Virus record (IMG/VR): IMGVR_UViG_3300005531_000248
Coordinates: 1 to 64,000 of that record
Source: a virus
Lineage: Duplodnaviria > Heunggongvirae > Uroviricota > Caudoviricetes
Reading direction: 5' to 3' (one strand)
DNA: 64,000 nucleotides
In this document: positions 1 through 64,000 of the stretch, one piece after another
Numbering within the stretch: the stretch's first letter is position 1
Layout of the letters: every line of letters starts with the position of its first letter
Position numbers and translations under genes: made by a program
Notes under the pieces: generated by a model
What the model was told of the DNA's origin: nothing
The model's database searches: none
What the model saw: the letters and a program-made list of their open reading frames with translations, nothing else

Positions 1-375
1 ATGAGCGAGCTGAACCTGGCTAGCTTTCGGGATGCCTTCGGTAATTCTGGCGAGGCGCTGGTTGATTTGGCGGTGTGCGGAATTGTCAACGCCGCGCCGG
101 CAACCTTCCTTTACGATCCGGACCGGTTCGCTCCTCTGATCGTGAGGGAGGCACAGAAGCGCCTTCCCCGATATCCGAAGCCGCGGGCGGCCACGCACGA
201 CGAGTTGCTTGCGGCCGCATCTTCCGACGTTCAGGCCTTTCGCGAAATGCGGAGTGAAATCGCTGAGCATAATTTAGCGCTGGCGATCGAGCGGCTCGAG
301 CAATTGAGCCGGCGCTCAGTCCAGAGGCCGCGAGCACAACAAGAAAGCGCGTTAGCCATTGGAGCGCGTGCGTGA
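1..375 (+). CDS. hypothetical protein (window-start ORF, begins at ATG 1)
   Basis: ORF track; no recognisable motifs; followed by hairpin GGGCGGTgttttggagACCGCCC + T-rich (terminator-like) at ~485-515. Confidence 0.3.
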   Translation: MSELNLASFRDAFGNSGEALVDLAVCGIVNAAPATFLYDPDRFAPLIVREAQKRLPRYPKPRAATHDELLAAASSDVQAFREMRSEIAEHNLALAIERLEQLSRRSVQRPRAQQESALAIGARA

Positions 376-484
376 GTAAGCAAAAAGGTTTTTGCTATGC
401 CGGCTTTCCGTGCGCTCTTGAGTGCGCTGCTATGCCACTTAGAAGAGTAATGCAGGACATACCGGGTAAGTAAAAAGCTGAATG

Positions 485-520
485 GGGCGGTGTTTTGGAG
501 ACCGCCCTGTTTAGTTCAGA
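485..520 (+). terminator. rho-independent terminator-like hairpin
   Basis: GGGCGGT-gttttggag-ACCGCCC followed by tgtttagtt. Confidence 0.4.
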
Positions 521-616
521 AGCCATTGAAGCATTGAGATTTTCGCGCTGCACTGGAGTAGCAGCGCGTCGGGAACCACGTCGTTGATTGGAGTGTCCGT
601 TCGATGAGTTTTTGCG

Positions 617-1912
617 ATGACTTTTGGAAGCTTATTTTCGGGGATCGGCGGCATCGACTTGGGGTTGGAGCGCGCAGGTCACCAATGCAGATGGCAGGTG
701 GAGATCGATGAATTCTGCCGCAAGGTCCTTCGGAAGCACTGGCCGGAAGTGCCGCGCTTTCGAGACATCACAAAAATCGAAGGGCGGGAGCTTGAACGGG
801 TCGATCTCATCTGCGGCGGATTCCCCTCTCAGGACCTCTCGCAAGCCGGAAAACGCGCAGGCATCGAAGGATCTCGCTCGGGCCTTTGGTTTGAGTTCGC
901 CCGCATTGTTGGGATTCTTCGACCCCGATACGTTCTTATTGAAAACGTCCCAGGTTTGCTTGATTACCGGGCAATGCCAAGAGTTGTCGGAGAACTGGCC
1001 CGACTCGGGTATGTGGGATCTTGGCTCAGCTTACGAGCTTCACAGTTCGGAGCGAGCCATCTCAGAAAACGAGTCTTCATCGTGGCCCACGACACGCGCC
1101 AGCTCGGGCGGCGGGAACCGTTCGGCATACCCGGGCGCGCCGTACCGACCTGCCCTGACGCAGATCGCGCAGAATTGGCCGACGCCTCGGGGCGAGGATG
1201 GCGAGAGTTGCGGGAACCATCCGAACTCGCAGGGCGATTCGCTGACGGGAGCGACGAAGTTGTGGAGAACGCCAGATGCGGCGGGCGATGGCGGCCCACG
1301 GAACCGGCATGGATCGATAGGCGATGGCCATCAGGTGACGATAGCGGAGCAAGCGGAGCACTGGGCGACTCCGAATGCGCACGACGGGACGGGAGCGCGG
1401 GGCAAGAACTTCGAACTGACGGATTGCCACTACAAGCCGCACGATCTGGTGAGCCAGACGGACTCCTGGAAGACACCGCATGGAATGAGCAACCGGGATC
1501 ACCGGGGCAAGGTGGGCGGCTGCGGCGGCGGGGAGTTTGCGAAGCAGGCGAACCAATGGCAGACGCCAGCGACGGATTCATTCAGGAGCCGGGGCGGGGA
1601 TCGCAAGGACGAGATGGGGCTGGATCAGCAGGCCAGGATGTTTCCAACACCATCGGCGAGAGATTACCGGACGCCCAACAAGAGCAGTTATCAGGACCGA
1701 GCAATTCAAAGAAGGGCGAACAGTTGAACAATTTTGTGGAGCATTCGCTCCCGGCCCCAATGACCCAAGATGGCCCGATATTATCCGAGTCCGATCTGAC
1801 CTCGCTCCGGCGCTTGAGCTTGGAGAACGCCGCAAACCGTCCGAAGCGCCGGCTCAACCCGAGATTTGTGGAATGGCTGATGGGCTTCCCGATTGGATGG
1901 ACCGAGCTATGA
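617..1912 (+). CDS. DNA cytosine-5 methyltransferase homolog with catalytic Cys replaced by Ser (PSQ instead of PCQ)
   Basis: Motif I FSGIGG; motif IV reads GGFPSQDLSQAGKR (expected GFPCQ); motif VI ENVPGLL; motif VIII-like QFGASHLRKRVFIVAH; C-terminal RFVEWLMGFPIGWT typical of phage Dcm-like MTases; long low-complexity insert in variable region. Confidence 0.75.
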   Translation: MTFGSLFSGIGGIDLGLERAGHQCRWQVEIDEFCRKVLRKHWPEVPRFRDITKIEGRELERVDLICGGFPSQDLSQAGKRAGIEGSRSGLWFEFARIVGILRPRYVLIENVPGLLDYRAMPRVVGELARLGYVGSWLSLRASQFGASHLRKRVFIVAHDTRQLGRREPFGIPGRAVPTCPDADRAELADASGRGWRELREPSELAGRFADGSDEVVENARCGGRWRPTEPAWIDRRWPSGDDSGASGALGDSECARRDGSAGQELRTDGLPLQAARSGEPDGLLEDTAWNEQPGSPGQGGRLRRRGVCEAGEPMADASDGFIQEPGRGSQGRDGAGSAGQDVSNTIGERLPDAQQEQLSGPSNSKKGEQLNNFVEHSLPAPMTQDGPILSESDLTSLRRLSLENAANRPKRRLNPRFVEWLMGFPIGWTEL

Positions 1913-2075
1913 GCAACCGGACTAAGCGGCTGTCGAGATTGGGAAATGCCGTTGTGCCGCAAGTAGCCGAATACATCGGACGAATGCTGATGCTCGTGGA
2001 CTCGGCGGGCGAAGACGCAAATCTTCCCCGTGCTGCAACTCCAGTGCAGCACGAAACAACGGAAAGGTCTTCAGT

Positions 2076-2258
2076 ATGAACTGGATCTTTGGAATATTAC
2101 TTTCCTGTGGTTCGTTGGGAGTGTTGATGTGGGCTTGGAGGAAACATGTGAACCGTGACTACTACTCTAAGCCTAAGAGAACCACACAACGATTGAGAGA
2201 AGTTATTGGGGCTGAAGCTTTAGAACCTGTGAATCATGCACGTATTGTTGAGAAATGA
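2076..2258 (+). CDS. small membrane protein, low-GC islet
   Basis: N-terminal TM helix (WIFGILLSCGSLGVLMWAW), basic tail; locally AT-rich codon usage unlike neighbours. Confidence 0.35.
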   Translation: MNWIFGILLSCGSLGVLMWAWRKHVNRDYYSKPKRTTQRLREVIGAEALEPVNHARIVEK

Positions 2259-2269
2259 ATGAGCATCTG

Positions 2270-2340
2270 GGTGATTTTATGTTGACGCTCTTCTCGGCGG
2301 TCTCGACGGTCAGACATGAGCCGCGTTCGCGCTCTGAAAG
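2270..2340 (-). repeat. RE-1 dispersed element, inverted orientation
   Basis: reverse complement reads cagagcgcgaacgcgg...ccgtcgagaccgccgagaagagcgtcaacataaaa. Confidence 0.7.
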
Positions 2341-2346
2341 GACTCT

Positions 2347-2958
2347 ATGAATATTTCAATTGGCAATATCCGCCTCTCCGGTGGTTCGCATCCGACCCGG
2401 GAACAAGGAACCTGCTTTATGGAGGCCGTGGCCTGGATCGCAAACGAGACGCACTCGGACCATCCAGAGTGTGTCTGTCCTGTATTCGGGGCGTTCATCC
2501 GGCGATTCCAGGACGACATTCCCGATAAAGAACGCCAGAAGCTGAAGCCTTATCTTGTGATGGCAATTGGAACGGCCGAAGACGGATTCGGAGAGCGCAG
2601 AGCGTGGATGTGCCTCGATTGGTACGTCCGCACCGTGCTGCCGATCTATCTCGAGTGCTTCGGTCACGTAAAGGAGGCGACCAATCTTAGATTGGTCGGA
2701 GAAATTTGTAGCGCCGAGACTTGGTCTGCGGCGAAGCCGAGTATTAGTCGTACCCTCGCCGGCCTCGCCGCCGCCCTCGACCTCGCCGCCCTCGCCGACC
2801 GCGCCACCCGGGCCGCACAACAAATCACGGAATCGGGATTTGCGCTGGTGGATCGAATGCTGCTGATCCAGTTGGAAAAACCCTCAGAGCGCGAACGCGA
2901 ACTGGCGCAACCTGTCGAGAAAGCCGAGGAGAGCGTTGACCACAAAGTAGGAGTCTAA
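2347..2958 (+). CDS. hypothetical protein; C-terminus runs into RE-1 copy
   Basis: ORF track; ATGA-type overlap with upstream leader ORF inside inverted RE-1; ends ...RERELAQPVEKAEESVDHKVGV. Confidence 0.5.
   Translation: MNISIGNIRLSGGSHPTREQGTCFMEAVAWIANETHSDHPECVCPVFGAFIRRFQDDIPDKERQKLKPYLVMAIGTAEDGFGERRAWMCLDWYVRTVLPIYLECFGHVKEATNLRLVGEICSAETWSAAKPSISRTLAGLAAALDLAALADRATRAAQQITESGFALVDRMLLIQLEKPSERERELAQPVEKAEESVDHKVGV
2885..2945 (+). repeat. RE-1 dispersed element (forward, subfamily A)
   Basis: cagagcgcgaacgcgaactggcgcaacctgtcgagaaagccgaggagagcgttgacc. Confidence 0.7.
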
Positions 2959-3127
2959 GAAAGCTCAAAAGCCCCAAAGAACCTTTATTGCGGAAAGTTC
3001 CCAGGGGCTTCGAGAAAGGAAATTGCTTTGCCTGAACCAAGAATACAACAAGTTGAAGAAGTAGAACAATACTCATCTTCCTTTACGTCGTCCTGCGGAT
3101 TGTAGATCAGTACTGAAGATGGGAATG

Positions 3128-3193
3128 ATTTTATGTCAACGCTTTCCTCAGCTATCTCGAAGGTCAGACATGAGCCGCGTGCGCGCTCTGAAG
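3128..3193 (-). repeat. RE-1 dispersed element, inverted orientation
   Basis: reverse complement: cccttcagagcgcgcacgcggctcatgtctgaccttcgagatagctgaggaaagcgttgacataaaa. Confidence 0.7.
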
Positions 3194-3411
3194 GGTCAGA
3201 GAGAGTTCGTCACCGTTTTGATCCTTGTGTAGCCGAGCCGAGTGAAACAATTCCGGACGAATGCGGCAGATACAAACTGAAATACGGCGACTACGCCCGC
3301 CACATTGAGACCTGTCCGAAGCCGTCATGTCGCGAGGTATATCAGAATCATCTGGACGTGCTACGGGCTTTCGGTATTCCGAGGAAGGACGCCGCAGCCA
3401 AGCGGTCCTAA
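3133..3411 (+). CDS. hypothetical Cys-containing protein whose 5' end lies inside inverted RE-1
   Basis: ORF track; C...C...C pattern (CVAEP..CGRY..CPKPSC). Confidence 0.3.
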   Translation: MSTLSSAISKVRHEPRARSEGSERVRHRFDPCVAEPSETIPDECGRYKLKYGDYARHIETCPKPSCREVYQNHLDVLRAFGIPRKDAAAKRS

Positions 3412-3540
3412 AAAGTTGAGGGCGCCGGAACCGGCGGAAACGGTCCAGGCGCCCAGGATGGAAAAACACTTAGTCATGGACAGAATACAGGAAAACGGTT
3501 CCCGAAAAAATGTCTCGATGCAGATCGAGGAGGCATCGCG

Positions 3541-3936
3541 ATGAATACTGACCCCTGGTATTCACGGCGCCGGAGTTACCTCAAGAAGGCGGGGCGTATC
3601 GAAGTCGGCAACGAGCCCGATCCCGCTCCGGACTGGATACACCGCATGCCCGAGCGAATCCGGGAAATTGTCGTTCGCGCCGCCAGCGAGTACGGCGTCT
3701 CGATCCGTATGGTGCTTTCTGGAATGCATGAAAGGCCCATCGTGTTGGCGCGGCGGCTGGCCATTCATCGCATCCGAAAATTAGCCGTCTCGACGCCGCA
3801 AATAGGGCGCTGGCTCGGTATGCATCATTCGAGCATCGTCTATCACTTGCAGAAGCCCTGCCCTCGCGGTCGGCGATTGCCAGAAGACTACGAATTAGGC
3901 GACGGCCCGGATGAAAGTGGGATATGGGCGATATGA
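3541..3936 (+). CDS. DnaA domain-IV-like helix-turn-helix DNA-binding protein
   Basis: ERPIVLARRLAIHRIRKLAVSTPQIGRWLGMHHSSIVYH resembles DnaA C-terminal DNA-binding domain (..aRq.AMyL.r.lT.~sl.eIG..fg~RDHsTV..a). Confidence 0.5.
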   Translation: MNTDPWYSRRRSYLKKAGRIEVGNEPDPAPDWIHRMPERIREIVVRAASEYGVSIRMVLSGMHERPIVLARRLAIHRIRKLAVSTPQIGRWLGMHHSSIVYHLQKPCPRGRRLPEDYELGDGPDESGIWAI

Positions 3937-3961
3937 CCAGCATGGAAGCATATCTGAATAA

Positions 3962-4351
3962 GTGCCGGACGATGGAGGATCTGTGAATCAATGCCAATTC
4001 TGCGGGCAGCCTTCAACGCTACTTTGTGACGGGCGCATCTACGAGATAGCCTCGGGATCGTTTCGGGTGCCGCCGAATTTCGTCAACGGAAAGACGCGGT
4101 CCTGTGACGCGCATATCTGCCGCGCATGCGCGAAGAAAATTGGAGACGTACATCTCAACATGGGGCGGAAAGGCTGCCGTTGGGATACGCGCGATCTCTG
4201 CCCGGAATGTCAGAAGGTCCAGGATAAGCCGATACGCATTTCGTCCAATCTTCCGAGTGCGAACGATGCAACCCCTCAGCCCCAGAGCGCGAACGCGGAA
4301 AAGGCGCAGGCGACGAACGATCGCTCTCGAAGAGCGTCAACAACAAAATGA
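3962..4351 (+). CDS. Cys-rich zinc-binding-like protein; C-terminus in RE-1
   Basis: CQFCGQ...LLCDG...CDAHICRACAKK...CPECQK; ends PQPQSANAEKAQ... (RE-1 frame). Confidence 0.45.
   Translation: MPDDGGSVNQCQFCGQPSTLLCDGRIYEIASGSFRVPPNFVNGKTRSCDAHICRACAKKIGDVHLNMGRKGCRWDTRDLCPECQKVQDKPIRISSNLPSANDATPQPQSANAEKAQATNDRSRRASTTK
4272..4340 (+). repeat. RE-1 dispersed element (forward, subfamily B)
   Basis: cagagcgcgaacgcggaaaaggcgcaggcgacgaacgatcgctctcgaagagcgtcaacaacaaaATG. Confidence 0.65.
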
Positions 4352-4632
4352 CACCAAGCTTGCACGACTTAACCATCGGTGGAAGACAACGAAAGTTATC
4401 AGGACTGATTCGTGAACTTCAATTTCTAATTGAAGGCACTCCTGATGGTGGAGAAAAAGACTCTTTAGTAGAAGCAAATGAATGCTTAGCAGAAGCATTG
4501 AGCTTAATGGAATCAGCAAGAGAATTAGCTGGATCACTGACAACATCAGAACCATTGTCTTTCCCGCGCCAATCTGAGGTATTGGCGCAGACTGATTCGG
4601 CGTCTTCGTTGGGAGCTCCGTTCGATGAGTGA
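4348..4632 (+). CDS. hypothetical acidic protein, low-GC islet
   Basis: ORF track; start ATG immediately after RE-1 A-rich tail; 4380-4560 markedly AT-richer than surroundings. Confidence 0.35.
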   Translation: MTPSLHDLTIGGRQRKLSGLIRELQFLIEGTPDGGEKDSLVEANECLAEALSLMESARELAGSLTTSEPLSFPRQSEVLAQTDSASSLGAPFDE

Positions 4633-4963
4633 AACGAGCCAGATCCGCTCCGTCATGCGCACGGCTCCGAGTTTTGAAATAAGCGCTGAAGCAAGACTTA
4701 CGTGGTCGAACGGATCTTGCGGAAACCCCGGCTGTACCGATCCTGAGTGTTGTTGTTCGCTCTGCGGTAAGCCCATCGGCGTATCGGAAGACGATCCGCG
4801 CTGGGATCGACACGACGAGTATTGCGACGACTGCGATCTGTGCCGCGACCAGGTTCCTGTGATGCTGTTTCGGGGTGAAGGCAAAGCCATGCAGCAAGCC
4901 CAATTCCATATCAAATGCTTTGAGAAGATCGTTCGCATTAAACCCGGAGAGGTGATTCACTGA
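4625..4963 (+). CDS. Cys-rich hypothetical protein
   Basis: SCGNPGCTDPECCCSLCGKP...YCDDCDLCRD; ATGA overlap with next gene. Confidence 0.4.
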   Translation: MSETSQIRSVMRTAPSFEISAEARLTWSNGSCGNPGCTDPECCCSLCGKPIGVSEDDPRWDRHDEYCDDCDLCRDQVPVMLFRGEGKAMQQAQFHIKCFEKIVRIKPGEVIH

Positions 4964-5325
4964 TGGCCCGAAAAGCTACGACTAGCCTAACGATCTTCGA
5001 ACCGAACCAAAAGGAAAACTCGCAACCAAAGTTGAAGAGTTGGGCGCTGGTCGAGTTGTTCGGCCATCAAAGGATCGTAGGATATGTCTCGGAGCAGACC
5101 TTTGGGACGGGTGTCTTATTCCGTGTCGATGTGCCGGATCTGCTGAAGGACGGAAAGACGGTGCGGTCCGGTTTCACCCGCTATTTCGGGCTGAGCGCGA
5201 TCTACAGCATCACGCCGGTTGACGAAGCCACCGTGCGAGAACTACTGCCTTCCATCGACGGGACGCCGGCGGCACGACCGCTCTCACTCGGAAGCTATGG
5301 CGGCTACGAAAGAAGCGACTACTGA
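4963..5325 (+). CDS. hypothetical protein
   Basis: ORF track; start overlaps stop of previous (TGATGG). Confidence 0.45.
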   Translation: MARKATTSLTIFEPNQKENSQPKLKSWALVELFGHQRIVGYVSEQTFGTGVLFRVDVPDLLKDGKTVRSGFTRYFGLSAIYSITPVDEATVRELLPSIDGTPAARPLSLGSYGGYERSDY

Positions 5326-5406
5326 TGACGCACGCTCAACGACGCAGTTCCGAACGCGCTGAAACCTCAGTTCAGCGCGAGGCCACGGAAAGGACTGATG
5401 GGTAAA

Positions 5407-5577
5407 TGGACTGGTTTCTATTAGGATTCTTAGCTGGTATTGGTCTCATCTGGGGAATTCAAGGACTGAAGTACTTGGGCAAGCACAAAGAAGTACCTGA
5501 GATCTTTTCTCAACAACGTGATCTTGAACTGGATGAATTACGAAGGATGGCTGGATTAACAACGGAGAAGAAATGAT
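5407..5577 (+). CDS. small membrane protein (56 aa), low-GC islet
   Basis: MDWFLLGFLAGIGLIWGIQGL... by-eye translation; AT-rich like 2076..2258 and with a similar small-TM N-terminus. Confidence 0.3.
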
Positions 5578-5607
5578 GATTGAACTGTTTGGGCTGTGTT
5601 CTGTTTC

Positions 5608-5630
5608 GTGCCGCACTGGAGTAGCGGCAC
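5608..5630 (+). promoter_or_regulatory. HP-C leader hairpin (conserved loop ACUGGAGUA)
   Basis: GTGCCGC-actggagta-GCGGCAC, ~38 nt upstream of ATG 5668. Confidence 0.5.
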
Positions 5631-5667
5631 GGAGAAAGATGTCGTCGCTCGCTTGGGAGGTCGGTTC

Positions 5668-6045
5668 ATGAGCCAACACACGCCGGGGCCGTGGAGAGCG
5701 GAAAAGGTAGAGATGCCGCAGACGTGGGACTACTGGGAAATAAGCAGCGACTCTGAAATAGTTGCTGAAATAGACAACACTGACCGAACCACCGAGGTGC
5801 AAGAGGCCGACGCGCGGCTGGTCGCCGCTGCGCCAGAATTGCTTTCATCGCTGCGCGTAATCTTCGACCTTTCGAGGAACGGTTCATCCAACGTCGTAGA
5901 TGTGGACAAGCGCCTGCTCTCCATTGCTTCGGAGTGCCGACAAGCCATCACCAAGGCCGAGGGAGCCATTCAGAGCGCGAACGAGCAACTGGCGCAACCC
6001 GTCGAGACCGTTGAGGGGAGCGTTGCCATAAAAACAGATCCTTGA
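5668..6045 (+). CDS. hypothetical protein; C-terminus in RE-1
   Basis: ORF track 5596..6045; likely start ATGAGC at 5668 downstream of leader hairpin; ends QSANEQLAQPVETVEGSVAIKTDP. Confidence 0.45.
   Translation: MSQHTPGPWRAEKVEMPQTWDYWEISSDSEIVAEIDNTDRTTEVQEADARLVAAAPELLSSLRVIFDLSRNGSSNVVDVDKRLLSIASECRQAITKAEGAIQSANEQLAQPVETVEGSVAIKTDP
5971..6033 (+). repeat. RE-1 dispersed element (forward, subfamily A, consensus copy)
   Basis: cagagcgcgaacgagcaactggcgcaacccgtcgagaccgttgaggggagcgttgccataaaaa. Confidence 0.8.
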
Positions 6046-6374
6046 GATTACGAGTTTTGCTCAAATAACTGAGCAGAAGCTGAGCCGGGCAGCAACCCCG
6101 GTATATAGTTTTCACCGACAAGGGACTATCAAATGCCTGCTTTGAAACGAGGATTCGGAGCCTTCTCCTTAATGCGCCAAATTGCGGTGGATCTTCGGAT
6201 CTTCGTTTCAGCGGGGTCAGAAAGGAGAGCGCGCAGTTTAGATCAGCAGAGCACATGGGGGAACGTTCTATTCAACGTTACGGAACAGACAAGCAGCGAA
6301 AACTTGTCTGGATTACCAAGAGTAGGACGTCTTCCCTTAGTAATGAAAAAGAATTTAGGCCTTTGCGTCGTTTC

Positions 6375-6397
6375 GCACTGCACTGGAGTTGCAGTGC
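6375..6397 (+). promoter_or_regulatory. HP-C leader hairpin
   Basis: GCACTGC-actggagtt-GCAGTGC; stem differs from other copies with compensating changes. Confidence 0.5.
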
Positions 6398-6419
6398 GTA
6401 GAAGCAGCGCGGCTTCGAC

Positions 6420-6737
6420 TTGGGCGGTCCGGTCATGAGTCTCCGACAAGGCCCGAACGATTTGCTTAAGGCTCTTACGAGTGCGCAGACGGTGTTGCTG
6501 ATGATAGCGAATTGTCATCGCTGCGATCATTGTAGAAGGCGGGCGCTGGATTGTTTAGGGTACCAAGTGAATCCGGTGCTTGATCAAAAGCCGAACTTCG
6601 TAACCCCTAAGAAGCGCAAGTACAAACGCCGGGCACGGAGCGCCGCAAAGGAAACCATTCAGAGCGCGAACGAGCAAATCTCGCAACCCGTCGAGACCGT
6701 TGAGGGGAGCGTTGCCAACCAAAGGACCCCAAAGTGA
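6420..6737 (+). CDS. hypothetical protein; C-terminus in RE-1
   Basis: ORF track (alternative start ATGAGT at 6435); ends QSANEQISQPVETVEGSVANQRTPK. Confidence 0.4.
   Translation: MGGPVMSLRQGPNDLLKALTSAQTVLLMIANCHRCDHCRRRALDCLGYQVNPVLDQKPNFVTPKKRKYKRRARSAAKETIQSANEQISQPVETVEGSVANQRTPK
6660..6724 (+). repeat. RE-1 dispersed element (forward, subfamily A)
   Basis: near-identical to copy at 5971. Confidence 0.8.
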
Positions 6738-6982
6738 TTGGAGAAATCGACTGGACTGATGTCAAAACCAAAGGACCAGATTCTCTAGAACAGCTTTATC
6801 CTACTGGAACTCCCATGAAAGAAGTACACCCGGAATTTCGAGGCATGAGCCTTCCGTTATGGCAGAAGTTGAAAATGCACGAGCGGGTCGAGAAGTATCT
6901 GAAGACGTCGAAGCCCGAAACGCCGGCTGCCATTTCCGATTGGCCGGGCCGCGAGCGAAGGATGAAGGCAAAGAGCGCATGA
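6734..6982 (+). CDS. hypothetical protein
   Basis: ORF track; GTG start right after RE-1; ATGA overlap with next gene. Confidence 0.35.
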   Translation: MIGEIDWTDVKTKGPDSLEQLYPTGTPMKEVHPEFRGMSLPLWQKLKMHERVEKYLKTSKPETPAAISDWPGRERRMKAKSA

Positions 6983-8781
6983 GCGCCGCACCCATGCCAG
7001 CAAAAGCTCTCCATCTCGGGCATGATTTCGACCTGCCGGTAGACGCGGTAACGCAGAAGTTCGCCTTTCTCGGCCGTACCGGTTCAGGCAAAACCTACGC
7101 TGCTACCAAACTGGCGGAAGAGATGTTCTCGGCGGGCGCGCAAATCATCGCGCTCGACCCGGTGGGCGTCTGGTATGGACTGAGGCTTTCAAAAAACGGC
7201 AAGGACAAAGGCCTGGAGATCCCGGTGTTCGGCGGATTGCATGGCGACATACCCCTGGAGCCGGGTGCGGGAGCGCTCATCGCGGACCTGCTCATAGATC
7301 GGACTATTTCGGCAATCGTGGATGTCAGCCAAATGATCCAGGCCGAACAGCAGAGATTCGCCTACGCATTTGCGACCCGGCTGTTTGAACGGCGCAAACG
7401 CACTCCGGGAGCCATGATGCTGTTCCTCGAAGAGTGCCAGGAATTCGTGCCGCAGAATCCGATGAAGGGCGACGAACACATGCTGCACTCCTTCAACCGG
7501 CTGTGTAAGATTGGGCGCAACTTTGGCATCGGCGTGTCGCTGCTCTCGCAAAGGCCCCAGGAGATTAACAAGAAAGTTCTGAACCTAACCGAGTGCATGT
7601 TCGCGTTTCAGATGACCGGCCCGCACGAGCGAAAAACGGTGAAGGAATGGTTTTCCTACGTCGGTGATGACGCTGGGCTGGTGGACCGGTTACCGAAATT
7701 GCGGGTGGGAAGTGCCTACGTCTCCAGCCCTCAGTGGCTTCGCTATTCCGGCGAAGTAGCCATTGCGGAGAAACGAACGTTTAACGCCTCCAGCACTCCG
7801 AAGGTTGGAGCGGCACCCGCGCAGGTGAAACCACTTGATCCAATCGACCTTGAAAAGATCCGCTCCGAGATGGCCGAGACCATCGAGCGGGCCAAGGCCG
7901 ACGATCCCAGGGAACTCCGAAAGCAGATTGCGGAGCTGAAGAAGCAGATCACGCATCCCCCGGCCAGTAATATACCGGATAAGGTATTACCCGCGGATCG
8001 GCTCCAGAAGGAGTTCGAGAAGGGCGTCCAGGCCGAGCGCCGCAGAATTCGCGAGGAACTGGTACCCCAACTTCAGGACATCACGAACTTACACGCGCGC
8101 ATTGTGCGGGCCTTCGAAGGAAATCCACTGGCCGCGATCGGAATGAGCCTGGACAAGATTAGTGAGTTGCTCAACAAGCTGGCACCCATCCCAGACCCGA
8201 ATTCCCCGCCCCCGCCTCGCACCGTCCCGCAAGCAGCGCGCGCCGTTCCCGCGCCGGCGCGCGCAGCACCCCGGAAGGAAGTCGACCCGGACTCCAAGAT
8301 CACCGGCCCCGAGCAGCGGATACTGGACGCGATCGCATGGATGGAATCCATAGGCATCGAAGCCCCCGAGCAGACTGCCGTAGCATTCCTGGCTGGTTAC
8401 ACCTACGGCGGGGGTGCGTTCAATAACCCGCGGGGCGCATTGCGCACAAAGGAACTAGTCGAATACGTCGGAGGCGACCGGATCCGCTTGACGGACGCCG
8501 GGCGCGCAATTGCAACGTTTCCAGACAGTGCTCTCACTGCCAATGAGCTTCAGATGAAAGTGCTGGAGCGCCTGCCGGGGCCCGAGCGCAAAATTCTTTC
8601 GGTGCTGATCGAGGCTTACCCGAATTCGATGTCGAACGAGGAATGCGCTTCTGCCGCTGGTTACGCGCCCAACGGGGGTGCCTACAACAATCCGCGCGGA
8701 CGTCTGCGGACGTTGGGATTGATCGACTACCCAGATCGCGGGCACGTGCGCGCCCTGCCTCTGCTGTTTCTGGAGCGCTGA
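6979..8781 (+). CDS. HerA/FtsK-like AAA ATPase (DUF87-type) with C-terminal tandem ~70-aa winged-helix-like repeats
   Basis: Walker A FLGRTGSGKT; IIALDPVGVWY; Walker B MMLFLEECQEF; GVSLLSQRPQEI; C-terminal duplicated module AGY(T/A)xxGGAxNNPRGxLRTxxL(V/I)xY. ORF track 6859..8781 trimmed to ATG 6979 (ATGA overlap). Confidence 0.65.
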   Translation: MSAAPMPAKALHLGHDFDLPVDAVTQKFAFLGRTGSGKTYAATKLAEEMFSAGAQIIALDPVGVWYGLRLSKNGKDKGLEIPVFGGLHGDIPLEPGAGALIADLLIDRTISAIVDVSQMIQAEQQRFAYAFATRLFERRKRTPGAMMLFLEECQEFVPQNPMKGDEHMLHSFNRLCKIGRNFGIGVSLLSQRPQEINKKVLNLTECMFAFQMTGPHERKTVKEWFSYVGDDAGLVDRLPKLRVGSAYVSSPQWLRYSGEVAIAEKRTFNASSTPKVGAAPAQVKPLDPIDLEKIRSEMAETIERAKADDPRELRKQIAELKKQITHPPASNIPDKVLPADRLQKEFEKGVQAERRRIREELVPQLQDITNLHARIVRAFEGNPLAAIGMSLDKISELLNKLAPIPDPNSPPPPRTVPQAARAVPAPARAAPRKEVDPDSKITGPEQRILDAIAWMESIGIEAPEQTAVAFLAGYTYGGGAFNNPRGALRTKELVEYVGGDRIRLTDAGRAIATFPDSALTANELQMKVLERLPGPERKILSVLIEAYPNSMSNEECASAAGYAPNGGAYNNPRGRLRTLGLIDYPDRGHVRALPLLFLER

Positions 8782-8782
8782 C

Positions 8783-8998
8783 ATGATCCAAGAACACCAG
8801 TGGATAGAGAGCGAACCATTTCTGTGGAGTTGTAAAAAGTGCGGTGATGGTCCGTACCACGGTATGAGACCGCTTTCCAAGTGTCCAGGAAGACCAACGT
8901 TCGGAAGGCTTCAGAGCGCGAACGCGGGAAAGTTGCAACCGACGAACGAAAGCCGTGAAGAGCGTCGAAGCATAAGTAACCAACTGCGAGTTGAGTAA
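8783..8998 (+). CDS. small zinc-ribbon protein; C-terminus in RE-1
   Basis: WSCKKCGDGPYHG...SKCPGRP; ends GRLQSANAGKLQP. Confidence 0.35.
   Translation: MIQEHQWIESEPFLWSCKKCGDGPYHGMRPLSKCPGRPTFGRLQSANAGKLQPTNESREERRSISNQLRVE
8912..8975 (+). repeat. RE-1 dispersed element (forward, subfamily B)
   Basis: cagagcgcgaacgcgggaaagttgcaaccgacgaacgaaagccgtgaagagcgtcgaagcataag. Confidence 0.6.
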
Positions 8999-9032
8999 AT
9001 TTAAACCGCTAGTTTAGAAAGCTCAAACAGGG

Positions 9033-9443
9033 ATGCCCATAAGACCAGAGTTTAAAAAGTTCTACACCGGTCAACAGTGGAACTTAATCCGAACGAGGAT
9101 CTTAAAACGAGCGCACGACAAATGCGAGCAGTGCAAGGCTCCCAATCATGCTCAAGTATTCAGGTCCACCCATGGCATGTGGAGACTCCGTGATTCAGGA
9201 GCACCCTGGCACCGATCGAACGGCAACATTACGACTTTCAGCCCAATGGTGATTCGCGAAGTACGAATTGTATTGACCATTGCGCATTTAAACCACAAAG
9301 CGGGCGACGACCGGGACGAGAATCTCAAAGCGCTCTGCCAGTGGTGCCATCTGAACTTCGACGCCCCGCATCATAAGTGGACCAGATCGATAAGAAAGGA
9401 TAAGGCGAGACCAATGCAGTGGGAAGGAGCTATTCAAGTATGA
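9033..9443 (+). CDS. HNH endonuclease
   Basis: CEQCKAPNHAQV...HLNHKAGDDRDENLKALCQWCHLNFD (Cys4 + His-Asn-His). Confidence 0.75.
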   Translation: MPIRPEFKKFYTGQQWNLIRTRILKRAHDKCEQCKAPNHAQVFRSTHGMWRLRDSGAPWHRSNGNITTFSPMVIREVRIVLTIAHLNHKAGDDRDENLKALCQWCHLNFDAPHHKWTRSIRKDKARPMQWEGAIQV

Positions 9444-9515
9444 TTACAAGCTTTCGACCATTCTATTTCTCGCGCTGGACTGAGGTTCCAGCGCGTAGAG
9501 ATTGCGCGTCTTCGC

Positions 9516-10484
9516 TTGAGCGCTCCGTTCAATGAGTTCAGGATGCGTGTGAACGTGATCAATCTCAGCGTTCCTCACTACAATCTCGGCGCGGCAAAAC
9601 TAGCCGCCTGGCTCCGATCGCAAGGTTGGACCGTTGTCGAACAGGGCCTCGGAGAAGCCGATCTCGTTTGCTTGTCTGCGATCTTTTCTTGGGATTTACC
9701 CAAGGGAGTTAGAATTGTCGCTCACTACGACGGGCGCGCCGAGATCTGGGCCGGTGGTCCGGGATTTCACCATATGGCCGAGTGGTGGAAGGAGCAGACC
9801 GGGATTACAGCGCACATTGGCCTGGATTGGAGATTCGAACGGCACCGCGGCGATTACCGGATGTGTTTTGCGGCGCGCGGCTGTCCCTGGGATTGTCACT
9901 TCTGCGGCGTGACGAAATGGGAAGGCAAGGAATACACCCTGGATTGGGATTTCGAACCGGCACCAATCCTCTGCGATAACAATCTGACCGACGAGCCGGT
10001 AGATTTTCAGGAGCACATTGTCCGGCGTTACCAGGAGCGGGGCGTGCGGTTGCTGGATGCCAATAGCGGATTTGAGCCGAGGAACTTTACAGAGGAGACG
10101 TATCGGCGCTGGAAGGCGCTACTGCGCGGACCGTGGCGGTTCGCTTACGACTACCTGCCAGAGCGATCTGCGGCTTTACGGGTGCTGCGAATCCTTCGGG
10201 ACGAACCGTCAAAGAAGAAGCGCGTTTACGTGCTGATCGGTAACGAGCCTTTCGAGGCCTGCTTGCAGCGCGCGACGGAGGTGATCGAGAACGGTGGTGA
10301 GCCGTACTGCCAGCCGTTCCTGCCTAAGACGGCACTCGACCGGCATGATTTCGTAATTCGGTACGACTGGACGCGCGATAAACTGGTGCACTTCGCGCGC
10401 TATTTCAATCGGCATTTGAACAAGTACAGCACTCTCGAAGAGTACCGGTGTGCAACCAAACAACCATTCGCGATGCTGTCTTGA
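9516..10484 (+). CDS. compact radical SAM protein with N-terminal B12-binding-like domain
   Basis: CPWDCHFC = CX3CX2C; N-terminal VNVINLS...NLGAAKLAAWLRSQGWTVV...ADLVCLSAIF...IWAGGPGF matches B12-binding domain of class-B radical SAM enzymes; only 322 aa. Confidence 0.6.
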   Translation: MSAPFNEFRMRVNVINLSVPHYNLGAAKLAAWLRSQGWTVVEQGLGEADLVCLSAIFSWDLPKGVRIVAHYDGRAEIWAGGPGFHHMAEWWKEQTGITAHIGLDWRFERHRGDYRMCFAARGCPWDCHFCGVTKWEGKEYTLDWDFEPAPILCDNNLTDEPVDFQEHIVRRYQERGVRLLDANSGFEPRNFTEETYRRWKALLRGPWRFAYDYLPERSAALRVLRILRDEPSKKKRVYVLIGNEPFEACLQRATEVIENGGEPYCQPFLPKTALDRHDFVIRYDWTRDKLVHFARYFNRHLNKYSTLEEYRCATKQPFAMLS

Positions 10485-10617
10485 AGGGAAGAAGCCGGGC
10501 GCGGAAGAAACCGCAGACATCGGCCCAGTTGGCAACGCGGTCCGGACCAGGGGTATCCCCAGCAGGTTCGTCGGCGCGTACTCAGCGTAAACAGTCTCAG
10601 CGTAAAAAGAGAAGCTC

Positions 10618-10863
10618 ATGACCTACATAGAACGTCACGGAGTTTTACTAATCTGGGGCGAACCAGTCAAACAGAACGAACTGGAGCGCACCGTTTCTGA
10701 ATTGTCTCTAAGATCCTTAGTTCAACAACGGGATCAGTACATCGAACTGCTGCAAGACAAAAACCGAACGCTGGAGCGCATCAACCGGCAGTTGCGGATT
10801 GTGGCGTTTGCTGCAACGGGCCTGCTCTTGGTGGTGGCTCTGATTCAGATAGGTGTCAAATGA
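10618..10863 (+). CDS. small protein with C-terminal TM helix
   Basis: coiled N-terminus; LRIVAFAATGLLLVVALIQIGV; ATGA overlap with next gene. Confidence 0.35.
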   Translation: MTYIERHGVLLIWGEPVKQNELERTVSELSLRSLVQQRDQYIELLQDKNRTLERINRQLRIVAFAATGLLLVVALIQIGVK

Positions 10864-13631
10864 GTACCGCTGCTGTTTCTGTCCAGAAATCGATGTTAAC
10901 GGGAGCTATCTGCCCGGAGTGCAAGCTACATCGGGGCCATCGCGCGAATTGCTCCAAAGGCCGGATAAACGAGTCTAGCGATCGCAGTCTCGAAGCCTAC
11001 CGTGAATTTCTGAAGCGCAAGGTATTGCTCTCGGACGAGTACGGGTTTGAAGTGGCCGATTCCGAGATCCACGCATCGCTGAAGCCTCATCAACGCATTG
11101 CAGTTCAGTGGGCCGTCCGTGGCGGCCGTCGGGCATTATTCGAATCCTTCGGTCTGGGAAAAACACGTCAGCAGCTTGAAATTCTGCGCCTCATCGTTCA
11201 GCGTGTGGGCGGCCGCGGCTTGATAGTGGCGCCGCTGGGTATACGACAGGAATTCCAGGCCGAAGCTGCGGAGCTCGGAACCGATCTGAAGTTCATCAAG
11301 TCCGATGCGGAAATATCGGGCGACGGACTGTACGCCACCAATTACGAGAGTGTCCGGGAAGGCAAACTTACAGCGTCCCGTTTCGTCGCGGCATCGCTCG
11401 ACGAGGCGGCCATATTGTCCGGCTTCGGCGGCGTGAAGACCTTCCGTGAGTTTATGCGGCAGTTCGACGCCGTGAAATACCGCTTTGTGGCCACGGCCAC
11501 GCCTGACCCGAACGAGTACATCGAACTTCTGGCCTATGCTGCCTTCCTGGGAGTAATGGAAGTCAGCCAAGCCAAAACCCGGTTTTTCAAACGGGACTCC
11601 ACCAAAGCCGATCATCTAACGCTGCACCCTCACAAAGAGCGGGAATTCTGGCTATGGGTAGCGTCCTGGGCTTTGTTCCTCGACAAGCCATCCGACTTCG
11701 GACCTGAGTTCTCAGACGAGGGCTATTCCCTGCCACCGCTCGATATACAGCTCCACGAGTTGCCAGTGGATCATGCTGCAGCTCTGCCGGATCGCGAAGG
11801 CCAGGGCAGACTGTACCGGGAATCGGCGCAAGGTCTGAGTGAGGCCGCACGCGAGAAGCGCGAGACCTTGGATGCCAGAATCGCGGAAATGAAGCGCATC
11901 GTCGACCTGGAGCCGGAGGAACACTTCATCCTTTGGCATGACCTCGAAGACGAGCGCCGCTCGATCAAGAAACTACTTCCCCAAGCCGCGGACGTATTCG
12001 GAATGCAGCGGACCTCGAAAGGCGGCTCCGAGAAGCTGGAGCAGTCCTTGATGGATTTCGCACAGGGCAAAGTTCAATACCTTGCCGCCAAACCATCCAT
12101 GTTTGGCGCCGGTTGCAATTTCCAAAAGCACTGCGCGCGTGCCATCTTCTGCGGGATCAATTACTCGTTTCGGCACTTCATCCAGGCGGTACACCGAATC
12201 TATCGCTTCTTGCAAAACAGAACGGTCACCATTCACCTGATCTACGCCGAAAGCGAGAAGAGCGTTTTATTGGCACTCCTCGAAAAATGGGAACGCTACA
12301 AACAGCAGTGCGCCAAGATGCGCGAGATTATCGCGGAGTTCGGACTGGCCCGAGAAGCCCTGAAAAGCGCCATGACACGCTCGCTCGGAATAACGCGCAT
12401 CGAGCGCGGCAGTGAGCATTATCTAATGGTCAACAACGATTGCGTGGAAGAGTTGCATCGTATGGAGTCCGGCAGTATCGATCTGGTTGTAACGTCCCCG
12501 CCGTTCTCGCACATGTACGAGTACTCGCCCAACTACGCCGACTTCGGCCATTCAGATTCGAACGAGCACTTTTGGGAGCAGATGGACTTCATGATTCCCC
12601 AGTTGCTGCGCGTTCTCCGGCCAGGCCGCACGGCCGCTATCCACGTCAAGGACCGCGTAGTGCCGGCTGGAATTTCGGGGCTAGGTTTTCAGACGATTTA
12701 TCCGTTCCACGCCGATTGCATCGCTCATTTCGTCAAAGCAGGTTTCGGCTTCATCGGCATGAAGACCATCGTCACGGATGTGGTGCGCGAGAATAACCAG
12801 ACCTATCGCCTCGGGTGGTCCGAGCAATGCAAGGACGGCACCAAGATGGGCTACGGGCTGCCGGAATACTTGCTGTTCTTCCGTAAGCCTCCAACAGATA
12901 CCTCCAATGGATATGGCGATAAGCCGGTTGTGAAGAGCAAACCGCTATGCGTGTCGGAGGCCGGCGAGATCGTTTCGTTTGACCGTGATCTTCCAATTCA
13001 GCCGGGAAGCGGGTACTCGCGATCACGCTGGCAGATCGACGCCCACGGATTCATGCGCTCGTCCGGCAATCGACCGCTTCGTCCAGAAGACCTCAACGGA
13101 CTGACCCACGAGCAGATTTTCAAGCTGTTCCGCAAGTACTCATCTGAAGAGATCTACGACTTCGAGCAGCACGTGAGGCTGGGCGAGGAGCTGGAGCAAA
13201 AAGGCACTCTGCCGGTCACGTTCATGCTCTTACAGCCGCAGTCCTGGCATCCGGACGTATGGACCGACGTAACGCGGATGCGCACGCTCAACAGTTCCCA
13301 GGCCTCGAAAGGCCGGGAGATGCATCTATGCGCGATGCAGTTCGATGTGTGCGATCGAGTCATCGCTCAGCTTTCGATGCCCGGAGAAGTGGTGCTAGAC
13401 CCCTTCGCGGGAATCGGAACCGTTCCATCGCGCGCGGTGATGCAGGGCCGATTCGGCCTGGGAATTGAACTGGCGCCGGGGTATTTCGCGGATGCGGTGA
13501 GCTATTGCAGAGCGGCCGAGGAGAAACGCGCGGCGCCCACACTGTTCGATCTGACGGAACTAGATTCCTCTGAGCGCGAACGCGGCCTGCCTCAACCCGT
13601 CGAGACCGCCGAGGGGAGCGTCAACATATAA
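10860..13631 (+). CDS. SNF2-family helicase fused to beta-class N6A/N4C DNA methyltransferase; C-terminus in RE-1
   Basis: N-terminal HQRIAVQWAV...FGLGKTRQQL...LIVAPLGIRQEFQ (SNF2_N), DEAAIL box, helicase-C GKVQYLAAKPSMFGAGCNFQ; C-terminal DLVVTSPPF (motif IV) then LDPFAGIGTV (motif I); ends SERERGLPQPVETAEGSVNI. Confidence 0.8.
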   Translation: MSTAAVSVQKSMLTGAICPECKLHRGHRANCSKGRINESSDRSLEAYREFLKRKVLLSDEYGFEVADSEIHASLKPHQRIAVQWAVRGGRRALFESFGLGKTRQQLEILRLIVQRVGGRGLIVAPLGIRQEFQAEAAELGTDLKFIKSDAEISGDGLYATNYESVREGKLTASRFVAASLDEAAILSGFGGVKTFREFMRQFDAVKYRFVATATPDPNEYIELLAYAAFLGVMEVSQAKTRFFKRDSTKADHLTLHPHKEREFWLWVASWALFLDKPSDFGPEFSDEGYSLPPLDIQLHELPVDHAAALPDREGQGRLYRESAQGLSEAAREKRETLDARIAEMKRIVDLEPEEHFILWHDLEDERRSIKKLLPQAADVFGMQRTSKGGSEKLEQSLMDFAQGKVQYLAAKPSMFGAGCNFQKHCARAIFCGINYSFRHFIQAVHRIYRFLQNRTVTIHLIYAESEKSVLLALLEKWERYKQQCAKMREIIAEFGLAREALKSAMTRSLGITRIERGSEHYLMVNNDCVEELHRMESGSIDLVVTSPPFSHMYEYSPNYADFGHSDSNEHFWEQMDFMIPQLLRVLRPGRTAAIHVKDRVVPAGISGLGFQTIYPFHADCIAHFVKAGFGFIGMKTIVTDVVRENNQTYRLGWSEQCKDGTKMGYGLPEYLLFFRKPPTDTSNGYGDKPVVKSKPLCVSEAGEIVSFDRDLPIQPGSGYSRSRWQIDAHGFMRSSGNRPLRPEDLNGLTHEQIFKLFRKYSSEEIYDFEQHVRLGEELEQKGTLPVTFMLLQPQSWHPDVWTDVTRMRTLNSSQASKGREMHLCAMQFDVCDRVIAQLSMPGEVVLDPFAGIGTVPSRAVMQGRFGLGIELAPGYFADAVSYCRAAEEKRAAPTLFDLTELDSSERERGLPQPVETAEGSVNI
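13571..13630 (+). repeat. RE-1 dispersed element (forward, subfamily A)
   Basis: gagcgcgaacgcggcctgcctcaacccgtcgagaccgccgaggggagcgtcaacatataa. Confidence 0.75.
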
Positions 13632-13639
13632 GAACCCTC

Positions 13640-14080
13640 TTAAGGTGACAATCTCCTGATTCTGTACTCTTCATCGAGTATGATCTCAACGGATCGTAAA
13701 GTAAGCCCAAACCTCCGTGAAATGTAGGAGTACGTCATCCCGGCGCCATCGAGCGAAAGAATGCAATCCGGCAAGGCATGGGGTTCGGAAGCCTTCGTTT
13801 CGCATCCGGTGCACCGGCCTTCCTTGAGTGGAAAACCGATCCGGCGGGAACACTCCTGGGGTTCAATGAGCAGGTCTCCAAGCAGAAGGTAGTCGTAGCC
13901 GACCCCGAAAACCATGCAGAGCTTGTGGACGGTGGCGATCGAGAGGTCCGAGGCCAGGCCGCGCTCGAGCCGGGAAACCGTGGTCAGGCCGACGCCAGAA
14001 AGAGATGACAGCTTGCCCTGGCTCCAGCCGCGCTCGCTTCTGAGCCGGATCAGTGTCCGGGGCAATCTCTTTGACAGCAC
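13640..14080 (-). CDS. XRE-family HTH transcriptional regulator (CI/Cro-like repressor candidate)
   Basis: LIRLRSERGWSQGKLSSLSGVGLTTVSRLERG = HTH_3; divergent from sigma factor gene. Confidence 0.75.
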   Translation of the reverse strand: MLSKRLPRTLIRLRSERGWSQGKLSSLSGVGLTTVSRLERGLASDLSIATVHKLCMVFGVGYDYLLLGDLLIEPQECSRRIGFPLKEGRCTGCETKASEPHALPDCILSLDGAGMTYSYISRRFGLTLRSVEIILDEEYRIRRLSP

Positions 14081-14125
14081 AGCACCTATTCCTTCCGTAC
14101 ACGGAACACAGCCTATTGCGGGCGG

Positions 14126-14707
14126 GTGTCGTGCGCCCTTAATCTGTCACTTCAAGTCACACTTTGTCTACAAGGTTACGCCGTGGAAATACCTGAGCGC
14201 AACTTGCTTATAGAACGGTATTTACCGAAAATTCGGGGTATCGCACGCCAGTTATCGTACCGGCTTCCAAGTTCTTTCGAGGTTGAGGATCTGGTCCAGA
14301 TAGCTGTGGTGGCACTGATTGAGGCTTCAGAACGGTATAAAGAAGATACCGGAAGCTCTTGGTGGTCGTTTGTAAGAGACAGATGCTATGGGAGTATGAT
14401 TAATTTCGTTGATGGGGAGATAAGACGGGTCAAGGGCGGCGAAACCAACGGTTTCTCCTCCCTTACAAACCCGCCTCTTCCCTCAGAAGCGCCCGACCGT
14501 TCGCCCAATCCGGAGTGCCAGGCCATCACCCACGAACAGGCCCGGCTGCTGATCCGACGGATCGGCCGGCTGCCCAAGAAACACCGGGCGTACCTGCGGC
14601 TCAAGGTCGATGGCCGGACACATTCTGAAATTGCACGCAGGCTGGGTGTGAGCCTGCCGCGGATCAGCCAGATCAAAACCAAGGTCAGAGAGGAACTGGT
14701 CGCGTGA
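14126..14707 (+). CDS. sigma-70 family RNA polymerase sigma factor (group 3/FliA-like)
   Basis: region 2 DLVQIAVVALIEASERYKEDTGSSWWSFVRDRCYGSM; region 4 LPKKHRAYLRLKVDGRTHSEIARRLGVSLPRISQIKTKV. Confidence 0.7.
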   Translation: MSCALNLSLQVTLCLQGYAVEIPERNLLIERYLPKIRGIARQLSYRLPSSFEVEDLVQIAVVALIEASERYKEDTGSSWWSFVRDRCYGSMINFVDGEIRRVKGGETNGFSSLTNPPLPSEAPDRSPNPECQAITHEQARLLIRRIGRLPKKHRAYLRLKVDGRTHSEIARRLGVSLPRISQIKTKVREELVA

Positions 14708-14827
14708 CGTGCGCGGCCTGCGGCGGTCCACTTGGAGAGACCTCCGAGGTGTGGCCCTGTTGCTACTGTTCTAGATGCCTGCTCACTGGACCAGCTCGGG
14801 CGCGAGAGCATGGAGCGGTGCCCGCCT

Positions 14828-14890
14828 CAGAGCGCGAACGAGCAACTGGCGCAACCCGTCGAGAGCGGCGAGAAGAGCGTTGCCATAAAA
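14828..14890 (+). repeat. RE-1 dispersed element (forward, subfamily A)
   Basis: cagagcgcgaacgagcaactggcgcaacccgtcgagagcggcgagaagagcgttgccataaaa. Confidence 0.8.
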
Positions 14891-14959
14891 TCACTTGATC
14901 AAAAATCCAACGATTCCTCCCTTAATTTCTAAGACTCTTTTTTGGATCTTAGTCAGTGA

Positions 14960-15364
14960 GTGAAGAATTCACAACCAGTCCCCGCCTCCAAACTCTCCCT
15001 CCAATCCCTGGTTGACGAGCTGGGCGACAAAATGACCGCTGTCGCCCTCTTCAAAGCCGAAACCCAAAACCGCTGCGACGAATTGAAGTCAGAACTGCTT
15101 TTGCGCTACGACGAGGCCTCGGCCGAAACCTCCTACGTCGTAAAAGGCGAGCGGCATGTGATCGAACTCTCGGCCAAACGCAACGAGCGCCAGGTGTTAG
15201 ACATGTGGAAACTCTACCGGGCGGTAAAGATGAAACTGAAGGAGTTTCTTTCTTACTGCAAGGTTTCCATGACCTTTGTGGACTCACGGCTCGACCCGGA
15301 TCAACAGGAAGGTGTGGTTTACCAGGAACGTAGTGGGCCAAGAAGTGTGAAGTTGATTCAGTAG
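14960..15364 (+). CDS. hypothetical protein
   Basis: ORF track; protein-like composition. Confidence 0.4.
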   Translation: MKNSQPVPASKLSLQSLVDELGDKMTAVALFKAETQNRCDELKSELLLRYDEASAETSYVVKGERHVIELSAKRNERQVLDMWKLYRAVKMKLKEFLSYCKVSMTFVDSRLDPDQQEGVVYQERSGPRSVKLIQ

Positions 15365-15399
15365 TGAACCATGCATTTGTATGGTCAGAGACTATGCTT

Positions 15400-15468
15400 T
15401 TTTGTTGGCAACGCTTTCCTCGGCGGTCTCGACGGGGTGAGGCTGGTCGCGTGCGCGCTCTGAAGGGC
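15400..15468 (-). repeat. RE-1 dispersed element, inverted orientation
   Basis: reverse complement: cccttcagagcgcgcacgcgaccagcctcaccccgtcgagaccgccgaggaaagcgttgccaacaaaaaa. Confidence 0.7.
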
Positions 15469-15481
15469 TCGCTGGAATAGC

Positions 15482-15691
15482 ATGGCTGCTCTATACGACA
15501 TTTTGGGAGTGCTGCTGATATGGCTGGAACTCGTCGTAACTATCACAATTACCGGAGTCTGCATTGTGGAAGCTCCTCTCAGCAAATCAGCACGCGTTGC
15601 AGTGCGGGGAGCAACCGTAATCCTGGGCTTGATTGGTACGTTTGGCGCTCTTGTCTGGGCCGTAGGATGGCTCGCGGAGAAACTGAAATGA
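15482..15691 (+). CDS. small two-TM membrane protein (possible NfeD-like partner of SPFH protein)
   Basis: two hydrophobic helices; overlaps next small membrane ORF (ATGA at 15688). Confidence 0.4.
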   Translation: MAALYDILGVLLIWLELVVTITITGVCIVEAPLSKSARVAVRGATVILGLIGTFGALVWAVGWLAEKLK

Positions 15692-15906
15692 AGCCTCTGC
15701 ACATCCTTCTCGGCGTGGTGGTCTTCTGGCAACTTTTAGTGGCTGTCTTGGCGGCCGCTGACTTAAGTTTCCGCGTTCCGCTACGCGAGGCTGTGCGCAA
15801 CGGGTTATTTTTGGCGACTGCCTTGATGGGTGTAATCGCTGGTGCATTTTTTGCCGTACGTCAACTCTGGATAGGGCTAGGTTTGCCGCCTGTGTTGCCA
15901 CGGTGA
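15688..15906 (+). CDS. small two-TM membrane protein
   Basis: MKPLHILLGVVVFWQLLVAVLAA...LFLATALMGVIAGAFFAV; by-eye start inside ORF 15520..15906. Confidence 0.4.
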   Translation: MKPLHILLGVVVFWQLLVAVLAAADLSFRVPLREAVRNGLFLATALMGVIAGAFFAVRQLWIGLGLPPVLPR

Positions 15907-16274
15907 ATCAACGATTGTTTAAAAGGATCGAAATGAAACTTCTTTGGATCGCTACGCTGGCGTTGGCCGCCTTCGCATTGTGCTCCTGCGATGACCCAAC
16001 CATGCCCAAGGCGGCCAAGCCCTGCGAGGTATCGGACGCAACCGCAAAGGCGCAGGCCGAGGCCGCACGAAAGCAGGCCGAGATGCAGATCGAAGTAGAG
16101 AAGCGGTTCAAGGATATCCAGATTGCTACGCTGAACAAGTGCGTGGAATCGGGCGGCGCGCCGGTCATGATGGGCGGCAACGTGGACTGCAAACCGGCTC
16201 AAAAAGGAAACGCCCAGGTTGAAGCCGGGTCCTGGGGATTCCGGGTCAATCCGCCGGCGAAAGGAAATCGATGA
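15903..16274 (+). CDS. putative lipoprotein / secreted protein
   Basis: signal peptide MKLLWIATLALAAFALCSC (lipobox-like LCSC) then Ala/Lys/Glu-rich region. Confidence 0.45.
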   Translation: MNQRLFKRIEMKLLWIATLALAAFALCSCDDPTMPKAAKPCEVSDATAKAQAEAARKQAEMQIEVEKRFKDIQIATLNKCVESGGAPVMMGGNVDCKPAQKGNAQVEAGSWGFRVNPPAKGNR

Positions 16275-17194
16275 CTGAGGGCATTCTCACACCGCAGAAT
16301 ATCGTTTTAGCTTTGCTGGCGATCTTCGCCGTTATAGCCGTGTTCAGCGGGTTTTTCACAATCCACACCAAGCAGGCCGGGCTTGTGGAGCGGCTCGGAA
16401 AGTTCTCCCACATTGCTGGGCCGGGCCTGAATTTCAAAGTGCCTTTCATTGACTCTCTGGTTTACGTCGAAGACCTGAACATGCAACTGATGGACGTGTC
16501 GGTCCAGTCCAAGACCAAGGACGACGCCACGGTTACCATTCCCATCCGCGTTCAGTATTTCGTGCTCGCCGACAAGGTGAAGGAAGCCTACTACGAGCTG
16601 GACGACCCGGAAAAGCAGATCAAGGCCCACGTCGAGAACGTGATTCTGAGCTACATTCCCAAGCTCGATCTTGACGACACGTACAAACAGGAGGACCAGA
16701 TCGCGGCCCGAATCAAGGAAACCCTCACCACGGTGATGGCGAAATTCGGGTACTGCATCGAGAATGCACTCGTTACCAAGATTGTTCCGGCCGATGCCGT
16801 TGTAACGGCCATGAACGAGATCAACGCCGCACGGCGCGAAAAGATCGCGACCGAAGCCAGGGCCGAAGCCGCGAAGATCACACTCGTCAAAAAGGCCGAG
16901 GCCGAAGCGGAAGCTAAGGCTCTGCAAGGCCAGGGCGTAGCGAGAGAACGCAAGGCTATTGTAGATGGACTCCGGGATTCGGTTCAGGACTTCGAGGCGG
17001 GCGTGAAGGGAATCGACGCGCACGACGTCATGGCGTTGGTCATGATGACTCAATACTTCGATGCCTTGAAAGACATCGGAGCGAACAGCAACACGATCCT
17101 TCTGCCGCACTCCCCCGCCGCAGTCGCCGAACTCAGCGCGCAGCTTCGTGACGCTGTGACGGCTGGTTCGCTCGCCGCAAAGGGCAAGCAATAA
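16271..17194 (+). CDS. SPFH/band-7 (stomatin/prohibitin/HflKC-like) domain protein
   Basis: N-terminal TM; core VERLGKF...PGLNFKVPFIDSLVYVEDLNMQLMDV...; Ala/Glu-rich coiled-coil tail. Confidence 0.85.
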   Translation: MTEGILTPQNIVLALLAIFAVIAVFSGFFTIHTKQAGLVERLGKFSHIAGPGLNFKVPFIDSLVYVEDLNMQLMDVSVQSKTKDDATVTIPIRVQYFVLADKVKEAYYELDDPEKQIKAHVENVILSYIPKLDLDDTYKQEDQIAARIKETLTTVMAKFGYCIENALVTKIVPADAVVTAMNEINAARREKIATEARAEAAKITLVKKAEAEAEAKALQGQGVARERKAIVDGLRDSVQDFEAGVKGIDAHDVMALVMMTQYFDALKDIGANSNTILLPHSPAAVAELSAQLRDAVTAGSLAAKGKQ

Positions 17195-17553
17195 TGCCGA
17201 CTCATGGGTTTCCACGTTACCGTTGCCACAAAGAGGTTTCGGCCGTGAAGATCGCCGAAGTTCGCGTGGAATCGCTGCCGGTGTGGAAAGGTGCCACGTG
17301 CAAAGGTTCGTATGCGCTGGGCTCCGCTTGCGGCAAGTGCGAGCGTTGCGCCTGGGAGCGTGAGCACGGATCTGACGCCCTCGGTGCGCTCATCGTGCCG
17401 GAAGATCCTCAAATCTTCCCATTTCGCGTGACAGGGAAGTATTACCGCAAACACCAGCCTCAGCCGGGCGGGTACTTCGTGGTGTACGAGGACGGCTACG
17501 AGAGTTTTTCTCCGGCCAAAGCATTTGAAGAAGGATATACGCGCATCGAATGA
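17194..17553 (+). CDS. hypothetical protein
   Basis: ORF track; ATGA overlaps. Confidence 0.4.
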   Translation: MPTHGFPRYRCHKEVSAVKIAEVRVESLPVWKGATCKGSYALGSACGKCERCAWEREHGSDALGALIVPEDPQIFPFRVTGKYYRKHQPQPGGYFVVYEDGYESFSPAKAFEEGYTRIE

Positions 17554-18017
17554 ATCGCTCCAATGAAAGTCGCAGGAAAATAACACGGTTAGCTTTTGTG
17601 CTTGCGATCTTCAGCGCAGGCGCAATTCCGCTAAGCGCACAGGAGGAGACCGGACGCTGGCCGGGGGGCTGGATCGACTACGCCACCTGTGACCAGATTG
17701 AAGGTTGGGCGGCGGATGCACACCACCCGGAGCGACAGTTTGATGTTGAGATTTTGGAACACGGGAAGAAGATTGGCGAAGCCACGGCCAACCTGTACCG
17801 CCTCGATCTCGAACACAACCTCGACTTCGGTAACGGAAGCTACGGGTTTAGAGCCGCTACTCCGGCACGTCTCAAGGACGGCAGACGGCACGATATTGCT
17901 GTTCGAATTAAGGGTACACACGCGCTGCTCTACGGCGTAGACCGTAGCAGCACCCGGGTAATCGGCTACGAGGTCATAAGCAAAGGCTCCTGGACGATGC
18001 GGGTGAAGTGCCGATGA
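17550..18017 (+). CDS. secreted hypothetical protein
   Basis: signal peptide ...LAFVLAIFSAGAIPLSAQEE. Confidence 0.45.
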   Translation: MNRSNESRRKITRLAFVLAIFSAGAIPLSAQEETGRWPGGWIDYATCDQIEGWAADAHHPERQFDVEILEHGKKIGEATANLYRLDLEHNLDFGNGSYGFRAATPARLKDGRRHDIAVRIKGTHALLYGVDRSSTRVIGYEVISKGSWTMRVKCR

Positions 18018-18131
18018 GCACCCGCACCTGTACGCACACCTTTGCGATTCTGACGGTGAGCCGCGAGGCCTTCGCCGAGATCTGGGCGAAGCTCGCTGCC
18101 GCAAATTACGAGCACTGTCTCCACAAAGAGG

Positions 18132-18167
18132 GCAGTGACGAGGAGAGCGTTGCCAACAAAAAACACC
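18132..18167 (+). repeat. RE-1 partial copy (3' box only)
   Basis: gacgaggagagcgttgccaacaaaaaacacc ahead of GTG start 18184. Confidence 0.5.
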
Positions 18168-18183
18168 CCGGTTAATAATTACA

Positions 18184-18756
18184 GTGCTTGATCCTTTATC
18201 CATACACTCCCGCATCCTCTCAGGCGACCAAACAGCCGAAGAAGAGCTGATCGCCTTTCTTCGAAACAAGTACGCGAGAGAGTATTTAAGGAGCCTGGGA
18301 CCGTTAGGAGAAGACTACCTGCAAGACCTGTGCATGACGGTAATCGAAGGCATACGCAAAAACTCCGTTGAGCACCCCCAGTTTCTGATCACGTACTGCC
18401 AGTGGAAAGCGCACAGCATCCGTCTGCACGCCATCCGCAAAGCCTCGCAGGCATCGAAAAAGCTCATTCCGATAACAGAGGCCAGACACTTCGAGGACCC
18501 GCATCCGGGCGCCGATGTGACCTTGGTCGAGGCTGAACGCGCCCGCATTGTTCTGGGCTTGATCCATACGTTAGATTCGGTGAGCCGCGAAATCGTGTTG
18601 CGATCCTATTTTGAAAAACAGAAGGCCGAAGAGATCCAGCGCGACATGAACCTGACGCCCAACGAATACCGGGGCCGCAAGCAACGCGCTGTAGAGCGGT
18701 TGAAGGCAGAGTACAGGCAACGGTTTGGGGAACGCGAAGAGCTGCTTGCGGCGTAG
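18184..18756 (+). CDS. putative sigma-70 family (ECF-like) factor, region 4 HTH
   Basis: REIVLRSYFEKQKAEEIQRDMNLTPNEYRGRKQRAVERLK matches sigma region 4 pattern; region 2 assignment weaker. Confidence 0.45.
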   Translation: MLDPLSIHSRILSGDQTAEEELIAFLRNKYAREYLRSLGPLGEDYLQDLCMTVIEGIRKNSVEHPQFLITYCQWKAHSIRLHAIRKASQASKKLIPITEARHFEDPHPGADVTLVEAERARIVLGLIHTLDSVSREIVLRSYFEKQKAEEIQRDMNLTPNEYRGRKQRAVERLKAEYRQRFGEREELLAA

Positions 18757-18946
18757 AATGATCTCCTCTACTATAGCTATCGCGTGTAGAGTCAAAAAGA
18801 TCCGATACAAAACCGGACTAATCGGTACTAATCCGTACTTTTCCGGAGTAGAGTTTGTGGATCATAGACCAGTGGGATGAGCCAGGCTTTCGGGAAAAAG
18901 ATCCAGTAGTCAGCCGACAGTAAAATAATCCAACGGTCTCTTTCTC

Positions 18947-18969
18947 GCGCTGCCCTGGCGTAGCAGCGC
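18947..18969 (+). promoter_or_regulatory. HP-C hairpin, variant loop
   Basis: GCGCTGC-cctggcgta-GCAGCGC; same stem as copy at 544. Confidence 0.4.
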
Positions 18970-19035
18970 CTTGGGTATCCGCTGAATTCCACTGACGGTT
19001 CCCAAATATTCCGAACATCCCAAATATCCCAACGT

Positions 19036-19059
19036 AGTCGCGTGAGGCCTCACGCGACT
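19036..19059. repeat. perfect palindrome AGTCGCGTGAGG/CCTCACGCGACT (copy 1)
   Basis: read directly; second copy 19576-19597. Confidence 0.8.
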
Positions 19060-19062
19060 GAA

Positions 19063-19103
19063 TTTCTACCATGGCAGAAAACGTACTTCTGCTATGGTAG
19101 AAA
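19063..19103. repeat. 17-bp inverted repeat TTTCTACCATGGCAGAA ... TTCTGCTATGGTAGAAA (1 mismatch)
   Basis: read directly; at 3' end of minus gene 19066..19452. Confidence 0.7.
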
Positions 19104-19452
19104 CAAACGATACCTTAGTTTGAAAGGCAATCGTTGCCGATAGCCCCCTGAGCACTCCTAGCGCCCTCTGCAAGTCGTCCAGCGTGCTTTTCAAAGAATC
19201 TCCGAAACGCACCTGGCATACGGGGCAACACTCCAGTGGTTTAGGTACCTGAGCGCTGTTGCCAAGCTTGGCATTAATCGCCACGCGGACCTGGCTCGTA
19301 CACGTCGAGCACTGAACGACGATGGCATCAACGTCTTCGAGGCGAATAAGCGATTCTCTCGTCATGGCCGTGATTGTACACTGCACTGGACCATTGTTTC
19401 GAGAAATGTCCCAAAACGGCATAAGTTGACATGAGGTGGCATAACTTGACAT
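19066..19452 (-). CDS. hypothetical Zn-ribbon-like protein
   Basis: VQCSTCTSQ...LECCPVCQV; flanked by the twin palindromes. Confidence 0.35.
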   Translation of the reverse strand: MSSYATSCQLMPFWDISRNNGPVQCTITAMTRESLIRLEDVDAIVVQCSTCTSQVRVAINAKLGNSAQVPKPLECCPVCQVRFGDSLKSTLDDLQRALGVLRGLSATIAFQTKVSFVSTIAEVRFLPW

Positions 19453-19575
19453 CTTTTTCGAATGCGAGTTTGGGTTTCAATCCGTTTGCGTGCTGGTCGA
19501 CGAGGCGCACCATGACGTACTCAGGACTTGTTCCGACCTTTACTGACCTTTTGTGACGCGAATTAGCGCAGCACC

Positions 19576-19597
19576 GTCGCGTGAGGCCTCACGCGAC
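19576..19597. repeat. perfect palindrome GTCGCGTGAGGCCTCACGCGAC (copy 2)
   Basis: followed by C-rich tract, tandem cacccatcct x2.5 and terminator-like hairpin ACGACGGctcaCCGTCGggttttcg (19655-19685). Confidence 0.8.
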
Positions 19598-19871
19598 TTC
19601 CCCGCCCCCGCCCTTTTCCACCCATCCTCCACCCATCCTCCACCCATTTAGAAACGACGGCTCACCGTCGGGTTTTCGAAAACATGGCTGCAAATCCAGT
19701 GCAGCCATGTCCCTCAAACTCTAGAGAATGTCCTTCAAACTCAAGACAAAATCGCATTCGTGTAATTTCTCATCTTGCCTGGACTATATCTAACGGCAGA
19801 ACATTTCCGCATTCACACCCTAAAGAAGTGTGAATAGCCCTCCGTAGCGGGCTGGCCGATTGTAGTGATAG

Positions 19872-20363
19872 AGCCCGGAGTCGCACGGATACCTTGGACA
19901 GGACACCTCTACCCTGTACCTGAAACACCTCGTTTACCAGTCTCCCAAGGGCGATTCGAAACTGGATGGCCTGATTGCCGTTTCGCTCGAAGTTCCGCGT
20001 TCTCTTCCGCGCGTTGCCTTCTGGGCCACGGAGGAAAAAATTCTGGCGCTGATCCGGGCCGGCCGCATCGAGGCGCGCAGAACCAGGAGCCGCATCACCC
20101 ACCTGTACTGGATCGGTCCCACCCTCAGCCTGAAAGAAGCGCCGTCGCTCAACGAACATGCCCCGGGCGGCCACGATATCCGGCACAAAACACGCTATTC
20201 GCATAATCAGGAGCGGGAGCAAACCAATCCCAAGAACGTCTGGGCGCTGGACATAGGGGGCTTGGACCCGGCCGCAACTCCGATACCCAAGGATCTGCAG
20301 GCGATTTTCCTGGCAGTTGCCTTATCGGTGGGCGGAGTAAGAATTCTGAAAGGACAACGAAAA
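19872..20363 (+). pseudogene. Met-less open frame with protein-like composition; weak tyrosine-recombinase C-terminal resemblance
   Basis: frame 3 open from 19872 to TGA 20361 with no ATG; ...LYWIGPT...GGHDIRHKTRYSHNQ recalls HxLRH...Y box of integrases but is too short. Confidence 0.2.
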
Positions 20364-20557
20364 TGAAGAGACTGATTCTTTTGGCGTTTGGTTTGATGTT
20401 GGGCTTCGGTTTGACCCAGAGCGCTCATGCTGGCATCGTGAAACTGGTTTCGCCGCCCATCGTGAACCATGCCGCCCATGTTTCCGTAAAGGTGCTGTCG
20501 TATCCAGCCAAGCCTGCAAAAGCAGTTGTTAAAGCAGCTTGGCGGGTAATCTGGTAA
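20363..20557 (+). CDS. small secreted protein
   Basis: signal peptide MKRLILLAFGLMLGFGLTQSAHA. Confidence 0.35.
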   Translation: MKRLILLAFGLMLGFGLTQSAHAGIVKLVSPPIVNHAAHVSVKVLSYPAKPAKAVVKAAWRVIW

Positions 20558-20574
20558 GCCTAGGCTGCAACTGA

Positions 20575-20632
20575 CGAAAAGAGCAACCTACGGTTTCTCT
20601 CTTCGTCGCTTCACTTTTCCCTTCCGTACTGA
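20575..20632 (+). repeat. HP-B hairpin element
   Basis: CGACGAAaAGAGcAACCtacGGTTtCTCTcTTCGTCG then cttcacttttcccttccg. Confidence 0.5.
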
Positions 20633-20648
20633 TCGGAGTCCCAGCCTT

Positions 20649-20840
20649 ATGAATCAAATCCTCAGTTTTCTATCAGCTCACGCATCATTGCTGACCGGCT
20701 TTGGTGCGATGTGGGTCTACGCGGCTCTCATTCAAACCATGCCGACTCCGAAGCAGGAACAGCAATGGTACGGCTGGCTCTACAATTTCTTGCATGTCAT
20801 CGGGGCTAACTTCCCGCTGGTCGGAAAAAAAACGCTGTAA
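20649..20840 (+). CDS. small membrane protein
   Basis: hydrophobic segments LTGFGAMWVYAALI and FLHVIGANFPLVG. Confidence 0.35.
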   Translation: MNQILSFLSAHASLLTGFGAMWVYAALIQTMPTPKQEQQWYGWLYNFLHVIGANFPLVGKKTL

Positions 20841-20900
20841 GGGAAGAAGGGGCCGCTGGGGAAGCAACCGTAGGGTGGCGTCCCCGGCTGCAGCGCAATA

Positions 20901-21194
20901 ATGCATCATCTGTTCTTACTGCTGCTATTGGCCCAACATCCTCTCATCGTTCCCCCTGAACTTTCAGCAGAACAAAAGCAAGCCGAAGATTTAGACCGCG
21001 CCGAACTCGAATTCGATCACTACTGGGCCACCTATTTATTGAGCAAGCACGGCTGCCCGCTGAACGAAAAGGGCATTGTGGTGAAGCCGCTGACCAAGGC
21101 GGATTGCACCGCGCCGCGCAAGATTCTGAACCAGGAACGCGAACGAGCCTGGGAGCTGGTACGCAAGGTCTTCCCTGAGCACTTCAAAAAATAA
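20901..21194 (+). CDS. hypothetical protein
   Basis: ORF track. Confidence 0.35.
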   Translation: MHHLFLLLLLAQHPLIVPPELSAEQKQAEDLDRAELEFDHYWATYLLSKHGCPLNEKGIVVKPLTKADCTAPRKILNQERERAWELVRKVFPEHFKK

Positions 21195-21419
21195 CATGTG
21201 GCCCCTCTTCGATCCCGACGACTCTTTCGACGACGTGCTGAACGCCGGCGAATGGTGCTTCACCCAAGGCTTTGGCGGGAGTGAAATCAGGGAAGAAGTG
21301 GGCTTACGGGAGAAGAAACCGATGGCGATACGCCCTGTTAGCAATGCGGTGCGAACCATGGGTATTCCCCAGTAGGGTTTCGTCTCCTGTACTCTCGGCC
21401 AATCCCATAATCATCTTCC

Positions 21420-21740
21420 ATGAACTGGCAAGAGTGGCTGCACATCGCTGGATCGGTATTAACAGCAGCAGTAGCCCTTGGTGTATATCTGATCAAGCGC
21501 AAGGACGAAGAGGAAGAAGGCCGAAGAGCAGCATTACTCGAGCTGGCGGTAACCAAGGCCGTGAATGCCGCGCGCGAGCAAATCATGGACAGGGTAGACC
21601 GGGTGAAGTACGACATTTCCAAGCAGCTCGAGGACTACATCTCCCGGAACGAGTTTGAGCGGGAGTTTAAAAGCATCCGCGGCGAGCTGCGGGGGCAAAG
21701 CGATGTCATTAAAGAGATCGCACGCCGGCAGCGCCCATGA
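21420..21740 (+). CDS. membrane-anchored coiled-coil protein
   Basis: N-terminal TM IAGSVLTAAVALGVYLI; ATGA overlap with recombinase gene. Confidence 0.35.
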   Translation: MNWQEWLHIAGSVLTAAVALGVYLIKRKDEEEEGRRAALLELAVTKAVNAAREQIMDRVDRVKYDISKQLEDYISRNEFEREFKSIRGELRGQSDVIKEIARRQRP

Positions 21741-22315
21741 CCGTTGCTCTGTACGCCAGGGTATCGACGCAGGATCAGAAGTGCGACCTGCAGCTTACGG
21801 AATTGCGGGGATACGCGGCGCGGTCCGGCTGGGATGTGGTCGAATACGTGGACCACGGGGTTTCTGGCACCAAGCGATCGAGGCCGGCGCTGGACAGGCT
21901 GATGAATGATGCGCGGCTGAAGAAGTTCGGGGCCGTGCTGGTCTGGAAGATGGACCGCTTCGGACGGTCGTTGCAGCAGCTCGTCGACAACGTACAGACC
22001 CTTGATCGGGCGGGCGTACGCTTCATTGCGGTTACCCAGTCGATCGACACGGACGAGCGCTCGCCGATGGGTAAGTTTCTGATGCACCTGTTCGCGGCCT
22101 TTGCCGAGTTCGAACGAGACCTGATCGTGGAGCGGGTTAAGGCAGGCGTGGCGGAAGCCAAACGCCAGGGAAAGCACTGCGGCCGACCAGTCCGGGTGTT
22201 CCGGCGCGACCGGGTGGCGCAAATGCGCGCCGAGGGGCGTTCCTGGCGGGATATAGCCTGGGAACTCAAACTGCCGGTCACGACCGTGCGCCGGGCTGTG
22301 CCAAAAGTCTCCTGA
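21737..22315 (+). CDS. small serine recombinase (resolvase/invertase family)
   Basis: VALYARVSTQDQ catalytic Ser motif; GRSLQQLVDNVQTLDRAGVRFIAVTQSIDTD; C-terminal HTH; 192 aa. Confidence 0.9.
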   Translation: MTVALYARVSTQDQKCDLQLTELRGYAARSGWDVVEYVDHGVSGTKRSRPALDRLMNDARLKKFGAVLVWKMDRFGRSLQQLVDNVQTLDRAGVRFIAVTQSIDTDERSPMGKFLMHLFAAFAEFERDLIVERVKAGVAEAKRQGKHCGRPVRVFRRDRVAQMRAEGRSWRDIAWELKLPVTTVRRAVPKVS

Positions 22316-22412
22316 CCGAAGCGCAAATCAATGAAGCAAACAGTACGCTCGGGTATGGTGGGAAGTGCGGGCCAAAAGCAGAACCTTTTGGCAGAGGTAA
22401 GTAACTGAGAAC

Positions 22413-22805
22413 ATGGCGAGTCCGGCGGATCGTGCACGGGCCCAGACGCTGCTTGAGGAGTTTACGGACGCAGTTTGGCACGCCTCGGCGTTAGGGCGAA
22501 AGACGCTGATCGAGGTGGTTTCGCGCTTCTTCGAGGAACAGGCGGTGATGCGATCGCAGGCCGCAGTGGCCAAGGTTCAGACCCCGGAGTTCCAGGGTTC
22601 GCTCGATGATGAGGTCCGTAACCTGCGCCGGCGCCGCATCGAACAGGCCTTAGAAGACTCGGAGGGTAACGCGAGCGCTGCGGCCGAGATGCTCGGCATG
22701 AACCGGTCCTCGTTTGTATCGGAGCTGCGCCGGCACGGTTTACGTTCAAACGGGCGGAGCGCGCGGCGTAAGGCAAAAGGCATGGCAGCGGGAGCGGCGG
22801 CGTGA
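22413..22805 (+). CDS. Fis-family (HTH_8) DNA-binding protein
   Basis: ALEDSEGNASAAAEMLGMNRSSFVSELRRHGL matches NtrC/Fis HTH_8. Confidence 0.6.
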   Translation: MASPADRARAQTLLEEFTDAVWHASALGRKTLIEVVSRFFEEQAVMRSQAAVAKVQTPEFQGSLDDEVRNLRRRRIEQALEDSEGNASAAAEMLGMNRSSFVSELRRHGLRSNGRSARRKAKGMAAGAAA

Positions 22806-23287
22806 CGGACCAGGAATTCGGGGAACAGTTGGCGGCATTGCGGCCGCGGCTGGCCCGGTTAGCCCAGGCGTACTTCGTTCCGGAGCCGGAAGATCTGATC
22901 CAGGACACGATGCTTCTGGCGTGGCGCGGCCGCGGACAGTACCGTGGCGATGCTTCGCTGTTCACCTGGACGTCGCGGATTCTGCTGAACCGGCTGCGTG
23001 ATGTGAGGCGCCGGAGCAACGTGCGCAGGAACGAATTCCCAATGGACGAGGACATTGCTGTAATCGACCCAGAGCCGAACGCCGAAGAGCGTTTGCTCGC
23101 CAGGGACACGAGAATTCCGGAAGTGATGCGCGTGGTTGTGAAACTTCGTCCGGTGCTGCGCGAATCGATTCAGTTCAATCTAAGGGAAGACCGGCCGGCG
23201 CTGACGAACACACAGAAGGTACGGCGCTTCCGGGCCATCCAGGAGATACGGCGACGGCTCCACGTTTCCGAGAAAAAAGCTGCATGA
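22802..23287 (+). CDS. ECF-type sigma-70 factor-like protein
   Basis: region 2: EDLIQDTMLLAWRGRGQYRGDASLFTWTSRILLNRLRDVRRR. Confidence 0.55.
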   Translation: MTDQEFGEQLAALRPRLARLAQAYFVPEPEDLIQDTMLLAWRGRGQYRGDASLFTWTSRILLNRLRDVRRRSNVRRNEFPMDEDIAVIDPEPNAEERLLARDTRIPEVMRVVVKLRPVLRESIQFNLREDRPALTNTQKVRRFRAIQEIRRRLHVSEKKAA

Positions 23288-23799
23288 ACGAGCCAGAAAC
23301 CCCACAAATCCCACACGAAAGCCCAGATTTTCCGCGCGAAACTCCCCACGAGACCGATAAGAGCGAGCGGGAGATCTCGGGCCAGGAACGCCGCAAGATC
23401 GCCAACCAGCAGAAGTTCTTAGAGGAGTATGCCAAGCTCGGTCAGATCTCGGCGGCGGCCGAGGCGGCCAAACTCGATCGGTCCTGCCATTACGAATGGA
23501 TGGAACTGGACCCGGCCTATCCTAAGCTGTTTGAAGCCGTTAAGGCGTCGCTGGTTGAAAACGCTAAGGACACGGCCTATCGGCTGGGAGTGCTCGGGGT
23601 GCTGGTCCCGAAGACGGTTGCGGGGGTGCGCGAACTGGTGCGGGAGCACGACACCCGCGTACTGATCCGGTGGCTCGAGGTGCATGATCCGGCCTGGCGT
23701 CCGCACACCGACGTCAATATTACAAACCTCAGCGAACTGACGGAGCGATTGAACGCCGGCCGCGAGCGTGCGAAGGCCAAAGAGCCGGAAGCCGAATAA
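23284..23799 (+). CDS. terminase small subunit
   Basis: KFLEEYAKLGQISAAAEAAKLDRSCHYEWMELDPAYPKLFEAVKAS matches TerS HTH pattern; immediately upstream of TerL. Confidence 0.6.
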   Translation: MNEPETPQIPHESPDFPRETPHETDKSEREISGQERRKIANQQKFLEEYAKLGQISAAAEAAKLDRSCHYEWMELDPAYPKLFEAVKASLVENAKDTAYRLGVLGVLVPKTVAGVRELVREHDTRVLIRWLEVHDPAWRPHTDVNITNLSELTERLNAGRERAKAKEPEAE

Positions 23800-23963
23800 C
23801 GGGCGCCGTTGAAAAGGTGATGCACAGGCTTTTGCGGGCAGGAAAGTTTGGTCTTTTGGCGAAGTGATACAGAGGCAAAAAGCGGAAACTGGCCGGAAGC
23901 GCTGTGCACCGGATTAGCGTACGCCAGCGGCGGCTGCCTGTCTGTTCGATTTTGACCATTTGA

Positions 23964-25493
23964 ATGACCGCTACGGAACTCGACCGGTCCCTGGCCGATG
24001 CCGTGGCGGATTTCTACGCGGATCCGCTCGGGTTCGTACTTTTTGCTTATCCGTGGGGAGAAAAAGGCCCGCTTGAGAACGAAGAAGGCCCCGACGAGAA
24101 TCAGCGCGAGTTCCTGTCCTCCCTTGGCAAAGAGGTCCGCAAGCGAAAATTCGACGGCGCGACCCCGGTCATGCCGATCCAGATGTGCGAGGCCTCCGGC
24201 CATGGCACCGGCAAGAGCGCCATGGGCGCCTGGATCACGGACTGGATACTTTCGACACGCCCCGACTCACTTGGAACCGTCACAGCCGGCACCGCCAAGC
24301 AGCTCGAAACCCGCACCTGGGCAGCAATCCAGTCCTGGAGCGAGCTCTGTATCACGGCTCACTGGTTCGACATCCGGGCCAAAGGCATTTTCTCGAAGGT
24401 CCAGCCCAAGACCTGGAATGTCACCCCGCAAACCTGTAAGCCAGAGAACGCCCAGTCTTTCGCCGGCCAGCACGCCAAACGCTCTACATCCTGGTATTTG
24501 TTCGATGAGGCCTCGGCGGTTCCGGACACGGTCTGGGGCGTGGCATTGGGCGGGCTCACCGACGGCGAGCCGATGTTCTTCGCCTGGGGGCAGCCGGAGC
24601 GCAACACCGGCCAGTTCTATGAAATTACCTCCGGGCGTGAGCGTGACCGCTGGAATCACCGCCGGGTGGATTCACGAAGCTCCAGGTTCACGAACAAAAA
24701 GCTCATTGAGGAGTGGATCCGCGATTACGGCGAGGACTCGGACTGGTGCCGGGTGCGCATCTTCGGCCTGCCGCCGAAAGCCTCGGAGCTGCAATTCATC
24801 GATCGGGAGAGGGTCGAAGCAGCGCAGGAACGGACGGGAAAGCCGCTCGATGACGATCCGCTCATTGCTGGCGTCGACGTTTCGGGCGGAGGCGCCGCGT
24901 GGAACGTCATCCGTTTCCGGCGCGGCATTGACGCGCGCAGCGTGACGGCGGGCGGTACGGTGCCGGCGCCCATACGGATGCCCGGCGAGCACGGTAAAGA
25001 ACGCGAGGCCCTGATCGCCAAATGCGCCGAGATCCTGAACGAGCGATCGAGAGAGAAGCGCATCGCGGCCATGTTCATTGACTCGGCCTTTGGAGCCCCG
25101 GTGTACGAGCGGTTGAAGGCCCTGGGCTTCGATCAGGTATTTGAGATCAACTTCGGCGCGCCGAGCCCCGATAAGCACCAGAAGAACATGCGGGCCTATA
25201 TGTGGGATCGCATGAAGGACTGGCTGCCAACGGGCATGATTGACCGCAACGACGACCGCCTGGCCATCGAATTATGCGCCCCTGGCGCGCAGATGAACCG
25301 CAGCGGCCAGTTGGTCATCGAACCCAAGGAAGATGTGCAGAAGCGGATCGGGCACTCTACCGACGACGCCGACGCCTTAGCTCTGACGTTTGCAAGAAGC
25401 GTTCCGTTCGTAAAGTTCAAGCGTCAACCGGCACCGGAAAAACCTCTGTTGGGCGACCGCGGGTGGATCGGCGACCGCGGCTGGATGCGATAG
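23964..25493 (+). CDS. terminase large subunit
   Basis: Walker A ASGHGTGKSA; Walker B WYLFDEAS; C-terminal nuclease acidic residues DVSGGG...GHSTDDADALALTFA. Confidence 0.85.
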   Translation: MTATELDRSLADAVADFYADPLGFVLFAYPWGEKGPLENEEGPDENQREFLSSLGKEVRKRKFDGATPVMPIQMCEASGHGTGKSAMGAWITDWILSTRPDSLGTVTAGTAKQLETRTWAAIQSWSELCITAHWFDIRAKGIFSKVQPKTWNVTPQTCKPENAQSFAGQHAKRSTSWYLFDEASAVPDTVWGVALGGLTDGEPMFFAWGQPERNTGQFYEITSGRERDRWNHRRVDSRSSRFTNKKLIEEWIRDYGEDSDWCRVRIFGLPPKASELQFIDRERVEAAQERTGKPLDDDPLIAGVDVSGGGAAWNVIRFRRGIDARSVTAGGTVPAPIRMPGEHGKEREALIAKCAEILNERSREKRIAAMFIDSAFGAPVYERLKALGFDQVFEINFGAPSPDKHQKNMRAYMWDRMKDWLPTGMIDRNDDRLAIELCAPGAQMNRSGQLVIEPKEDVQKRIGHSTDDADALALTFARSVPFVKFKRQPAPEKPLLGDRGWIGDRGWMR

Positions 25494-25497
25494 CCCG

Positions 25498-25560
25498 GAG
25501 CGCGCACGCCGTAAAGTCTCTGACCGTTACCGATCGTCGAGACAAGCGTTAACAACAAAA
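25498..25560 (+). repeat. RE-1 dispersed element (forward, subfamily B)
   Basis: ggagcgcgcacgccgtaaagtctctgaccgttaccgatcgtcgagacaagcgttaacaacaaaag; begins two codons after TerL TAG, in frame. Confidence 0.7.
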
Positions 25561-25584
25561 GAACTCACAAGGAGAAATCATTCC

Positions 25585-25977
25585 ATGGCTCGTCATACGA
25601 TGGTCACGGTATCGGCTAAAAAAGGCGGCGCAAAGCACCACGGCAAAGGCCCGGTAAAGCATGTGCACGTGCGCAAGATTGACAACGGCTACATGGTGGC
25701 AACGCATCGCGGGCACGCTCCGGAAGACGAAGCAGCCATGAAAGAAGGCGCGCAGCCGTATTCTCCAGAGCCTGAGCCCGAAGAGGCCGGCTTCAACGAC
25801 ATGGATTCGGCTTTGAACCACATTGCTTCCGTCTTTGACGAAAAGAAGGGCGGCAAGGGCAAACCCAAGTCCGCAGATGCGCCGGTAGGCGGCGCGGCGC
25901 CCAAGAGTTCCAAAGCCGGGGCGAGTGAAAAGGCACCGTCCAAAGGCGAAGACGATGACGGGGAGGAGGAGGAATAA
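25585..25977 (+). CDS. hypothetical protein with acidic C-terminal tail
   Basis: ends KGEDDDGEEEE; SD aaggag upstream. Confidence 0.45.
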   Translation: MARHTMVTVSAKKGGAKHHGKGPVKHVHVRKIDNGYMVATHRGHAPEDEAAMKEGAQPYSPEPEPEEAGFNDMDSALNHIASVFDEKKGGKGKPKSADAPVGGAAPKSSKAGASEKAPSKGEDDDGEEEE

Positions 25978-26303
25978 TGAAGATTCCGGGACTGCCTGAA
26001 GGCGTCGACGTGGTCCGCTTCGGCGTGTGCGGGCCGGAAGAGTTCGAGTTGGTCGGCGAGGAGATCTACCGGGGTGGGCGTCATCATCCAGTGCACCACA
26101 TGATCGTTCAGCCGGAAAAAGGCTGGGAGTTCGTCGAAGTCAGTGCTTTTAACCGCATGTATAAGGCGGTGCGGATGTACGACCCACCCAAAAAGCTGAC
26201 CGTGGTGTTCACCTGCTCGCACTCAGGCGAGATGCGCGCGGTGGAAGCTGCGATCAAGAGTGTGTCGGATACCATCACGACACATGCAACCGACTGGGAA
26301 TAG
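25977..26303 (+). CDS. hypothetical protein sharing a 30-aa module with 27098..27412
   Basis: KKLTVVFTCSHSGEMRAVEAAIKSVSDTIT duplicated at DNA level. Confidence 0.4.
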   Translation: MKIPGLPEGVDVVRFGVCGPEEFELVGEEIYRGGRHHPVHHMIVQPEKGWEFVEVSAFNRMYKAVRMYDPPKKLTVVFTCSHSGEMRAVEAAIKSVSDTITTHATDWE

Positions 26304-26306
26304 GAC

Positions 26307-26609
26307 GTGTCGCTCACCAGCCTGCATGTCGGGATCGCCATCCCCAAAATCCCCAAAGGGCCGGGCGTACATATCCGGCCGGTCGGGAATGGCTTTCATG
26401 TGCAGCACGGCGAGAGCATGCACTTCTTCGGCTCGGTGAAGCCGATGATCGCGCACCTGAAAACAGTTCTTCCGAAGTTGCCCAAGCCCCATACAGTTCA
26501 TACGCCCTGGTTGGGCAATAAGACCATGACGCCTCGCTTACCCGGAGCTGCACGACAACGTCGCGCAAAAGAAGTATCGGACACCAGCTATCAGAAGGTA
26601 AGATTGTAA
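26307..26609 (+). CDS. hypothetical protein
   Basis: ORF track. Confidence 0.3.
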   Translation: MSLTSLHVGIAIPKIPKGPGVHIRPVGNGFHVQHGESMHFFGSVKPMIAHLKTVLPKLPKPHTVHTPWLGNKTMTPRLPGAARQRRAKEVSDTSYQKVRL

Positions 26610-26612
26610 TCA

Positions 26613-27101
26613 ATGGGGTTTTTCGCCGTGATCGCTGCGCTGCCGATGATGGGCCGCTTTTGTGTTCGCCCGCGACAGAGCCCAAAGCGAATTGAAGTGC
26701 CATCGCCCCTTGCGAGCCATCCTCCTTTCATGCTCCTGCAGGCGGAACTTACTTGGGACGAATTCGAGAGCCGGTATCCTGAACATGTTCAGGCCGCCCT
26801 GCCATATTGGGCGCGACTGAAAAATCAAGGTTTGCTAGAATGGCGCGGCCCCTGTGGTCCTCTTCTTTCCGAATTGATCGAGGCATCATTGCAAAAAGCC
26901 GGGCTACTCTCTCCTGGTCAACAAATGACGCTTGGCCAGGCCCATGCTGCTAAGCGAGTATTTGAAAATATGGTGCGGGCACCCGGTTGCCTTAATGACC
27001 AAGTGCATTGGCGGTTTGCTGACGTACTCCGAGATGACCTCGCAATCGAGCTTTCAGATATGTTGCCGCTTTTAACGAATGGAAGCGACAAGGACACGTG
27101 A
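26613..27101 (+). CDS. hypothetical protein
   Basis: ORF track. Confidence 0.4.
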   Translation: MGFFAVIAALPMMGRFCVRPRQSPKRIEVPSPLASHPPFMLLQAELTWDEFESRYPEHVQAALPYWARLKNQGLLEWRGPCGPLLSELIEASLQKAGLLSPGQQMTLGQAHAAKRVFENMVRAPGCLNDQVHWRFADVLRDDLAIELSDMLPLLTNGSDKDT

Positions 27102-27412
27102 CGCCCAAAAAGCTGACGGTGGTGTTCACCTGCTCGCATTCAGGTGAGGCGCGTGCGGTGGTAGACGCGATCAAGAGTGTGTCGGATACGATTACATCAA
27201 TGCTGTATGAGGGTGACTGCCTGTGGCCGGACTCCTTCGATACCGAAGGGAACAAGACCGACTGGAGATACGATCCGGAACTGGAACTCCTACACTCACC
27301 ATCGACGGACGATTTTATGTATCGCGTCGGCGACAATCCTCCCGTTGATCAGCAGAAGCGCTGGATGGATCGGCATAGAGATGCGATCCTAGTGAGACGG
27401 CAGAACTTCTAA
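27098..27412 (+). CDS. hypothetical protein (N-terminal module paralog of 25977..26303)
   Basis: MTPKKLTVVFTCSHSGEARAVVDAIKSVSDTIT. Confidence 0.4.
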   Translation: MTPKKLTVVFTCSHSGEARAVVDAIKSVSDTITSMLYEGDCLWPDSFDTEGNKTDWRYDPELELLHSPSTDDFMYRVGDNPPVDQQKRWMDRHRDAILVRRQNF

Positions 27413-27576
27413 CGAATGGCTAAAGACACCGAGCAGCGCGAGCGGGAACTCAACGCCAAGCGCATCGGGCAGCCTAAGTTCGACCCAAACGGCAAGAAGA
27501 TCGTGTATGACAATCCTTATGACCAAGCGCAACGCGCCTGCGCCAATGGGGAGTACGAAGAGGAAGTGACGCTGCC

Positions 27577-27849
27577 ATGAAGCTTGACCGCCGTTCGTTC
27601 TTCGCCGCGCTGTGCGCACCGTTTGTTGCTCAATTCGTACCCAAAGCCGAACCGGTTTCGTTAGCGCCATATCCGCCGCCTTCCCTAGCCCTCTTGCTGG
27701 ACGAGTTTTATTCGAGGTACATGGGAAATGCAATGCGGCACGCCAGGAACATGCTGCATCAATCAACCCTCGCGCTGTATCTGAATCCGAAACCGCGCGG
27801 CTCCTACGCCGAGTACGAACGACGCCACCAAGATCTAATACCGGTATGA
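27577..27849 (+). CDS. hypothetical protein with twin-arginine-like signal
   Basis: MKLDRRSFFAALCAPFVAQF. Confidence 0.4.
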   Translation: MKLDRRSFFAALCAPFVAQFVPKAEPVSLAPYPPPSLALLLDEFYSRYMGNAMRHARNMLHQSTLALYLNPKPRGSYAEYERRHQDLIPV

Positions 27850-27973
27850 ACCCCACCACCAAGTTCCGCAAGTTCGTGGACCAACTCTTTGCGGCGCTTC
27901 TGACCATGATTGCGGTCGGCAGCCTCATTGCGGTCTGCGACGACATCGCCAGAGCGTTCCGCTAAAAACTTTC

Positions 27974-28450
27974 GTGCGTACGCTTCAGATCATCGCGCTC
28001 GCGATCATGGGCGCAGCCTGCACGTTTGCGCAGGCGACGTTTCCCTCAACCACGCTGTCGCGCGCAGTCACGGCCACTTATTCCGGGCCGCTCGCGGTCG
28101 CCAGCACAACGAACATCCTGCCGCCAGGCCTGCCGGTCGAAATCAACGGCGTGGGCGATCCCGAGGGCGCGACCATGTACGTCCTGCTGGTCGACACGGA
28201 GGCGATGTGCGTCTACAACGTCGATAAGCACAACAACGTTTATGTGATCCGGGGCTGCCAGGGAACCCAAACGCAAGCCCATGCCGCAGGGGCCAAAGTC
28301 TACACCGGACCGGCAAGTTACTACAGCTTCAACGATCCAGGCGGCTCGTGTAATCCTCCGGCAATCCGGGTGCTGCCGCACATCACTTTACCCTCCGGAA
28401 ATATCTGGCAGTGCACCGGAGGCGTCTGGGTCTTTCAGGGCCAGAACTGA
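27974..28450 (+). CDS. secreted protein, member of 3-copy N-terminal module family
   Basis: signal peptide MRTLQIIALAIMGAACTFAQA; LLVDTEAMCVYNV...VIRG..GT...AH..GAKVYTG parallels 34294 and 40731 proteins. Confidence 0.5.
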   Translation: MRTLQIIALAIMGAACTFAQATFPSTTLSRAVTATYSGPLAVASTTNILPPGLPVEINGVGDPEGATMYVLLVDTEAMCVYNVDKHNNVYVIRGCQGTQTQAHAAGAKVYTGPASYYSFNDPGGSCNPPAIRVLPHITLPSGNIWQCTGGVWVFQGQN

Positions 28451-28459
28451 CTGTTTAGA

Positions 28460-28520
28460 CCGATAGCGAAAGCGAAACCATACGGTTTCTCTCTCGCGCT
28501 CACTCTTCCCTTTCGAACAA
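28460..28520 (+). repeat. HP-B hairpin element
   Basis: agcgaaagcgaaaccatacggtttctctctcgcgctcactcttccctttcg. Confidence 0.5.
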
Positions 28521-28521
28521 G

Positions 28522-28863
28522 ATGCCGAATCCAGATCACGGAAACATGCAGCGGGACGCGCGGGACGAATGGCCTGCCGATGAACCGGTTGGATCGTTTG
28601 ATATCGAACTGGGCGGAGTGCAAGGTTACGAGGCAACTGCGCACATTATATTTGTCTGTCCAAATGGAAAGCGCTGCTCTGTGTTGCTAGGTCCGAAGTT
28701 CGTAGATCGTCCAACGCCGGACGGCCTCTGTGTGTGGCAATGGGACGGCAATATGGAACGCCCAACGCTCACGCCCTCGATCAACTGTGTCGCCATGAAG
28801 GGCGGCAAACCAACCGGCGGATGCGGCTGGCACGGGCATATCACGAACGGCGTGATGCGATAA
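28522..28863 (+). CDS. hypothetical protein
   Basis: ORF track. Confidence 0.4.
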   Translation: MPNPDHGNMQRDARDEWPADEPVGSFDIELGGVQGYEATAHIIFVCPNGKRCSVLLGPKFVDRPTPDGLCVWQWDGNMERPTLTPSINCVAMKGGKPTGGCGWHGHITNGVMR

Positions 28864-29153
28864 CCGAGCGTGATGCAGGCCGTAACCGAGTACATCTATG
28901 ACCACGAAAACGGATCAGTCATGTGTGCGGCCTGCCTTCTCGAGCACGGTGTTGCGTACGAAATGGCAATTGTGCCGAACGGCTACGCCTGCGACGAAAC
29001 AGCAACGGGGCATTTTCTCCCTGCCGATCTTGTGAACCGGACGGGTTTTTAGCTCATGACCGGAGCGCCGAAGTAACGGCGAGATTCACCACGCGCTGAT
29101 ACCTCAGATCAGCGCGAAATAGAGACTCCTTCTCAAAGAACTTTTTCTCTTTC

Positions 29154-31334
29154 GTGGAACCTCCTTACATTCCCAGTGAAGATCTGGACCGAAGTCTAGC
29201 TCCAGCGCAATCTTCACGTTCCAAAAAGAAGTCCAAGGTTATAGTCTCGGCCAAGAAAAAAGAAGAAGTCATTCGTGATCCGAACGAAGACCTCTTAAAA
29301 CAAGCCCGTGATCGCTTCACTAAAGCAGCCCAGCACGATCAGAAATGGCGCGAACTCGCAACCGAAGAACTGGACTTTGTCGACGGCTTAGAGCACTGGT
29401 CGCAGGAAATGCGGCAGGACCGCAAAGGCGTACCCTGCCTGACCTTCGACCGCATCGGGCCATCGATCGACCAGGTGGTGAACGACGCCCGCCAGGACCC
29501 ACCCGAACCCAAAGTCAGCCCGGTAGGCGGAGGAGCGGACAAAGAGACAGCCGAGATTCTGGAGGGGCTTTACAGGAACATAGCCAACGACTCCAACGGC
29601 AAGATCGCCTTCATGACCGGCTACGAGCACGCGGTCAAGATCGGCCGCGGCTGGTGGCGTGTCAACAAGGTCTACGAATCGGAAGAAGACTTCGTACAAA
29701 AACTCGTAATCCGCCGCATCAAAAATCCGTTCTCGGTCTATCCCGACCCAGCCGCGGACGAATTCGACTACTCGGACATGAACTATTGCTTCGTGACCGA
29801 GGACCTCGACCCCGACCTGTTCAAGCAGTTGTATCCGGACGCCCTTGCTACAGGCATGGCGGACTGGCAGGCGCAGGGCGACCGCATCAAGCAGGACTGG
29901 TACCCGGAATCGAATATTCGGGTAGCCGAGTACTGGTATGTCGAGCGAACCAAGAAAACGCTGTATTTGCTGGACGACGGGCGCAAGGTAACTTCGCTTG
30001 ACCAGAAGGGCGAAGGGACGCAAGTGCTCGCGCAGCGCGAAGTCTACCTGCCTAAAGTGCAGTGGGCCAAGATGACCGGCATGGAAATCCTTGAGCAGGG
30101 CACGTGGGAAGGCAAATGGATTCCCATCATCCCGGTGATCGGCCGCGAAGTGATTATGAAGCAGCGCACCACCATGCGCGGCATGATCCGGCCGGCCATG
30201 GACGCCAATCTGTCCTATGACCTGATGCGGTCGAAACAGGTCGAAACCATCGGCCTTGCTCCCCTGTCGCCCTACCTGGCCGCCGCCGCGGCCATCGAAG
30301 GCCACGAGTACATCTGGGCGGATGCCAACCGCAAGCGCATTGGATACCTGCCCTGGAACCACATGGACGATCAGGGCAATCCAATCCCGAAGCCCGAACG
30401 AAATCTGTCAGAGCCGCCCATCCAGGCCGTGACCATGGCCGTGGCGGCCGCGGATAACGACGTCAAAGCTACGCTGGCAACCTTCGACGCTTCATTAGGT
30501 AACGACAGCCCCGAATCCTCGGGCCGAGCGATTCTGGCCCGGCAGCGCGAGGGCGACAACGCGCACTTCCACTACCACGACAATTTGCGGAGATCGGTCG
30601 AGCATACCGGCAGAGTAATCGTGGATCTGATTCCGCACGTCTACCGCGAAGAGCGCACCATCAACATTTTCGATCCCGACGGCTCACAGCGGGCAGTCCA
30701 GATCAACGCTCAGAAGATTACAGAAGGCGCGGACCGCATTTACAAACTGAATAATCCGGTGGCCCGCTTTGACGCCGTAGTTGGAAACGATCCGAGCTAC
30801 GCCACCAGGCGCCTGCAGGCATCCGCGCAGCTCATGGAATTGTTCCGCGCCGCGCCGCAAGTTCTGGTACGCGCGATCGACCTCATCATCCGCACCTTGG
30901 ATCTGCCGGACGGCGACGAGATCGCGGACCGGTTAAGGCCGCCCGACGTCCAGACGGACGCCAAGGACATCCCGCCGCAGGTCCAGGCCATGGTGGCCAA
31001 ACTCCAGGGCATCATTCAGGCCCAGGGCGTCCAGATCCAGACCTTGAAGGGCATCATCGACAAGAAGATTCTGGAACTCGAATCGAAGGAACGGCAAACC
31101 ACCGAGACCAATCTCACCAGGGTTTTGGTAGCGGAAGTCAGCGGCAAGTCGGCCGAGGCCCAGAAACTCGCCGAACTCGACCACCAATCGGTCAAGCACC
31201 GCCTGGACCTGGCCGCCGATCGCGAGCAGCAGCAGCAGCAAAACCAGCCCGGCCAGCAACCGGCGCAGGCGCAGCCGGAAACTGCAGGCGCAGCCACGAA
31301 CCCGCAGGAAGAACCCGAGCCAGTAGCGCAGTAA
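29154..31334 (+). CDS. portal protein, P22 gp1-like
   Basis: GTG start; W...R.GVPCLTFDRIGPSIDQVVNDARQDPPEPKVSPVGG...AEILEGLYRNIANDSNGKIAFMTGYEHAVKIGRGWWRV parallels P22 portal N-terminal region; 726 aa (P22 gp1 725 aa); Gln-rich C-terminal barrel. Confidence 0.75.
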   Translation: MEPPYIPSEDLDRSLAPAQSSRSKKKSKVIVSAKKKEEVIRDPNEDLLKQARDRFTKAAQHDQKWRELATEELDFVDGLEHWSQEMRQDRKGVPCLTFDRIGPSIDQVVNDARQDPPEPKVSPVGGGADKETAEILEGLYRNIANDSNGKIAFMTGYEHAVKIGRGWWRVNKVYESEEDFVQKLVIRRIKNPFSVYPDPAADEFDYSDMNYCFVTEDLDPDLFKQLYPDALATGMADWQAQGDRIKQDWYPESNIRVAEYWYVERTKKTLYLLDDGRKVTSLDQKGEGTQVLAQREVYLPKVQWAKMTGMEILEQGTWEGKWIPIIPVIGREVIMKQRTTMRGMIRPAMDANLSYDLMRSKQVETIGLAPLSPYLAAAAAIEGHEYIWADANRKRIGYLPWNHMDDQGNPIPKPERNLSEPPIQAVTMAVAAADNDVKATLATFDASLGNDSPESSGRAILARQREGDNAHFHYHDNLRRSVEHTGRVIVDLIPHVYREERTINIFDPDGSQRAVQINAQKITEGADRIYKLNNPVARFDAVVGNDPSYATRRLQASAQLMELFRAAPQVLVRAIDLIIRTLDLPDGDEIADRLRPPDVQTDAKDIPPQVQAMVAKLQGIIQAQGVQIQTLKGIIDKKILELESKERQTTETNLTRVLVAEVSGKSAEAQKLAELDHQSVKHRLDLAADREQQQQQNQPGQQPAQAQPETAGAATNPQEEPEPVAQ

Positions 31335-31361
31335 TTCAGCAATTCCCAAGGAGATCACATT

Positions 31362-32516
31362 TTGCAGACTGAACAGATGGACGAGTTGAGCATTGCGTCG
31401 ATGACGCAAACGCCCGAAGAGATCCAAAAGGTTCTCGAGAGCTCCGGCCATACGGTCACCGAAACCCAGGTCCTGACCGACGGACCCCTACAAAACGCAC
31501 AAGAAACGGAACAGCCAGCAGAAACCAAGCCGGCCTCCGAGCACGCCGAAGAGACCGCCGCAACCGAGCAGACCCCCGCGCCGGCCAAACCCAAGAAGAA
31601 CACCTTCAAGGCCCTGCGCCAGCAGATTCGCGAGCTGAACCAAAAGCTGGCCGATCAGGAGCGGACCATCTCCGAGATGAAGACGCCGGCCGAAACGAAG
31701 ACTGCAGCTCCTGCAAAGGAAGCCGCGGTCGAGACGGACGAAGATCCGGCTCCCCAAGCGCCCGGTCCAAAACCGAACTTCGAAGACGAGCAGAAATACC
31801 CGCTCGGCCAATACGATCCTCAGTACATTGAGGACCTGGCGGACTGGCGCTACGATGTGCGCGAGCACCAGCGCATCACCAAGGAAAAAGAAAAGCGTGC
31901 ACAGGCCAAGGCCAAAGCCGCCGAAGAAAAAAAGGCAGAGCCAAAAACCGAGGCCAAGCCCGAGCCTTCCGCCGACGACAAACTCATTCAGGAGCGTTGG
32001 GCGGCCGAGCTCGCCTCGCAGCGCGCCAAGAATCCAGAGTTCGAGAAACTACTCGAAAAGACGCATGACAAGATTGTTTTTAGCAATGTGATGGGGTACG
32101 TTTTACCCCGCTTAGAGCGCGGTGGGGATGTGCTGTTTTATCTGGGCCAAAACCCGGATGTTGCGCACCGCATCGCCTCGGCGACCACATTGTCTGAGAA
32201 TGCAACCCGGCTAGAGACCGAAAAAGCTATAGCGCGGGCCTTCAAAGAGCTCGGAAAACTCGAAGATCAACTCGCCCCTCAGGACCCTCCGGAGCCTGAA
32301 GACGAGGAGATCGATGAGGTAGAGCAAGCGAAGCCCGAAGATCCTAAGCCGGCCAAAAAAGAGGTTGTAACGCCCGCCGCCCCCCCGCCCACTCCTGTAG
32401 GAAGCAGGGCCGCAGTGGCCGCAACTCGCGTGACGGAACTTCCGCCTGAAAAGTTGCGATCGCTCGACCCGGATGAATACCGCAGACAGGTAGAGAGCGC
32501 GCGGCGCCGCGGCTAA
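31362..32516 (+). CDS. scaffolding protein candidate
   Basis: acidic Ala/Glu/Lys/Pro-rich helical protein between portal and coat. Confidence 0.5.
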   Translation: MQTEQMDELSIASMTQTPEEIQKVLESSGHTVTETQVLTDGPLQNAQETEQPAETKPASEHAEETAATEQTPAPAKPKKNTFKALRQQIRELNQKLADQERTISEMKTPAETKTAAPAKEAAVETDEDPAPQAPGPKPNFEDEQKYPLGQYDPQYIEDLADWRYDVREHQRITKEKEKRAQAKAKAAEEKKAEPKTEAKPEPSADDKLIQERWAAELASQRAKNPEFEKLLEKTHDKIVFSNVMGYVLPRLERGGDVLFYLGQNPDVAHRIASATTLSENATRLETEKAIARAFKELGKLEDQLAPQDPPEPEDEEIDEVEQAKPEDPKPAKKEVVTPAAPPPTPVGSRAAVAATRVTELPPEKLRSLDPDEYRRQVESARRRG

Positions 32517-32619
32517 GCACCTCGAAGCGAGCCGAGACCGTCGGGATGACAGACTCGGCCGCTCCTCCTTCTTCATCCCGCATTTCAACTTAACGTCGTG
32601 ACGACGTAAAGGACTAACC

Positions 32620-32766
32620 ATGGCAAATGAATTACTCAACCCGGTCGCGATTCTTCAAGAATCGTTGATGCGGTGGGAGAACAACCTGGTCTTCGCCAAG
32701 CAAGTTAATAGGGAGTTCGATGATAGGTTCGCAGTTCCTGGCGACAAAATCGGGTTAACAGTGTAG
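32620..32766 (+). CDS. major capsid (coat) protein 5' exon / N-arm fragment
   Basis: MANELLNPVAILQESLMRW... resembles P22 coat N-arm ([20 protein letters not shown]); same frame as 33163 ORF; SD aaagga upstream. Confidence 0.5.
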   Translation: MANELLNPVAILQESLMRWENNLVFAKQVNREFDDRFAVPGDKIGLTV

Positions 32767-33162
32767 CCCCACGCAGGAGAGATCCTGCGGAGAAAAACGA
32801 AGTGAATTCGGTGAATCCTACAGCCCGGAAGAGTAACAGCATCGGTGGTGCAACGGCGATGCTGTTAATGCAACTCTGTGTCTGGGCCATGGCGACGCCG
32901 AGCGAAGTCTCAGTGATGAACGAAGGTGCGGCGGCTAAAACCCTGGCCGAGGTTCACCAAAGAGAAACGTGTAACGACTATCCCGCAACGGGAGTAGAGC
33001 TAAGCAGCTCGAAGCGCTTCGGGTCCCAAGCCTCCTAGGCTTCGGATCGTGACATAGTCTGGTCCTCCTCGAAAGGGGAGCAAGTCTGGCTCAGCCCAAT
33101 GAGCGGACGCACACGGCCCTAGCGAGGCCGCTGCCAACGAAAACGACACCGTAAACGCCCGC
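32767..33162 (+). ncRNA. putative group I self-splicing intron (exact boundaries undetermined)
   Basis: P7-like R/S boxes AACGACUAUCC (~32978) and GACAUAGUCUGGUCC (~33043) cf. Tetrahymena AUAUAGUCGGACC; GNRA-capped hairpin CUCCUC-GAAA-GGGGAG after it; splits a coat gene whose two parts are in the same frame. Confidence 0.5.
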
Positions 33163-34257
33163 ATGCCAGTCCGCTTCCGCGGACGAATCGGCGACGGCAT
33201 TCAACTGGAAGACATCCGGGAAACCGTCGTGCCGGTAACCATCAACCGCCTGTGGGGCTGTGATCTGGACATCTCAGATCAAGACCTCACGCTAACCATC
33301 GACCGGTTCGGAGAGCGCTACATCGAGCCGGCCGTGCAGAGAATCGCGAACATGATCGACGGCGAAGGCCTCGATCTGTACGCCGACGTCTATAACCTGG
33401 CGCAATTGAACGTGACGCCCGGCGTCACTCCCACCACCCGCACCGCTTACACCGCTGCCGGTGTCACGCTGTCCAATTCCGGCGCCCCCTACGGCAGTCT
33501 CCGGGCCTTGGTGGTTTCTCCAGAGATGGAAGCGGCCGCCATCGAATTCGGTGCAACGCTCTTCAACCCGCCCAAGACCATCTCCGAGCAGTATCTTTCG
33601 GGAACCATGGGCCAGGCGCTGGGCTTCAAGTGGTCGATGGATCAGAACGTCTCGCGCGCTACCGTTGGCCTCGCCGGCGGAACGCCCGTGGTTAACGGCG
33701 CGAACCAGACCGGTTCTTCGCTGATCACCAGCGGCTGGACCGCCTCAACCCAGGTTCTGAATACCGGCGACATCATCAAGGTCGCGGGCGTCAACTCCGT
33801 CAACCCGATCTCCTATCGGGACACCGGGCAGCTCCGGACGTTCGTGGTGGGACCCAACTGCCCCGCCTCGGATGGATCTGGCAACCTGACGATTCCGATC
33901 TCGCCCGACATCAACATCGACGTCACCAGCCCCTTCCAGACCGTGACGCAATCGCCCGCCAATAACGCGGCCATCTTTGTTTACAACACCGCGGCTGCCA
34001 ACCTGGCGAACATCTCGGGCGTTTCCTCGCCCCAGGCGCTCGCTTTCCACCGCGATGCCTTTGCGCTCGCCATCGTCAACCTTGAACTGCCGGGCGGGCT
34101 CGACTGGTCCGAGCGCATCTCTAATCCCAAGGTCGGGATCAGCATGCGCCTGACGCGCGGCTTCGACATGCGCACCAACCGGCGCTACACGCGCTTAGAA
34201 GCATTCGGCGGATGGAAGACTCTCCGGCCGGAATTCGCGTGCCGGATCGCCGGCTAA
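33163..34257 (+). CDS. major capsid (coat) protein, P22 gp5-like, 3' part
   Basis: RETVVPVTINRLWG~SNTIWMPVEQE; ..PAVQRIANMID..~..IQSAARKLANNVE; IKVAGVNSV...TFVVG~ISFAGVKFL...TFSVV; C-terminal TLRPEF~ATRPEA. Confidence 0.8.
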   Translation: MPVRFRGRIGDGIQLEDIRETVVPVTINRLWGCDLDISDQDLTLTIDRFGERYIEPAVQRIANMIDGEGLDLYADVYNLAQLNVTPGVTPTTRTAYTAAGVTLSNSGAPYGSLRALVVSPEMEAAAIEFGATLFNPPKTISEQYLSGTMGQALGFKWSMDQNVSRATVGLAGGTPVVNGANQTGSSLITSGWTASTQVLNTGDIIKVAGVNSVNPISYRDTGQLRTFVVGPNCPASDGSGNLTIPISPDINIDVTSPFQTVTQSPANNAAIFVYNTAAANLANISGVSSPQALAFHRDAFALAIVNLELPGGLDWSERISNPKVGISMRLTRGFDMRTNRRYTRLEAFGGWKTLRPEFACRIAG

Positions 34258-34293
34258 CCCGGGCCCGAAATCAAGCAAAGGACACCAACACCC

Positions 34294-35046
34294 ATGAAAC
34301 ACATCCTGAAACTCATTGCGGGTCTCTCTCTCGCTGCGGCTTCGCTCTTCGGGCAAGCCGCCATGACCTCCACCACGCTTTCGACCGCCGTGCCGTTGTC
34401 GCAGCGCGGCTTCAACACCACCGTGTTTGTTGCCAGCGCCACCGGCATCACCGCCCCCAGCGTTTCGACGCCTCAGGGCGGCGTGGGTTCTCCGACCGGC
34501 GGGCCGAACCTCACCGTTCTGTTCGTGGACAAAGAACTGATGCGCGTAAACGCCGTATCGGGAACCACGATCACGGTGGAGCGCGGCTACTCCGGCACCC
34601 CGGTTATGGCGCACAACTCCGGCGCCACGGTCTGGGTCGGAACGCCGAGCCAGTTCTATAACATCGATCCGTTCGGCGCCTGCACCGCTAGCGCTGTTCC
34701 AGTATTGCCGCGCGTGGTTTACACAACCGGCAACGTCTGGAACTGCGGATCGAACGGCCAATGGTTCGCCTGGACGTATTTCAATACCGCTCCTCAGGTC
34801 GGTACGGCTATCGCGTCGGCGGCGACCATCGCGCCCACGACTCCGGTGGTGCACGTAACCGGCACCACGACCATCAACACCATCACCGTGCCCTCAGGAT
34901 TTCCCAAGGGTGGCACGCTGATTCTTATTCCGGACGGCCTCTGGTCGACCGGGACTTCGGGCAACATCGCCATCGCGACCACGGGTGTCGTGTCGAAAGC
35001 GCTCCTTGAAGTTTGGGACGGCACGAAGTTTTACCCGAGTTATTAA
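34294..35046 (+). CDS. secreted protein, paralog of 27974..28450
   Basis: MKHILKLIAGLSLAAASLFGQA; LFVDKELMRVNAV..TTITVERGYSGT..AH.SGATVWVG; terminator-like hairpin CCTGCGG...CCGCAGGctcttttt at 35064-35100. Confidence 0.5.
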   Translation: MKHILKLIAGLSLAAASLFGQAAMTSTTLSTAVPLSQRGFNTTVFVASATGITAPSVSTPQGGVGSPTGGPNLTVLFVDKELMRVNAVSGTTITVERGYSGTPVMAHNSGATVWVGTPSQFYNIDPFGACTASAVPVLPRVVYTTGNVWNCGSNGQWFAWTYFNTAPQVGTAIASAATIAPTTPVVHVTGTTTINTITVPSGFPKGGTLILIPDGLWSTGTSGNIAIATTGVVSKALLEVWDGTKFYPSY

Positions 35047-35108
35047 CCACTTCCCTCCTAGTGACCTGCGGGGTCCGACGTGACTCCGCAGGCTCTTTTT
35101 CAACAACC

Positions 35109-35411
35109 ATGACATTCAGACCGCTATACAACCAGATCGTAGTGCGCATGGATTCGCCCAAAGAAATGCATGGCGCGCTGCACATCCCCGATAACGCTCC
35201 TGAAAGCTCGCGGACCTCGGGACATGCTGCATTCGGGACCGTGCTCAAGACCGGGGAAGGCCATCGCCGTAAAAACGGTTCGATTCAACCGCTGGACGTG
35301 AAGCCGGGAGACCGCATTGCCTATCACCGCAACGCCGGCGAAAGGCACTTGATCGAGGGAGAAACCGTGCTGTTGATCCCGGAAGAGCACGTTCTGGGAG
35401 TTTTGGAGTAA
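35109..35411 (+). CDS. groES: GroES/Cpn10-family co-chaperonin (phage-encoded)
   Basis: MTFRPLYNQIVVR...GALHIPDNA...GTVLKTGEG...QPLDVKPGDRIAY...GETVLLIPEEHVLGVLE aligns along full length with E. coli GroES (RPLHDRVIVK...PLDVKVGDIVIF...EEVLIMSESDILAIVE); 100 aa. Confidence 0.85.
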   Translation: MTFRPLYNQIVVRMDSPKEMHGALHIPDNAPESSRTSGHAAFGTVLKTGEGHRRKNGSIQPLDVKPGDRIAYHRNAGERHLIEGETVLLIPEEHVLGVLE

Positions 35412-35414
35412 CCC

Positions 35415-35810
35415 ATGCGAATCAACGTAACGCTCACCATCGGCGCCGCCCCGATCAACATCACCACCGGTATGACGGCGGCCCAGATGGCCGCGGCCGG
35501 CATGACATCGCAGCTGGCTCCCGCCGGTGCGACGTTTTTCGTCCAGCCCATGCGCCTGCGCTCGATTTCGTTCCAGATGATTCACGGCGGATCGGGCTTG
35601 GGCTATGTGCTTACCGGTTCAGTCGGACGTGCGCCAGCGGCTGTTTTTGCTGCCTCCGACCTGGTCGCAGAGCTTGACTTCGCCTCCGCGCAGAGTCCGG
35701 GCGGGTCCTGGAGCGACTCGGACGACTTCGGGCGCATTCAGGGTGAGAACTACTGGGTACATGGCGCCAATCCAGGGGACAAAGTACAGGTTTCCTACGA
35801 CACCTACTGA
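35415..35810 (+). CDS. hypothetical virion-associated protein
   Basis: ORF track; in structural gene string. Confidence 0.45.
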   Translation: MRINVTLTIGAAPINITTGMTAAQMAAAGMTSQLAPAGATFFVQPMRLRSISFQMIHGGSGLGYVLTGSVGRAPAAVFAASDLVAELDFASAQSPGGSWSDSDDFGRIQGENYWVHGANPGDKVQVSYDTY

Positions 35811-35815
35811 AATTC

Positions 35816-36181
35816 ATGTCGATTGAACGCACAAGGGGCCCGGCAGTTTCGGGCAATTTCTCGGCAACCGTAACCCCGCCCTCGAGCACAACGGTTTCCC
35901 CAGCCGCCCAGCAGTCCGTTGGGACAGCCTCTTCTCAGATCGTGGCAGCCAATGCAACCAGGGTGAAACTGATCATCCAGAACACCGGAACGACGGTGAT
36001 CAAGCTGAACTTGGGCGCGAGTTCCCCCACCCAGAACGCTTACCACATAGCGCTTCCGGCCTGCGGTTCTGCCAACGACGAATCAAGCCAACCCTATGTG
36101 GACACCGAATGGAAGGGAGCGGTGCAGGCCATCAGCTCGCTGGCCGGAGGCACCGTGGTTGTCACGGAGGAAAACCCATGA
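35816..36181 (+). CDS. hypothetical beta-rich protein
   Basis: ORF track. Confidence 0.45.
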   Translation: MSIERTRGPAVSGNFSATVTPPSSTTVSPAAQQSVGTASSQIVAANATRVKLIIQNTGTTVIKLNLGASSPTQNAYHIALPACGSANDESSQPYVDTEWKGAVQAISSLAGGTVVVTEENP

Positions 36182-36453
36182 GCCTGACCGACATTTTGCT
36201 GAGCCTGATCGTGGTCTTGCTGGGCGTGATCGCGGGGCTGCTGTGGGCAATTCTCAACGAATCCTACAGTATTGAAATTGTAAGAAGGCATGCCGGCGAG
36301 TGGGTCTCGCAGGGCTTTGTATCCTGGCGCTCGAAGAAAATCCAGAAGGCTCTCGATCAGCTGCGGACTACAACAATCAGAAGGCCAGCAGCACATTGGT
36401 TACCGTCGGATCTGAAAGCCTCTGCTCTGCCGCACCTCCGGCCTGCACCATGA
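36178..36453 (+). CDS. small membrane protein
   Basis: MSLTDILLSLIVVLLGVIAGLLWAIL. Confidence 0.35.
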   Translation: MSLTDILLSLIVVLLGVIAGLLWAILNESYSIEIVRRHAGEWVSQGFVSWRSKKIQKALDQLRTTTIRRPAAHWLPSDLKASALPHLRPAP

Positions 36454-36530
36454 AACTGTTCGGAGCCGGCCCCTGCTGACGTTAGTCCCCAATATTTTCA
36501 CCGAACCAGATCAACAAGGAGATTAAAGCA

Positions 36531-37058
36531 ATGAGTGTGACCACACCCAAAGAAAAGGGTTACCCGGTAACCATGACCGCCTCGGGCGGCCAGGTCCGCG
36601 TCGTCCATGGAGTCCAAGAAGAGCGCGCTCTGGCAAAAGCCGGCTGGGTGCGCAAGATCGTTGAACCCTACGTTCATCAGGAACTGCCGACCTGGATGTA
36701 TCACCCCAACGGCAGCTCAAGGATTGTCAAAACACAGGAGGAGTTTGAACGTCTTTCTTCAGAAGGCTGGTTCGTCAATCCGCCGGCGGCCTTCTCCGAC
36801 CCGCGCCCCAAGATTCAGCCCCCGCCGTCCGACCTTCCGGCCAACGAACAACTCGAGCGACAGGCGCGCCTGTTCGACCAGGCCTACGGCGAATTGAAGG
36901 AAAAGCACATCGCGCTTGCCGCAGAGCATGAAGACGTCAAGGCCGAGCTCAAGAACACCCAGGCTGCCTTGGCCGAAGTGACCGCCGAACGCGATCGCCT
37001 GCAGGCAGATTTTGAGGCCGTCAAGGCCGAGGCCAACGCCGAGCAGGCGAAAAAGTAA
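36531..37058 (+). CDS. hypothetical protein with C-terminal coiled coil
   Basis: ORF track; SD-like aaggagat upstream. Confidence 0.45.
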   Translation: MSVTTPKEKGYPVTMTASGGQVRVVHGVQEERALAKAGWVRKIVEPYVHQELPTWMYHPNGSSRIVKTQEEFERLSSEGWFVNPPAAFSDPRPKIQPPPSDLPANEQLERQARLFDQAYGELKEKHIALAAEHEDVKAELKNTQAALAEVTAERDRLQADFEAVKAEANAEQAKK

Positions 37059-37234
37059 ATGCCCAGCGTATCGAAGGCCATGCGGCGCGCGGCCGCTATC
37101 GCCGAGCACCACCCTGAAAAGCTGAACCCGGCCAACCGTGGACTGCTCAAGATGTCCAAAGAGCAGCTCCACGACTTCGCCTCGACTCCAGAGAGAAATC
37201 TCCCGCGCAAGAAATCCAAGCACTGGAGCGGCAA

Positions 37235-37585
37235 ATGATTGCAACTACGCGCGCCTACCAGAAGGCACTCGACCTGTTCAAAGCCAAGGTTCGCATGGGT
37301 GGCGGAGTGCTGGACGAATCGGAGTTCAGAAAGCAGTTCTTCGATCAGGCCAAGGATGCCGCTTATTCGGCTTTGGAGCGGCGCCGCGCTGGCGAGGGAA
37401 TGACACCGTTCACCCGCCAGATTCTCAGGGACTCGCTGTTCCACATCCACATCCAGATCGTGAACGAGCACTTCGGCGGAGAATCCCGACGTATCCGCCG
37501 CAGAATCGCCCGCAGACGCGCCACTAAACAGTGGCGCATGTTCGACCCCAGAAATTCGAAACACAAGGAGCAACCCAATGAATAA
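37235..37585 (+). CDS. hypothetical protein
   Basis: ORF track. Confidence 0.4.
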   Translation: MIATTRAYQKALDLFKAKVRMGGGVLDESEFRKQFFDQAKDAAYSALERRRAGEGMTPFTRQILRDSLFHIHIQIVNEHFGGESRRIRRRIARRRATKQWRMFDPRNSKHKEQPNE

Positions 37586-37832
37586 ATCCATGGATACCGA
37601 CGCCATCAGCGCACCGGCCGACCGCATCATCAACCGCACCGCGCACCAGCCCATGCAGGCAGGCAAGGGAGACATCATCAACGTCAATCCTTCCGGACCT
37701 GTCTCGGCAGGTGACGAACCGATGAAGTTTTCAGAAGAGCGGATGATCAACCGCTGCTTCGATAAACCAGTCAATACCGTCTCACAGAAATCAGCAGGGA
37801 CGGGAAAGAGTGACTGGAAGCGAGGATGTTAG
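37578..37832 (+). CDS. hypothetical protein
   Basis: ORF track. Confidence 0.35.
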   Translation: MNKSMDTDAISAPADRIINRTAHQPMQAGKGDIINVNPSGPVSAGDEPMKFSEERMINRCFDKPVNTVSQKSAGTGKSDWKRGC

Positions 37833-37839
37833 ATTTCTC

Positions 37840-37905
37840 GCTGAGAGTACGGGAGACGAAACCCGGCGGTTTCTTCTCCCGTAAACCCGCTTCTTCCCTG
37901 ATTTA
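37840..37905 (+). repeat. HP-B hairpin element
   Basis: gctgagagtacGGGAGAcGAAACCcggcGGTTTCttCTCCCgtaaacccgcttcttccctgattt. Confidence 0.6.
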
Positions 37906-37917
37906 GGCGGAGCATTC

Positions 37918-38154
37918 ATGGCCGACAAAAAGAACTTCATCCAATCCGCAATCAAGCATCCTGGGCGGCTCACCAATGCCGCGCACCGCGCCGGAGAATC
38001 GGTCTCTGAGTACGCCAAAGAACATGAGCACGATCCCAAAGGAACCATCGGCGATGCGGCGCGGCTCTATAACCACGTGCTCGGCGGCCAGGGTCACAAA
38101 CCCAAGGGCGAGAAGCATTCCTCCGACGGCAAGGGCCACTACTCCGGTCACTAG
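37918..38154 (+). CDS. hypothetical His/Gly/Lys-rich small protein
   Basis: ORF track. Confidence 0.4.
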   Translation: MADKKNFIQSAIKHPGRLTNAAHRAGESVSEYAKEHEHDPKGTIGDAARLYNHVLGGQGHKPKGEKHSSDGKGHYSGH

Positions 38155-38262
38155 CGCGCGCCGCTCATCAAGATCAGTAAGGCCACGGCCGGATATCAGT
38201 ACCGGCCGGAAACCGAGTACCGCTGCTTTGAGTGCGTATTCGCTAAGCCCACAGGCCAGGGT

Positions 38263-38658
38263 ATGGGCTGCGCCTTCTTCGGACCGAATGTCGAGATCAG
38301 CGCACAATCGGGCGGCTGCAACGCCTTCGCGCATGCCGATTCGGGCAAGTACGAGATTCCCTGGCTCGGACTGTTTACCAAAGTTCAATTAGGTTACGCC
38401 GAGAACAAGCCGGGGTTTTCCTGCAAGCGCTGCTCTCACGTCGACCTTGCCGCGGAAGACTGCGAACGCGTGGATAAGAACTCGGAAGGCGATACGCCCG
38501 GCCTCATTGCAGCCAATGCCTACTGCAACCAGTGGGAGCCGGACAAGAAGCGCGCACCGCTCTCAAGCGAAAAACTGCTCAATATGATCTCGGCCGTCAA
38601 GAAGGACGCAGCGCGGATGTCGCCTGACGAATACCGCACCATGCGCGAGGCCGCATAA
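38263..38658 (+). CDS. hypothetical Cys-containing protein (frame open upstream to 38157 without ATG)
   Basis: ORF track; in-frame upstream ...YRCFECVFAKPTGQG before Met. Confidence 0.4.
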   Translation: MGCAFFGPNVEISAQSGGCNAFAHADSGKYEIPWLGLFTKVQLGYAENKPGFSCKRCSHVDLAAEDCERVDKNSEGDTPGLIAANAYCNQWEPDKKRAPLSSEKLLNMISAVKKDAARMSPDEYRTMREAA

Positions 38659-39458
38659 TGCCGACCAATCCACTTTTCAACACGCAACTCTTCGGAGGCG
38701 GATCCGCGCTTTCGGGCGCCATCCTGGTGTCGGACATCATCTATTCGGCCTACAGGATTGCCGGCGTCTTAGGGGCGCCTGGACGAGGCTACGGTGCAGA
38801 TGCAGCTAATGACGGGCTGAAGGTCCTGAACTCAATGGTGGACGCCTGGCAGGCTGAGCGCCTGATGGTCTGGGCAATTCTGCGCAGCGTGTTCAACATC
38901 GTCGCCAACCAGCAGACTTATGTGCTCGGCACCACCGGGACAGTGGACTGGAAACTCCAACGCCCGGAACGAATCGAGCAGGCCGGATTCATTTTCAACA
39001 ACCTGAACCCCACGATCGAGGAGCCGTTCAAAATCCTGACCTACCAGGAGTGGGCCGCGCTTTCGCCCAAAAGCTTAAACTCGACCATTCCTTACATGCT
39101 GTATTACGAGCCGTTCGTACCCAACGGCCACGTGAATCTCTGGCCTGTTCCCCTGGCCAACTGGCAGATCGCGCTGTACACCTGGCAGAACCTGACGACC
39201 TTCCCCTCGACCAACACGGCCGTAGTCGTTCCTCCGGCCTATCAGGAAGCGCTCGAATACAATCTGGCCAAAATGCTGGCCATGCGGTTTCAGAAGCGCG
39301 CAAACATGTCTGCGGAAGCGATGAATCAAGCCCGCGCATCCAAGGCGCGCATCAAGGCCATCAATCTGACGCCGCTTGAAATGGTGGTTGAGGCCGCAAT
39401 GCAAGGCCGGCCCGGCGAACGCGGACGCTGGAATATCCTGACGGGCAAGTACTGGTAA
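38658..39458 (+). CDS. virion structural protein, paralog A
   Basis: shares VVPPAYQEALEYNLAKMLA / LWPVP motifs with 39985..40704. Confidence 0.5.
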   Translation: MPTNPLFNTQLFGGGSALSGAILVSDIIYSAYRIAGVLGAPGRGYGADAANDGLKVLNSMVDAWQAERLMVWAILRSVFNIVANQQTYVLGTTGTVDWKLQRPERIEQAGFIFNNLNPTIEEPFKILTYQEWAALSPKSLNSTIPYMLYYEPFVPNGHVNLWPVPLANWQIALYTWQNLTTFPSTNTAVVVPPAYQEALEYNLAKMLAMRFQKRANMSAEAMNQARASKARIKAINLTPLEMVVEAAMQGRPGERGRWNILTGKYW

Positions 39459-39731
39459 TGAGCGTTCCAAACGCTGATTTCGATACACAGGATTTCGGTG
39501 GCAGCAGTTTTATTCCTGAACAGGCGGATCTTTACATTATTCTGACGGCGCCAACCCTACACGCTTTAGAGGCTGAAGTTCAGACGTATTTCCGGCAGGG
39601 CTGGACGCCGCAGGGTGGAGTTGCGGTTTCTGGATCGGATCTATACCAGGCAATGATCCGGCCACGGTAAGCTTCCGGCCTGGATTGCCGGGGCAACCTC
39701 AACCGGGGGATTCCCGGATTCGCGTGAGACT

Positions 39732-40058
39732 TCACGCGAATTGCTTGGGAGTGTACCTCTCGCGGAGTAGTTCAGAACAGGACTCGCAGATCACCTCGAA
39801 GGTGTTGTAGCGCATCCGGACATTCGCCGGAGCGATCGCTCCGTGGGTAAGTTCAGACACCGAACAATTTACGGCTGCGGCATGCCCGCACTCAAGTTTC
39901 GCTAGCGTCCCCTCTTCCACTTCCCGGAAGGTCCGCACCCCGACCCACACCGTTCCATCCCAGGCCATATAGCGACATTCTCCCATGACAGGCTTAGATC
40001 TCATCTCGCGCTCCATGCGCATCACCGGGGCTTTAGCGCAGGGCGAATCTCCCGGCAA
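39732..40058 (-). CDS. possible antisense-strand zinc-finger ORF
   Basis: CxxC-type Cys pairs; only minus ORF inside plus-strand structural block; overlaps 5' end of 39985 gene. Confidence 0.25.
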   Translation of the reverse strand: MPGDSPCAKAPVMRMEREMRSKPVMGECRYMAWDGTVWVGVRTFREVEEGTLAKLECGHAAAVNCSVSELTHGAIAPANVRMRYNTFEVICESCSELLRERYTPKQFA

Positions 40059-40704
40059 CGACGAAGCCGTCGACTTTCTGCAGGCCTTGAATGACCTGAT
40101 CGATGGACTGTCGGCCGAGGAGCCAATGATCTACGCGCTTCCGGCGGCTCAGTTTGCCCTCACAAACTTAACCGGCGTGTACGCCATGGGCCCGACCGCC
40201 CCGGCGCCGTTCAATGTTCCGCGTCCGGTCAAGATCGCGCGCGCCAGTTTCATACAGGCCGTCACCGCGCTGCGCTTCGACCTGGACATCATCAACGCCG
40301 AACAGTACAACCTGATCCCTGAAAAGAATAACGTCGCCCAGGTGCCCCGGAAACTTTATCCGGACTACGCCGTGCCCAACATGAACCTGTCGCTCTGGCC
40401 GTACCCCTCGCAAGGCGGCCAGCTCGAGCTGATCACCTGGCAGGCCGTATCGGCGGTCCCGACGCTTCAGACCGTCCTTGTCCTACCTCCGGCCTACGCC
40501 GAGCTGCTCGAGTACATGCTCGCAGTCCGGATTTGGCCGGAACTCAATCCTGGCGTACCGCTCGACCAGGGCATCGTGCAACAGGCGCTCGATCGCAAGA
40601 CCGCAGTCATGACATTCAACCGGGCCATCCGGCTGGGGACCAGCGAAGGCACGCCGCCGGCCGCTCCGCCCACTGCTCCGATCACCGCGCCGACAGCGCA
40701 GTAA
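39985..40704 (+). CDS. virion structural protein, paralog B
   Basis: VLPPAYAELLEYMLAVRIW / LWPYP; Pro/Ala-rich tail. Confidence 0.5.
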   Translation: MTGLDLISRSMRITGALAQGESPGNDEAVDFLQALNDLIDGLSAEEPMIYALPAAQFALTNLTGVYAMGPTAPAPFNVPRPVKIARASFIQAVTALRFDLDIINAEQYNLIPEKNNVAQVPRKLYPDYAVPNMNLSLWPYPSQGGQLELITWQAVSAVPTLQTVLVLPPAYAELLEYMLAVRIWPELNPGVPLDQGIVQQALDRKTAVMTFNRAIRLGTSEGTPPAAPPTAPITAPTAQ

Positions 40705-40730
40705 CTCCGCAAACAAACCCCGAAACCAAC

Positions 40731-43325
40731 ATGAGAACGCTACTTTTAGCGCTTGCCCTGAGCGCCACGCTCGCCGCGCAGACGGCCGTCTATCCGGGCG
40801 CCGTGGTCACCGATCAGCAACTGAAAATCGCTGTCAACAATACGACGACTACGCTCAACGCGAGCATGCTCTCGACCGACAACGTCATCGTGGTCCAGAA
40901 CTCGACCGGCTTCGTTCCCAACATGCTGGTCACGGTCGATACCGAAATCATCGCCGTTTGCGCGGTCGCGGGAAATCTTCTCACCGTGGGGCACTCGTCC
41001 TGCCCGAATACTGACGGAAGAGGGTTCGACGGGACCACGGCCGCGTCGCACGTCGCCGGGGTGACTGTGAACGGGTTCGTAGACGCGTGGCATTCCAACG
41101 CGAAGAACAAAGAAATCGAGGCTATCGAAACCGCACTCGGTGCAAACCTCAGCCTGGTCAAAGCCTGGAACTCCCTTGCGGCGCCGACAGGAAATCTTTC
41201 GCTTGCGCTCGGCAATAACACCAGCTTATTCACGGCGGGAAACGCTACCGGGTCGAACATGGATGTTTGGAAAGTGACCGATACGGCCGGCAATACCGGC
41301 ACCGGAAACCTCCTGCATTTAACCACCACCTCGGGTTCGGCTCTCCACCCCGTTCAAATCGACAACAACGGCAACGGCCTGCAGATGTCGACCCTGGGCG
41401 TACTGTTCCCGGTCGGAACCGGAGGCATCGACGCCAGTTCCCTCACAAGCGGCAGTATCCCTGGCGCGCGCATCGCCAACTCGACCGTCACCAACGCCAT
41501 GCTGGCGGGCTCGATCGCGGCCTCGAAATTGATAGGGACCGATATCACGACCCTTGGGACGATCGGTACCGGGACGTGGCAGGGAACCGCTGTCGGAGTG
41601 CTGTACGGCGGCACCGGCGCCTCCACCGCAGCTACCGCGCGGGCGAACCTCAGCGCTGCGGCTTCGGGTCCAAACTCTGACATTACCTCTCTTACCGGTC
41701 TCGCCACACCGCTTTCTGTGGCGCAGGGCGGCACCGGCGTAACTTTGGCCCAAGGCAACGGAACTAAAGTCCAGTTGGCCTCAGGAGCGGCGGTTAGTGG
41801 CGATTGCGTCAAATATGACGCCAACGGAAACGCCGTGGACGCGGGCGCCCCATGCGGGACGGGTTCGGGCGGACCAAGCACCCTGATCGTGACGTCTACC
41901 TATAATTTCTCGCCGCAAACACCCGGTGGAACGCTGACGTCCGGCGTCACCAATACGGTCACCCTCACGCCATGCCCTCTCGGCGTAAATGGGTCAGATT
42001 TGGGGCACTATTACTACGTTTCTGGCGGAATTGGCGGCCCCGAGGCGGTGTTTGGCACTGGCGGAACATGCACATCCGGCGCAGCGTCTGGAACCCTGAC
42101 ATTTGTTCCTGTGAACAATCACTCCGGGGCGTGGACGATAGGACCCGCCAATGCAGGGCTACAGGAAGCATTCAATGTTGCGGGATTAACTCCGGTCTAT
42201 GTTCCTCCCGGCACGTGGCAAATCTACGCCCCGGCACGTCCACCTTCGGGTCAAACCTTAACCTGTGCTGGTAAGTTTACTACGTTCCTTCAAGCAACCG
42301 GCGCGGCAATTGGCATTATCGACGCGACCGGGACAAAAAACCGAATCGAGCACTGCGGCTTCACGGCCACAACACAACAAACTTCGGGCGGCTATGGCAT
42401 TCGTCTTGGAAACTGCGGCGCATCATGCGACAACGCATTCACCGTAATCAACGACAACTATTTCGAGCCGTTATACGATGCTGTTCTTAGCGTCAACGCG
42501 AGTCAAACGTGGTTCACCAATAACGTCTGCTACAACTTTTCGCACACTTGTTTCACTGCCGCCGATGCAAACTTCCCCGATAGTGATGGGCCGTGGGTGG
42601 CGAATAACGTGATGTTCAATTACAACCTCTCCAGTCCAGCGCTTGCGTGTCTGTACATCACAAGCTCAGGCGGAATCACGTTCCACCACAACAACTGCTT
42701 TGGGTCGGGGACCACAAATCTGAACTATAACGTCTACTTGAATTCAGTCGTCTCGACACAGCTAATCATCGACGATAACGTTCTTGAAACGGCGCAGGTA
42801 TCGAACATCTTTTTAAACGGTGCCTTCAATCTCATAGCGATCACCGGCAACACAATCGCCCAACCGCTCTGTAGTGGCTGCGGAGCACAGGGAATCCAGA
42901 TAGTCGGCAGCGCATCGTCCGGCCCCTCAATGTATCAAGGAACGATTACAGGTAATGTATTCCAGGGACCGGGACAATCCAACGCCTGGAAAGCGATCGC
43001 GATGGCCGAAGCAGCGGGCGGCACAAATATTGCATGGTACTTTGGTGGGAATTCCTTCAATCAAGTTAACACCCCGTACCTATTCCAAGATGCTGCTGAG
43101 CACGTCACGATTGGAACGAATCGTTACGACAATACGAACTTCACGATCAGCGGAACGCCCACGAATGTGATCATGTCGGATATGGGATTCCAGCCAACAT
43201 TTAGTGCTTTACCATCGCTAGCGAATGGCTCACAACTATTTGTCAGCGACGGTAATTCCACATGCACAGCCGGAAGCTCGACGGGCCGTACCTGCTTCCG
43301 CGAGAACGGCGCTTGGACCCACTAA
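40731..43325 (+). CDS. tailspike/tail-fibre-like protein with right-handed beta-helix (pectate-lyase-like) repeats
   Basis: N-terminal MRTLLLALALSATLAAQTA + module LVTVDTEIIAVCAV..; internal repeats NNVCYNFSHTCF / NNVMFNYNLSS / FHHNNCFGSG / NYNVYLNS. Confidence 0.55.
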   Translation: MRTLLLALALSATLAAQTAVYPGAVVTDQQLKIAVNNTTTTLNASMLSTDNVIVVQNSTGFVPNMLVTVDTEIIAVCAVAGNLLTVGHSSCPNTDGRGFDGTTAASHVAGVTVNGFVDAWHSNAKNKEIEAIETALGANLSLVKAWNSLAAPTGNLSLALGNNTSLFTAGNATGSNMDVWKVTDTAGNTGTGNLLHLTTTSGSALHPVQIDNNGNGLQMSTLGVLFPVGTGGIDASSLTSGSIPGARIANSTVTNAMLAGSIAASKLIGTDITTLGTIGTGTWQGTAVGVLYGGTGASTAATARANLSAAASGPNSDITSLTGLATPLSVAQGGTGVTLAQGNGTKVQLASGAAVSGDCVKYDANGNAVDAGAPCGTGSGGPSTLIVTSTYNFSPQTPGGTLTSGVTNTVTLTPCPLGVNGSDLGHYYYVSGGIGGPEAVFGTGGTCTSGAASGTLTFVPVNNHSGAWTIGPANAGLQEAFNVAGLTPVYVPPGTWQIYAPARPPSGQTLTCAGKFTTFLQATGAAIGIIDATGTKNRIEHCGFTATTQQTSGGYGIRLGNCGASCDNAFTVINDNYFEPLYDAVLSVNASQTWFTNNVCYNFSHTCFTAADANFPDSDGPWVANNVMFNYNLSSPALACLYITSSGGITFHHNNCFGSGTTNLNYNVYLNSVVSTQLIIDDNVLETAQVSNIFLNGAFNLIAITGNTIAQPLCSGCGAQGIQIVGSASSGPSMYQGTITGNVFQGPGQSNAWKAIAMAEAAGGTNIAWYFGGNSFNQVNTPYLFQDAAEHVTIGTNRYDNTNFTISGTPTNVIMSDMGFQPTFSALPSLANGSQLFVSDGNSTCTAGSSTGRTCFRENGAWTH

Positions 43326-43340
43326 GAAACGGCACAAGGG

Positions 43341-44793
43341 CATGCCTCGATTTGGATTTGTCGGACCGGGCTATTTAGGCCTGAGTCCGGCGCCGGACGC
43401 CGAGCGTTCGGTGAACCTTTATATCGAGCGAGTAGAATCGGGGCACGGAAAAAACGACTGGATACTCAAAGGGACACCGGGGAGAAAACTTCTCACTACG
43501 CTTCCGTCCTCGCCAGTCCGGGGCCTGTGGGGCGGCGAGAACCGCCTCTTCGCCGTGGGCGGCTCAAAACTCTACGAGGTCTTTCTCAACAAAGCACCGA
43601 ACCTGCTAGGCGACGTAGGCCTTGCTTCGACCCCGGTATCCATTTCCTCCAATGGAAACGAGCTTTTCATTGTCTCTGGCGCCCAGGGCTATTTGGCTGA
43701 CGGCCAAACCGTCAAGCCGGTGGTCAACGCCGTCTCGGGATGTTTTCTCAAGGGCGTTTTTGTAGCGGCGCAGCCCAATTCAAATCAGTTCAATGTCTCT
43801 GACCCGCTTGACGGCTCGACCTGGGATCCGCTCAACTTCTCGACCAAATCCGGCTCGCCCGACCGCCTGGTCGCGGTCTTCGCCGATCATGAGCTGCTGT
43901 GGCTCATGGGCGACAAGACCATCGAAGTTTGGGCCGATGCCGGACTCCCTCCGCCTGGCGTTCCCTTTCAGGAAATTCAGGGCGCCTTTATCGAGCAGGG
44001 ATTGTGGGCGCCGGCCTCGGTCGCAAAAATTGACAACTCGCTCATGTGGCTGGGGGGCGACGACCGCGGCGCCCTGATGGTCTGGAGGGCGCTCGGATTC
44101 CTTCCGCAGCGCGTCTCAAACCACGCCATGGAGGCCAGAATTCGGCAGTATTCGAACTCCTTCGATGCCGTCGGCTATCCCTATCAGGAAAGCGGCCACA
44201 ACTTCTACTGCTTAAGCTTCCCCACCGCAGATGCGACCTGGGTTTTCGATACGGCCTCCGGAGCCTGGCATGAGCGGGGATTCTGGGACACCAAATACGC
44301 CCAGTACCACGCCGATATCGCGCGCTTCCACGCCTACACCATGGGTATACATTTCGTGGGCGACTACCGCAACGGAAACATCTACATCCAGTCGGAAGAC
44401 ATTTACTCGGACAACGGCAGTCCCATAAGACGGCTGAGAACTTCCCCGCACATTTCAAACGAGATGAACTGGGCGCGGCACGGACGCTTAGTGATCGACA
44501 TGCAGGTCTCGCAAGGTCCTGCCTCCGGACAAGGTTCCGTTCCGACCATTGGAATGCGGTTCTCTGACGACGGGGGATTTACCTGGTCGAATCAGCGGCA
44601 ATTAGGCGGGGTGCCGCTAAAGACTGGAGCGGGGCAATCGCTCGCACAGGCGGGCGTTGGGGAGTACAAATACCGCTACGTTTCAAGGAGATTGGGAAGA
44701 TCGCGGGACCGGGCGTATGAAGCTGTCATTTCCGATCCAGTCGGCGTCACGATTGTAGATGCATATACAACCTTAGCCCCAGGACCGTTGTGA
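43341..44793 (+). CDS. P22 gp10-like protein (packaged-DNA stabilisation / tail hub)
   Basis: NLYIERV...LKGTPGRKLL...PVRGLW..GGENRLFAVGGSKLYEV...LGDVG...SNGNELFIVSGAQGYLADGQTVKPV parallels P22 gp10; by-eye start ATG 43341. Confidence 0.6.
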
Positions 44794-44804
44794 GGATTTG
44801 CCGC

Positions 44805-44862
44805 TGAGAGCATGGGAGACGAAACCCGGCGGTTTCTTCTCCCATGAACCCACTTTTTCCCT
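44805..44862 (+). repeat. HP-B hairpin element
   Basis: gctgagagcatGGGAGAcGAAACCcggcGGTTTCttCTCCCatgaacccactttttccctgatt. Confidence 0.6.
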
Positions 44863-44866
44863 GATT

Positions 44867-44930
44867 CAGAGCGCGCACGCCGTAAACCTGAATCCGTAAT
44901 CGACCTTCGAGAAAAGCGTTAACAACAAAG
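44867..44930 (+). repeat. RE-1 dispersed element (forward, subfamily B)
   Basis: cagagcgcgcacgccgtaaacctgaatccgtaatcgaccttcgagaaaagcgttaacaacaaag then ATG 44935. Confidence 0.7.
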
Positions 44931-44934
44931 CATT

Positions 44935-45321
44935 ATGGCTTCCTCCGGGTTTCCTCGTTTAGATCAGCCCTCGGTTCAAACTCCCCTTGCTGCAGCACGC
45001 ATTGACCAGGGCATCACGACGCAGGGACAGCTCATGAGCTATGCCACGCCGTTCTGGCAGCGCTGGTTAAACGACGCCTTTTTAGCCATCCGATATTTGC
45101 TCAACCGGAACGTCTACGCCGAAATCCCCCAAGGGATGCTGGACGGAACCAATGCCGCCTTCACGCTTTTGAATCCGCCGAATCCCGCGACGTCGCTGCA
45201 ATTGTTTGTGAACGGCAGTTTACAGAAGCAAGGCTCGGATTACACCTTGACGTCTGCTCAAATCACGTTCGCAAACGCCCCAGCGATGAAAGCAGTTCTA
45301 CAGGCCTTCTATACCAAGTAA
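44935..45321 (+). CDS. hypothetical virion protein
   Basis: ORF track. Confidence 0.45.
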   Translation: MASSGFPRLDQPSVQTPLAAARIDQGITTQGQLMSYATPFWQRWLNDAFLAIRYLLNRNVYAEIPQGMLDGTNAAFTLLNPPNPATSLQLFVNGSLQKQGSDYTLTSAQITFANAPAMKAVLQAFYTK

Positions 45322-45828
45322 ATGAGCGCCAATATCCGGCTGGTCGAACCGTTTCCCATGACGGCCTGGAAAGACCTGCACCACTGGCTGAACGCGAGCG
45401 TCATTGCCGCAACCGATCAGTTTCCGCGGGATGAGCGTGAGTTTCACGTGAAAATCGGCGAGTCGCTGGAGACCGCGCGCAGTTGGGCGGTCATCGATCA
45501 GGACTGCGGCAAGATTTCAGGCGCCCTGATCTTCGAGCCCATTGGACGCATGGGAGCCAGAACGTACGTTGCAAGTTCGCGGGCGATCTGGGGAACAGGG
45601 CTCATGGACGAAGCCGCGCGCGTGGCCTTGCATAAGGTCTTCACCGAAAACCCGGAGCTAGGCTACGTGCTGGGAATGGTTACGTCCAACAACTATCCGG
45701 CCCGCGCTTTTAATGAGCGCCTGGGATTTCGGGTGAAGAATATTTTGCCCGACTACGTGATCTCAAACGGAACGCGGCGCGACATGATCGTCTACGAACT
45801 CACCCGGGAGATATGGCGCACGACATAA
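45322..45828 (+). CDS. GNAT-family N-acetyltransferase (probable)
   Basis: ...YPARAFNERLGFRV... C-terminal GNAT motif. Confidence 0.5.
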   Translation: MSANIRLVEPFPMTAWKDLHHWLNASVIAATDQFPRDEREFHVKIGESLETARSWAVIDQDCGKISGALIFEPIGRMGARTYVASSRAIWGTGLMDEAARVALHKVFTENPELGYVLGMVTSNNYPARAFNERLGFRVKNILPDYVISNGTRRDMIVYELTREIWRTT

Positions 45829-46181
45829 CCATTCGTTTGTTGCCTGACTCCGAGTGGGCGCGGCTCAAAGATATTTACGCGGCCAACGGGTGGGAGCTTC
45901 CTTCGCCAGAACACAATCGCGCCGTGGTGGCAGAGCACGCCGGAGAAATTATCGGGATGTGGGGCATGAACGCGATCGCGCACGCCGGGCCCCTGTATGT
46001 TGCCCCCGAATTTCGCAAACAGGGAATCGCCGTATTGCTCGGCCGCGGAGTAGAGCGGGAAATGCTTTCGCTTGCCGAAGGCCGGTTTCTGGTATTCGCG
46101 TCCAATCCCGGTTCGATTGCCGTGGCGCGCAAGTTGGGTTACAGAGAGCACGGCTGGAAAGTGTTTGAAGCTCAGGTCTAA
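45813..46181 (+). CDS. GNAT-family N-acetyltransferase
   Basis: IIGMWGM...LYVAPEFRKQGIAVLL...ASNPGSIAVARKLGY = GNAT motifs A/B. Confidence 0.75.
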   Translation: MAHDITIRLLPDSEWARLKDIYAANGWELPSPEHNRAVVAEHAGEIIGMWGMNAIAHAGPLYVAPEFRKQGIAVLLGRGVEREMLSLAEGRFLVFASNPGSIAVARKLGYREHGWKVFEAQV

Positions 46182-46427
46182 TCGGTGCTCGCCCAGTAAA
46201 AGTAATCGAATCCGTGGGATGAAAGTAGCTCGGGTTCCATCGGCTTTCCAGGCTGCGAAGCATACTCGGCGAGCGTAGCTTGCTTGACAATTACCGCTGG
46301 TTGCGGCGTCTCAAGCCGGTTGCCAAGGTGATCGTAGTCAATGGTGACGCGTTGTCCGATGAAGAGCGGTCGGCGACCCGTGACCACGATCACACTTTGA
46401 AGTATAGCGGCAGAAAGTAAATCTCCC

Positions 46428-47594
46428 GTGCCATTTGGAATATCAGAGGGAATCGCAGCGGGCGGAAGCCTGCTTGGCGGGATCTTCGGCAAGAACGCCG
46501 CCGACAAAGCCTCGAAACTTCAGGCCCAGACGGCCCAAAAGGTCGCCACCATGGCCGAAAACGCGGCCACCGGCGCCCAGCAGGGCGTCCAGGCGGCCGA
46601 GGGCGGCGTCACCAATGCCGTAAACAATGGCCAGAGCCTGGTCGCTGCGGCGAGTCCCCAGTCGATCGCGGCCGTAAACAACGCGGTCACAAACGCTAAC
46701 CAGACCGTCAATACCGGCGTTCAGAACGCCAACTCGCTGCTTGCGGCCACCAACACAAACGAGCAGAATAACCTGCAGCCGTTCCTTGCTGCAGGGACGC
46801 AGGGCGTCAATTCCTTAGCTGCGGCCTTGCAGCCGGGCGGCGCGCTGACATCGCAGTTCAGTTTCAATCCGACCGACCTTCAAAACGATCCCGGCTATCA
46901 GTTCCGGCTGAAGCAGGGCCTGGGTGCCTTGCAAAGCACTGCCGCGGCGAACGGGTCTTTGCAGAGCGGCAATACATTAGCCGCGATCGAGAATTACGGA
47001 CAGGGCTTGGCCGGAACGGAATATCAGAACGCGTACAACCGGGCGCTGACGACCTTCCAGACCAATCGCACCAACAACCTGCAGTCGCTGATGTCGCTCG
47101 CCAGTTTCGGCCTCCCGGCCGCGGCGCAGTCGAACACGGCCTTCCAGAATTACGGAAACCTGGCATCGTCCAACACCTTAAATGCCGCGCTGTACGGCGG
47201 GACAAACCTCACCAACGCCGGCTACTACACCGGCCAAAATCTTACTGGAACCGCCAACACGCTTGCGAACATGGGCATCACCGGTGCGCAGCTCGGGCTG
47301 CAAGGCGCCGAGGCGTCGGGCCAGTTTGGATTGACGGGCGCGCAGATTGCCGGGACCGCGCTTACGGGCGGCGCCAACGCCCAGGCCGCTGGGATGGTAG
47401 GTGGCTCAAACTCGCTGTGGGGCGGCATTGCCGGTGCGGGAAATGCGCTAGCAAACTACAGCCTCATGAAGTCGCTCAACACCAACAATTATTCACTGCC
47501 GTATTCCGTGGCACCTCCGGGACCGGGCGGATACATGGACATGACCGGAGCAGACTGGTTAACCGGAGCAGACTTAGCACCGGCTGGGTTGTGA
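46428..47594 (+). CDS. low-complexity Gly/Ala/Asn/Gln/Thr-rich virion (internal/ejection-like) protein
   Basis: ORF track; composition. Confidence 0.45.
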   Translation: MPFGISEGIAAGGSLLGGIFGKNAADKASKLQAQTAQKVATMAENAATGAQQGVQAAEGGVTNAVNNGQSLVAAASPQSIAAVNNAVTNANQTVNTGVQNANSLLAATNTNEQNNLQPFLAAGTQGVNSLAAALQPGGALTSQFSFNPTDLQNDPGYQFRLKQGLGALQSTAAANGSLQSGNTLAAIENYGQGLAGTEYQNAYNRALTTFQTNRTNNLQSLMSLASFGLPAAAQSNTAFQNYGNLASSNTLNAALYGGTNLTNAGYYTGQNLTGTANTLANMGITGAQLGLQGAEASGQFGLTGAQIAGTALTGGANAQAAGMVGGSNSLWGGIAGAGNALANYSLMKSLNTNNYSLPYSVAPPGPGGYMDMTGADWLTGADLAPAGL

Positions 47595-47599
47595 GACTT

Positions 47600-47742
47600 T
47601 GATGCTGAGAGTACGGGAGACGGAACCCGTTTGGGGATACCCACGGTTCGCACCGCGCTGCTAACAGGGCGTATCGCCGTCGGTTCCTTCTCCCGTAGGC
47701 CCACTTCTTCCCTGAATCGCTGAGCAGAACAACCCCGACATT
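47600..47742 (+). repeat. HP-B hairpin element with ~60-bp internal insertion
   Basis: gctgagagtacGGGAGAcGgAACCcg[insert]cggttCCTTCTCCCgtaggcccacttcttccctgaat. Confidence 0.5.
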
Positions 47743-47746
47743 GCCT

Positions 47747-47810
47747 CAGAGCGCGCACGCGGGAAAGTTTCTGACCGTGTTCGACCGCTGAGAAAAGCGT
47801 CGAAAACAAA
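47747..47810 (+). repeat. RE-1 dispersed element (forward, subfamily B)
   Basis: cagagcgcgcacgcgggaaagtttctgaccgtgttcgaccgctgagaaaagcgtcgaaaacaaag. Confidence 0.7.
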
Positions 47811-47830
47811 GCCATACGAATGGACTATTT

Positions 47831-49534
47831 ATGCTGCCAGTAGCTCTAGACGTTAAACCTCCCCAGTTCGCCAATCCCTTAGACCAGGCAGCCAGGCTCT
47901 ATTCCTTAAAAGGAGCGATCCAGGAAAATCAACTTCGCGCGCAACAGGTGCAGGCCGCCGAACTAGAAAACCAGCAGAGACAGACTCTCCTGCAAGATCA
48001 GAACACGATTAAGAACGAATTTGCCAAGACCGCCGCGGCCGATCCAAGTAAGCCAGTCGATTGGAATTCATTCCGGTCTGGACTTGACGGGAAGGTGAGC
48101 CCAACAACACTTCTCGCGCTCGACGCGGATCACTTGAAAATGCAACAGGCCGCGCAAGAGCTCGCGCTTTCACAAGAGACCACCGCTAAATCCAAGTACG
48201 AGAATCTCAAGACACGCAACCTCTTAGAAGGCCAAGCCCTAGCCGGAATCCTACAGGCGCCGCCGGAAAAGAAAATGGATTTCTACCAGAGCGCGCTTGA
48301 CAACTTGAGACAGCGGGGCATCGACACGAAGGATTACCCTCCAACCTATCCCGGCGACGACGAAGTGATGGCCCATGCCGCTAAGGTCGGATACCTCAGC
48401 ACTATTTTCGACAGCGCCGACAAAATGGCGAAAGCCAAAAAGGAACAGACCGACGCCGTCGACCAGGAAGTCTCCTCTTTTGCAAAGAACGCTCCCGATA
48501 ACCAAGAAGCATGGACCGCGCAGTGGAAAACGCTTTCGCCCGCTGCGCAGGCCAAGGTTCCAGCCATTTACTCGCCGGACGCCGTAGCAAAACTGACGCG
48601 CGCGCAAGTCCCGGTAGCCGAGCGTCCGAAATACGACATCGACCTCATGAATGCCGCAGCAGCGGCCAACATGAACCCTGCGAAACTGCGCGCCCAGGTT
48701 GACGGTGTGATCGATCCCCGCCGCTATCCGCTCCAAAATCAGCGCGCCAAAGCAGCCGCCGCGAATGCCCTACAAAACGGCCTCGGACTCAAGGGTGTCA
48801 ACGACGCCATTGAAAAGGGCGCTCAGTCAGTACAGGAGATCGAGCGTGAAGTCGACCCCGGTGTAATCAATGCGAGGGTTCAGGGCACGGTCCAAGCCCA
48901 AAGACAGCTGAATGCATCGTCGAACGCGGCACTCTCGAACGTACCGCCTCATCTTATTGCCCCGGCCACAGCCAACTACACCAAAATCAGCGATGAATAC
49001 GCCGATGCGGTAAACGCCGCAGACGAGATGCAGAGCATCATCGACCTTGCAAAGTCCGGGAACAAGGTCGCATACGCATACGCGCCCACTACCGGAGTCC
49101 TCACGATCAACGCCGGAAATCAGGTGAAGCGCGTCAATATGCCCGAGATTCAGACCTACGGCGGGGCTGGCTCCGCGCTCGATCGTTTACAGGGTTGGCT
49201 CGGAAAACAGACCAGCGGCCAATCGATTCCGCCGCAGATTTTGGACGCGATGCAGGATCTTCACGGGACGCTTGCAAAGGTGGCCGCCGAGCGCTACAGC
49301 AACAAGATCAATGTGCTGAACCAGTCCTACGGTTCGACCTTCAAGGGTGCCTCCATCCAACCGAGGGGTTCAAACACTTCGACCAAAGGTTCGGACGTTC
49401 CCGCGATTCCCCCCTCACTTTCACAGTCGGATGTCGGGAAAATCTATTTCTCGCCGAAGACCGGGAAAAAACTCAAGATCACAGCGGTCAATCCCAGCAA
49501 CCCGAAATTATTCACAGCAGAAGACGTTCAATAA
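47831..49534 (+). CDS. coiled-coil virion protein (internal/ejection protein candidate)
   Basis: Gln/Ala-rich heptad regions. Confidence 0.5.
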   Translation: MLPVALDVKPPQFANPLDQAARLYSLKGAIQENQLRAQQVQAAELENQQRQTLLQDQNTIKNEFAKTAAADPSKPVDWNSFRSGLDGKVSPTTLLALDADHLKMQQAAQELALSQETTAKSKYENLKTRNLLEGQALAGILQAPPEKKMDFYQSALDNLRQRGIDTKDYPPTYPGDDEVMAHAAKVGYLSTIFDSADKMAKAKKEQTDAVDQEVSSFAKNAPDNQEAWTAQWKTLSPAAQAKVPAIYSPDAVAKLTRAQVPVAERPKYDIDLMNAAAAANMNPAKLRAQVDGVIDPRRYPLQNQRAKAAAANALQNGLGLKGVNDAIEKGAQSVQEIEREVDPGVINARVQGTVQAQRQLNASSNAALSNVPPHLIAPATANYTKISDEYADAVNAADEMQSIIDLAKSGNKVAYAYAPTTGVLTINAGNQVKRVNMPEIQTYGGAGSALDRLQGWLGKQTSGQSIPPQILDAMQDLHGTLAKVAAERYSNKINVLNQSYGSTFKGASIQPRGSNTSTKGSDVPAIPPSLSQSDVGKIYFSPKTGKKLKITAVNPSNPKLFTAEDVQ

Positions 49535-51691
49535 GTGCCCGACCCACAAACAGTACAGTGGCAGTCTACCGACGACCATGCCGGTCCGTCTGTCGCAGGA
49601 CCGTCGCAGTGGCAGTCCACCGACGACCATATCACCACCAAAACCCCTTCGCTCGACTGGTCTAGGGTCATTCAAAATCTCCCCGGCAGCCTGAAAAACC
49701 TCGTCACATCCACTGCTCCGGGGCCGAACAGCGACTCTCTGCCGCCCGTACCGGGATTTCCGGCCAGGAAAGACTTTCAGTCCGATGCGGACTATGAAGC
49801 GGCTTTTCAAAAGGCGCTGGAAACGAAGACACCGTTAACAGGCCGGTTTTCCAACGCTCATCCAGACTTCGCGAGCCGCTTTCCAATGCTCGCTTCCGGC
49901 TTCGACTCTGTAGAAGAACTCGCGCACAACATCACCCATCCACGGGAGTTTTTCGAGAAAGATCCGGTCGGTGCCGCAAACACCTACGGAAATATCATGG
50001 CCGGCGGCCTGAAGGGTCTAGCTAAGGCCGCGCCAGAGACGGCTGACAGTGCAGTCGCCGCAACAAAAGGCGCCGGCAAGGGGGCCGTCGATTCACTCAA
50101 AAAGCTTAACTACAAGACGGACATTATGCTGCCGGGCTTTGCGGGCCAAGCTGTGGGAGTCGGCTATCACGGCGGTATTGGTCTAGCCCTGGGCGGAAAA
50201 ATGGTGACTGGCGCTGTTCGGGGCGCCTTGGATGCACTCGCCGCACGCCACGCAGAATTAGCCGAGGCCACCGCTGCCAGAGATGCTGCGGCCGCAAAAG
50301 CCGCCGACGCGATAAGAGCCAACATCCCGAAGGCTGAATCTGCCCCGGCCGCAACAGCCGAACAGCCTCCGGTTCCCCTGCCTGAGTCGCGACAATTACC
50401 CGCTCCTTCAGGAAAGCCGCCCATCATCGCTGGCCCTATCACTCCACAAGGGATCACCGGCCAGGATGTCACGGCAAGCAACCGCCCGATCGATGAAGCC
50501 GCCCCGGCAACTCCTCCTGCTTCACCCGATGCCGCCCCTCGCGACGGAGAAATCATCAGTAAGGATGAACTGGCGCAATCGGCAGACGTCACCGCCAAAC
50601 CCCGTACAAAGTACGCAGAGTTAAGCGAAGAGGACAAGGCTAGGGTCGATAGCGTATATCGCGGACTCCACGACCGGCCGCTTTCTCCCGCTGCTGCGCT
50701 GCCTACCACCCCAGAAAGCACCCGCGTAGAATGGCAAACGCCCGCCGAAAAAGCTGCCGCAGCCGCAAAGAGCGGTGCCCAGGCAAATTCTCCTACAGCG
50801 GAAGTCTCCAAGGCCGCAGACGCTAATCCTGCGCCGGCCAAAGAAACTCCGGCCGAGGAACCCCACAGCTTTTCAAGCACACAGGTTCAACTCCCTCCAT
50901 CTGCGCCAACCTCCCGCGTCGTGAATCTTCCCGGAGACGCGAGCAAGGCTTTCGCGCCGGCCAAGATCATGAGCGAAGAAGGCCTCACGCAGTACGCTCG
51001 CGAAAATGGATTAGGGGAGGACGAAGCCCGCCAAAACCTCGAAGGCGATGGATACCAGATCGTCGGACGGTCCTATATCAACCGGGCGCTTCACGGCATT
51101 GGATCGGAACTCGGATTAGATCACGAGGCGCTTTCCGACGTCGCGAAAATGCAGTACCGCGTAAAATCCATGACTCAGTTGAGCCAGGAGAACATGCTCG
51201 AGCTGTACCAGAATCTTCTCGACAAACGATCCATCAGTGAACCATTGCGGGGTAAGTTAGAAATGGCTGAGGAAGCTCAGAAGAGCAAAACGCAGCAGTG
51301 GACGCCACCTGCGGTTGCTTCCCCTGGGGATACCCCCCGTCAGGCCGGTGTGGTTGAGCCCAGCGTATCGCCAGCACCCCCTTCTTCCCTTCCGGAATCT
51401 GCTGCGGCGGGTTCCTCACGTTCGGCGCAGAAAGAGGCAGCGGGAGCGAACACCGACGTCCCCTCCGCACTCAAGAACAATCCGAAGGCGCTGGCCGCTG
51501 CGCAGGCACTTAAGGATGCCCTGGAGAAACCCGAAGATCTGAAAAACGCCGCCGCACTGGAAACAACCGAAGCCCCGGCCACGCCCGTAAAAAGCTGGCC
51601 GCTGATCAACGTGGGCGACGTAGTGCAGATCAAGAGTGGCCGATTTGTGAAGGTAAAGGGACTCAGGCCAGACGGGTCGATCATATACTGA
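49535..51691 (+). CDS. large Pro/Ala-rich virion protein (ejection protein candidate)
   Basis: 718 aa; contiguous with previous gene. Confidence 0.5.
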   Translation: MPDPQTVQWQSTDDHAGPSVAGPSQWQSTDDHITTKTPSLDWSRVIQNLPGSLKNLVTSTAPGPNSDSLPPVPGFPARKDFQSDADYEAAFQKALETKTPLTGRFSNAHPDFASRFPMLASGFDSVEELAHNITHPREFFEKDPVGAANTYGNIMAGGLKGLAKAAPETADSAVAATKGAGKGAVDSLKKLNYKTDIMLPGFAGQAVGVGYHGGIGLALGGKMVTGAVRGALDALAARHAELAEATAARDAAAAKAADAIRANIPKAESAPAATAEQPPVPLPESRQLPAPSGKPPIIAGPITPQGITGQDVTASNRPIDEAAPATPPASPDAAPRDGEIISKDELAQSADVTAKPRTKYAELSEEDKARVDSVYRGLHDRPLSPAAALPTTPESTRVEWQTPAEKAAAAAKSGAQANSPTAEVSKAADANPAPAKETPAEEPHSFSSTQVQLPPSAPTSRVVNLPGDASKAFAPAKIMSEEGLTQYARENGLGEDEARQNLEGDGYQIVGRSYINRALHGIGSELGLDHEALSDVAKMQYRVKSMTQLSQENMLELYQNLLDKRSISEPLRGKLEMAEEAQKSKTQQWTPPAVASPGDTPRQAGVVEPSVSPAPPSSLPESAAAGSSRSAQKEAAGANTDVPSALKNNPKALAAAQALKDALEKPEDLKNAAALETTEAPATPVKSWPLINVGDVVQIKSGRFVKVKGLRPDGSIIY

Positions 51692-51928
51692 TCAATAAGG
51701 AGTATCCAGAGTGGAAGATTCCCTTACTGGGACGGTCCTTCAAAACCTTCAAACAGCCGGCGCAGCTCGTCTTGCTGCTCTTTGTCAGAAGGATCGGGAT
51801 GCCCTAGCATCTCTATTAGCCGGGTGTATATCGCGCCAAGGCCGGGTCCAGGATCTGCGGCTTGCTTCGCTTCGAGAGCTCGCAGTTAGGTAGTCTCGAC
51901 ATAAGGGAGCAACGAATTATGGATTGGG

Positions 51929-52186
51929 TCATTGAGGCGGTCCATCGTGCGACTCAAGCAGCCGACGCAGCGCTTCGAGCTTCTCTTTCTCGATTTGATC
52001 GGCCAGATGCTGCTCAAGCCGGTCTTCCCACAACTGCTTCAGTTCGGAAATGCGCCGCTCGACGTCCGCATCCGCAACAATTCCCTGCTCCTGCAGCAGA
52101 CTCTGAACCGCATAAAGCCTGAAACTAAGCTCTGTGACCCGCGCATTCAACAACAGGTACATCTGGCGGTGGTCTTCCTCCGACAT
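51929..52186 (-). CDS. hypothetical coiled-coil protein (moron, minus strand)
   Basis: ORF track; well-formed helical sequence. Confidence 0.4.
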   Translation of the reverse strand: MSEEDHRQMYLLLNARVTELSFRLYAVQSLLQEQGIVADADVERRISELKQLWEDRLEQHLADQIEKEKLEALRRLLESHDGPPQ

Positions 52187-52189
52187 GTT

Positions 52190-52606
52190 TTACGCCGCCA
52201 TCGCGCTCATTTCGCGCCGAATGCTCAAAATCCCCGTGCGGTACTCTTTCCGAATCTCAGGCCGGGCGAAGGAATCGTGCATTTCAACTAATTCGAGCAG
52301 TTGCGGCCCGGTAAGGTTCACGATCTCAAGCACTCCGCGCTTCAGCATTTTGGCGCGCTTCAGGGGTTCCGTTAAAGAAAGCAGCAGATCGCGCCACTCG
52401 CCGAATCCCTGGGAGTCGCGGACCTGTTTGGCATGGGCGCGCTGCGCCAGAACGCTGCATTCCTTGACGGCCAGCAGCAAAATGTCGCGCAGCACGCGAG
52501 CTGAAGCCTTCGCGCCCAGATCGTGGATGCGCACGCTGTATCGAATCTCTGGCGCGGCGGATCGGTCCGCTCGGCCTGTTCTGTTGACGACGTAAAGAGA
52601 TGCCAT
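52190..52606 (-). CDS. hypothetical protein (moron, minus strand)
   Basis: ORF track; 4-nt gap to downstream minus gene suggests operon. Confidence 0.45.
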   Translation of the reverse strand: MASLYVVNRTGRADRSAAPEIRYSVRIHDLGAKASARVLRDILLLAVKECSVLAQRAHAKQVRDSQGFGEWRDLLLSLTEPLKRAKMLKRGVLEIVNLTGPQLLELVEMHDSFARPEIRKEYRTGILSIRREMSAMAA

Positions 52607-52695
52607 TGTGTCCTCACTTTGCGGTTAAGGTCCGCGTACCGTTTTTATCTCAGCACTGTCATTATGGCCTGACCGCTCAAGCTATGTCAAGGCTA

Positions 52696-52726
52696 TTGTT
52701 TGTCACTTGAGCGCATAAGTTATACT
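52696..52726 (+). promoter_or_regulatory. sigma-70-like promoter; -10 TATACT 7 nt before ATG (leaderless)
   Basis: TTGTCA (52700-05) / TTGTTT (52696-701) ... TATACT (52721-26); ATG at 52734. Confidence 0.45.
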
Positions 52727-52733
52727 GATTCCG

Positions 52734-52970
52734 ATGAGCGCCCCGAGAAAGAATGCGGCGGCTGTCGCGCTAGGTCGGCTAGGAGGCCAGAAAGGTGGCC
52801 CAGCTAGGGCAGCCAAGTTGTCGCGCAAGCGCAGACAGGAAATTGCCAGTCAGGCTGGAAAAGCAGGTGCCCGGTCGCGCTGGGACCAGTGGCTTCTCGA
52901 TAATCCCGACAAGGCTGAAGAGGCTATGGAGCGCCGCAGGCGCCGCGCATTGCGAACGAAGGGAAAATGA
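52734..52970 (+). CDS. small basic protein, paralog of 53623..53805
   Basis: RKNAAAVALGRLGGQKGGPARAAKLSRKRRQEIASQAG. Confidence 0.45.
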   Translation: MSAPRKNAAAVALGRLGGQKGGPARAAKLSRKRRQEIASQAGKAGARSRWDQWLLDNPDKAEEAMERRRRRALRTKGK

Positions 52971-53005
52971 CGGTCTAACGTTGACCTGTTCGTGCTTAGA
53001 ACACC

Positions 53006-53311
53006 TTGATCGCCACCATGCGCAGAGCCTTGGTTATCTCGCTGGCTGATCTTCGTTTTGTATCGGTCAGATGCCAGCACTGTCGCACGCGCGTTGTATT
53101 GGATCTTCAGGAACCTTCTGAACACGCAACCAGGTTCGGAGTGCTGCTTCCAAATGAGTGTCCGGGCTGCCGCAAGAGCTATGACACGGCGTTGGCTCCC
53201 GGGTTGGTGGACCTGCAAAACTCTTACCGGAATCTGCTCAAAATCGAAAAGCAGATCGAGTTTCAAAGCGGTGAGATAGAGCACGCGCCGGGAGAGGACC
53301 GAGTTCCATGA
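53006..53311 (+). CDS. zinc-ribbon protein
   Basis: CQHCRT...ECPGCRK. Confidence 0.4.
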   Translation: MIATMRRALVISLADLRFVSVRCQHCRTRVVLDLQEPSEHATRFGVLLPNECPGCRKSYDTALAPGLVDLQNSYRNLLKIEKQIEFQSGEIEHAPGEDRVP

Positions 53312-53541
53312 GCGAGACCTGGCAGGTGTTCCGGCTGGCAGAGCTGGACTCGATCAGTTTCGAGTGTCCCAACTGCAAAACCGTGGTAACGTTCAGCGGC
53401 CACGGACAAATCGTTACGCAAGCTGAGCGGAACTGCCCTGGCTGCAATAAAGAAATCCCTGGAGCCGGTGAGATTCTCGGCCTGTACTGGCGGTTTTATC
53501 AGCAGGGCAAAGACAAGGTCACTCTCAGGGCAAAGGCCTAG
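53308..53541 (+). CDS. zinc-ribbon protein (paralog of previous)
   Basis: ECPNCKT...NCPGCNK; ATGA overlap. Confidence 0.45.
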   Translation: MSETWQVFRLAELDSISFECPNCKTVVTFSGHGQIVTQAERNCPGCNKEIPGAGEILGLYWRFYQQGKDKVTLRAKA

Positions 53542-53622
53542 TACCGGTACTTCTTCGCTTTTACCCAAGTAACAGTACGTCAGCGTTTGCCACGCCTCCC
53601 ACAAGCGCTTATACTTTGGCTG

Positions 53623-53805
53623 ATGGCGAAGAGAAAGAATCCGGCCGCAGTTGCTCTTGGGCGCCGCGGCGGTCAAAAGCGAGTACCTAAGGGATTTGCA
53701 ATGATGCCGCCGGAGACCAGACGCGAAATAGCCCGCGCCGGCGCGCTGCTTCGATGGAAGAACAAAGCGCGTTCCGTCCAGGTCGGCCAAACGCACCTAG
53801 CGTAA
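53623..53805 (+). CDS. small basic protein, paralog of 52734..52970 (start ATG 53623)
   Basis: MAKRKNPAAVALGRRGGQKRVPKGFAMMPPETRREIARAGALLRW; TATACT at 53610-15, 7 nt before ATG. Confidence 0.45.
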   Translation: MAKRKNPAAVALGRRGGQKRVPKGFAMMPPETRREIARAGALLRWKNKARSVQVGQTHLA

Positions 53806-53811
53806 AAACGC

Positions 53812-54525
53812 ATGCCTGAAATTCACATCCGCGACGTCGTGAAGGTGATCCGCAAAGGTAAACCTGAGCCAACTAACGGCCGCGCGATACGCCGTGTCAC
53901 CGGGAGCGCGAATATCCCGCTCAACGAGCAGGGACGAGCGCAGGTGAAACAGATGGCGGCCAAGTATTCGCACCCGTTTAGCAACGTCTTCTCGGGGCCC
54001 GAAGATCGATCGCTCGAGACGGCCGAACATTTTGGCGACCCCATCACGCTCAAAGGCCTGGACGCCTGGTTCCGCGGCGCGCTCGAAGGAAGGCCGGCGC
54101 ACACCGTCTACGCCGCCATGCGCGCGCTCATTCTCAAACCGGATTCGCGGCCGCCGGGCGTAAGCCCGATTTCAGGCAAGCCCGGCGAGACGTATAAAGA
54201 GTTTCTGAAGCCGCTCATGATCGTCATGCGCGCCGCGCAGGAGCATCTGAGGCAGGGCGAACGCATCTTGCTGGTCACGTCGGGCGGAAACCTCCAAGCC
54301 ATCGATCATTTCGCGGCCGAGGGGTTCCCGCTCGATCCAGATCGGAAAGACTTTATCAAGCTCGCCCAGAAACCGTACTGGTCCGCAACCGGGCAGCTAT
54401 TCTTCCTTGAAAAGACCGGACTGGCCAAGGTGTCGGACAACGATAAGCCCGGCATCTACGTGATGGAACACAGCTCGACGGATTTCAATCCTACTCCACT
54501 TTCAAATTCCGCAAATTCCAATTAG
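53812..54525 (+). CDS. histidine-phosphatase-superfamily-like protein lacking the catalytic His residues
   Basis: IRRVTGSANIPLNEQGRAQVKQMA resembles RHG..w...PLt..G..QA but His->Val; later LLVTSGGNLQAI in place of HGG. Confidence 0.35.
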   Translation: MPEIHIRDVVKVIRKGKPEPTNGRAIRRVTGSANIPLNEQGRAQVKQMAAKYSHPFSNVFSGPEDRSLETAEHFGDPITLKGLDAWFRGALEGRPAHTVYAAMRALILKPDSRPPGVSPISGKPGETYKEFLKPLMIVMRAAQEHLRQGERILLVTSGGNLQAIDHFAAEGFPLDPDRKDFIKLAQKPYWSATGQLFFLEKTGLAKVSDNDKPGIYVMEHSSTDFNPTPLSNSANSN

Positions 54526-55049
54526 TTTCCGGGAGGACTTGCCTCCGTTCCTCATTGCCGGAGCCGTCCCCGGACATATGCGGAGCGGCACCTAATCTCC
54601 TTGCGGGCTAACCCGCGCCGCTCCGTATCGTGACTTTGGATGTACACCGTCATCATAAACGTCGATTCCCCCGACCGGTTGAAACGAGTGCATACGGTCT
54701 TGGGCCAGTGGGCCTTGAGACTCAACTGTCCGCAATGGCAGGTCGATTTCTCTGACAAAGCCAAGGCTCTTTTGGCCGTTTATAACTTGAACGGAATCCC
54801 TGGAGTGCGGGCGACCAAAGCAGGATGGGAATGAGTGCCTGGTTCCTTCGATGAGTCTTCCAACACAGTTTTGCTGCACCCGGTCCCGTCTGATTTCTCA
54901 CCAGTAGAACACCGATAGCACAGCGATCATCCAGCCAGGCTCCCGGCTCTCGGGGGCCTTTTTTCTGCCCGTCTCCGCAGCCTCGCTGGGTGCAGCAAAA
55001 ACGCACGATTACAGTTCAGTTGACCGACATCCCGCACAAGAAAACCATG

Positions 55050-56522
55050 CTTCGAAAACTCTTACTGATCCTCCCCTTATTCCTGGCCTCGCTCTATTCG
55101 CAAAACGCCGGCTTGTCTCCCTATCCCAAGCTGCAGTTCTTTGACAACAACGGTGTGGCCTGCTCAGGGTGTCTGCTCTATAGCTATCTGGCCGGAACGA
55201 CAACGCCCCAGGCGACCTATACGGATTCGACCGGTTCTTTCCCGAATTCAAATCCGGTTGTGGCGGACTCGGCCGGAAGGATGAGTGTCTGGCTGGGGGC
55301 GATGGCGTACAAACTGGTCCTGCAAACCTCGGGCGGATCGACGCTGTGGACCGTGGATAACGTCGTGTCCCCGGTGCTTGCGAACTATTTATCGTTGAAC
55401 GGCGGTACGCTGGCCGGAAACGTATTATCGTCGGGAGCAACAAATCTCGGCAACACCTCCAATCCCTTCGGCTCGTTGTTCTTGAATCAGGCCTTGGTCA
55501 TGAGCGGATCCACCGTTGTGGATTCGGGCCGCAACGCCACGGTGCAAAACCTGACGATCAACGGAACGTGTACAGGATGTGGAAGTGTTTCTGGATTCCT
55601 GCCGCTGACCGGCGGCACCTTAACCGGAAACCTGGTCATGAACGGCGGCGGTGTGCTGTTTGGCGCCAACACCGTAATCGACACCAACCGGAACGGGACG
55701 TTCAATAATCTGACGATTACCGGGACGTGCACAGGCTGCGGGAGCGGCGGCGGAGGCGGCGCGTTTCTTCCGCTGGCCGGCGGGACCATGGCGGGCTCAA
55801 TCCAGTGGGCCGTGGATGGAATCTACAACCTCGGCAACATTGCCGCCAAGGCGGCGGGCATCTACGGGGCTAATTTCTATGTCGGGACCCAGGTGGTTCC
55901 CTTGTCGGGCGGGGCCAGTCTGGGAAGCAATATCCTGCCGTTCTCTAACATCTGGGGCCAGCAGTTCACCGGCGGAAACGCGAACTTCGTCAATGTCACG
56001 ATTACCGGAACGTGTTCAGGGTGCGGGAGCGGCGGCGGAGGCGGCGGGGGCGGAGCAAATACGTCCTTGTCCAACCTGACAGCACCAACGGCCATCAACA
56101 CCTCACTGTGGCCGGCAGCATCGGGTGCGGCGGATATCGGAGCGGCTAACCACTACTGGTCCAACGGCTTTTTCGGCGGTCAGCTAGAAACTTCAAACCT
56201 TGAGATCGTTTTCGGAACTCCAAATAGCATCACAGACTTTTGGAATCTACAACCGAATGGAATACACATTCTTGATTTGAAGGATTCATCGGCCAATACT
56301 CTAATGCGTTTTTATACAGTCTTTGGAGTAGGGTCTTCCGCATATTTTGTCATGAACGCAAATCTGTATCCCAATGGCGCCGGCCTAAACCTCGGGGCTC
56401 CCGGATCTGCGACAACCTGGCAAACACTGTATCTCTCGTCCGGCGTCAACATCAACGGCACGGCAGGGCATACCGGAGGAACCTGTTCGCACTGGACGGG
56501 CGGAATTTGCGACGCGCCCTAA
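55050..56522 (+). CDS. secreted Gly/Thr/Asn-rich repeat protein (tail-fibre/adhesin-like)
   Basis: signal peptide MLRKLLLILPLFLASLYSQNAG; three copies of NLTI(N/T)GTC(T/S)GCGS followed by Gly runs. Confidence 0.55.
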   Translation, partial: LRKLLLILPLFLASLYSQNAGLSPYPKLQFFDNNGVACSGCLLYSYLAGTTTPQATYTDSTGSFPNSNPVVADSAGRMSVWLGAMAYKLVLQTSGGSTLWTVDNVVSPVLANYLSLNGGTLAGNVLSSGATNLGNTSNPFGSLFLNQALVMSGSTVVDSGRNATVQNLTINGTCTGCGSVSGFLPLTGGTLTGNLVMNGGGVLFGANTVIDTNRNGTFNNLTITGTCTGCGSGGGGGAFLPLAGGTMAGSIQWAVDGIYNLGNIAAKAAGIYGANFYVGTQVVPLSGGASLGSNILPFSNIWGQQFTGGNANFVNVTITGTCSGCGSGGGGGGGGANTSLSNLTAPTAINTSLWPAASGAADIGAANHYWSNGFFGGQLETSNLEIVFGTPNSITDFWNLQPNGIHILDLKDSSANTLMRFYTVFGVGSSAYFVMNANLYPNGAGLNLGAPGSATTWQTLYLSSGVNINGTAGHTGGTCSHWTGGICDAP

Positions 56523-56539
56523 ACCCCAACTGACCTACA

Positions 56540-56866
56540 ATGATTTATAAAAGGAGCTCGAATACCTTGCGCACACTCTGGATCGCGGTTTTCGTTTTCT
56601 TGATTATGGTTCCGGCATCGGCCGCGGAGCCTGACAAACAGGCCCCTCCGAAGCCGTCTTTTGAGCTGCGTTCCGCTTTCTGGCGCGCGCGATCGGAGTT
56701 TTTTGCCGCCCAGGATGCCCTCGACAAGGCCAGCGCCGCTCTCAACGCCGCAGTCCAAAAGCTCAGTGCTGCCTGCGCGGACACGGAGACGCTGGCGTTC
56801 GATAATGCGGGTGAACCGTCCTGCTCGCCCAAAACTCCGCAACCAGCCCCCGAAACCAAGAAGTAG
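56540..56866 (+). CDS. small secreted protein
   Basis: signal peptide; TAG stop followed in frame by RE-1. Confidence 0.45.
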   Translation: MIYKRSSNTLRTLWIAVFVFLIMVPASAAEPDKQAPPKPSFELRSAFWRARSEFFAAQDALDKASAALNAAVQKLSAACADTETLAFDNAGEPSCSPKTPQPAPETKK

Positions 56867-56875
56867 CCAGCGCCT

Positions 56876-56938
56876 CAGAGCGCGAACGGGCAACTGTCTC
56901 AACCCGTCGAGAGCGGCGAGAAGAGCGTTGCCATAAAA
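56876..56938 (+). repeat. RE-1 dispersed element (forward, subfamily A)
   Basis: cagagcgcgaacgggcaactgtctcaacccgtcgagagcggcgagaagagcgttgccataaaa. Confidence 0.8.
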
Positions 56939-57063
56939 TCAGCTTCACCACAAAACATCTCTTAGTCTCAACAACATCTTCAAAGCCAGACTCCTGCTCA
57001 TAACCTTCTTCTTCTAACTGAAAAAGAAGTTCTTCCTGAGCGGGTGTCCCGGAGTGTGTCTAC

Positions 57064-59574
57064 ATGCGCAATTTCATGCGCTCTATTCTGTTTGTATTTC
57101 TGTTTGCCGTTGCCGCCCGGGCCCAGGGACCAGCTCCGCCTTTGGGAGCCAGAGTCACTACCGGCTCAGGCGCACCGACGAATCCCTGCCCTGGACAACG
57201 ATCGCTCTATATCAACACGACCAGCACACCCAATGCGCTCTATGCGTGTCCATCGGGGGGCGGAAATTGGTTCAACGTGGGCGTGACCTCGGGCGGTTCC
57301 GTAACGAGCGTAGGACTGGCCCTTACATCAATTCCTTGGCTTACCGTAAGCGGATCTCCAGTCACGACGGCCGGCAACATCGGCGTGGCGCCGACTTCTG
57401 CCCAAACCTCGCACCAGGTCATCGGAACGTGCGGCACTGCAACCACGTTTGGGGCCTGCGCCCTGGTAGCGGGAGATTTGCCGCTTATCCCTGTCAGCAC
57501 CGGGATCTCGGGATTAGGGACGGGGGTCGCTACGGCACTGGGGGTAAACGTCGGTACGGCAGGCGCGTTCGTTGTCAACGGCGGAGCGCTCGGAACACCG
57601 TCAAGCGGAATTGGAACCAACTTAACTGGAATACCGATAAACAGCGGCATTTCGGGGTTAGGCACGGGCGTGGCCACGTTCTTGGCAACGCCGTCAAGCG
57701 CGAATCTCTACTCAGCGATGACCACCAAAACCGGGTCGGGTGGCTCGCTGGTGTTTGCAACGGGGCCGACGCTGTCGAGTCCGCAAGTAACCACCATTTT
57801 GGATGGCAATGGAAATCCGTTCTTAGTGTCGAGCGCCACTGCGTCGGCGGTCGATAGCGTGACGGTGACCAACGCGGCCACGGCAAACCCCGCGACGGTT
57901 ACGATCTCCGCGACGGGGCCGGACGCGAATATCAATCTCAACCTGGTCAGCAAAGGTACGGGGACTGTTCAGTGTAATGGATCGACTTGCGGTGGGGGCG
58001 GCGGGGGTGGATATACCACGGTTCAAAACAACGGAACATCTCTGACGCCGCGCTCAACACTCAACGTCATTCCTGGCACTGGCGCAACGACTTCGTGCGT
58101 CGACAATTCCGGCGCATCCAGAACCGATTGCACATTCGGACCGAATTTCGCTTATACAGTAGCGGGTGGGGACTTTCAAGACGGCAAGTGGGATTTCGTA
58201 AATTCGACCAACGGGACCACGGCTTATACTGGCTCCCCGGCTGCAGGCTGTGCGAATGCCGTGCTCACGAACGGGATGCACGTTTACCTGTCTGTTGATA
58301 CGGCTTCTACTACGACTGCGAGCTTCGACTATTGCTCTCTCGGAACACCGCTGTCGATTGTAAAACGCGATGGATCTACGGCCATCGGCGCTTTGATGCA
58401 GCCGCATCAGCCGAGCTTAATAGCGCTCTATTGCTCCGGGTCTTGTCCCTCGACCGGCGTGTGGATTGCGATCAGCCCAGAGAACCAAATCACAGCAGCG
58501 CAATTGCCGTCAACGGTTGTCTATAACAATCAGGCCAATACCTACTCGACAGGGCTACAGGACTTCAGTAACAATGCCGTGGACGTGCGGCTGCCGAACC
58601 ATACAGCAGATCCAGGTACGTGCGCAGTAGGCCAAATCGAGTTTAACAGCACAGGCGCAGCCTTCAAGGGCTGCAACGCAACGAACACGTGGACTACGTT
58701 CGGAGGCGGCGGCACAATAGGCGGCTCAGGCACCACTAATACGTTCCCGATATTCACGGCCAGCACGACGCTCGGCAATTCCAATCTGACCCAAAACGGA
58801 TCGGACGGCTCATTACTTGGCGGAAAAACTGTCAATTGGGCCGCACCTTCCACACCGACGTTCAATTCAGGCGGCACGACAACCTGCGACTTTAGCGTTA
58901 GCAACGTGTGTCAGGTGACCTTCACCGGCACGAGCACGGCGACGACCCTGGCGGCAACGAATCCGCACGGCTCTGGCCCATACCGGCTTATCACGGTACA
59001 AGGCGCTACCAGCGCAGGCACGTACACGGCTTTTCCGGCGACGTTCAAAGGTGCTTCGCAGCCTGACGTCGGTGCGAACAACGTCACGATTCAAGACTTC
59101 ACCTTCGACGGCACGAACTACCAAGGTTCTGCCGCCGTATGCACGACCTGCACTTGGCACGGCATCACAGGGCCAGAAGGCAGTTCGTCACCAACAGGCG
59201 CGAGCGGTCAGTGGTTCTGTTATGAATTGGCGTCCGACCACCTTCTGCACTGTAATTTTAATAACGGTGGTGCGGTGACGATCACGCAGACGATTTGCAG
59301 CGGCACGGTTTCGCTCGGCACCAGCGCTATCGCATCAGGTGCCAAGGCGTCCACGGTGACCGCAACCTGCACTGGGATGGCGACCACGGACGACATTATT
59401 TCTGACTTCAACGCCGATCCGACCGGCGTCACCGGCTATGCTCCCAGCGCAAACGGGATGCTCACGATCATTAAATTCCCGACCGCCAATACGGTGAACT
59501 TCATCGTCGCTAACAACACGGCGAGCAGTATTACCCCCGGCGCGATCACGTTGAATTACCGGGTAGTGAGGTAG
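57064..59574 (+). CDS. large secreted Thr/Gly/Ser-rich fibre/adhesin-like protein
   Basis: signal peptide MRNFMRSILFVFLFAVAARAQG; 836 aa; internal repeats (GISGLGTGVAT x2). Confidence 0.6.
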   Translation: MRNFMRSILFVFLFAVAARAQGPAPPLGARVTTGSGAPTNPCPGQRSLYINTTSTPNALYACPSGGGNWFNVGVTSGGSVTSVGLALTSIPWLTVSGSPVTTAGNIGVAPTSAQTSHQVIGTCGTATTFGACALVAGDLPLIPVSTGISGLGTGVATALGVNVGTAGAFVVNGGALGTPSSGIGTNLTGIPINSGISGLGTGVATFLATPSSANLYSAMTTKTGSGGSLVFATGPTLSSPQVTTILDGNGNPFLVSSATASAVDSVTVTNAATANPATVTISATGPDANINLNLVSKGTGTVQCNGSTCGGGGGGGYTTVQNNGTSLTPRSTLNVIPGTGATTSCVDNSGASRTDCTFGPNFAYTVAGGDFQDGKWDFVNSTNGTTAYTGSPAAGCANAVLTNGMHVYLSVDTASTTTASFDYCSLGTPLSIVKRDGSTAIGALMQPHQPSLIALYCSGSCPSTGVWIAISPENQITAAQLPSTVVYNNQANTYSTGLQDFSNNAVDVRLPNHTADPGTCAVGQIEFNSTGAAFKGCNATNTWTTFGGGGTIGGSGTTNTFPIFTASTTLGNSNLTQNGSDGSLLGGKTVNWAAPSTPTFNSGGTTTCDFSVSNVCQVTFTGTSTATTLAATNPHGSGPYRLITVQGATSAGTYTAFPATFKGASQPDVGANNVTIQDFTFDGTNYQGSAAVCTTCTWHGITGPEGSSSPTGASGQWFCYELASDHLLHCNFNNGGAVTITQTICSGTVSLGTSAIASGAKASTVTATCTGMATTDDIISDFNADPTGVTGYAPSANGMLTIIKFPTANTVNFIVANNTASSITPGAITLNYRVVR

Positions 59575-60317
59575 TGGCCATGCGGCGACTGATTCTGCTT
59601 GCGCTCTTGGCGCTGCCGATGTGCGCTACGACGTTTCCGTACTACCACTGCGATGCGGGGTCGGCTAATTCCGTGACATCTACGGCAGTGGACACGACGG
59701 GCGCAACGTACTGGGTGGTAGCAGTTACTTATTACGCGGGCGTGGCCAGCCCTCCCCCTATTGTTGACAACAAAAACACCAACCACGGTCAGTCGGCGAA
59801 TACAGCCGGGTCCAACGTGGGCGTGACCTTTACTTACTGGTCTACACTCAACGGCGACACGGTGGGGACCGGACACCAATGGTCCGCTTCCGAGACCGGG
59901 GCCTTCATGTCGATTTGTGTGGCGGTATATGCGATAGCCAACACGCAAACGTCCAACGACGCCACCGGTCGCAACAATACTACCGCTGGAACCACGCTGA
60001 GCACCAACATCACGACAGCGACGAATCATGACCATCTCACTGGATTTTGCGCGATGGGCGCTGTCGGTACAGGTGGGGTTTACTCCATCAGTGGCGCCTC
60101 GTTTGCGAAGCAGGCAGAAGTTCAATACGTGAATGGGACTAACATCGGCGCGGTTGTCGGCACGATGGACGATCCAACAAGTGGCACGGTCGATTCGATG
60201 GGGTGTGGGACCTTTGCGTCGAATAACAGCATCGCCAGCTACATAACGAGTATGCCGTACACCCCGGCCACCAACGTAGTCGCGAATCCCTCGGTGTTTG
60301 GTATCGCCGTCCAATGA
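59574..60317 (+). CDS. secreted Thr/Gly-rich protein
   Basis: signal peptide MAMRRLILLALLALPMCATT; ATGA-type overlaps both sides. Confidence 0.5.
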   Translation: MAMRRLILLALLALPMCATTFPYYHCDAGSANSVTSTAVDTTGATYWVVAVTYYAGVASPPPIVDNKNTNHGQSANTAGSNVGVTFTYWSTLNGDTVGTGHQWSASETGAFMSICVAVYAIANTQTSNDATGRNNTTAGTTLSTNITTATNHDHLTGFCAMGAVGTGGVYSISGASFAKQAEVQYVNGTNIGAVVGTMDDPTSGTVDSMGCGTFASNNSIASYITSMPYTPATNVVANPSVFGIAVQ

Positions 60318-62257
60318 AATGGCTCATCGCAATATTATTCACGCCCGCGCTGTTCGGCCAATGGTCAAGCGGGCCAGTTCATAGCTGCTCTCAATCCACC
60401 GGAGCTGGGGGAGTGACTACACGCGCCTGTACCATCTCGGTCACAGCGGGGCACATGATAACCGTTGAAGTCGTGGGTGCGAACGGCGTCAGCCAAACGC
60501 TGACCGACTCCAATAGCGTCAGCTACGCAGCGGCGACGACGGCCTTAAAGGTCGGCGCATTTCCGATCAGCAATACATCGCCCAGCGCCAGCTATACCAT
60601 GTGGCATCTGTGCAACTACCCATCAACTGCCAACACGACATTCACGGCCACGTTTGGGTCCTCCAGTACCTATTCCGGCATCTACGTACAGGAGTGGAGC
60701 GGCAATGCGACGACCACGTGCGAGGACACCGGCTTTCATAATTTCGGAACGGCTGCCGCTGCGAGTGACGTATACGTCGGCCCGATTCTCGCCACGTACC
60801 CGAACGAGCTTTTGATCGCGTGGGGCAATGAAGGCGCAATTCCTGGTCTGACGGCGGCGTCTGGCTGGACACAAATCGTTCAGGACACTAACAACGGCGC
60901 AGGAGTGAGCTATCAATTGGCGAGTTCGACCGGCACGTACTGGCCGCAGATACACGCGACGGGAGCGGTTGCCTGGGATGGGTTTGTGATTGGATTCAAA
61001 CTGCCGGGATCAGTCGCAGCGAACTACCCAACGCTCAACTCCGTGAGTGCGTTCACGCGCTACAACGATCAGTACAACGGGTCGAACGGCCTACCGAATA
61101 ACGGGCGCTTTTCACACGGCGATACGCCGCATCTCACCACGGACAACAACGGCGTGACCTACACGACCGCAAACGATGGAACCGGGTTTCAACCGGGCGG
61201 GTGCGGCAGTCAGTCCATCGTCCTCGCTAAATATTTGAGCGCCGGGTATTTGAATGGTTCGGATGTCAACTGCATGACCGAGTACGGCTCAGCAGGCAGC
61301 ACAAATGTGCCTTCGTCTTGGACCGACAACTTGGGCTGGAAATCTGCCGGTCAGAATTACGTGGTGGACGCCAATCATACCGGATCACATTATTGGTGGG
61401 TCAATCGGCAACTAGATTCACCATCGGGCGGCACACCTTGGCTAGGCACAACGGCGTTCCTAATGCGCTCGCTCGATCATGGCGTCAGTTGGTGCAAACC
61501 GGCGCACTCGACCGGCATTGAAACCTGTTCCATCACACCGGACGTAAACGGCGACGTGCCGGTAGCGAGCGACACGCCGACTTTTAGTGGGACCAAGTTC
61601 ATAAGAAACTTTTTTGTGCAGTTTGAACAGCCCTCAACCGGAGCGACGAACGTGGATGGAAATTCCACGTATCTGTACATCGTTTCAGCCGACTACTTGG
61701 AAACGAGCTACTATCTGGCCCGCTGCGCTCGCAATGTGGATTGCACGCAGTCTGGGCAGTGGCAAGCGTATGTCGGTGCAGTGGGCGGCGATCCGCTCAA
61801 CAATTCCAATTGGAGTTCCACCCTGACCGCGCCGACCTTGTTTCTGTTCAATCCGCAGAGCGTGGCCGTGGACGTTCCCGGCGCAAGCGGGCCAAAGTAT
61901 GTGGCGGGCCTGGGCTACATCTGGCTTCAAACTGGAATGTATCAGCCTTATGATCTCACTGTGTTTTGGGCCGCCAAATTGACGGATCGACCGGTTTTGC
62001 TGAATACAGGCGGCGTGGCCGGGGGGTCGATGCTGCCGAATTATCCCGAGTTCGACCTGTCCAGCGCAACGTGGGCGTCGGGTGCGGTGACACTGACAGT
62101 TTTGCAGAGCGGCGACTACATCAATTCAACAGGCAACCCGGCAACAGACCCGTACAGTAGTTACTACCGCACGATCAATCTAACGCCAGCCGTAGCCGCG
62201 CCTGGCGCGTCGGCGCTCAGCGGTATCTCCTTATCAGGCGGTGTCAGAGTTCAATGA
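60314..62257 (+). CDS. secreted Thr/Gly/Ser-rich protein
   Basis: signal peptide MKWLIAILFTPALFG; 647 aa. Confidence 0.55.
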   Translation: MKWLIAILFTPALFGQWSSGPVHSCSQSTGAGGVTTRACTISVTAGHMITVEVVGANGVSQTLTDSNSVSYAAATTALKVGAFPISNTSPSASYTMWHLCNYPSTANTTFTATFGSSSTYSGIYVQEWSGNATTTCEDTGFHNFGTAAAASDVYVGPILATYPNELLIAWGNEGAIPGLTAASGWTQIVQDTNNGAGVSYQLASSTGTYWPQIHATGAVAWDGFVIGFKLPGSVAANYPTLNSVSAFTRYNDQYNGSNGLPNNGRFSHGDTPHLTTDNNGVTYTTANDGTGFQPGGCGSQSIVLAKYLSAGYLNGSDVNCMTEYGSAGSTNVPSSWTDNLGWKSAGQNYVVDANHTGSHYWWVNRQLDSPSGGTPWLGTTAFLMRSLDHGVSWCKPAHSTGIETCSITPDVNGDVPVASDTPTFSGTKFIRNFFVQFEQPSTGATNVDGNSTYLYIVSADYLETSYYLARCARNVDCTQSGQWQAYVGAVGGDPLNNSNWSSTLTAPTLFLFNPQSVAVDVPGASGPKYVAGLGYIWLQTGMYQPYDLTVFWAAKLTDRPVLLNTGGVAGGSMLPNYPEFDLSSATWASGAVTLTVLQSGDYINSTGNPATDPYSSYYRTINLTPAVAAPGASALSGISLSGGVRVQ

Positions 62258-64000
62258 TAACCAGACTTTCAGCAATTCTCATCCTCTTAGGGGCGGCCGC
62301 TTCGGCGCAGAGCATCACAATGACGGCTCCCACCGCGAGCCAGTCGCTCACCGGCACTTCGTTTACGTTTCTATCGTCGGCTGTCAGTCTGCCTGCGAGT
62401 GCGGCGGTCGAATACGACGTGGACGGCGAGCTGGCATGCATCAGCCGTGCGGGCGGGATATGGCCGTGTGTCTGGAACCCGTACTATGCATCGAACGGCA
62501 CGCACAGCATCGTTGCCATTGCACGCGGTGTAGCGAACAACGTCCTTGCCACCAGTCCGGCGGTAGCGTTTAGCGTTGCCGAGCCGCTGCCTCAGCAGAC
62601 CAGCCCTGCCACCACCACTACGGCGGTGAATGGTCCGGCGCCCACCATGACGGTAGGGTTCAATATCAACTGGGGCGCGAATGTCTTCAGCCTGAAAACC
62701 TCAGGAACGTCGATGGTGTCTCAAGCCGTCGCGGTCAAAAGCGCGGCCAGCCCCGGTGCGTCAATGGCGACGAATACGTTCTCGTCGGCCTCGACCGATA
62801 CGCTGGTGGTTTACGCCGTCATGGGCACTGCCACGAGTATCACGGTCACGAACGTGGGCGGGGCGACGTGGAGTTGCGGGACATTTCGTGCTGGCTCGGG
62901 CGGTAACTATTATCCGTCCCAATGGTGCGTAGGCACTGGCAACGGCGGCAGCGGATCAGACGCGATCACGGTGCATTATTCGCCCAACGAAACTAGCAAC
63001 GCACAGATTTTTAGCTTCAAAGCGACAAATATTGCTGCATCGCCGATTGACGGAGACGCGCTGACGACAGGCGGGAGTGGCAAGATACAAGCCGCTCCAA
63101 TCCCTGTGGCACAGACCGGGGAAGCGATCTTTCTAGGAGCCAGCTGGAACCACGCGCTCGATCCAGTAACGGCAGGCGTCGGCTATACCGTCCTTACCGA
63201 TTCTGTCATCGGCATATCAGGGGCGGAGTACGCCGTAATGCCGAGCAATGGAAATTGGCTCGGTCAATGGGGAATCACCGCGACGGTGTCGCCTAACACC
63301 GGCACTCCCAGTAAAACCGCGACCCTATTTGTCGATGGTCAATCTGCCGTTACTTCCTTGGCGTTCACCAGTGCTTCAACCTCGGTCTTTCTCCCGACAC
63401 AGAACTTTCAAAACATCGCCCATCAAGTCTTGCTGCGCGTGGACGGCCCAAATTGCAGCGGTTGCTTGAACGCTGTCTGGAGCGACATGGGAGCGTGGGA
63501 ACAAACGATCACGTTTGCCAATCCGGTTGTCGCCTCCGATCTGCGTATCGCGCCGCGAGAGGCGTTCTTGTGCGTCACGAATACCGCAACGTGTCACTAT
63601 CCCACTTCCGTGACCTTGACCGGGAACGTGACCAACACCGATAGTTCGACCACCAGCGCCACGCTTACCTGCGGGGCGCCAAGCACTTCGTCGGTCACCC
63701 AGTCTAGTTGTACGTTCACGGCGGCTTCAGTGGGATTCGCCGCAGTCACCACAACCGACTCCGTGAGCGGTTTGACGCGGCCCATGTACATCCTCGTTCT
63801 GCCACAGGACGGGCTGCCGCACGTATCGAAAACCGGCACAATTCTGACGGCCTTCAACCCAAGCACATCGACAACCCACATCAGCCAGTTCTACTCCGAT
63901 TACATGGCTAATTCGGATTCAACCTGGACGATCTACAAGCCTTCACAGTTCGGGAAAGATTTCATAGCCTCCGGCTTCACCGCGATGGAGCACAGCATAA
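62254..64000 (+). CDS. secreted Thr/Ser-rich protein, 3'-partial (runs off window)
   Basis: by-eye translation from ATG 62254 (ATGA overlap) open to window end; signal peptide MITRLSAILILLGAAASAQS. Confidence 0.5.
   Translation, partial: MITRLSAILILLGAAASAQSITMTAPTASQSLTGTSFTFLSSAVSLPASAAVEYDVDGELACISRAGGIWPCVWNPYYASNGTHSIVAIARGVANNVLATSPAVAFSVAEPLPQQTSPATTTTAVNGPAPTMTVGFNINWGANVFSLKTSGTSMVSQAVAVKSAASPGASMATNTFSSASTDTLVVYAVMGTATSITVTNVGGATWSCGTFRAGSGGNYYPSQWCVGTGNGGSGSDAITVHYSPNETSNAQIFSFKATNIAASPIDGDALTTGGSGKIQAAPIPVAQTGEAIFLGASWNHALDPVTAGVGYTVLTDSVIGISGAEYAVMPSNGNWLGQWGITATVSPNTGTPSKTATLFVDGQSAVTSLAFTSASTSVFLPTQNFQNIAHQVLLRVDGPNCSGCLNAVWSDMGAWEQTITFANPVVASDLRIAPREAFLCVTNTATCHYPTSVTLTGNVTNTDSSTTSATLTCGAPSTSSVTQSSCTFTAASVGFAAVTTTDSVSGLTRPMYILVLPQDGLPHVSKTGTILTAFNPSTSTTHISQFYSDYMANSDSTWTIYKPSQFGKDFIASGFTAMEHSI

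Follow-up and report, generated by a model that had tools for sequence, protein, structure and literature searches.

The window, that is, the whole 64,000-nucleotide stretch analysed here, comes from a prophage of an uncultured soil bacterium. It contains ten intergenic copies of a hairpin termed HP-C, of which the + strand carries six and the - strand four, and all are confined to the first 29 kb; a scan of the window found no copy in the structural module. The four hairpins of the original prediction are all present (544-568, 5607-5631, 6374-6398 and 18946-18970), two of them (5607-5631 and 6374-6398) with 8-bp stems, one pair longer than described at 5607. The six additional copies lie at 2053..2029 (-), 4565-4589 (+), 5379..5355 (-), 9471-9495 (+), 19708..19684 (-) and 29116..29092 (-).

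The copy at 544..568 (+) (CGCGCTGC-ACTGGAGTA-GCAGCGCG; 49.0 bits) separates a gene at 1-375 from a C5 methylase gene (617-1912) and folds at -15.1 kcal/mol as RNA and -10.5 kcal/mol as DNA. Paired with it in inverted orientation is the copy at 2029..2053 (-) (CGTGCTGC-ACTGGAGTT-GCAGCACG; 52.2 bits), found 3' of the + strand methylase gene. The loop-variant copy at 4565..4589 (+) (CGCGCCAA-TCTGAGGTA-TTGGCGCA, with a terminal C-A mismatch; 31.5 bits), 35 nt 5' of the ATGAGT of gene 4625-4963, is likewise in inverted pairing with that at 5355..5379 (-) (CGCGCTGA-ACTGAGGTT-TCAGCGCG; 41.3 bits), which sits between the + strand genes 4963-5325 and 5668-6045. The 8-bp hairpins at 5607..5631 (+) (CGTGCCGC-ACTGGAGTA-GCGGCACG; 51.1 bits) and 6374..6398 (+) (CGCACTGC-ACTGGAGTT-GCAGTGCG; 49.9 bits) are 36 nt 5' of, respectively, the ATGAGC of gene 5668-6045 (Pfam Phage_P22_Y8K6) and the ATGAGT of ORF 6435-6737, which is absent from the source's gene calls. 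At 9471..9495 (+), 27 nt 3' of the stop codon of an HNH gene, lies a further copy (CGCGCTGG-ACTGAGGTT-CCAGCGCG; 45.5 bits), and the gene that follows has its real start at 9543 rather than at the ATGAGT box. A variant with 7 pairs at 18946..18970 (+) (CGCGCTGC-CCTGGCGTA-GCAGCGCC; 40.1 bits) forms the left end of a 1.9-kb stretch without a called gene; its inverted partner is the variant at 19684..19708 (-) (ATGGCTGC-ACTGGATTT-GCAGCCAT; 20.4 bits, folding z -3.4), in which a 9-bp stem is possible and the GTTT flank is absent. The remaining copy, 29092..29116 (-) (CGCGCTGA-TCTGAGGTA-TCAGCGCG; 36.6 bits), is 37 nt 5' of the + strand portal gene; the leader that belongs to this copy closes with ATGAGCTAA.

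HP-C makes up the core of a module that spans about 48 nt and lies between genes. The 5' flank, (CAT)YCTYCGTYT, is followed by a GC-rich stem of 8 bp, strictly Watson-Crick and free in sequence provided that pairing is kept, by the fixed loop N-CTGRRGT-N and by the 3' flank TTGGG..TC. The gtttcg box reported before each hairpin corresponds to the conserved 5' flank, (C)GTYT, extended by the first stem pair (CG). Past the 544 copy runs a conserved spacer (569..608, +), with a CGTC(T/G)TCG box about 10-18 nt beyond the hairpin and then CCGKTC(R)ATGAG at +34 to +36. This arrangement recurs at 4590-4629, 5632-5672, 6399-6439, 9496-9535 and 29091..29053 (-), and the spacer is degenerate past the hairpins at 2028 (-) and 5354 (-). 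The ATGAG box, 34-36 nt past the hairpin, is a plausible gene start in three of six cases (4625, 5668 and 6435). At 604 it opens a 35-codon ORF in a different frame from the methylase, which starts at 617; the ORF opened by the box at 9531 has only 6 codons, and at 29057 (- strand) the sequence reads ATGAGCTAA. Neither orientation shows a U-tract 3' of the hairpin, and no conserved -35/-10 elements were found in the flanks.

By itself, the 7-mer CTGGAGT is not enriched in the window (8 observed versus 5.6 expected). The hairpin context, however, is far beyond chance: half of these occurrences (4/8) are flanked by 8 of 8 possible pairs, against only 0.09% of random positions (0.5% for 7 of 8). 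Among related loci, 61 of 82 CTGGAGT sites have 7-8 of 8 pairs, compared with 0.6% at random positions. Related copies were collected with a filter requiring at least 7 pairs; since the distribution is also bimodal when sites are selected by the loop only, the filter did not create the signal. A pattern that left the 3' arm unconstrained returned 10 true copies (7-8 of 8 pairs, in three contigs) and 27 chance hits (at most 3 pairs). In the covariation set of 90 non-redundant copies, 98.1% of stem cells are paired, two-sided changes occur at all 8 stem pairs (187 cells) and every stem position has turned over. None of 500 shuffles reached the observed covariation score, and when the stem partners are slid, no more than 28-48% of cells pair. 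Selection acts on the stem to keep it paired and on the palindrome to fold. These figures bear out the earlier claim of stem covariation around a fixed loop, and a plain double-stranded DNA operator with conserved half-sites would not account for perfect covariation at free stem positions.

Loop positions C2, T3, G4 and T8 are invariant across the 90 copies, which come from phages with non-homologous flanking genes. Internal G-U pairs occupy one of 630 cells, and transition mismatches show no mRNA-sense bias (9 versus 6, p=0.6). As RNA, the hairpins reach a stable -12 to -16 kcal/mol, and neither strand folds better than the other, whether as RNA or as DNA. With its 8-bp stem and 9-nt loop, HP-C makes, thermodynamically, a poor cruciform.

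Further copies, about 90 non-redundant ones, occur in related phage contigs from soil metagenomes. No true copy was found in 50,697 GenBank phage records or in 185,579 reference genomes; in the latter the pattern matched once, at a site without a stem. Nor does the host flank (L052 1-4333) contain a copy, and a 1.1-kb search of Rfam gave no match even at E<=10. HP-C is phage-specific, within a clade of uncultured soil phages that are temperate and P22-like. About 45 proteins of the window were scanned against Pfam and PHROG, with no RNA polymerase, HUH enzyme or RAYT among the matches; no binding protein, nuclease or transposase came to light.

In the window, three copies that lie between called + strand genes (2053, 5379 and 29116) point the opposite way. 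In related phages, 33 copies run forward and 26 in reverse when judged against neighbouring ORFs of at least 100 aa, these calls resting on ORF length with Pfam support for only some of the genes; the loop spectrum is alike in the two sets. Class B copies are mostly reverse, and one stands inverted beside a GH25 endolysin gene on the minus strand. Of 74 transitions, 52 switch orientation (p=3e-4), and inverted pairs enclose single small genes. Copies adjoin stop codons as often as start codons. The upstream stop lies 12-20 nt from the hairpin (seen in 24 forward copies); the downstream start is often 9-11 nt away in 44-kb phages and about 35 nt away in this window. In about 20% of copies, of both orientations, the distance from hairpin edge to start is fixed at 9-11 nt. 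Subclass A1 of the relatives stands 11 nt ahead of ATG, and in one related orthologous group the hairpin follows, at about 30 nt, a perfect TATAAT located on the same strand.

Of the ends of homology blocks between related phages, 27% fall within 30 nt of a hairpin, versus 6% at random positions. A small-gene cassette enclosed by hairpins in L017 (10173-10387) is missing from L043. One boundary of this indel lies about 45 nt past the hairpin, within the neighbouring gene, and the event is therefore a mosaic replacement rather than a precise transposition. Identical 25-mers (stem TGTGCCGA, loop TCTGGAGTA) are present at unrelated sites of the same genome (L017 2167 and 10387), which suggests concerted evolution; the orthologue of the 10387 copy in L045 and L049 carries CGTGCCGT.

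The proposal of an RNA element in 5' leaders holds in so far as several copies lie just 5' of genes, but not for a family that occurs in both orientations and adjoins stops and starts equally. Its explicit form is a sense-strand RNA operator whose ACUGGAGUA loop an RNA-binding protein of phage or host would read, binding or cleaving the hairpin, after the models of lambda N/boxB, a coat-protein operator, CsrA or RegB-like cleavage of GGAG, with reverse copies decayed or otherwise used. Six of the ten window copies are forward to their genes, with the conserved 35-nt spacer, and the A1 and TATAAT-associated copies are suitably placed; GGAG lies inside the loop, and GGA recurs in the downstream purine tract. 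However, a protein reading ACUGGAGUA in mRNA would miss the reverse copies because their RNA loop is UACUCCAGU, and these copies, which include most of class B, are as common as the forward ones, with equally conserved loops. Together with loop variants that lack GGA or GGAG (GGGG, GAGG, GGCG), the rarity of G-U pairs, the unbiased mismatches, ten copies per genome rather than one per operon and the blank Rfam search, this makes such an operator distinctly unlikely. A role for RNA structure only, as punctuation of a polycistronic transcript in either orientation, is a better candidate, though still an unlikely one. The hairpin would attenuate or terminate transcription without a U-tract, block 3' exonucleases, mark a site of processing or insulate the next translation start, and the loop would owe its conservation to descent, to gene conversion between copies or to folding kinetics rather than to recognition by a factor. 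Orientation independence, hairpin stability and the identical 25-mers of L017 agree with it, and the spacing from stop and start codons and the TATAAT-proximal copy suit a purely RNA-level role equally well. Yet unconstrained loops should diverge, and four loop bases have stayed invariant in 90 copies while the stems turned over. G-U pairs, normally tolerated in RNA stems, are not tolerated here. The U-tract is lacking in both orientations, and there is usually too little space for a promoter before the next start, so that efficient termination would silence the downstream genes.

Two DNA-level alternatives fare worse. The 25-bp unit, with its inverted arms and asymmetric 9-bp core, might be the crossover site of a phage recombinase, making the enclosed genes invertible or exchangeable cassettes. 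The window does encode a small serine recombinase (Resolvase, PF00239; 21737-22315) with a Fis-like HTH_8 protein alongside; the inverted pairs around single genes, an alternation that would avoid deletions, the mosaic breakpoints near hairpins and a few copies resembling hybrids of two stem types (e.g. TGCGCTGC...GCAGCACG in L051) point the same way. It is nevertheless very improbable: arms that vary between sites yet are perfectly self-complementary are the opposite of protein-bound half-sites, and crossover in the core between different stems would mismatch the arms, whereas 98% of cells pair. Moreover, the unit has no central dinucleotide, no inverted segment was seen among the related loci, the one further copy of this phage is oriented alike and the fetched parts of related phages contain no resolvase homologue. 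Least probable of all is an N4-type promoter, an extruded DNA hairpin read by an RNA polymerase or sigma-like factor, with starts a few nt downstream and near-leaderless mRNAs. As in N4 early promoters, where recognition involves bases of the loop and its surroundings (-11 purine, -10G, -8G), the variable stem need only pair (PMC4496689). The fixed edge-to-start distance in a fifth of copies, the lack of enrichment of consensus sigma-70-type promoters in the early region (4 found versus 8.2 expected) and three phage-encoded sigma-like proteins are also in its favour. Against it, about 45% of copies oppose their flanking genes, copies lie within co-directional operons and the hairpin-to-start distance depends on lineage (11 versus 35 nt). 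Neither a virion nor a single-subunit RNA polymerase was detected, and the largest ORF has 930 aa; an 8-bp stem with a 9-nt loop is unlike the N4 hairpin (stems up to 7 bp; PMC4496689); and the phage ECF sigma has a better candidate promoter elsewhere, GAAC-N16-CGTCGA.

Several known systems come close. Bacterial REP/BIME palindromes are mobilised by RAYT transposases, which recognise them on DNA hairpins. Like HP-C, REPs are 20-40 nt palindromes, strictly intergenic, often placed just after stops inside operons, present in many copies per genome and in both orientations with a tendency to alternate. In REPs, which are chromosomal and host-wide, the stem and a 5' GTAG are kept and the loop varies; HP-C is the opposite, with the loop kept and the stem variable, is limited to one phage clade, and no RAYT/Y1 transposase was seen here. 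Lambda-type nut sites also combine a short conserved box with a fixed-loop hairpin in early transcripts, a likeness to be set in the context of a temperate phage with P22-like structural genes. BoxB, however, has a 5-bp stem and a 5-nt loop and occurs once per early operon in the sense orientation only, and the boxA consensus is not present with HP-C. The N4 hairpin has a loop much smaller than 9 nt and needs a 3,500-aa virion RNA polymerase; no N4-like one was found in this phage. In N4 early promoters, recognition rests on loop bases and on a few of those in the stem, the other stem positions being free to vary if they pair, so that the two share a conservation pattern of fixed read bases and a freely pairing stem (PMC4496689). 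N4 has three copies in one orientation with stems of up to 7 bp, HP-C 10-25 copies in both orientations with an 8-bp stem and a 9-nt loop. The PeSLs (promoter-early stem-loops) of T4-type phages consist of a sigma-70 promoter and a terminator in the direction of transcription (PMC2839356, PMC4122927). They resemble HP-C as short conserved intergenic stem-loop cassettes, repeated many times in hyperplastic accessory regions, that flank small ORFans and coincide with insertion, deletion or replacement boundaries between related phages (PMC2839356, PMC4122927). Unlike PeSLs, HP-C has no conserved -35/-10 and no U-tract, occurs in both orientations and keeps its loop while the stem covaries. The SAS of Cluster K mycobacteriophages are 13-bp asymmetric sites, nearly always in one orientation, and in the ESAS the arms are conserved and the spacer varies (PMC3203893). 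These too are clade-specific phage repeats just 5' of the starts of some non-homologous genes, missing from host genomes, and the ESAS contain inverted repeats as HP-C does (PMC3203893). In HP-C the arms covary, the loop spacer is fixed and both orientations occur.

In logic, HP-C resembles REP elements, T4 PeSLs and N4 promoter hairpins while belonging to none of them. The palindrome recurs at the boundaries of many early and accessory genes and in either orientation, which makes it a new family of gene-boundary hairpin and not simply a 5'-leader RNA switch. The reading that we prefer, with a probability of about 0.4, is that of an orientation-independent boundary element that must fold, whose loop is read on DNA or on either strand by a putative factor and which also punctuates the transcript. 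The phage clade would place the module, as a rigid unit in either orientation, between genes of the early and accessory half of the genome. The loop is most likely read by a factor, since its DNA sequence is preserved regardless of which strand is transcribed and G-U pairing is avoided; this would be a trans-acting and probably phage-specified factor, acting on DNA folded into a hairpin or cruciform, or on either strand. Recognition would follow the logic of the N4 promoter hairpins, loop bases being read and the stem merely pairing. The RNA form, which is unavoidable, would act as intercistronic punctuation, shielding the 3' end of the upstream cistron as a barrier and setting a fixed structure right before the next start. 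The outcome for these phages may be insulation or a roadblock, cassette exchange or transcription control.

All four hairpins of the original prediction (544-568, 5608-5630, 6375-6397 and 18947-18969) are present where they had been placed, two of them with stems one pair longer than described. They belong to HP-C, a repeated intergenic hairpin with an 8-bp stem and a 9-nt loop, N-CTGRRGT-N. The heptamer CTGGAGT is not by itself enriched in the window (8 occurrences versus 5.6 expected). Its hairpin context is far from chance, since 4 of these 8 sites are flanked by 8/8 complementary bases, a degree of pairing found at 0.09% of random positions in the same sequences (0.5% for 7/8 pairs). Relaxed pattern and structure searches of the window added six copies, two on the plus strand (4565-4589 and 9471-9495) and four on the minus strand (2053..2029, 5379..5355, 19708..19684 and 29116..29092); the loop variant CTGAGGT is found in four of the six. 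When a covariance model of the family was run on the window, its hits at 20-52 bits were these ten copies and no others, partly by construction as they sat in its seed. The next-best matches, at 54142-54199 (18.6 bits) and 63537-63567 (14.2 bits), lack the motif and are not copies. Each of the ten sits either between two called genes or within a 1.9-kb stretch that holds none, and the structural module past 29.1 kb is free of them. Upstream of the first copy by 34 nt, and after the gene at 1-375, a terminator-like hairpin occupies 485-510 (GGGCGGT-GTTTTGGAG-ACCGCCC, then TGTTTAGTT); its loop exceeds 8 nt, so that our terminator scan missed it.

A scan of IMG/VR with a pattern that fixed the 5' flank and loop and left the 3' arm free returned 37 loci. 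Ten matches, on three contigs, form 7-8 of the 8 stem pairs; the other 27 form at most 3 and are chance matches. A stricter pattern gave 13 loci on eight soil-metagenome contigs, most of about 44 kb (Ga0210407_10000502 is one of this size), and its lone match in 185,579 reference genomes (locus L038, a Parahaliea MAG) has no stem and is not a copy. Scanning all related loci for a stem enclosing a NCTGNNNTN loop yielded about 93 copies once redundancy was removed. The 44-kb phages have roughly one HP-C per 1-1.5 kb in their hairpin-rich half, the best-covered of these relatives having been examined over about 28 kb. The genes flanking HP-C in relatives are almost never homologous to those flanking it in the window, indicating that the hairpin is much better conserved than its neighbours. 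No similar sequence was found among 50,697 GenBank phage records. Rfam gave no match to window positions 1-30,000 at E ≤ 1, except for an unrelated weak radC, nor to positions 5340-6460 at E ≤ 10. Loci with related portal genes (L053-L059, 46% identity), which span structural genes only, carry no copies.

The pairing of HP-C is clearly under selection. Among 90 non-redundant copies, gathered with a filter of at least 7 pairs, 98.1% of stem cells are paired and all eight pairs have changed on both sides (187 cells), which bears out the compensatory changes reported originally; these counts, like the covariance model, rest on copies picked partly for pairing. The covariation score was reached by none of 500 shuffles, and pairing falls to 28-48% when the 3' partner is slid. 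Selection on the loop alone gives a bimodal distribution anyway, with 7-8 pairs at 61 of 82 sites. Internal G-U is limited to 1 pair in 630 stem cells, and transition mismatches show no bias toward mRNA-sense G-U (9 versus 6, p=0.6). Since the pairing is selected, a plain duplex operator with conserved half-sites is excluded. The loop, initially taken to be invariant, is so at C2, T3, G4 and T8, while positions 5-7 vary among purines (GAG, GGG, AGG). In 58% of copies position 1 is complementary to position 9, and a pair there would shorten the loop to 7 nt. This fixed loop, on a free but strictly Watson-Crick stem and in both orientations, is unusual among phage intergenic repeats and suggests that a folded nucleic acid is recognised rather than a linear site. 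For isolated hairpins the predicted folding energies are -12 to -16 kcal/mol in RNA form and -9 to -11 kcal/mol in DNA form, with the two strands folding equally well.

Conservation extends only from about -12 to +11. The flanks fall into class A, (CAT)YCTYCGTYT-hairpin-TTGGG..TC, and class B, GGCTATC-GGCGGGGN...NCCCCGCC-CAAGA. In the window lineage the hairpin is followed by an additional 35-nt spacer, which contains CGTCTTCG and, after it, CCGKTC(R)ATGAG. The proposed ATGAG start opens a plausible gene at three of six window copies; the remaining three open ORFs of 35, 6 and 2 codons. Shine-Dalgarno sequences are absent from most confident genes window-wide, coat and portal included, and the few present (AAGGAG) are spaced 8-10 nt from the start; the GGAGG-TCG-ATG tract beside HP-C in relatives therefore stands too near its ATG for an ordinary Shine-Dalgarno sequence. 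Beside hairpins of the 44-kb phages, another motif, CTATAGGGGCTAT(AGGGGCT), is recurrent, for example at 7600-7680 of the related locus L017 and in class B 5' flanks (L017 9555-9572). Read in reverse, it contributes the hexamer TATAGT, 9 nt past the hairpin of class B copies.

Because a codon-usage gene caller was unreliable on the early genes, orientation in the window was read from the source's gene calls and Pfam-supported genes. Three copies (2053, 5379 and 29116) are inverted between plus-strand genes so backed: a methylase gene and its neighbour, the genes at 4963-5325 and 5668-6045, and the gene at 28873-29052 and the portal gene, respectively. In L017 an inverted class B copy adjoins a minus-strand GH25 endolysin gene. 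When flanking ORFs (100 aa or longer) are taken as the reference, 33 copies run forward and 26 in reverse, with equal loop spectra; gene orientation in the related loci was judged mostly from ORF length. The sense-strand 5'-leader RNA first envisaged would suit those copies that precede genes; the two orientations with their shared loop spectrum speak against it, as do the unbiased transition mismatches, the inconstant ATGAG start and the spacing to stop and start codons described next.

Successive copies tend to alternate in orientation (52 of 74 pairs, p=3e-4; 41 of 59 when orthologous loci are left out). A stop codon lies 12-20 nt before 24 forward copies, and a start codon lies 9-11 nt after the hairpin, in either orientation, in about a fifth of copies; the HP-C module thus takes up the space from stop to start. 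The two members of a convergent pair typically stand 200-600 bp from each other, with a single small gene between them. One cassette of this kind, at L017 10173-10387, which carries a small membrane protein gene beside the endolysin gene, is absent from the otherwise collinear locus L043. Where a homology block between related phages ends, a hairpin is within 30 nt in 27% of cases, compared with 6% at random positions, although the endpoints are mutually non-independent and intergenic DNA is a likely breakpoint regardless.

The window corresponds to about 17.2-81.2 kb of the 160-kb metagenome contig ERZ27279670 k141_774551, a location that makes it a prophage. An identical 13.9-kb piece, collinear, is present in a second sample (SRR5579883 contig). 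The structural genes are of P22 type (portal, coat, scaffold, Hc3 and ejection proteins). The phage is very distant from cultured phages, against which megablast gave zero matches and the portal protein reaches at most 37% identity. A Cpn10/GroES-like gene (35148-35411, from the gene-call table) lies amid the head genes and a histidine phosphatase gene (His_Phos_1, 53812-54525) amid the tail and ejection genes. Products of the left 20 kb include two DNA methylases, a HerA-like ATPase, an HNH endonuclease, a minus-strand XRE repressor, an ECF-type sigma factor (14126-14707) and a second sigma-like protein. Three adjacent genes (21737-23287) directly precede the terminase genes and encode a small serine recombinase (Resolvase PF00239, 192 aa, N-terminal YARVST motif; 21737-22315), a Fis-like HTH_8 protein (22413-22805) and a third sigma-like protein (Sigma70_r2; 22802-23287). 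In the relatives, two consensus-like promoters stand back to back next to one HP-C copy (L017 11435-11500 and L043 8123-8210). One of them, TTGACA-N17-GATACT, is directed at a D12 adenine methylase gene, and the other strand has a perfect TATAAT about 30 nt upstream of the hairpin, which is thus plausibly within a 5' leader. These phages, then, do use sigma-70-type promoters.

A second repeat, of about 65 nt (CAGAGCGCGAAC-N16-CGTCGAGACCGCCGAGGAGAGCGTCAAC-A-rich), is about 80% conserved with the related loci L051, L043 and L045. It occurs at 2339..2275(-), 2884-2935, 4283-4342, 5979-6045, 6658-6723, 8896-8964, 13569-13632, 14836-14900, 15464..15397(-), 47743-47785 and 56875-56927. Its GAAC-N16-CGTC resembles a promoter for ECF sigma factors, one of which the phage encodes. 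Several copies coincide with the extreme 3' end of called ORFs, and four HP-C copies are found 200-600 nt downstream of one on the same strand. The 1.9-kb stretch without a called gene (18757-20648) is nearly symmetric: on the left, HP-C (+) at 18946, direct repeats TCCCAAATAT and the perfect 22-bp palindrome GTCGCGTGAGGCCTCACGCGAC (19037-19058); in the middle, a possible Cys-rich ORF on the minus strand (19066-19452); on the right, the palindrome GTCGCGTGAGGCCTCACGCGAC again (19576-19597), direct repeats CCACCCATCCT and HP-C (-) at 19708. The stretch may serve as an origin or a regulatory switch, or be an invertible segment.

We infer, with a probability of about 0.4, that HP-C works as a boundary element irrespective of its orientation, with a loop that is recognised on DNA or on either strand. 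Equal conservation of the loop in both orientations, the near absence of G-U, a loop direction tied rigidly to the asymmetric flanks and the restriction to the phage would suit a reader of folded DNA, either as a hairpin on one or the other strand or as a cruciform, which would look the same after rotation. The same observations are hard to reconcile with a protein that binds one RNA loop, and the sense-strand RNA operator first proposed, despite the copies that precede genes, is quite doubtful. RNA punctuation by structure alone, in which either strand could fold, is unlikely in view of the fixed loop. The promoter hairpins of phage N4 are described as working by folded-DNA recognition of this type: bases in and next to the loop are read, and at variable stem positions pairing is enough (PMC4496689). 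HP-C likewise has conserved loop bases and stem bases that are free while pairing holds. However, N4 hairpins have a stem of up to 7 bp, a small loop and a GC-rich heptamer centred at -11, unlike the 8-bp stem and 9-nt loop (7 if positions 1 and 9 pair) of HP-C, and they are co-directional with their genes, a rule broken by the reverse copies and by those at 2053, 5379 and 29116. As to an N4-type virion polymerase, the largest window ORF has 930 aa, several large virion proteins match nothing, and no RNA polymerase family was matched among the large window proteins scanned. We give an N4-like hairpin promoter very little credence. A recombinase site is very improbable too. A recombinase gene is indeed present, but hix/res-type sites have conserved protein-bound half-sites around a 2-bp crossover and form hybrid sites on recombination, whereas the arms of HP-C differ between copies yet remain self-complementary, in a unit of odd length (25 bp). 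No inversions were seen among related loci, no invertible segment is evident, and the SRR5579883 copy of the phage is collinear.

Other known elements share single features with HP-C. Like T4 PeSLs, it clusters in accessory-gene regions, flanks ORFans and sits at indel or replacement boundaries. Unlike PeSLs, which combine a strong sigma-70-like promoter with a terminator stem-loop, it has no conserved positions beyond -12/+11 and no U-tract; promoter-like and terminator-like sites in window 1-20 kb are at or below chance (terminator loops of up to 8 nt scanned). REP/BIME elements are likewise intergenic palindromes in both orientations that tend to alternate, but they have a conserved stem, a 5' GTAG, a variable loop and a RAYT, whereas in HP-C the stem covaries, the loop is fixed and GTAG is absent; no Y1 transposase was matched among the proteins scanned or in the gene-call tables. 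Nor does HP-C agree with lambda nut sites (5-bp stem, 5-nt loop, boxA, one sense site per operon). In its association with start codons it is reminiscent of SAS/ESAS, repeats of unknown function in Cluster K mycobacteriophages (PMC3203893). However, these are asymmetric 13-mers, 3-8 bp before starts and in one orientation, while HP-C occurs in both and only about 20% of copies stand at the fixed 9-11 nt. As HP-C lacks defining features of each of these families, we file HP-C under the general kind of phage intergenic boundary stem-loops.

Several further readings were discarded. For a sigma-54 promoter, the GG/GC spacing in CTGGAGTAGCAGC is, by our own inspection, off by one and unconserved. 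An ECF or sigma-70 promoter across HP-C would lack a conserved -35 or -10 in the flanks; GGAGTW and CGTC are 18-20 nt apart in copies of the window type, and the 44-kb phages lack CGTC. A CsrA/RsmA site is contradicted by the common loop variants GGGG and GAGG, which lack GGA, and anti-SD/SD sequestering by the flanks by predicted basal pairing that is inconsistent between copies. A MITE with precise ends does not fit the L017/L043 indel, which has no target duplication and has one boundary inside the neighbouring gene. Co-evolving kissing loops left no signal: 34 of 52 adjacent opposite pairs share a loop variant versus 216 of 351 among all pairs, and adjacent opposite copies show no excess sharing of loop variants or stems over random pairs.

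A more ambitious extension, which we regard as rather unlikely, is genome-wide recognition of DNA-hairpin loops in temperate P22-like phages. A phage protein would read CTGRRGT on extruded hairpins at 10-25 gene boundaries, much as the N4 polymerase does at three promoters, and might serve transcription control or gene-cassette movement. The same low weight goes to an RNA-level version. The 7-nt loops of forward and reverse copies are exact complements that tend to alternate along operons; by kissing, they would close each cistron into an RNA loop.

Even on a modest reading, HP-C marks gene-cassette boundaries and would help to annotate and compare these phages. It is a clean, deeply covarying motif of about 100 copies, confined to one clade of uncultured soil phages and absent from Rfam, cultured phages and reference genomes. 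If the reader of its loop were found, it might prove to be a DNA- or RNA-binding protein of a new, hairpin-specific type, and might reveal a novel means of insulating or exchanging phage gene cassettes.

Follow-up and report, generated by a model that had tools for sequence, protein, structure and literature searches.

A translatable repeat of about 70 bp at the gene junctions of a small group of related temperate phages

We find that a prophage carrying an Xre-type repressor, analyzed here as a stretch of 64,000 nucleotides (the window), contains a real DNA-level repeat of about 70 bp that has no coding capacity of its own. This repeat, RE-1, is confined to a small group of related temperate phages in which its distribution is patchy, and its translatability is under selection. 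Rather than a promoter, an RNA structure or a protein tag, RE-1 most resembles a spacer that is mobile or recombines and is tolerated. We propose, with a probability of roughly 40%, that it is a non-autonomous junction element that is spread by recombination and tolerated because translational coupling is preserved.

A profile built from the copies identifies 14 full copies in the window (11 plus, 3 minus), all at E <= 2e-11, and a covariance model recovers the same set (Table 1). Beyond the full copies, a single 3' half and a single weak 5' half are present. With up to two mismatches allowed, the 5' box CAGAGCGCGMACG is found 21 times, 12 of them exact, compared with 7.7 occurrences expected and a maximum of 14 in 100 shuffles. 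A sequence-only reading of this DNA had listed the copies, sorted them into two subfamilies and placed them at gene boundaries; the profile search of the window finds all of its coordinates correct, both subfamilies exist, and the boundary position is borne out.

Table 1. Copies of RE-1 in the window and a candidate trans-acting factor. Profile coordinates, where they differ, are in brackets.
Feature	Position	Strand	Class and context	Score
RE-1, full	2272..2340 (2273-2338)	-	Class A (GCGAACG); inverted relative to plus-strand genes	covariance model 65.1 bits
RE-1, full	2880..2948 (2883-2948)	+	Class A; within 3' end of gene 2347-2958; box spacing 47	
RE-1, full	3126..3195 (3127-3193)	-	Class C (GCGCACG); inverted; ATG 3133 in A-rich end opens ORF 3133-3411	
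RE-1, weak half (5' part)	4251..4281	+	Immediately upstream of next copy; 5' box with 2 mismatches	E = 0.43
RE-1, full	4281..4349	+	Class A; 3' end of ORF 3962-4351; stop TGA overlaps ATG 4348 (ATGA)	
RE-1, full	5967..6036 (5969-6035)	+	Class A; 3' end of gene 5668-6045 (P22_Y8K6 / phrog_1273)	
RE-1, full	6655..6725 (6658-6723)	+	Class A; 3' end of ORF 6420-6737; stop overlaps GTG 6734	
RE-1, full	8906..8978 (8909-8977)	+	Class A; within small ORF 8783-8998, itself after HerA-like gene	
RE-1, full	13565..13634 (13568-13633)	+	Class A; 3' end of helicase-methylase gene 10860-13631; stop in A-rich tail	
RE-1, full	14823..14893 (14826-14892)	+	Class A; directly after sigma gene, within small bridging ORFs 14704-14898 and 14732-14932	
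RE-1, full	15398..15467 (15400-15464)	-	Class C; inverted; mini-ORF from ATG 15394	
RE-1, partial (3' box only)	18137..18163 (18137-18161)	+	20 nt before GTG 18184	profile E = 0.0016; covariance model E = 0.007
RE-1, full	25496..25563 (25495-25560)	+	Class C; intergenic, between TerL stop (25491-25493) and ATG 25585	
RE-1, full	44862..44932 (44865-44931)	+	Class C; intergenic, ending 3-4 nt before ATG 44935	
RE-1, full	47740..47812 (47745-47811)	+	Class C; intergenic, ~20 nt before ATG 47831	
RE-1, full	56870..56941 (56874-56940)	+	Class A; downstream of gene 56540-56866 (TAG stop)	
Small serine recombinase (resolvase/invertase type)	21737..22315	+	Candidate trans-acting factor	PF00239, E = 3e-46

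Each unit has a 5' box, C(T/C)TCAGAGCGCG(A/C)ACGC, and a 3' box, GAG-R-R-(G/A)AGCG(CC or TY)RMC, that runs into an A-rich end. The core AGAGCGC(G/C)AAC is common to both boxes as a direct repeat, and the box spacing is 47-50 bp in 44 of 47 copies. The 3' box is genome-specific (GCGT in all window copies, GCGCC elsewhere), subfamilies are common to different genomes, and decayed half copies are present, as is typical of repeat families. A single unit lacks terminal inverted repeats and a fixed target-site duplication; the direct repeats that flank copies average 4.26 nt versus 3.65 +/- 0.26 in controls.

RE-1 is conserved beyond this genome, in a few phages. At least four further metagenomic phage contigs carry it. 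Contig A is a complete genome of 41.8 kb and has at least 31 copies; L209 has 21-24 copies in 18 kb, L193 has 10 in 13.7 kb, and L199 has 2. No copy lies near TerL in 80 TerL relatives, none was confirmed in 185,579 bacterial species genomes, and the 10 kb of host DNA flanking this prophage has none. Between phages whose common proteins are only about 30% identical, RE-1 is ~75-80% identical. In three distant phages the P22_Y8K6 gene ends in RE-1 (window 5668-6045 and two orthologues, at the same place), and the helicase-methylase gene likewise ends in RE-1 in three distant phages, the L209 orthologue included. The all-plus late operon of contig A holds 6 inverted and 7 co-oriented copies, each occupying an intergene gap. 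Orientation tends to alternate (p = 0.017 and 0.024), by which deletion-prone direct repeats are avoided.

A co-oriented copy lengthens the upstream ORF by about 20 codons and replaces the gene's natural end. Entry of the ORF is mostly in a single frame, and its stop, at +59 to +75, overlaps the next start, so that it falls on or beside that start codon (ATGA or TAATG), and the copy carries a purine-rich Shine-Dalgarno-like run, GAGRRGAG, 9-12 nt ahead of it. An inverted copy lies 1-14 nt past the upstream stop and gives an ATG (reverse complement of CATAAAA) and either the first ~23 codons of the following ORF or a bridging mini-ORF; the ORFs opened this way have 22-100 codons in one consistent frame. 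Such leader ORFs had been noted for the inverted window copies, and we find them running from ATG 2279 to TGA 2348-2350, overlapping ATG 2347, and from ATG 15394 to TAG 15478-15480, one base short of ATG 15482, while the ORF from ATG 3133 has 92 codons. Independent JGI gene calls for L209 agree, with the upstream stop and next start in or at co-oriented copies and, for 6 of 7 inverted copies, a start codon 4-6 nt within the copy. The favored box spacing is a multiple of three in co-oriented copies and a multiple of three plus one in inverted copies (remainders 0/1/2: 22/11/4 and 2/15/3, respectively; Fisher p = 0.0003). Spacing modulo three depends on orientation; therefore, it is translatability that is selected, and translational coupling in the operon is kept whichever way RE-1 points.

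A close parallel for this arrangement is in cluster K mycobacteriophages, whose SAS/ESAS repeats are also present in many copies per genome, end a few bases before a start codon, carry a Shine-Dalgarno-like purine run, can contain the upstream gene's stop, and have an extended conserved upstream part, a similar overall size and a genome-specific consensus (PMC3203893). A leader or ribosome-binding role for the 3' box of co-oriented RE-1 copies is plausible. However, SAS is 13 bp long and with few exceptions has a single orientation, and ESAS consists of paired 17-bp inverted repeats (PMC3203893), whereas RE-1 has direct-repeat boxes about 48 bp apart and about 30-40% of its copies are inverted, supplying a start codon instead of preceding one.

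The statement that RE-1 is always in frame with the upstream gene stands in part. Copies 4283, 5971, 6660 and 8912 are entered as CAG-AGC-GCG-AAC. At copies 2885 and 13570 the 5' box is entered in another frame and the common frame is regained through a spacer shorter by 1 nt, and the statement fails for copies 25496, 44867 and 47747, which are intergenic and untranslated. The shared frame raised the idea of a conserved C-terminal tag, ..LQSANAGK..E.AE.SAN.., on many proteins, added in places by amber read-through. The same tail does occur on unrelated ORFs in several genomes, and TAG 56864-56866 is in the common frame, 4 codons upstream of copy 56876. However, the TerL TAG is out of frame (read-through would yield PGARTP and then TAA), third codon positions in the boxes are as invariant as the others, between phages too, and the extreme C-terminus is unconserved. 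Moreover, about one copy in three is read in a different frame or, when inverted, on the opposite strand, three window copies are untranslated, and the boxes have no fixed mutual frame across all copies. A functional peptide tag is largely refuted by these results, and we give it hardly any credence.

RE-1 also has no conserved RNA fold. Across 40 copies RNAalifold finds 4 invariant pairs but no covariation, the z-scores of single-copy folds lie between -1.6 and +1.2, and RE-1 has no match in Rfam. Within a polycistronic mRNA, forward copies could still pair with inverted ones into long duplexes, giving an RNase III-style cut or stabilizing gene-sized mRNAs, or the repeat could be a protein-bound mRNA site. 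Every copy is in a transcribed junction, and with alternating orientation complementary boxes of 16-20 nt lie on both sides of most segments. But neighboring arms, which are from different subfamilies, are complementary in the boxes only, many copies, such as those at window 4283-14828, are solo and direct, and ribosomes translating both arms would melt the duplex. Given also the lack of intramolecular structure, we consider an RNA-level signal very unlikely.

Near-invariant boxes at a fixed physical spacing, with the core in direct repeat, are what would be expected if both boxes were sites for a sequence-specific phage or host DNA-binding protein that, bound at many junctions, regulates or silences prophage transcription or organizes the genome. 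Within one genome, all subfamilies have the same fixed 3' box variant, which suggests co-evolution with a trans factor, the window prophage has an Xre-type repressor, and a DNA-bound complex could work in both orientations. The persistence of RE-1 at orthologous gene ends despite the low protein identity, together with the near-invariant boxes at 47-50 bp, counts against a junction element, as a functional protein-binding site would also look like this. The stoperators of cluster A mycobacteriophages provide a precedent, with dozens of asymmetric gene-border sites across a temperate phage genome and a genome-specific consensus (PMC9283540, PMC6550527). Yet stoperators are 13-14 bp (13 bp for sites of this type), bound by the immunity repressor and oriented with transcription (PMC9283540, PMC6550527), whereas RE-1 is 70 bp, bipartite and in both orientations, and no repressor is conserved among RE-1 genomes. 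Indeed no DNA-binding protein is common to all of them, Xre, sigma and resolvase all being missing from contig A, and the link between spacing and frame is not predicted and would have to be a secondary constraint. An operator-like array is, in our view, unlikely.

Another proposal is that an alternative sigma factor, the FliA/ECF-like sigma of the phage (14126-14707) or one from the host, uses RE-1 as a promoter and 5' leader. The -35 would be GAAC/GCAC in the 5' box and the -10 CGT 16-17 nt downstream, with transcripts starting near GACCG/CCGAG and the 3' box as a conserved leader with a ribosome-binding site. By inspection, about half to two-thirds of copies show GAAC/GCAC-N16-17-CGT. A sigma of 193 aa containing regions 2 and 4 is encoded in the window (TIGR02937, 79 bits; FliA_WhiG partial), L209 has a sigma-r4 protein, and 1-20 kb shows no enrichment of sigma-70-type promoters (4 found versus 8.2 expected). 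In the window 11 of 14 copies are co-oriented with genes, and class-C copies lie 4-25 nt ahead of late-operon heads, a regulatory appearance that also counts against a junction element; in L209, copies 8728(-) and 9452(+) point outward at a divergent junction. However, the complete contig A genome has no sigma-domain protein, no other RE-1 contig contains a relative of the window sigma, and about 40% of contig A and L209 copies oppose the genes inside long co-directional operons, those in L209 being systematically class C. In addition, the putative -10 is the least conserved part of RE-1, and the most conserved 16 nt would fall upstream of or at the -35. The promoter proposal is thereby weakened, and we judge it rather improbable.

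The remaining candidate is the serine recombinase, for which RE-1 copies would be sites. Crossover would occur at the near-palindrome CGCG-AA-CGCG (class C: CGCG-CA-CGC) in the 5' box with the 3' box as an accessory site, and segments between inverted copies would be invertible or excisable cassettes, as in shufflons or integrons. Recombinase genes of the resolvase/invertase type are present in the window, L193 and L209 (37-42% identity), with a copy of RE-1 immediately upstream of the gene in the latter two. Through alternation, inverted copies bound most segments, and many '(-) ORF (+)' units of 0.2-1.2 kb are found. The central dinucleotide of the class (AA or CA) co-varies with a 3' box base (28 AG, 7 CA), a difference that would make the classes recombinationally separate. 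Like integron attC and shufflon/invertase crossover sites, RE-1 is a repeat at each cassette's 3' end with conserved ends and a variable middle, but it has no attC-type hairpin or integron integrase. Its symmetry is limited to the inner 4+4 bp, the outer half-sites (HTH-bound in Hin, Gin and resolvase) being asymmetric, and contig A, the genome richest in copies, has no transposase or recombinase that we could find. Direct copies (25496, 44867, 47747, 56876) flank essential structural genes, whose loss by resolution would be lethal, partner arms resemble each other no more than random pairs do (0.49 vs 0.49), and the only duplicate assemblies available are identical, with no rearrangement between independent assemblies. 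We regard dedicated recombinase sites as improbable.

Of the options raised by the sequence-only reading, a mobile in-frame element like those of Rickettsia fits best, with copies in both orientations at junctions, translated either way and patchy among phages; the mobility itself we infer. Rickettsia palindromic elements and prokaryotic MITEs are likewise non-coding, multi-copy, patchy repeats with subfamilies that survive in translated sequence through an open frame (PMC10969869). In contrast, the Rickettsia elements are ~150 bp, palindromic and inserted within genes, MITEs have terminal inverted repeats and target-site duplications (PMC10969869), which a single RE-1 unit lacks, and RE-1 is at gene ends and starts, in phages. 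The PeSL (promoter-early stem-loop) cassettes of T4-type phages are also short (~70 bp) conserved gene-border repeats, dense among small accessory genes; PeSL and RE-1 alike offer homology through which recombination inserts, deletes or exchanges ORFs, with a dedicated recombinase identified for neither (PMC2839356, PMC4122927). PeSL, however, combines a sigma-70 early promoter with a terminator stem-loop and is in direct orientation and untranslated (PMC2839356, PMC4122927), whereas RE-1 has no sigma-70 motif or stem-loop, is translated, and occurs in either orientation, also within late operons.

We propose that the RE-1 family may multiply and be homogenized by inter-copy recombination (copy/paste, gene conversion or gene-cassette exchange), perhaps assisted by a putative box-binding protein, and that copies would last only at gene junctions and only in ribosome-readable form. 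As repeated homology at gene borders, RE-1 copies would be natural break-points for modular shuffling.

The dispersed repeat described in the sequence-only reading is a real family, recovered by both a nucleotide profile and a covariance model. Using nhmmer, we find 14 full copies of this element, RE-1, in the window (E <= 2e-11; 11 on the plus strand and 3 on the minus strand, with the window genes nearly all plus), together with two incomplete copies. A covariance model using sequence only, built from 40 copies of three genomes, returned the same window set. The 5' box, CAGAGCGCGMACG, occurs 21 times in the window at two or fewer mismatches, 12 of them exact, against an expectation of 7.7 (maximum 14 in 100 shuffles); here the short 3' core alone has no significance and the whole-copy profile does. 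Each copy opens with a near-invariant 5' box, C(T/C)TCAGAGCGCG(A/C)ACGC; next comes a middle region of variable sequence containing weak motifs (often GGGAAAG, CCGT and GACCG, in that order). It closes with a 3' box, GAG-R-R-(G/A)AGCG, which continues as TTGCC, TCAAC or TTAAC in the window versus CCAAC in all other genomes, and with an A-rich end, CA(T/A)AAA. The two boxes are direct repeats of a core AGAGCGC(G/C)AAC and, measured from where the 5' box begins to the AGCG within the 3' box, lie 45-51 nt apart (47-50 nt in 44 of 47 copies).

We found no close relative of the window among deposited phages. Genome and metagenome scans for RE-1 were made with exact patterns, and match counts in the viral and metagenome scans were near the estimated chance level apart from a few multi-copy contigs. 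Contig A (IMGVR_UViG_3300032893_000124, identical to Ga0335069_10001210) carries 28 copies in 35 kb and 3 in the remainder; because an independent ENA assembly (41,776 bp) matches the JGI contig (41,806 bp) after circular permutation, it represents a complete genome. Three further metagenomic contigs are L193 (45 kb), with 10 copies in 13.7 kb, L199 (86 kb), with 2 copies, and L143, with 2-3 weak ones. Contig L209 was retrieved from a set of 5.8 billion proteins with a profile of the RE-1-encoded tail peptide (22 aa, lengthened with upstream residues) and holds 21-24 copies in 18 kb, one per 750 bp. Between phages RE-1 is ~75-80% identical and its boxes nearly 100%; the proteins these phages have in common are few, at ~30-40% amino-acid identity. 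The presence of one repeat family in several otherwise distant phages is a distinctive new fact. RE-1 is absent within 10 kb of TerL in 80 phages whose TerL is 35-70% identical, and a scan of 185,579 bacterial and archaeal species, one genome each, returned only single, unconfirmed, chance-level pattern matches, which rules out a host-wide repeat as far as testable.

The window is part of a prophage. Its DNA is also found in two longer contigs, one from ENA (k141_774551, 160 kb) and one from JGI (122 kb). Bacterial genes (Nramp/Usp and He_PIG) stand 1-8 kb to the left of the window, and the 10 kb of host DNA left of the prophage holds no RE-1 copy. A pair of outward-facing sigma-70-consensus sites at 51900-53650, adjoining the only cluster of minus-strand small genes, may be a lysogeny switch and shows that the host uses canonical promoters. 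These and other features are collected in the table.

Features of the prophage and of related RE-1 contigs (window coordinates unless another sequence is named; L210 1-9384 lies to the left of the window, and L211 extends beyond its right edge)
Feature	Position	Observation
Bacterial Nramp/Usp and He_PIG genes	L210 1-9384	left of window position 1
C5 cytosine methylase	617-1912	
Bridging mini-ORF of an inverted copy	2279-2350; contig A 8728-8799	ends on next start
DnaA_C-like HTH protein	3541-3936	
Incomplete RE-1 copy	4251-4281	weak 5' half
RE-1 copies with stop/start overlap	4283, 6660	many more in contig A and L209
Gene with homologue in L193 and L199	4963-5325	
P22_Y8K6/phrog_1273 protein	5668-6045; contig A 39005-39346; L193 192-611	~30% identity
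Helicase fused to N6/N4 methylase	10860-13631	923 aa
Xre/HTH_3 repressor-like gene	13640-14080 (minus)	convergent with helicase-methylase gene, divergent from sigma gene
FliA/ECF-like sigma gene	14126-14707	
Class C RE-1 copies, inverted	3190, 15462	
Incomplete RE-1 copy	~18137-18163	3' half; start of the sole sigma-70 match touching RE-1
Small serine recombinase	21737-22315	Resolvase domain (E = 3e-46), C-terminal HTH
Class C RE-1 copies, late region	25496, 44867, 47747	intergenic, untranslated, 4-25 nt before first gene of late blocks
Stretch with no confident ORF (codon-usage map)	43326-44864	~1.5 kb, directly upstream of RE-1 copy 44862-44932
Minus-strand small genes	51929-52606	
Sigma-70-consensus site	52690-52661 (-)	TTGACA-18-CATAAT
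Sigma-70-consensus site	53587-53615 (+)	TTGCCA-17-TATACT
Strongest intrinsic-terminator-like hairpin of late region	54937-54959	10-bp stem, 7 G-C pairs, T run; directly before gene 54990-56522
Extra full RE-1 copy	L211 8410-8475 (window ~67789-67854)	~3.8 kb past window right edge, after a 1372-aa gene
GerE/LuxR-type HTH protein	L212 (part of contig A) 367-603	78 aa

The placement of RE-1 at gene boundaries holds for every copy, and the frames assigned to it earlier needed correction. The upstream ORF usually enters a co-oriented copy, one pointing the same way as the surrounding genes, in the frame CAG-AGC-GCG-AAC. For instance, in the L150 part of contig A this frame has at least 43 upstream open codons in 10 of 10 copies, and each of the other two frames does in at most 2 of 10. 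The ORF then stops at +59 to +75, where its stop overlaps the next start (ATGA, GTGA or TAATG). In tight copies only, that start is preceded at 9-12 nt by a purine run, GAGRRGAG, and the distance from a window copy to the next start is 0-145 nt. It is extremely improbable that the translated element serves as a functional peptide tag, whether or not appended by amber read-through: its third codon positions are invariant, the frames and strands read vary, and so do the extreme C-termini. The amber TAG said to lie in frame before the copy at 56876 does so, the sole such case; that of TerL is out of frame.

Inverted copies start 1-14 nt past the upstream stop, and their A-rich end has the gene-strand sequence TTTTATG. 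This ATG opens either a bridging mini-ORF or the downstream ORF, the latter always in one frame (M-L-A-L-S-S-x-V..G-V-R-A-L-K), and for 6 of the 7 inverted copies of L209 the gene start called independently by JGI lies 4-6 nt within the copy. Box spacing follows orientation, with values of 0, 1 and 2 modulo 3 in 22, 11 and 4 co-oriented copies versus 2, 15 and 3 inverted copies (Fisher p = 0.0003; p = 0.0012 by automated classification). Physically the boxes stay some 48-49 bp apart, and the direction of translation fixes the final base of length. The inverted share is 3/14 in the window, 11/28 in contig A and about 8/21 in L209, and the all-plus late operon of contig A contains 6 inverted and 7 co-oriented copies. 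Orientation tends to alternate along the genome in contig A (19/27, p = 0.017) and L209 (15/20, p = 0.024), and not significantly in the window. There are many short units of an inverted copy, an ORF and a co-oriented copy, with ORFs that are mostly repeat-encoded (for example, P0006: MLALFS....QSANEQLAQPVESVEKSAD). RE-1 is a bipartite repeat at the DNA level that occurs only in a small group of phages and lies at junctions in either orientation; selection keeps it translatable and able to pass ribosomes on to the following start codon. Its bidirectional translatability and orientation-matched length classes are distinctive new facts; we did not find translation in either orientation with a matched length class in the papers on PeSL, SAS/ESAS, stoperators or MITEs.

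A further distinctive new fact is the division of RE-1 into two classes. GCG-A-ACG occurs with G-AGCG in 28 copies and GCG-C-ACG with A-AGCG in 7, a near-perfect co-variation with one exception, in L209, where inverted copies are all class C and co-oriented copies class A. Because neither A·G nor C·A is a base pair, the co-varying positions mark classes, A and C. This is the only strong covariation by mutual information, and a structured RNA was rejected as a reading of RE-1. RNAalifold, run on 14 and then 40 copies to check for RNA structure as the sequence-only reading had suggested, gave no structure and no covariation, and no single copy folds better than its shuffles. Rfam had no match at gathering score in the window, and the one match it gave in L209 at E <= 1 lies outside the copies. 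That RE-1 acts as an RNA duplex or processing signal is very unlikely.

Might RE-1 instead be a promoter with its leader, read by an alternative sigma factor? The window encodes a sigma gene, and GAAC/GCAC-N16-17-CGT can be seen by inspection in roughly half to two-thirds of copies. However, this motif falls in the least conserved part of RE-1, contig A has no sigma, and co-directional operons contain systematically inverted copies; we judge this unlikely. The phage sigma was also dropped as a factor common to these phages: a peptide-pattern scan and a k-mer protein search found no relatives, tblastn had no match in the other RE-1 contigs, and among 98 contig A ORFs scanned against Pfam none was a sigma. 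Scans for a sigma-70 promoter or intrinsic terminator yielded nothing beyond chance; no sigma-70 consensus lies within full copies, and positions 1-20 kb hold 4 matches versus 8.2 expected. The resemblances of the middle to the sigma-28 consensus, of the 3' box to rrn/lambda boxA and of class-C copies to a 16S rRNA segment were judged coincidental, and a literature search with the box sequence returned nothing relevant.

The helicase-methylase is the sole protein found in all four best-sampled RE-1 genomes. The P22_Y8K6/phrog_1273 protein, with motifs HTPGPW and ARLIAAAPELL, has an RE-1 copy at its gene end in three of three phages; we considered it as a hidden transposase and rejected this, since small phage proteins with these motifs are common. 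Boxes that are invariant and regularly spaced, and copies that end orthologous genes in distant phages, are equally expected of a protein-binding regulatory site. An operator-like array for a DNA-binding protein is possible if unlikely, as the Xre protein is not conserved among RE-1 genomes and both orientations occur within one operon. In contig A, which has neither sigma nor recombinase, the GerE/LuxR-type protein is a possible box-binding candidate. The small serine recombinase has orthologues in L193 and L209 (37-42% identical), and RE-1 copies could be its crossover sites. Yet the enzyme is absent from the complete contig A, and of the layout of hix, gix and res sites, in which a 2-bp core is flanked by inverted half-sites of ~12 bp each, RE-1 shows symmetry only at CGCG-AA-CGCG, with asymmetric outer half-site positions; this role is quite unlikely. 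Unlike integron attC sites, which use a single-strand hairpin and a tyrosine integrase, RE-1 forms no hairpin; no integrase domain was present in the proteins scanned.

Among known repeats, the closest kinds are PeSL, SAS/ESAS, stoperators and in-frame RPE/MITE repeats (PMC10969869). RE-1 lacks defining features of each and is a variant of the phage gene-junction repeat; in its working it comes nearest to a hybrid of a PeSL/SAS junction cassette and a translated repeat of the RPE type. The PeSL of T4-type phages, for which modular exchange was shown experimentally (PMC2839356), carry a sigma-70 early promoter, absent from full RE-1 copies, and a stem-loop terminator, which RE-1 also lacks. The SAS/ESAS of cluster K mycobacteriophages, which have no known function, are similar in size, in an SD-like run beside starts and in a genome-specific consensus (PMC3203893), but consist of a 13-bp SD-containing motif 3-7 bp before starts in one orientation, whereas RE-1 occurs in both and at 0-145 nt. 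Stoperators (PMC9283540) have an orientation tied to transcription and a cognate repressor; RE-1 has both orientations and no conserved repressor. Like a MITE, RE-1 is small (~70 bp), multi-copy (14 to at least 31 per genome) and without transposase coding. MITEs, however, have terminal inverted repeats and a related autonomous element or transposase in trans, whereas the RE-1 boxes are direct, it takes two separate copies to form an inverted repeat, and contig A has no transposase or recombinase domain. The Rickettsia palindromic element also lies in frame within coding sequence, but it is a palindromic hairpin inside genes, whereas RE-1 has no fold better than shuffles and no consensus structure and sits at ORF ends and starts. 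An RPE-like element is the best supported of the possibilities raised earlier; RE-1 itself has no palindrome.

Based on these data, we propose, with a probability of about 0.4, that recombination, both among copies and from phage to phage, spreads and homogenises the family, which would be tolerated because translational coupling is preserved; as repeated homology at exact gene borders, its copies would promote modular exchange. The spread by recombination is suggested by the patchy occurrence of the family, the sharing of subfamilies, box variants peculiar to single genomes, half copies in decay and orientation alternation, the last because deletion-prone direct repeats around dispensable genes are thereby avoided. 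Gain or loss of a copy was not seen in the insertion-polymorphism comparison, in which duplicate assemblies were identical and TerL relatives were too distant and lacked the downstream gene; an apparent strand flip in L214, a sequence compared there, was a gene-calling difference only. The longest direct repeat flanking RE-1 averages 4.26 nt versus 3.65 +/- 0.26 in shuffled flank pairs; a few reach 7-8 nt, and neither position nor length is fixed. No transposase or recombinase domain that might mobilise RE-1 was found in the complete contig A.

A quite improbable alternative is that the phages carry a cassette system for integron- or shufflon-like gene shuffling, with RE-1 copies as its translatable ends. 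Segments between inverted class-C and forward class-A copies (0.2-1.2 kb, 0-6 small genes) would then be moved, inverted or exchanged between phages by a dedicated protein reading both boxes, perhaps the small serine recombinase where present or another factor elsewhere, and the recombination sites would also serve as coding linkers, preserving translation across the operon. The partner arms of inverted/co-oriented pairs show no similarity above that of random pairs.

To our knowledge, most phage gene-border repeats (PeSL, SAS/ESAS, stoperators) have no known function, and such repeats offer some of the rare visible hints as to the regulation and shuffling of phage genomes. RE-1 makes up to about 5% of a phage genome and is threaded through operons without breaking translational coupling. 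It also misleads gene callers, which report conserved "tails" or "leaders" on unrelated proteins and small ORFs that are almost all repeat. If RE-1 is mobile or recombinogenic, it would explain, in concrete and testable terms, how modules are exchanged precisely at gene borders; if it binds a regulator, it would represent a new prophage-wide control system.

What the first reader, a model, noticed from the sequence alone, without database searches (positions are those of the whole stretch)
6979..13631. Early operon: HerA/FtsK-type ATPase with tandem wHTH repeats, HNH nuclease, mini B12-binding radical SAM, and SNF2-helicase::DNA-MTase fusion
This is a tightly packed co-directional block with ATGA overlaps. 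The ATPase (Walker A GRTGSGKT, LDPVG, LFLEE) ends in a duplicated ~70-aa module AGYxxxGGAxNNPRGxLRT. The radical SAM protein (CPWDCHFC) has an N-terminal B12-binding-like domain but is only 322 aa. The 923-aa protein fuses an SNF2-like helicase to a beta-class amino-MTase (SPPF then DPFAGIGT), in the manner of DarB/ParB-MTase. Together they look like a DNA modification or anti-restriction module of a kind not standard for P22-like phages. A radical SAM enzyme next to DNA-modifying enzymes raises the possibility of a non-canonical DNA modification.
Basis: partly seen in the sequence, partly recalled or inferred. Interest (0 to 1): 0.55.

Follow-up and report, generated by a model that had tools for sequence, protein, structure and literature searches.

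The report
Phage early-gene mosaic with orphan radical-SAM
Four DNA-handling enzyme genes lie side by side in the early region of a P22-like prophage of a soil acidobacterium, but they are independently shuffled accessory genes, not one pathway; the only unexplored one is a small radical-SAM enzyme from a large uncharacterised phage family that probably acts on DNA.

Summary
They are a HerA/FtsK-clade ATPase ending in two tandem winged-helix modules, an HNH nuclease, a 313-aa radical-SAM protein with an N-terminal B12-binding-like domain, and an SNF2::beta-class amino-methyltransferase fusion. The reading as one coordinated DNA-modification module is not supported. Among 80 viral loci encoding the ATPase, only 1-2 also carry the SNF2, MTase, rSAM or HNH genes. 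Among 85 loci encoding the rSAM, 5 carry an SNF2-MTase. Neither gene has a conserved immediate neighbour. The SNF2-MTase belongs to a very large, already described phage/plasmid family, so anti-restriction methylation is plausible. The HNH is ordinary. The ATPase family is common in metagenomic phages but has not been characterised. The rSAM is not NrdG or QueE. It belongs to a large phage-borne family (at least 2,500 sequences, 1,203 clusters at 50% identity). Its predicted fold is closest to cobalamin-dependent class B rSAM methylases, but it lacks their C-terminal domain. Some members carry inteins inside the catalytic motifs, and rare members are fused to ParB_N or a Dam-type MTase. That points to a stand-alone DNA-directed radical enzyme of unknown chemistry. 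Interest is moderate and rests on the rSAM alone.

The parts
6639..6726 (+). Copy of the dispersed bipartite ~65-nt repeat (invariant GAGCGCG.ACG, then about 34 nt, then AGCGT), just upstream of orf82/ATPase. Possibly a phage promoter or regulator site.
6734..6982 (+). 82-aa ORF of unknown function. Its stop overlaps the ATPase start (ATGA).
   Evidence: No homologue was found in 80 ATPase loci.
6979..8781 (+). 600-aa HerA/FtsK-clade P-loop ATPase with no HAS-barrel, followed by a coiled coil and two winged-helix modules.
7006..7773 (+). ATPase P-loop domain (aa 10-265). Walker A GRTGSGKT lies at 7072-7095. Walker B is LFLEE, with E152 invariant.
7852..8181 (+). Long helical (coiled-coil-like) linker, aa 292-401, followed by a disordered Pro-rich stretch, aa 409-435.
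8305..8511 (+). Winged-helix module 1, aa 443-511 (AGYTYGGGAFNNPRGALRT).
8539..8763 (+). Winged-helix module 2, aa 521-595 (AGYAPNGGAYNNPRGRLRT).
8783..8998 (+). 71-aa ORF, doubtful as a gene. It has no family hit, was not called by the gene callers, and contains repeat copy 8908-8969.
9033..9443 (+). 136-aa free-standing HNH endonuclease, with CxxC...CxxC zinc ligands and the HNH motif AHLNH...N...H.
9468..9495 (+). Conserved stem-loop, one of 5 copies in the early region, with compensatory stem changes. It lies 48 nt upstream of the rSAM start.
9543..10484 (+). 313-aa radical-SAM protein. The N-terminal Rossmann (B12-binding-like) domain is about aa 1-100. The rSAM core starts at about aa 105. 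The CxxxCxxC motif lies at 9882-9905.
10618..10863 (+). 81-aa ORF of unknown function, with a hydrophobic C-terminal stretch read from the sequence. Called by both gene callers. ATGA overlap with the next gene.
10860..13631 (+). 923-aa SNF2-type ATPase fused to a beta-class N4/N6 amino-methyltransferase.
10995..12299 (+). SNF2 ATPase part, about aa 46-480: GLGKT aa 98, LDEAA aa 180, QAVHRIYRFLQ aa 442.
12417..13559 (+). Methyltransferase part, about aa 520-900: motif IV SPPF at 12495-12506 and motif I DPFAGIGT at 13398-13421.
13567..13631 (+). Copy of the dispersed repeat. It forms the last ~20 codons and the stop of the SNF2-MTase ORF.

Best explanation
Window 6979-13631 is a mosaic stretch of the early, accessory region of a P22-like temperate phage (a prophage in a Bryobacteraceae genome). 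It holds four DNA-directed enzymes that are inherited independently and most likely act independently.

(1) SNF2::MTase. This is a member of the widespread SWI2/SNF2 ATPase-amino-methyltransferase dyad. By inference, it translocates on duplex DNA and methylates the phage genome (N6-A or N4-C; the motif IV Ser fits either), protecting it from restriction.

(2) ATPase. This is a minimal HerA/FtsK-clade motor tethered through a coiled coil to two winged helices. By inference, it is a ring translocase loaded at, or guided by, specific DNA sequences, as in FtsK-gamma/KOPS or TraB/clt. It would serve phage DNA replication, recombination or processing rather than base modification.

(3) HNH. This is a free-standing accessory or homing-type nuclease.

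(4) rSAM. This is a stand-alone member of a large phage-specific family with a class-B-like two-domain fold. By inference, it uses a [4Fe-4S]/SAM-derived radical on a substrate present in every infection, most likely DNA or a nucleotide. The chemistry is unknown: C-methylation, another C-H functionalisation, or lesion repair.

Shown: the domain identities, the folds, the family sizes and the lack of synteny.
Inferred: every biochemical activity and every target.
For: Identity of the parts: ATPase; HNH; rSAM; SNF2-MTase.

Independence of the genes:
- Of 80 IMG/VR loci with an ATPase homologue, tblastn finds SNF2 in 2, MTase in 1, rSAM in 1 and HNH in 1.
- Of 85 rSAM loci, an SNF2-MTase cluster occurs in 5.
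- A Pfam census of immediate neighbours finds no recurrent partner. For the ATPase the top family is DUF5131, in 4 of 150 ORFs.
- For the rSAM the neighbours are YqaJ, terminase, NinG, RusA, DnaB, D5_N, PolA and MTases, each in 1-2 of 135 ORFs.
- Individual contexts also vary.

DNA link of the rSAM family:
- ParB_N::rSAM (P0165) and rSAM::D12 MTase (P0234) are continuous ORFs on real contigs.
- One intein is inserted exactly before the third cluster Cys (P0122). Another sits in the beta5 strand, read here as the GxIxGxxE motif (P0203).
- The genomic setting is always the replication / nin-like region.

Precedents:
- The SNF2-MTase dyad is described in PMC5512222.
- An rSAM enzyme acting on DNA has a precedent in M6 gp53 (PMC8989533).

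Phage type.
Against: - No experiment exists for any of these families.
- The rSAM fusions are single instances among 1,203 clusters. A third one, Helicase_C::rSAM (P0156), lies in a frameshifted SNF2 gene and may be a deletion artefact.
- Inteins are not specific to DNA enzymes.
- Cobalamin binding is doubtful. The would-be lower-ligand His is not conserved, and a large sub-clade lacks the first ~45 residues.
- tblastn and blastp co-occurrence counts can miss very divergent homologues.
- The winged helices show no sequence similarity to FtsK-gamma, so sequence-guided translocation is an analogy only.
Confidence: 0.6

Rival explanations
1. One reading: the ATPase, HNH, rSAM and SNF2-MTase cooperate as one DNA hypermodification or anti-restriction module. 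The rSAM would make a non-canonical base that the other enzymes install or exploit.
For: The genes are co-directional and adjacent. All four are DNA-related. In one distant phage contig, an rSAM homologue follows an SNF2 helicase and lies 2.3 kb from a 5-hmdU-kinase-like gene.
Against: Co-occurrence is near zero in 80 + 85 related loci. There are no conserved neighbours. Repeat elements and gaps split the block. No kinase, aGPT-Pplase or hydroxymethylase genes are recorded in window 1-19.5 kb.
Confidence: 0.1
2. The rSAM does not touch DNA. It modifies a host or phage protein, an RNA (a MiaB/RimO-like or Cfr-like role), or a small molecule such as a defence signal or cofactor.
For: The top structural neighbours act on a protein (MgmA), a protein/tRNA (RimO, MiaB) and small molecules (AprD4, TsrM, CysS, TokK). 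The protein is near-neutral (pI 7.6) and has no recognisable nucleic-acid-binding domain. One homologue follows an Apyc1-like gene.
Against: The fusion partners found are DNA-related (ParB_N, Dam-type MTase, weak HNH and HTH). There is no TRAM or peptide-recognition (RRE) domain. There is no conserved partner gene that could encode a protein or peptide substrate.
Confidence: 0.35
3. The ATPase with tandem winged helices is the phage's replication initiator or helicase, or a partition/segregation motor, rather than an accessory translocase.
For: Apart from a 131-aa DnaA_C-domain protein, no replicative helicase, primase or polymerase is recorded in the part of the early region covered by the look-up, window 1-19.5 kb. 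Winged helices could bind an origin. Phage phi297 has an FtsK_gamma 'segregation ATPase' near its SNF2-MTase.
Against: Some ATPase-bearing phages also carry DnaB-like helicases or a Toprim primase nearby. HerA/FtsK-clade motors are not known as replicative helicases. The window may not include the whole early region.
Confidence: 0.25
4. The HerA-like ATPase plus the HNH nuclease form a prophage-borne anti-phage defence pair, analogous to HerA-nuclease systems.
For: PADLOC HerA models hit at 8e-20, and ZorE-type HNH models at 5e-6.
Against: The hits cover only the generic P-loop and HNH cores. The protein has no HAS-barrel. An HNH neighbour occurs in only 3 of 150 flanking ORFs. A repeat element and a 250-nt gap separate the two genes.
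Confidence: 0.05

Closest known systems
SWI2/SNF2 ATPase-amino-methyltransferase dyad of phages, plasmids and conjugative elements (PHROG 16; archetype P1 DarB; Iyer et al. 2017, PMC5512222)
   Same: An SNF2-type ATPase and a DNA amino-MTase in one polypeptide. Full-length match to phrog_16 (4e-115). At least 8,000 close homologues, 57-100% identical among the 120 listed. Homologues are annotated 'DNA helicase/methylase' in Pseudomonas, Arthrobacter and Mycobacterium phages.
   Different: Here the SNF2 part is N-terminal and the MTase is a beta-class N6_N4 enzyme. From my own knowledge, DarB is a much larger virion protein of about 2,255 aa. The polyvalent-protein dyad described in PMC5512222 has the helicase C-terminal to an adenine MTase. 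The window protein has the canonical motif IV SPPF, while most homologues, including phi297, have SIPF. The target base and specificity are unknown.
HerA/FtsK superfamily translocases (HerA of HerA-NurA and SIR2-HerA; FtsK/SpoIIIE; Streptomyces TraB; STIV2 B204)
   Same: P-loop core with Walker A/B. The best PDB matches by sequence profile and by fold are HerA. The core also superposes on the minimal viral NTPase B204 (TM 0.75 on the target). The motor-plus-C-terminal-winged-helix logic resembles FtsK-gamma and TraB (my own knowledge).
   Different: No N-terminal HAS-barrel and no membrane anchor. A ~110-aa coiled coil and two tandem winged helices of a family with no Pfam model. No similarity to FtsK_gamma. 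NCBIfam HerA equivalog scores are far below their cut-offs.
Cobalamin-dependent (class B) radical SAM enzymes and relatives with the same N-terminal domain (MgmA, TsrM, TokK, CysS; AprD4; MiaB/RimO)
   Different: 313 aa against 417-658 aa: there is no C-terminal substrate or cobalamin-capping domain. No auxiliary-cluster cysteines in the N-domain. Pfam B12-binding scores below its cut-off and Radical_SAM is not hit. A sub-clade lacks the first ~45 residues. The family is phage-borne and has no partner gene.
Radical SAM enzymes known to act on DNA: phage M6 gp53 (N-alpha-glycinylthymine isomerase) and spore photoproduct lyase (PMC8989533)
   Same: Both set a precedent for a radical SAM enzyme working on DNA, and M6 gp53 for one that is phage-encoded.
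Phage HNH endonucleases (PHROG 1571)
   Same: Match over the whole length at 2.4e-22. HNH and zinc-ligand motifs are present.
   Different: It is not adjacent to the terminase, which lies 14 kb away at 23284-25493. A role as a cos-cleavage helper is therefore unlikely.

Membership tests
Radical SAM superfamily | CxxxCxxC motif providing three ligands to the [4Fe-4S] cluster | tested here: met
   C114/C118/C121 are invariant in 36 homologues and in 8 divergent members, including Clostridium phage phiCT453B.
Radical SAM superfamily | Partial (beta/alpha)6 TIM-barrel core | tested here: met
Radical SAM superfamily | Pfam PF04055 match at the gathering score | tested here: not met
   No PF04055 hit for the window protein. 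Relatives reach only 21-27 bits against a cut-off of 29.5.
Radical SAM superfamily | Reductive cleavage of SAM by a bound [4Fe-4S] cluster | not testable with these tools
   Needs anaerobic biochemistry.
Class B (cobalamin-dependent) radical SAM methylases | N-terminal Rossmann-like cobalamin-binding domain | tested here: inconclusive
   Pfam B12-binding at E=8.4e-5 but 22.8 bits against a cut-off of 32.1. The fold matches MgmA, TsrM and TokK. However, His12 is not conserved and a sub-clade lacks residues 1-45.
Class B (cobalamin-dependent) radical SAM methylases | C-terminal domain completing the active site, with a typical length above 400 aa | tested here: not met
Class B (cobalamin-dependent) radical SAM methylases | Bound cobalamin and methyl transfer | not testable with these tools
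   Needs cofactor analysis and an activity assay.
   NCBIfam gives only HpnR_B12_rSAM (16.1 bits, cut-off 650) and TIGR04295 (14.9 bits, cut-off 400). Pfam and PHROGs give no NrdG or QueE hit.
Methylthiotransferases (MiaB/RimO) | Three conserved Cys in the N-terminal domain for the auxiliary cluster, and a C-terminal TRAM domain | tested here: not met
   No invariant Cys lies before residue 114, and there is no sequence after the core.
HerA/FtsK P-loop ATPases | Walker A/B P-loop core of the DUF87/HerA type | tested here: met
   PF01935 scores 33.1 bits against a cut-off of 23.2. PDB HerA profile hits reach 7.6e-19. Foldseek finds HerA at 9e-12. G37, K38 and E152 are invariant.
HerA proper (NurA-HerA or defence HerA) | N-terminal HAS-barrel domain and a partner nuclease encoded next to it | tested here: not met
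   The P-loop domain starts at residue ~10. NCBIfam HerA equivalogs score 30-42 bits against cut-offs of 800-970. There is no conserved neighbour.
FtsK/SpoIIIE | FtsK_gamma winged helix at the C-terminus | tested here: not met
   No PF09397 hit even at E up to 10. The winged-helix fold itself is predicted.
SNF2 ATPase::amino-MTase fusion (PHROG 16) | Full-length match to the family profile | tested here: met
   phrog_16 at 4.2e-115, residues 46-908. At least 8,000 homologues, 57-100% identical among the 120 listed.
SNF2 ATPase::amino-MTase fusion (PHROG 16) | SNF2 helicase motifs I, II and VI | tested here: met
   GLGKT, LDEAA and QAVHRIYRFLQ are present and conserved. Pfam SNF2-rel_dom itself reaches only E=0.13, while phrog_62 'DNA helicase' gives 1.8e-34.
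Beta-class N4/N6 DNA amino-methyltransferases | Motif IV (D/N/S)PP(Y/F) preceding motif I FxGxG, and a Pfam N6_N4_Mtase match | tested here: met
   SPPF at aa 546 and DPFAGIGT at aa 847. PF01555 scores 52.3 bits against a cut-off of 26.7.
P1 DarB | A virion-packaged protein of about 2,255 aa, with the MTase N-terminal to a DExH helicase | tested here: not met
   The domain order is reversed and the protein is 923 aa. Packaging into the virion is not testable here.
Thymidine hypermodification clusters (5-HMUDK, aGPT-Pplase, rSAM isomerase) | 5-hmdU DNA kinase and amino-acid:DNA transferase genes next to the rSAM | tested here: not met
   The precomputed Pfam hits for the called genes in window 1-19.5 kb include neither. 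Neighbours of 70-odd rSAM homologues include neither.
HNH endonucleases | beta-beta-alpha-Me HNH motif with zinc ligands | tested here: met
   phrog_1571 at 2.4e-22. CEQC, CQWC and AHLNH...N...H are visible in the sequence.

The most novel reading that the evidence does not exclude
The 313-aa protein represents a large, unrecognised family of stand-alone phage radical-SAM enzymes that act directly on duplex DNA. The reaction could be a radical, possibly cobalamin-assisted, C-methylation or another C-H functionalisation of a base, or the reversal of a lesion. It would need no kinase or transferase cluster. That would make it a one-gene route to a non-canonical DNA modification or repair, spread across phages of bacteria and archaea.
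Probability: 0.15. Interest if true: 0.85.

Novelty: new variant of a known kind. Interest (0 to 1): 0.4.

Why it matters
According to PMC8989533, the radical SAM enzymes known to work on DNA were spore photoproduct lyase and phage M6 gp53, and M6 gp53 needs a multi-gene pathway. The family found here has three notable properties:
- It is large: at least 2,500 sequences, in phages from Acidobacteriota to Clostridium, Marinitoga and methanogen viruses.
- It is small enough to express easily.
- It has no partner gene.

If it modifies or repairs DNA, it would add a new single-enzyme chemistry to phage counter-defence, and possibly a tool for DNA labelling. If it does not, it is still an uncharacterised minimal relative of class B rSAM enzymes, useful for asking what the N-terminal domain does without cobalamin.

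The rest of the block is ordinary. Showing that the four genes are not a module prevents a wrong pathway annotation.

Tried and rejected
- **Housekeeping rSAM families (NrdG, QueE, MoaA and others).** No profile hit.
- **Conserved synteny among the four genes.** Rejected by tblastn on 80 + 85 loci and by clustering of neighbours.
- **A conserved immediate partner for the ATPase or the rSAM.** None in the Pfam censuses.
- **HerA + HNH as a defence pair.** Rejected for lack of recurrence.
- **The ATPase as the terminase.** phrog_2666 is annotated 'terminase large subunit', but the phage has its own TerS/TerL at 23284-25493.
- **FtsK_gamma homology of the winged helices.** Negative.
- **Close DNA relatives among 50,697 phage records.** Only the SNF2-MTase part matches, at 66-72% identity.
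- **Solved structures by sequence for the rSAM.** Only a marginal MgmA hit at E=0.26.
- **BFVD viral structures.** Only larger COG1032-type proteins with no known function.
- **afdb50 fold search.** The library was not available.
- **Literature searches for a characterised phage B12-type rSAM.** Nothing found.
- **Helicase_C::rSAM 'fusion' P0156.** It sits in a frameshifted SNF2 gene and is probably a deletion artefact.
- **RNA structure for the 65-nt dispersed repeat.** No covariation.
- **Rfam on window 1-20 kb.** No match.
- **Sigma-70 promoter and terminator scan of 5.5-15.5 kb.** Not above chance.
- **The repeat core in 175 other loci.** Absent, apart from a single match in L106.

Full report
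**What is there.**
The region holds co-directional + strand ORFs:
- orf82, 6734-6982
- a 600-aa ATPase, 6979-8781
- a doubtful 71-aa ORF, 8783-8998
- a 136-aa HNH nuclease, 9033-9443
- a radical-SAM protein, 9543-10484
- orf81, 10618-10863
- a 923-aa SNF2::methyltransferase, 10860-13631

The rSAM protein is 100% identical to a protein of a Bryobacteraceae (Acidobacteriota) metagenome-assembled genome, carried on contigs of 160-311 kb. The window is therefore most likely a prophage. Its late genes match a P22-type virion: portal phrog_156, coat phrog_283, head-closure Hc3 phrog_578 and ejection protein phrog_598. TerS and TerL lie at 23284-25493.

**Checking the observation.**
- ATPase: Pfam DUF87 scores above its cut-off, PADLOC HerA models reach 8e-20, and PDB HerA chains reach 7.6e-19.
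- ATPase model (mean pLDDT 87): a P-loop domain at aa 10-265, a long helical linker at 292-401, a disordered Pro-rich stretch, and two H-H-H-beta-beta winged helices at 443-511 and 521-595.
- The two winged-helix modules are clear duplicates (hhalign probability 99.6%, E=1.5e-23). The whole architecture is conserved in homologues that cover ~98% of the query; the search found 1,904 proteins at E<=0.001.
- HNH: matches phrog_1571 over its whole length.
- 923-aa protein: matches phrog_16 over residues 46-908 at 4e-115 and Pfam N6_N4_Mtase at 9e-14. It has SNF2 motifs GLGKT, LDEAA and QxxHRxxRxxQ. Motif IV SPPF lies ahead of motif I DPFAGIGT, the beta-class order.

Three corrections apply.
1. The rSAM starts at ATG 9543 (313 aa).
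2. Only two junctions are ATGA overlaps. The other gaps (34-133 nt) carry repeat elements.
3. ORF 8783-8998 is probably not a gene.

**The radical-SAM protein.**
It is very divergent at sequence level.
- Pfam gives only a sub-threshold B12-binding hit, and NCBIfam gives 15-16-bit hits to B12-rSAM models.
- It belongs to a large family: 2,545 sequences in the 5.8-billion set, 1,203 clusters at 50% identity, and 145 confirmed relatives in IMG/VR.
- Distant members occur in Clostridium phage phiCT453B, a Methanomassiliicoccales virus and a Marinitoga virus.
- The three cluster cysteines are invariant.

It is therefore a minimal relative of the class B / B12-domain rSAM group. It lacks their C-terminal domain and the auxiliary-cluster cysteines of the methylthiotransferases. 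Cobalamin use is uncertain. A short N-terminal motif is shared with MgmA. However, the candidate ligand His is not conserved, and a sizeable sub-clade lacks the first ~45 residues.

**What the rSAM might act on.**
- Two rare members are fused to DNA-related domains, as continuous ORFs on real contigs: ParB_N::rSAM (P0165) and rSAM::Dam-type MTase (P0234).
- Weaker C-terminal HNH and HTH matches occur in two others.
- Five cluster representatives carry inteins. In P0122 the intein sits exactly before the third cluster cysteine, which serves as the +1 residue. In P0203 it sits in the beta5 strand, which I read as the GxIxGxxE motif.
- The gene always lies in the replication / nin-like region of phages and prophages. 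Its neighbours there include NinG, RusA, YqaJ, DnaB, D5 primase, PolA, methyltransferases and the terminase, and no neighbour recurs.

A partner-less enzyme must use a substrate present in every infection. Together with the fusions, this makes DNA or a nucleotide the best guess, at about 0.4-0.5. The chemistry remains unknown. A published precedent exists for a phage rSAM acting on DNA, M6 gp53. That enzyme is SPL-like and embedded in a kinase/transferase/PLP cluster. Neither is the case here.

**Is it one module?**
No.
- Among 80 viral loci with an ATPase homologue and up to 10 kb of flank, tblastn finds the SNF2 part in 2 and the MTase, rSAM and HNH in 1 each.
- Among 85 rSAM loci, an SNF2-MTase cluster occurs in 5.
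- A Pfam census of the ORFs immediately flanking the ATPase gives DUF5131 in 4 of 150, HNH_3 in 3 and ParB in 2.

The closest relative that has both the ATPase and the SNF2-MTase carries them in the opposite order, with neither rSAM nor HNH. The block is therefore a local juxtaposition of independently mobile accessory genes.

**The other parts.**
- SNF2::MTase: this family is huge, with at least 8,000 close homologues (57-100% identical among the 120 listed), some carrying inteins. It is present in Pseudomonas, Arthrobacter and Mycobacterium phages. The pairing of SWI2/SNF2 ATPases with DNA amino-methylases in phages and plasmids has been described and linked to protecting incoming DNA (PMC5512222).
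- Most homologues have SIPF rather than the window's canonical SPPF. From general knowledge of amino-MTases, a Ser in motif IV is more typical of N4-cytosine enzymes, so the target base is open.
- ATPase: it lacks HerA's HAS-barrel and any conserved nuclease partner. Its winged helices have no Pfam model and no detectable FtsK-gamma similarity. A sequence-guided ring translocase is the most economical mechanism, but it is an inference by analogy with FtsK and TraB. A role in replication initiation or segregation is a live alternative.

**Verdict.**
- The SNF2-MTase and the HNH are ordinary.
- The ATPase family is common but uncharacterised.
- The rSAM is a new, minimal, phage-specific variant of the B12-domain radical SAM group and is the only part worth experimental follow-up.

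Noticed in passing
window, + strand copies starting near 2885, 4283, 5971, 6660, 8912, 13570, 14828, 25496, 44867, 47747, 56876; - strand copies near 2336, 3190, 15462: There are fourteen copies of a bipartite ~65-nt element. GAGCGCG(A/C)ACG and AGCGT are invariant, about 44 nt apart start to start, and are followed by an A-rich tail. The 13-mer core occurs 17 times against 4.2 expected. Copies lie at gene ends or between genes, and several ORFs, including the SNF2-MTase, read through a copy and so share the C-terminal peptide QPVET.EGSV. Early copies contain GAAC-N17-CGTC, which looks like an ECF-sigma promoter; late copies have GCAC...CGT. No RNA structure is supported. The core is not found in 175 other loci, apart from one match in L106. 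They may be promoters for the two phage sigma factors.
   Followed up: partly
window 541-568, 5604-5631, 6371-6398, 9468-9495, 18943-18970 (+ strand): There are five copies of a stem-loop, CGCGCUGC-ACUGGAGUA-GCAGCGCG, with a conserved loop. Four stem pairs keep pairing through changes on both sides. Where a start codon can be assigned (three copies), it follows 37-49 nt downstream. The genes are the C5 methylase, the P22_Y8K6-like gene and the rSAM. There is no Rfam match. It could be a boxB/nut-like or other 5'-UTR regulatory hairpin.
   Followed up: partly
window 14126-14707 and 18184-18756 (+); 13640-14080 (-): The phage encodes two sigma-70 family (region 2 / region 4) proteins. A divergently oriented HTH_3 repressor-like gene lies directly after the SNF2-MTase.
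   Followed up: no
window 37832-37906, 44795-44869, 47646-47720: This is a third repeat family, in the late region. It is a long GC-rich hairpin (ACGGGAGA...TCTCCCGT around GAAACC-CGGC-GGTTTC). In two of its three copies it lies immediately upstream of a copy of the 65-nt element, as a terminator followed by a promoter would.
   Followed up: no
window 617-1912 (+) and 3541-3936 (+): A separate C5-cytosine DNA methylase (PF00145; phrog_363/116) and a 131-aa DnaA_C-domain protein lie upstream. The phage therefore carries at least two DNA methyltransferases.
   Followed up: no
P0122, P0198, P0203, P0207, P0210 (rSAM family); P0426, P0438, P0494 (SNF2-MTase family): Inteins (Hint plus LAGLIDADG) interrupt members of the rSAM family, and one SNF2-MTase member (P0494) has a Hint_2 hit. 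Two further members (P0426, P0438) are ~1,320 aa against ~920 aa, which suggests inteins but was not checked. In the rSAM they sit in the CxxxCxxC motif and in the beta5 strand (read here as the GxIxGxxE motif).
   Followed up: partly
SNF2-MTase homologues (P0391-P0510; phi297 in L008): Most homologues carry SIPF instead of (S/D/N)PPF at motif IV, and DPFGGLMT instead of DPFxGxGT at motif I. The window protein has the canonical forms. Whether the SIPF forms are active methylases is unknown.
   Followed up: partly
ATPase-encoding loci L014-L093: DUF5131 (phage Gp37/Gp68, with a three-Cys motif) is the most frequent gene near the ATPase. By blastp clustering it occurs in 18 of 80 loci within 10 kb, but it is directly adjacent in only 4 flanking ORFs.
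   Followed up: no
L178 2793-3668 and 5171-7068: In one distant phage contig, an rSAM homologue is merged with the C-terminal lobe of a frameshifted SNF2 helicase. A 5-hmdU-kinase-like gene (PF18723) lies 2.3 kb upstream. This is the only hint of a link to thymidine hypermodification.
   Followed up: partly
window 55523-56046 and 26187-26278 / 27104-27195: Three ~80-nt direct repeats encoding Gly-rich NxT(I/V)xGTCxGCG units lie inside a late gene (54990-56522). Separately, a 92-nt segment is duplicated at 88% identity, 917 nt apart.
   Followed up: no
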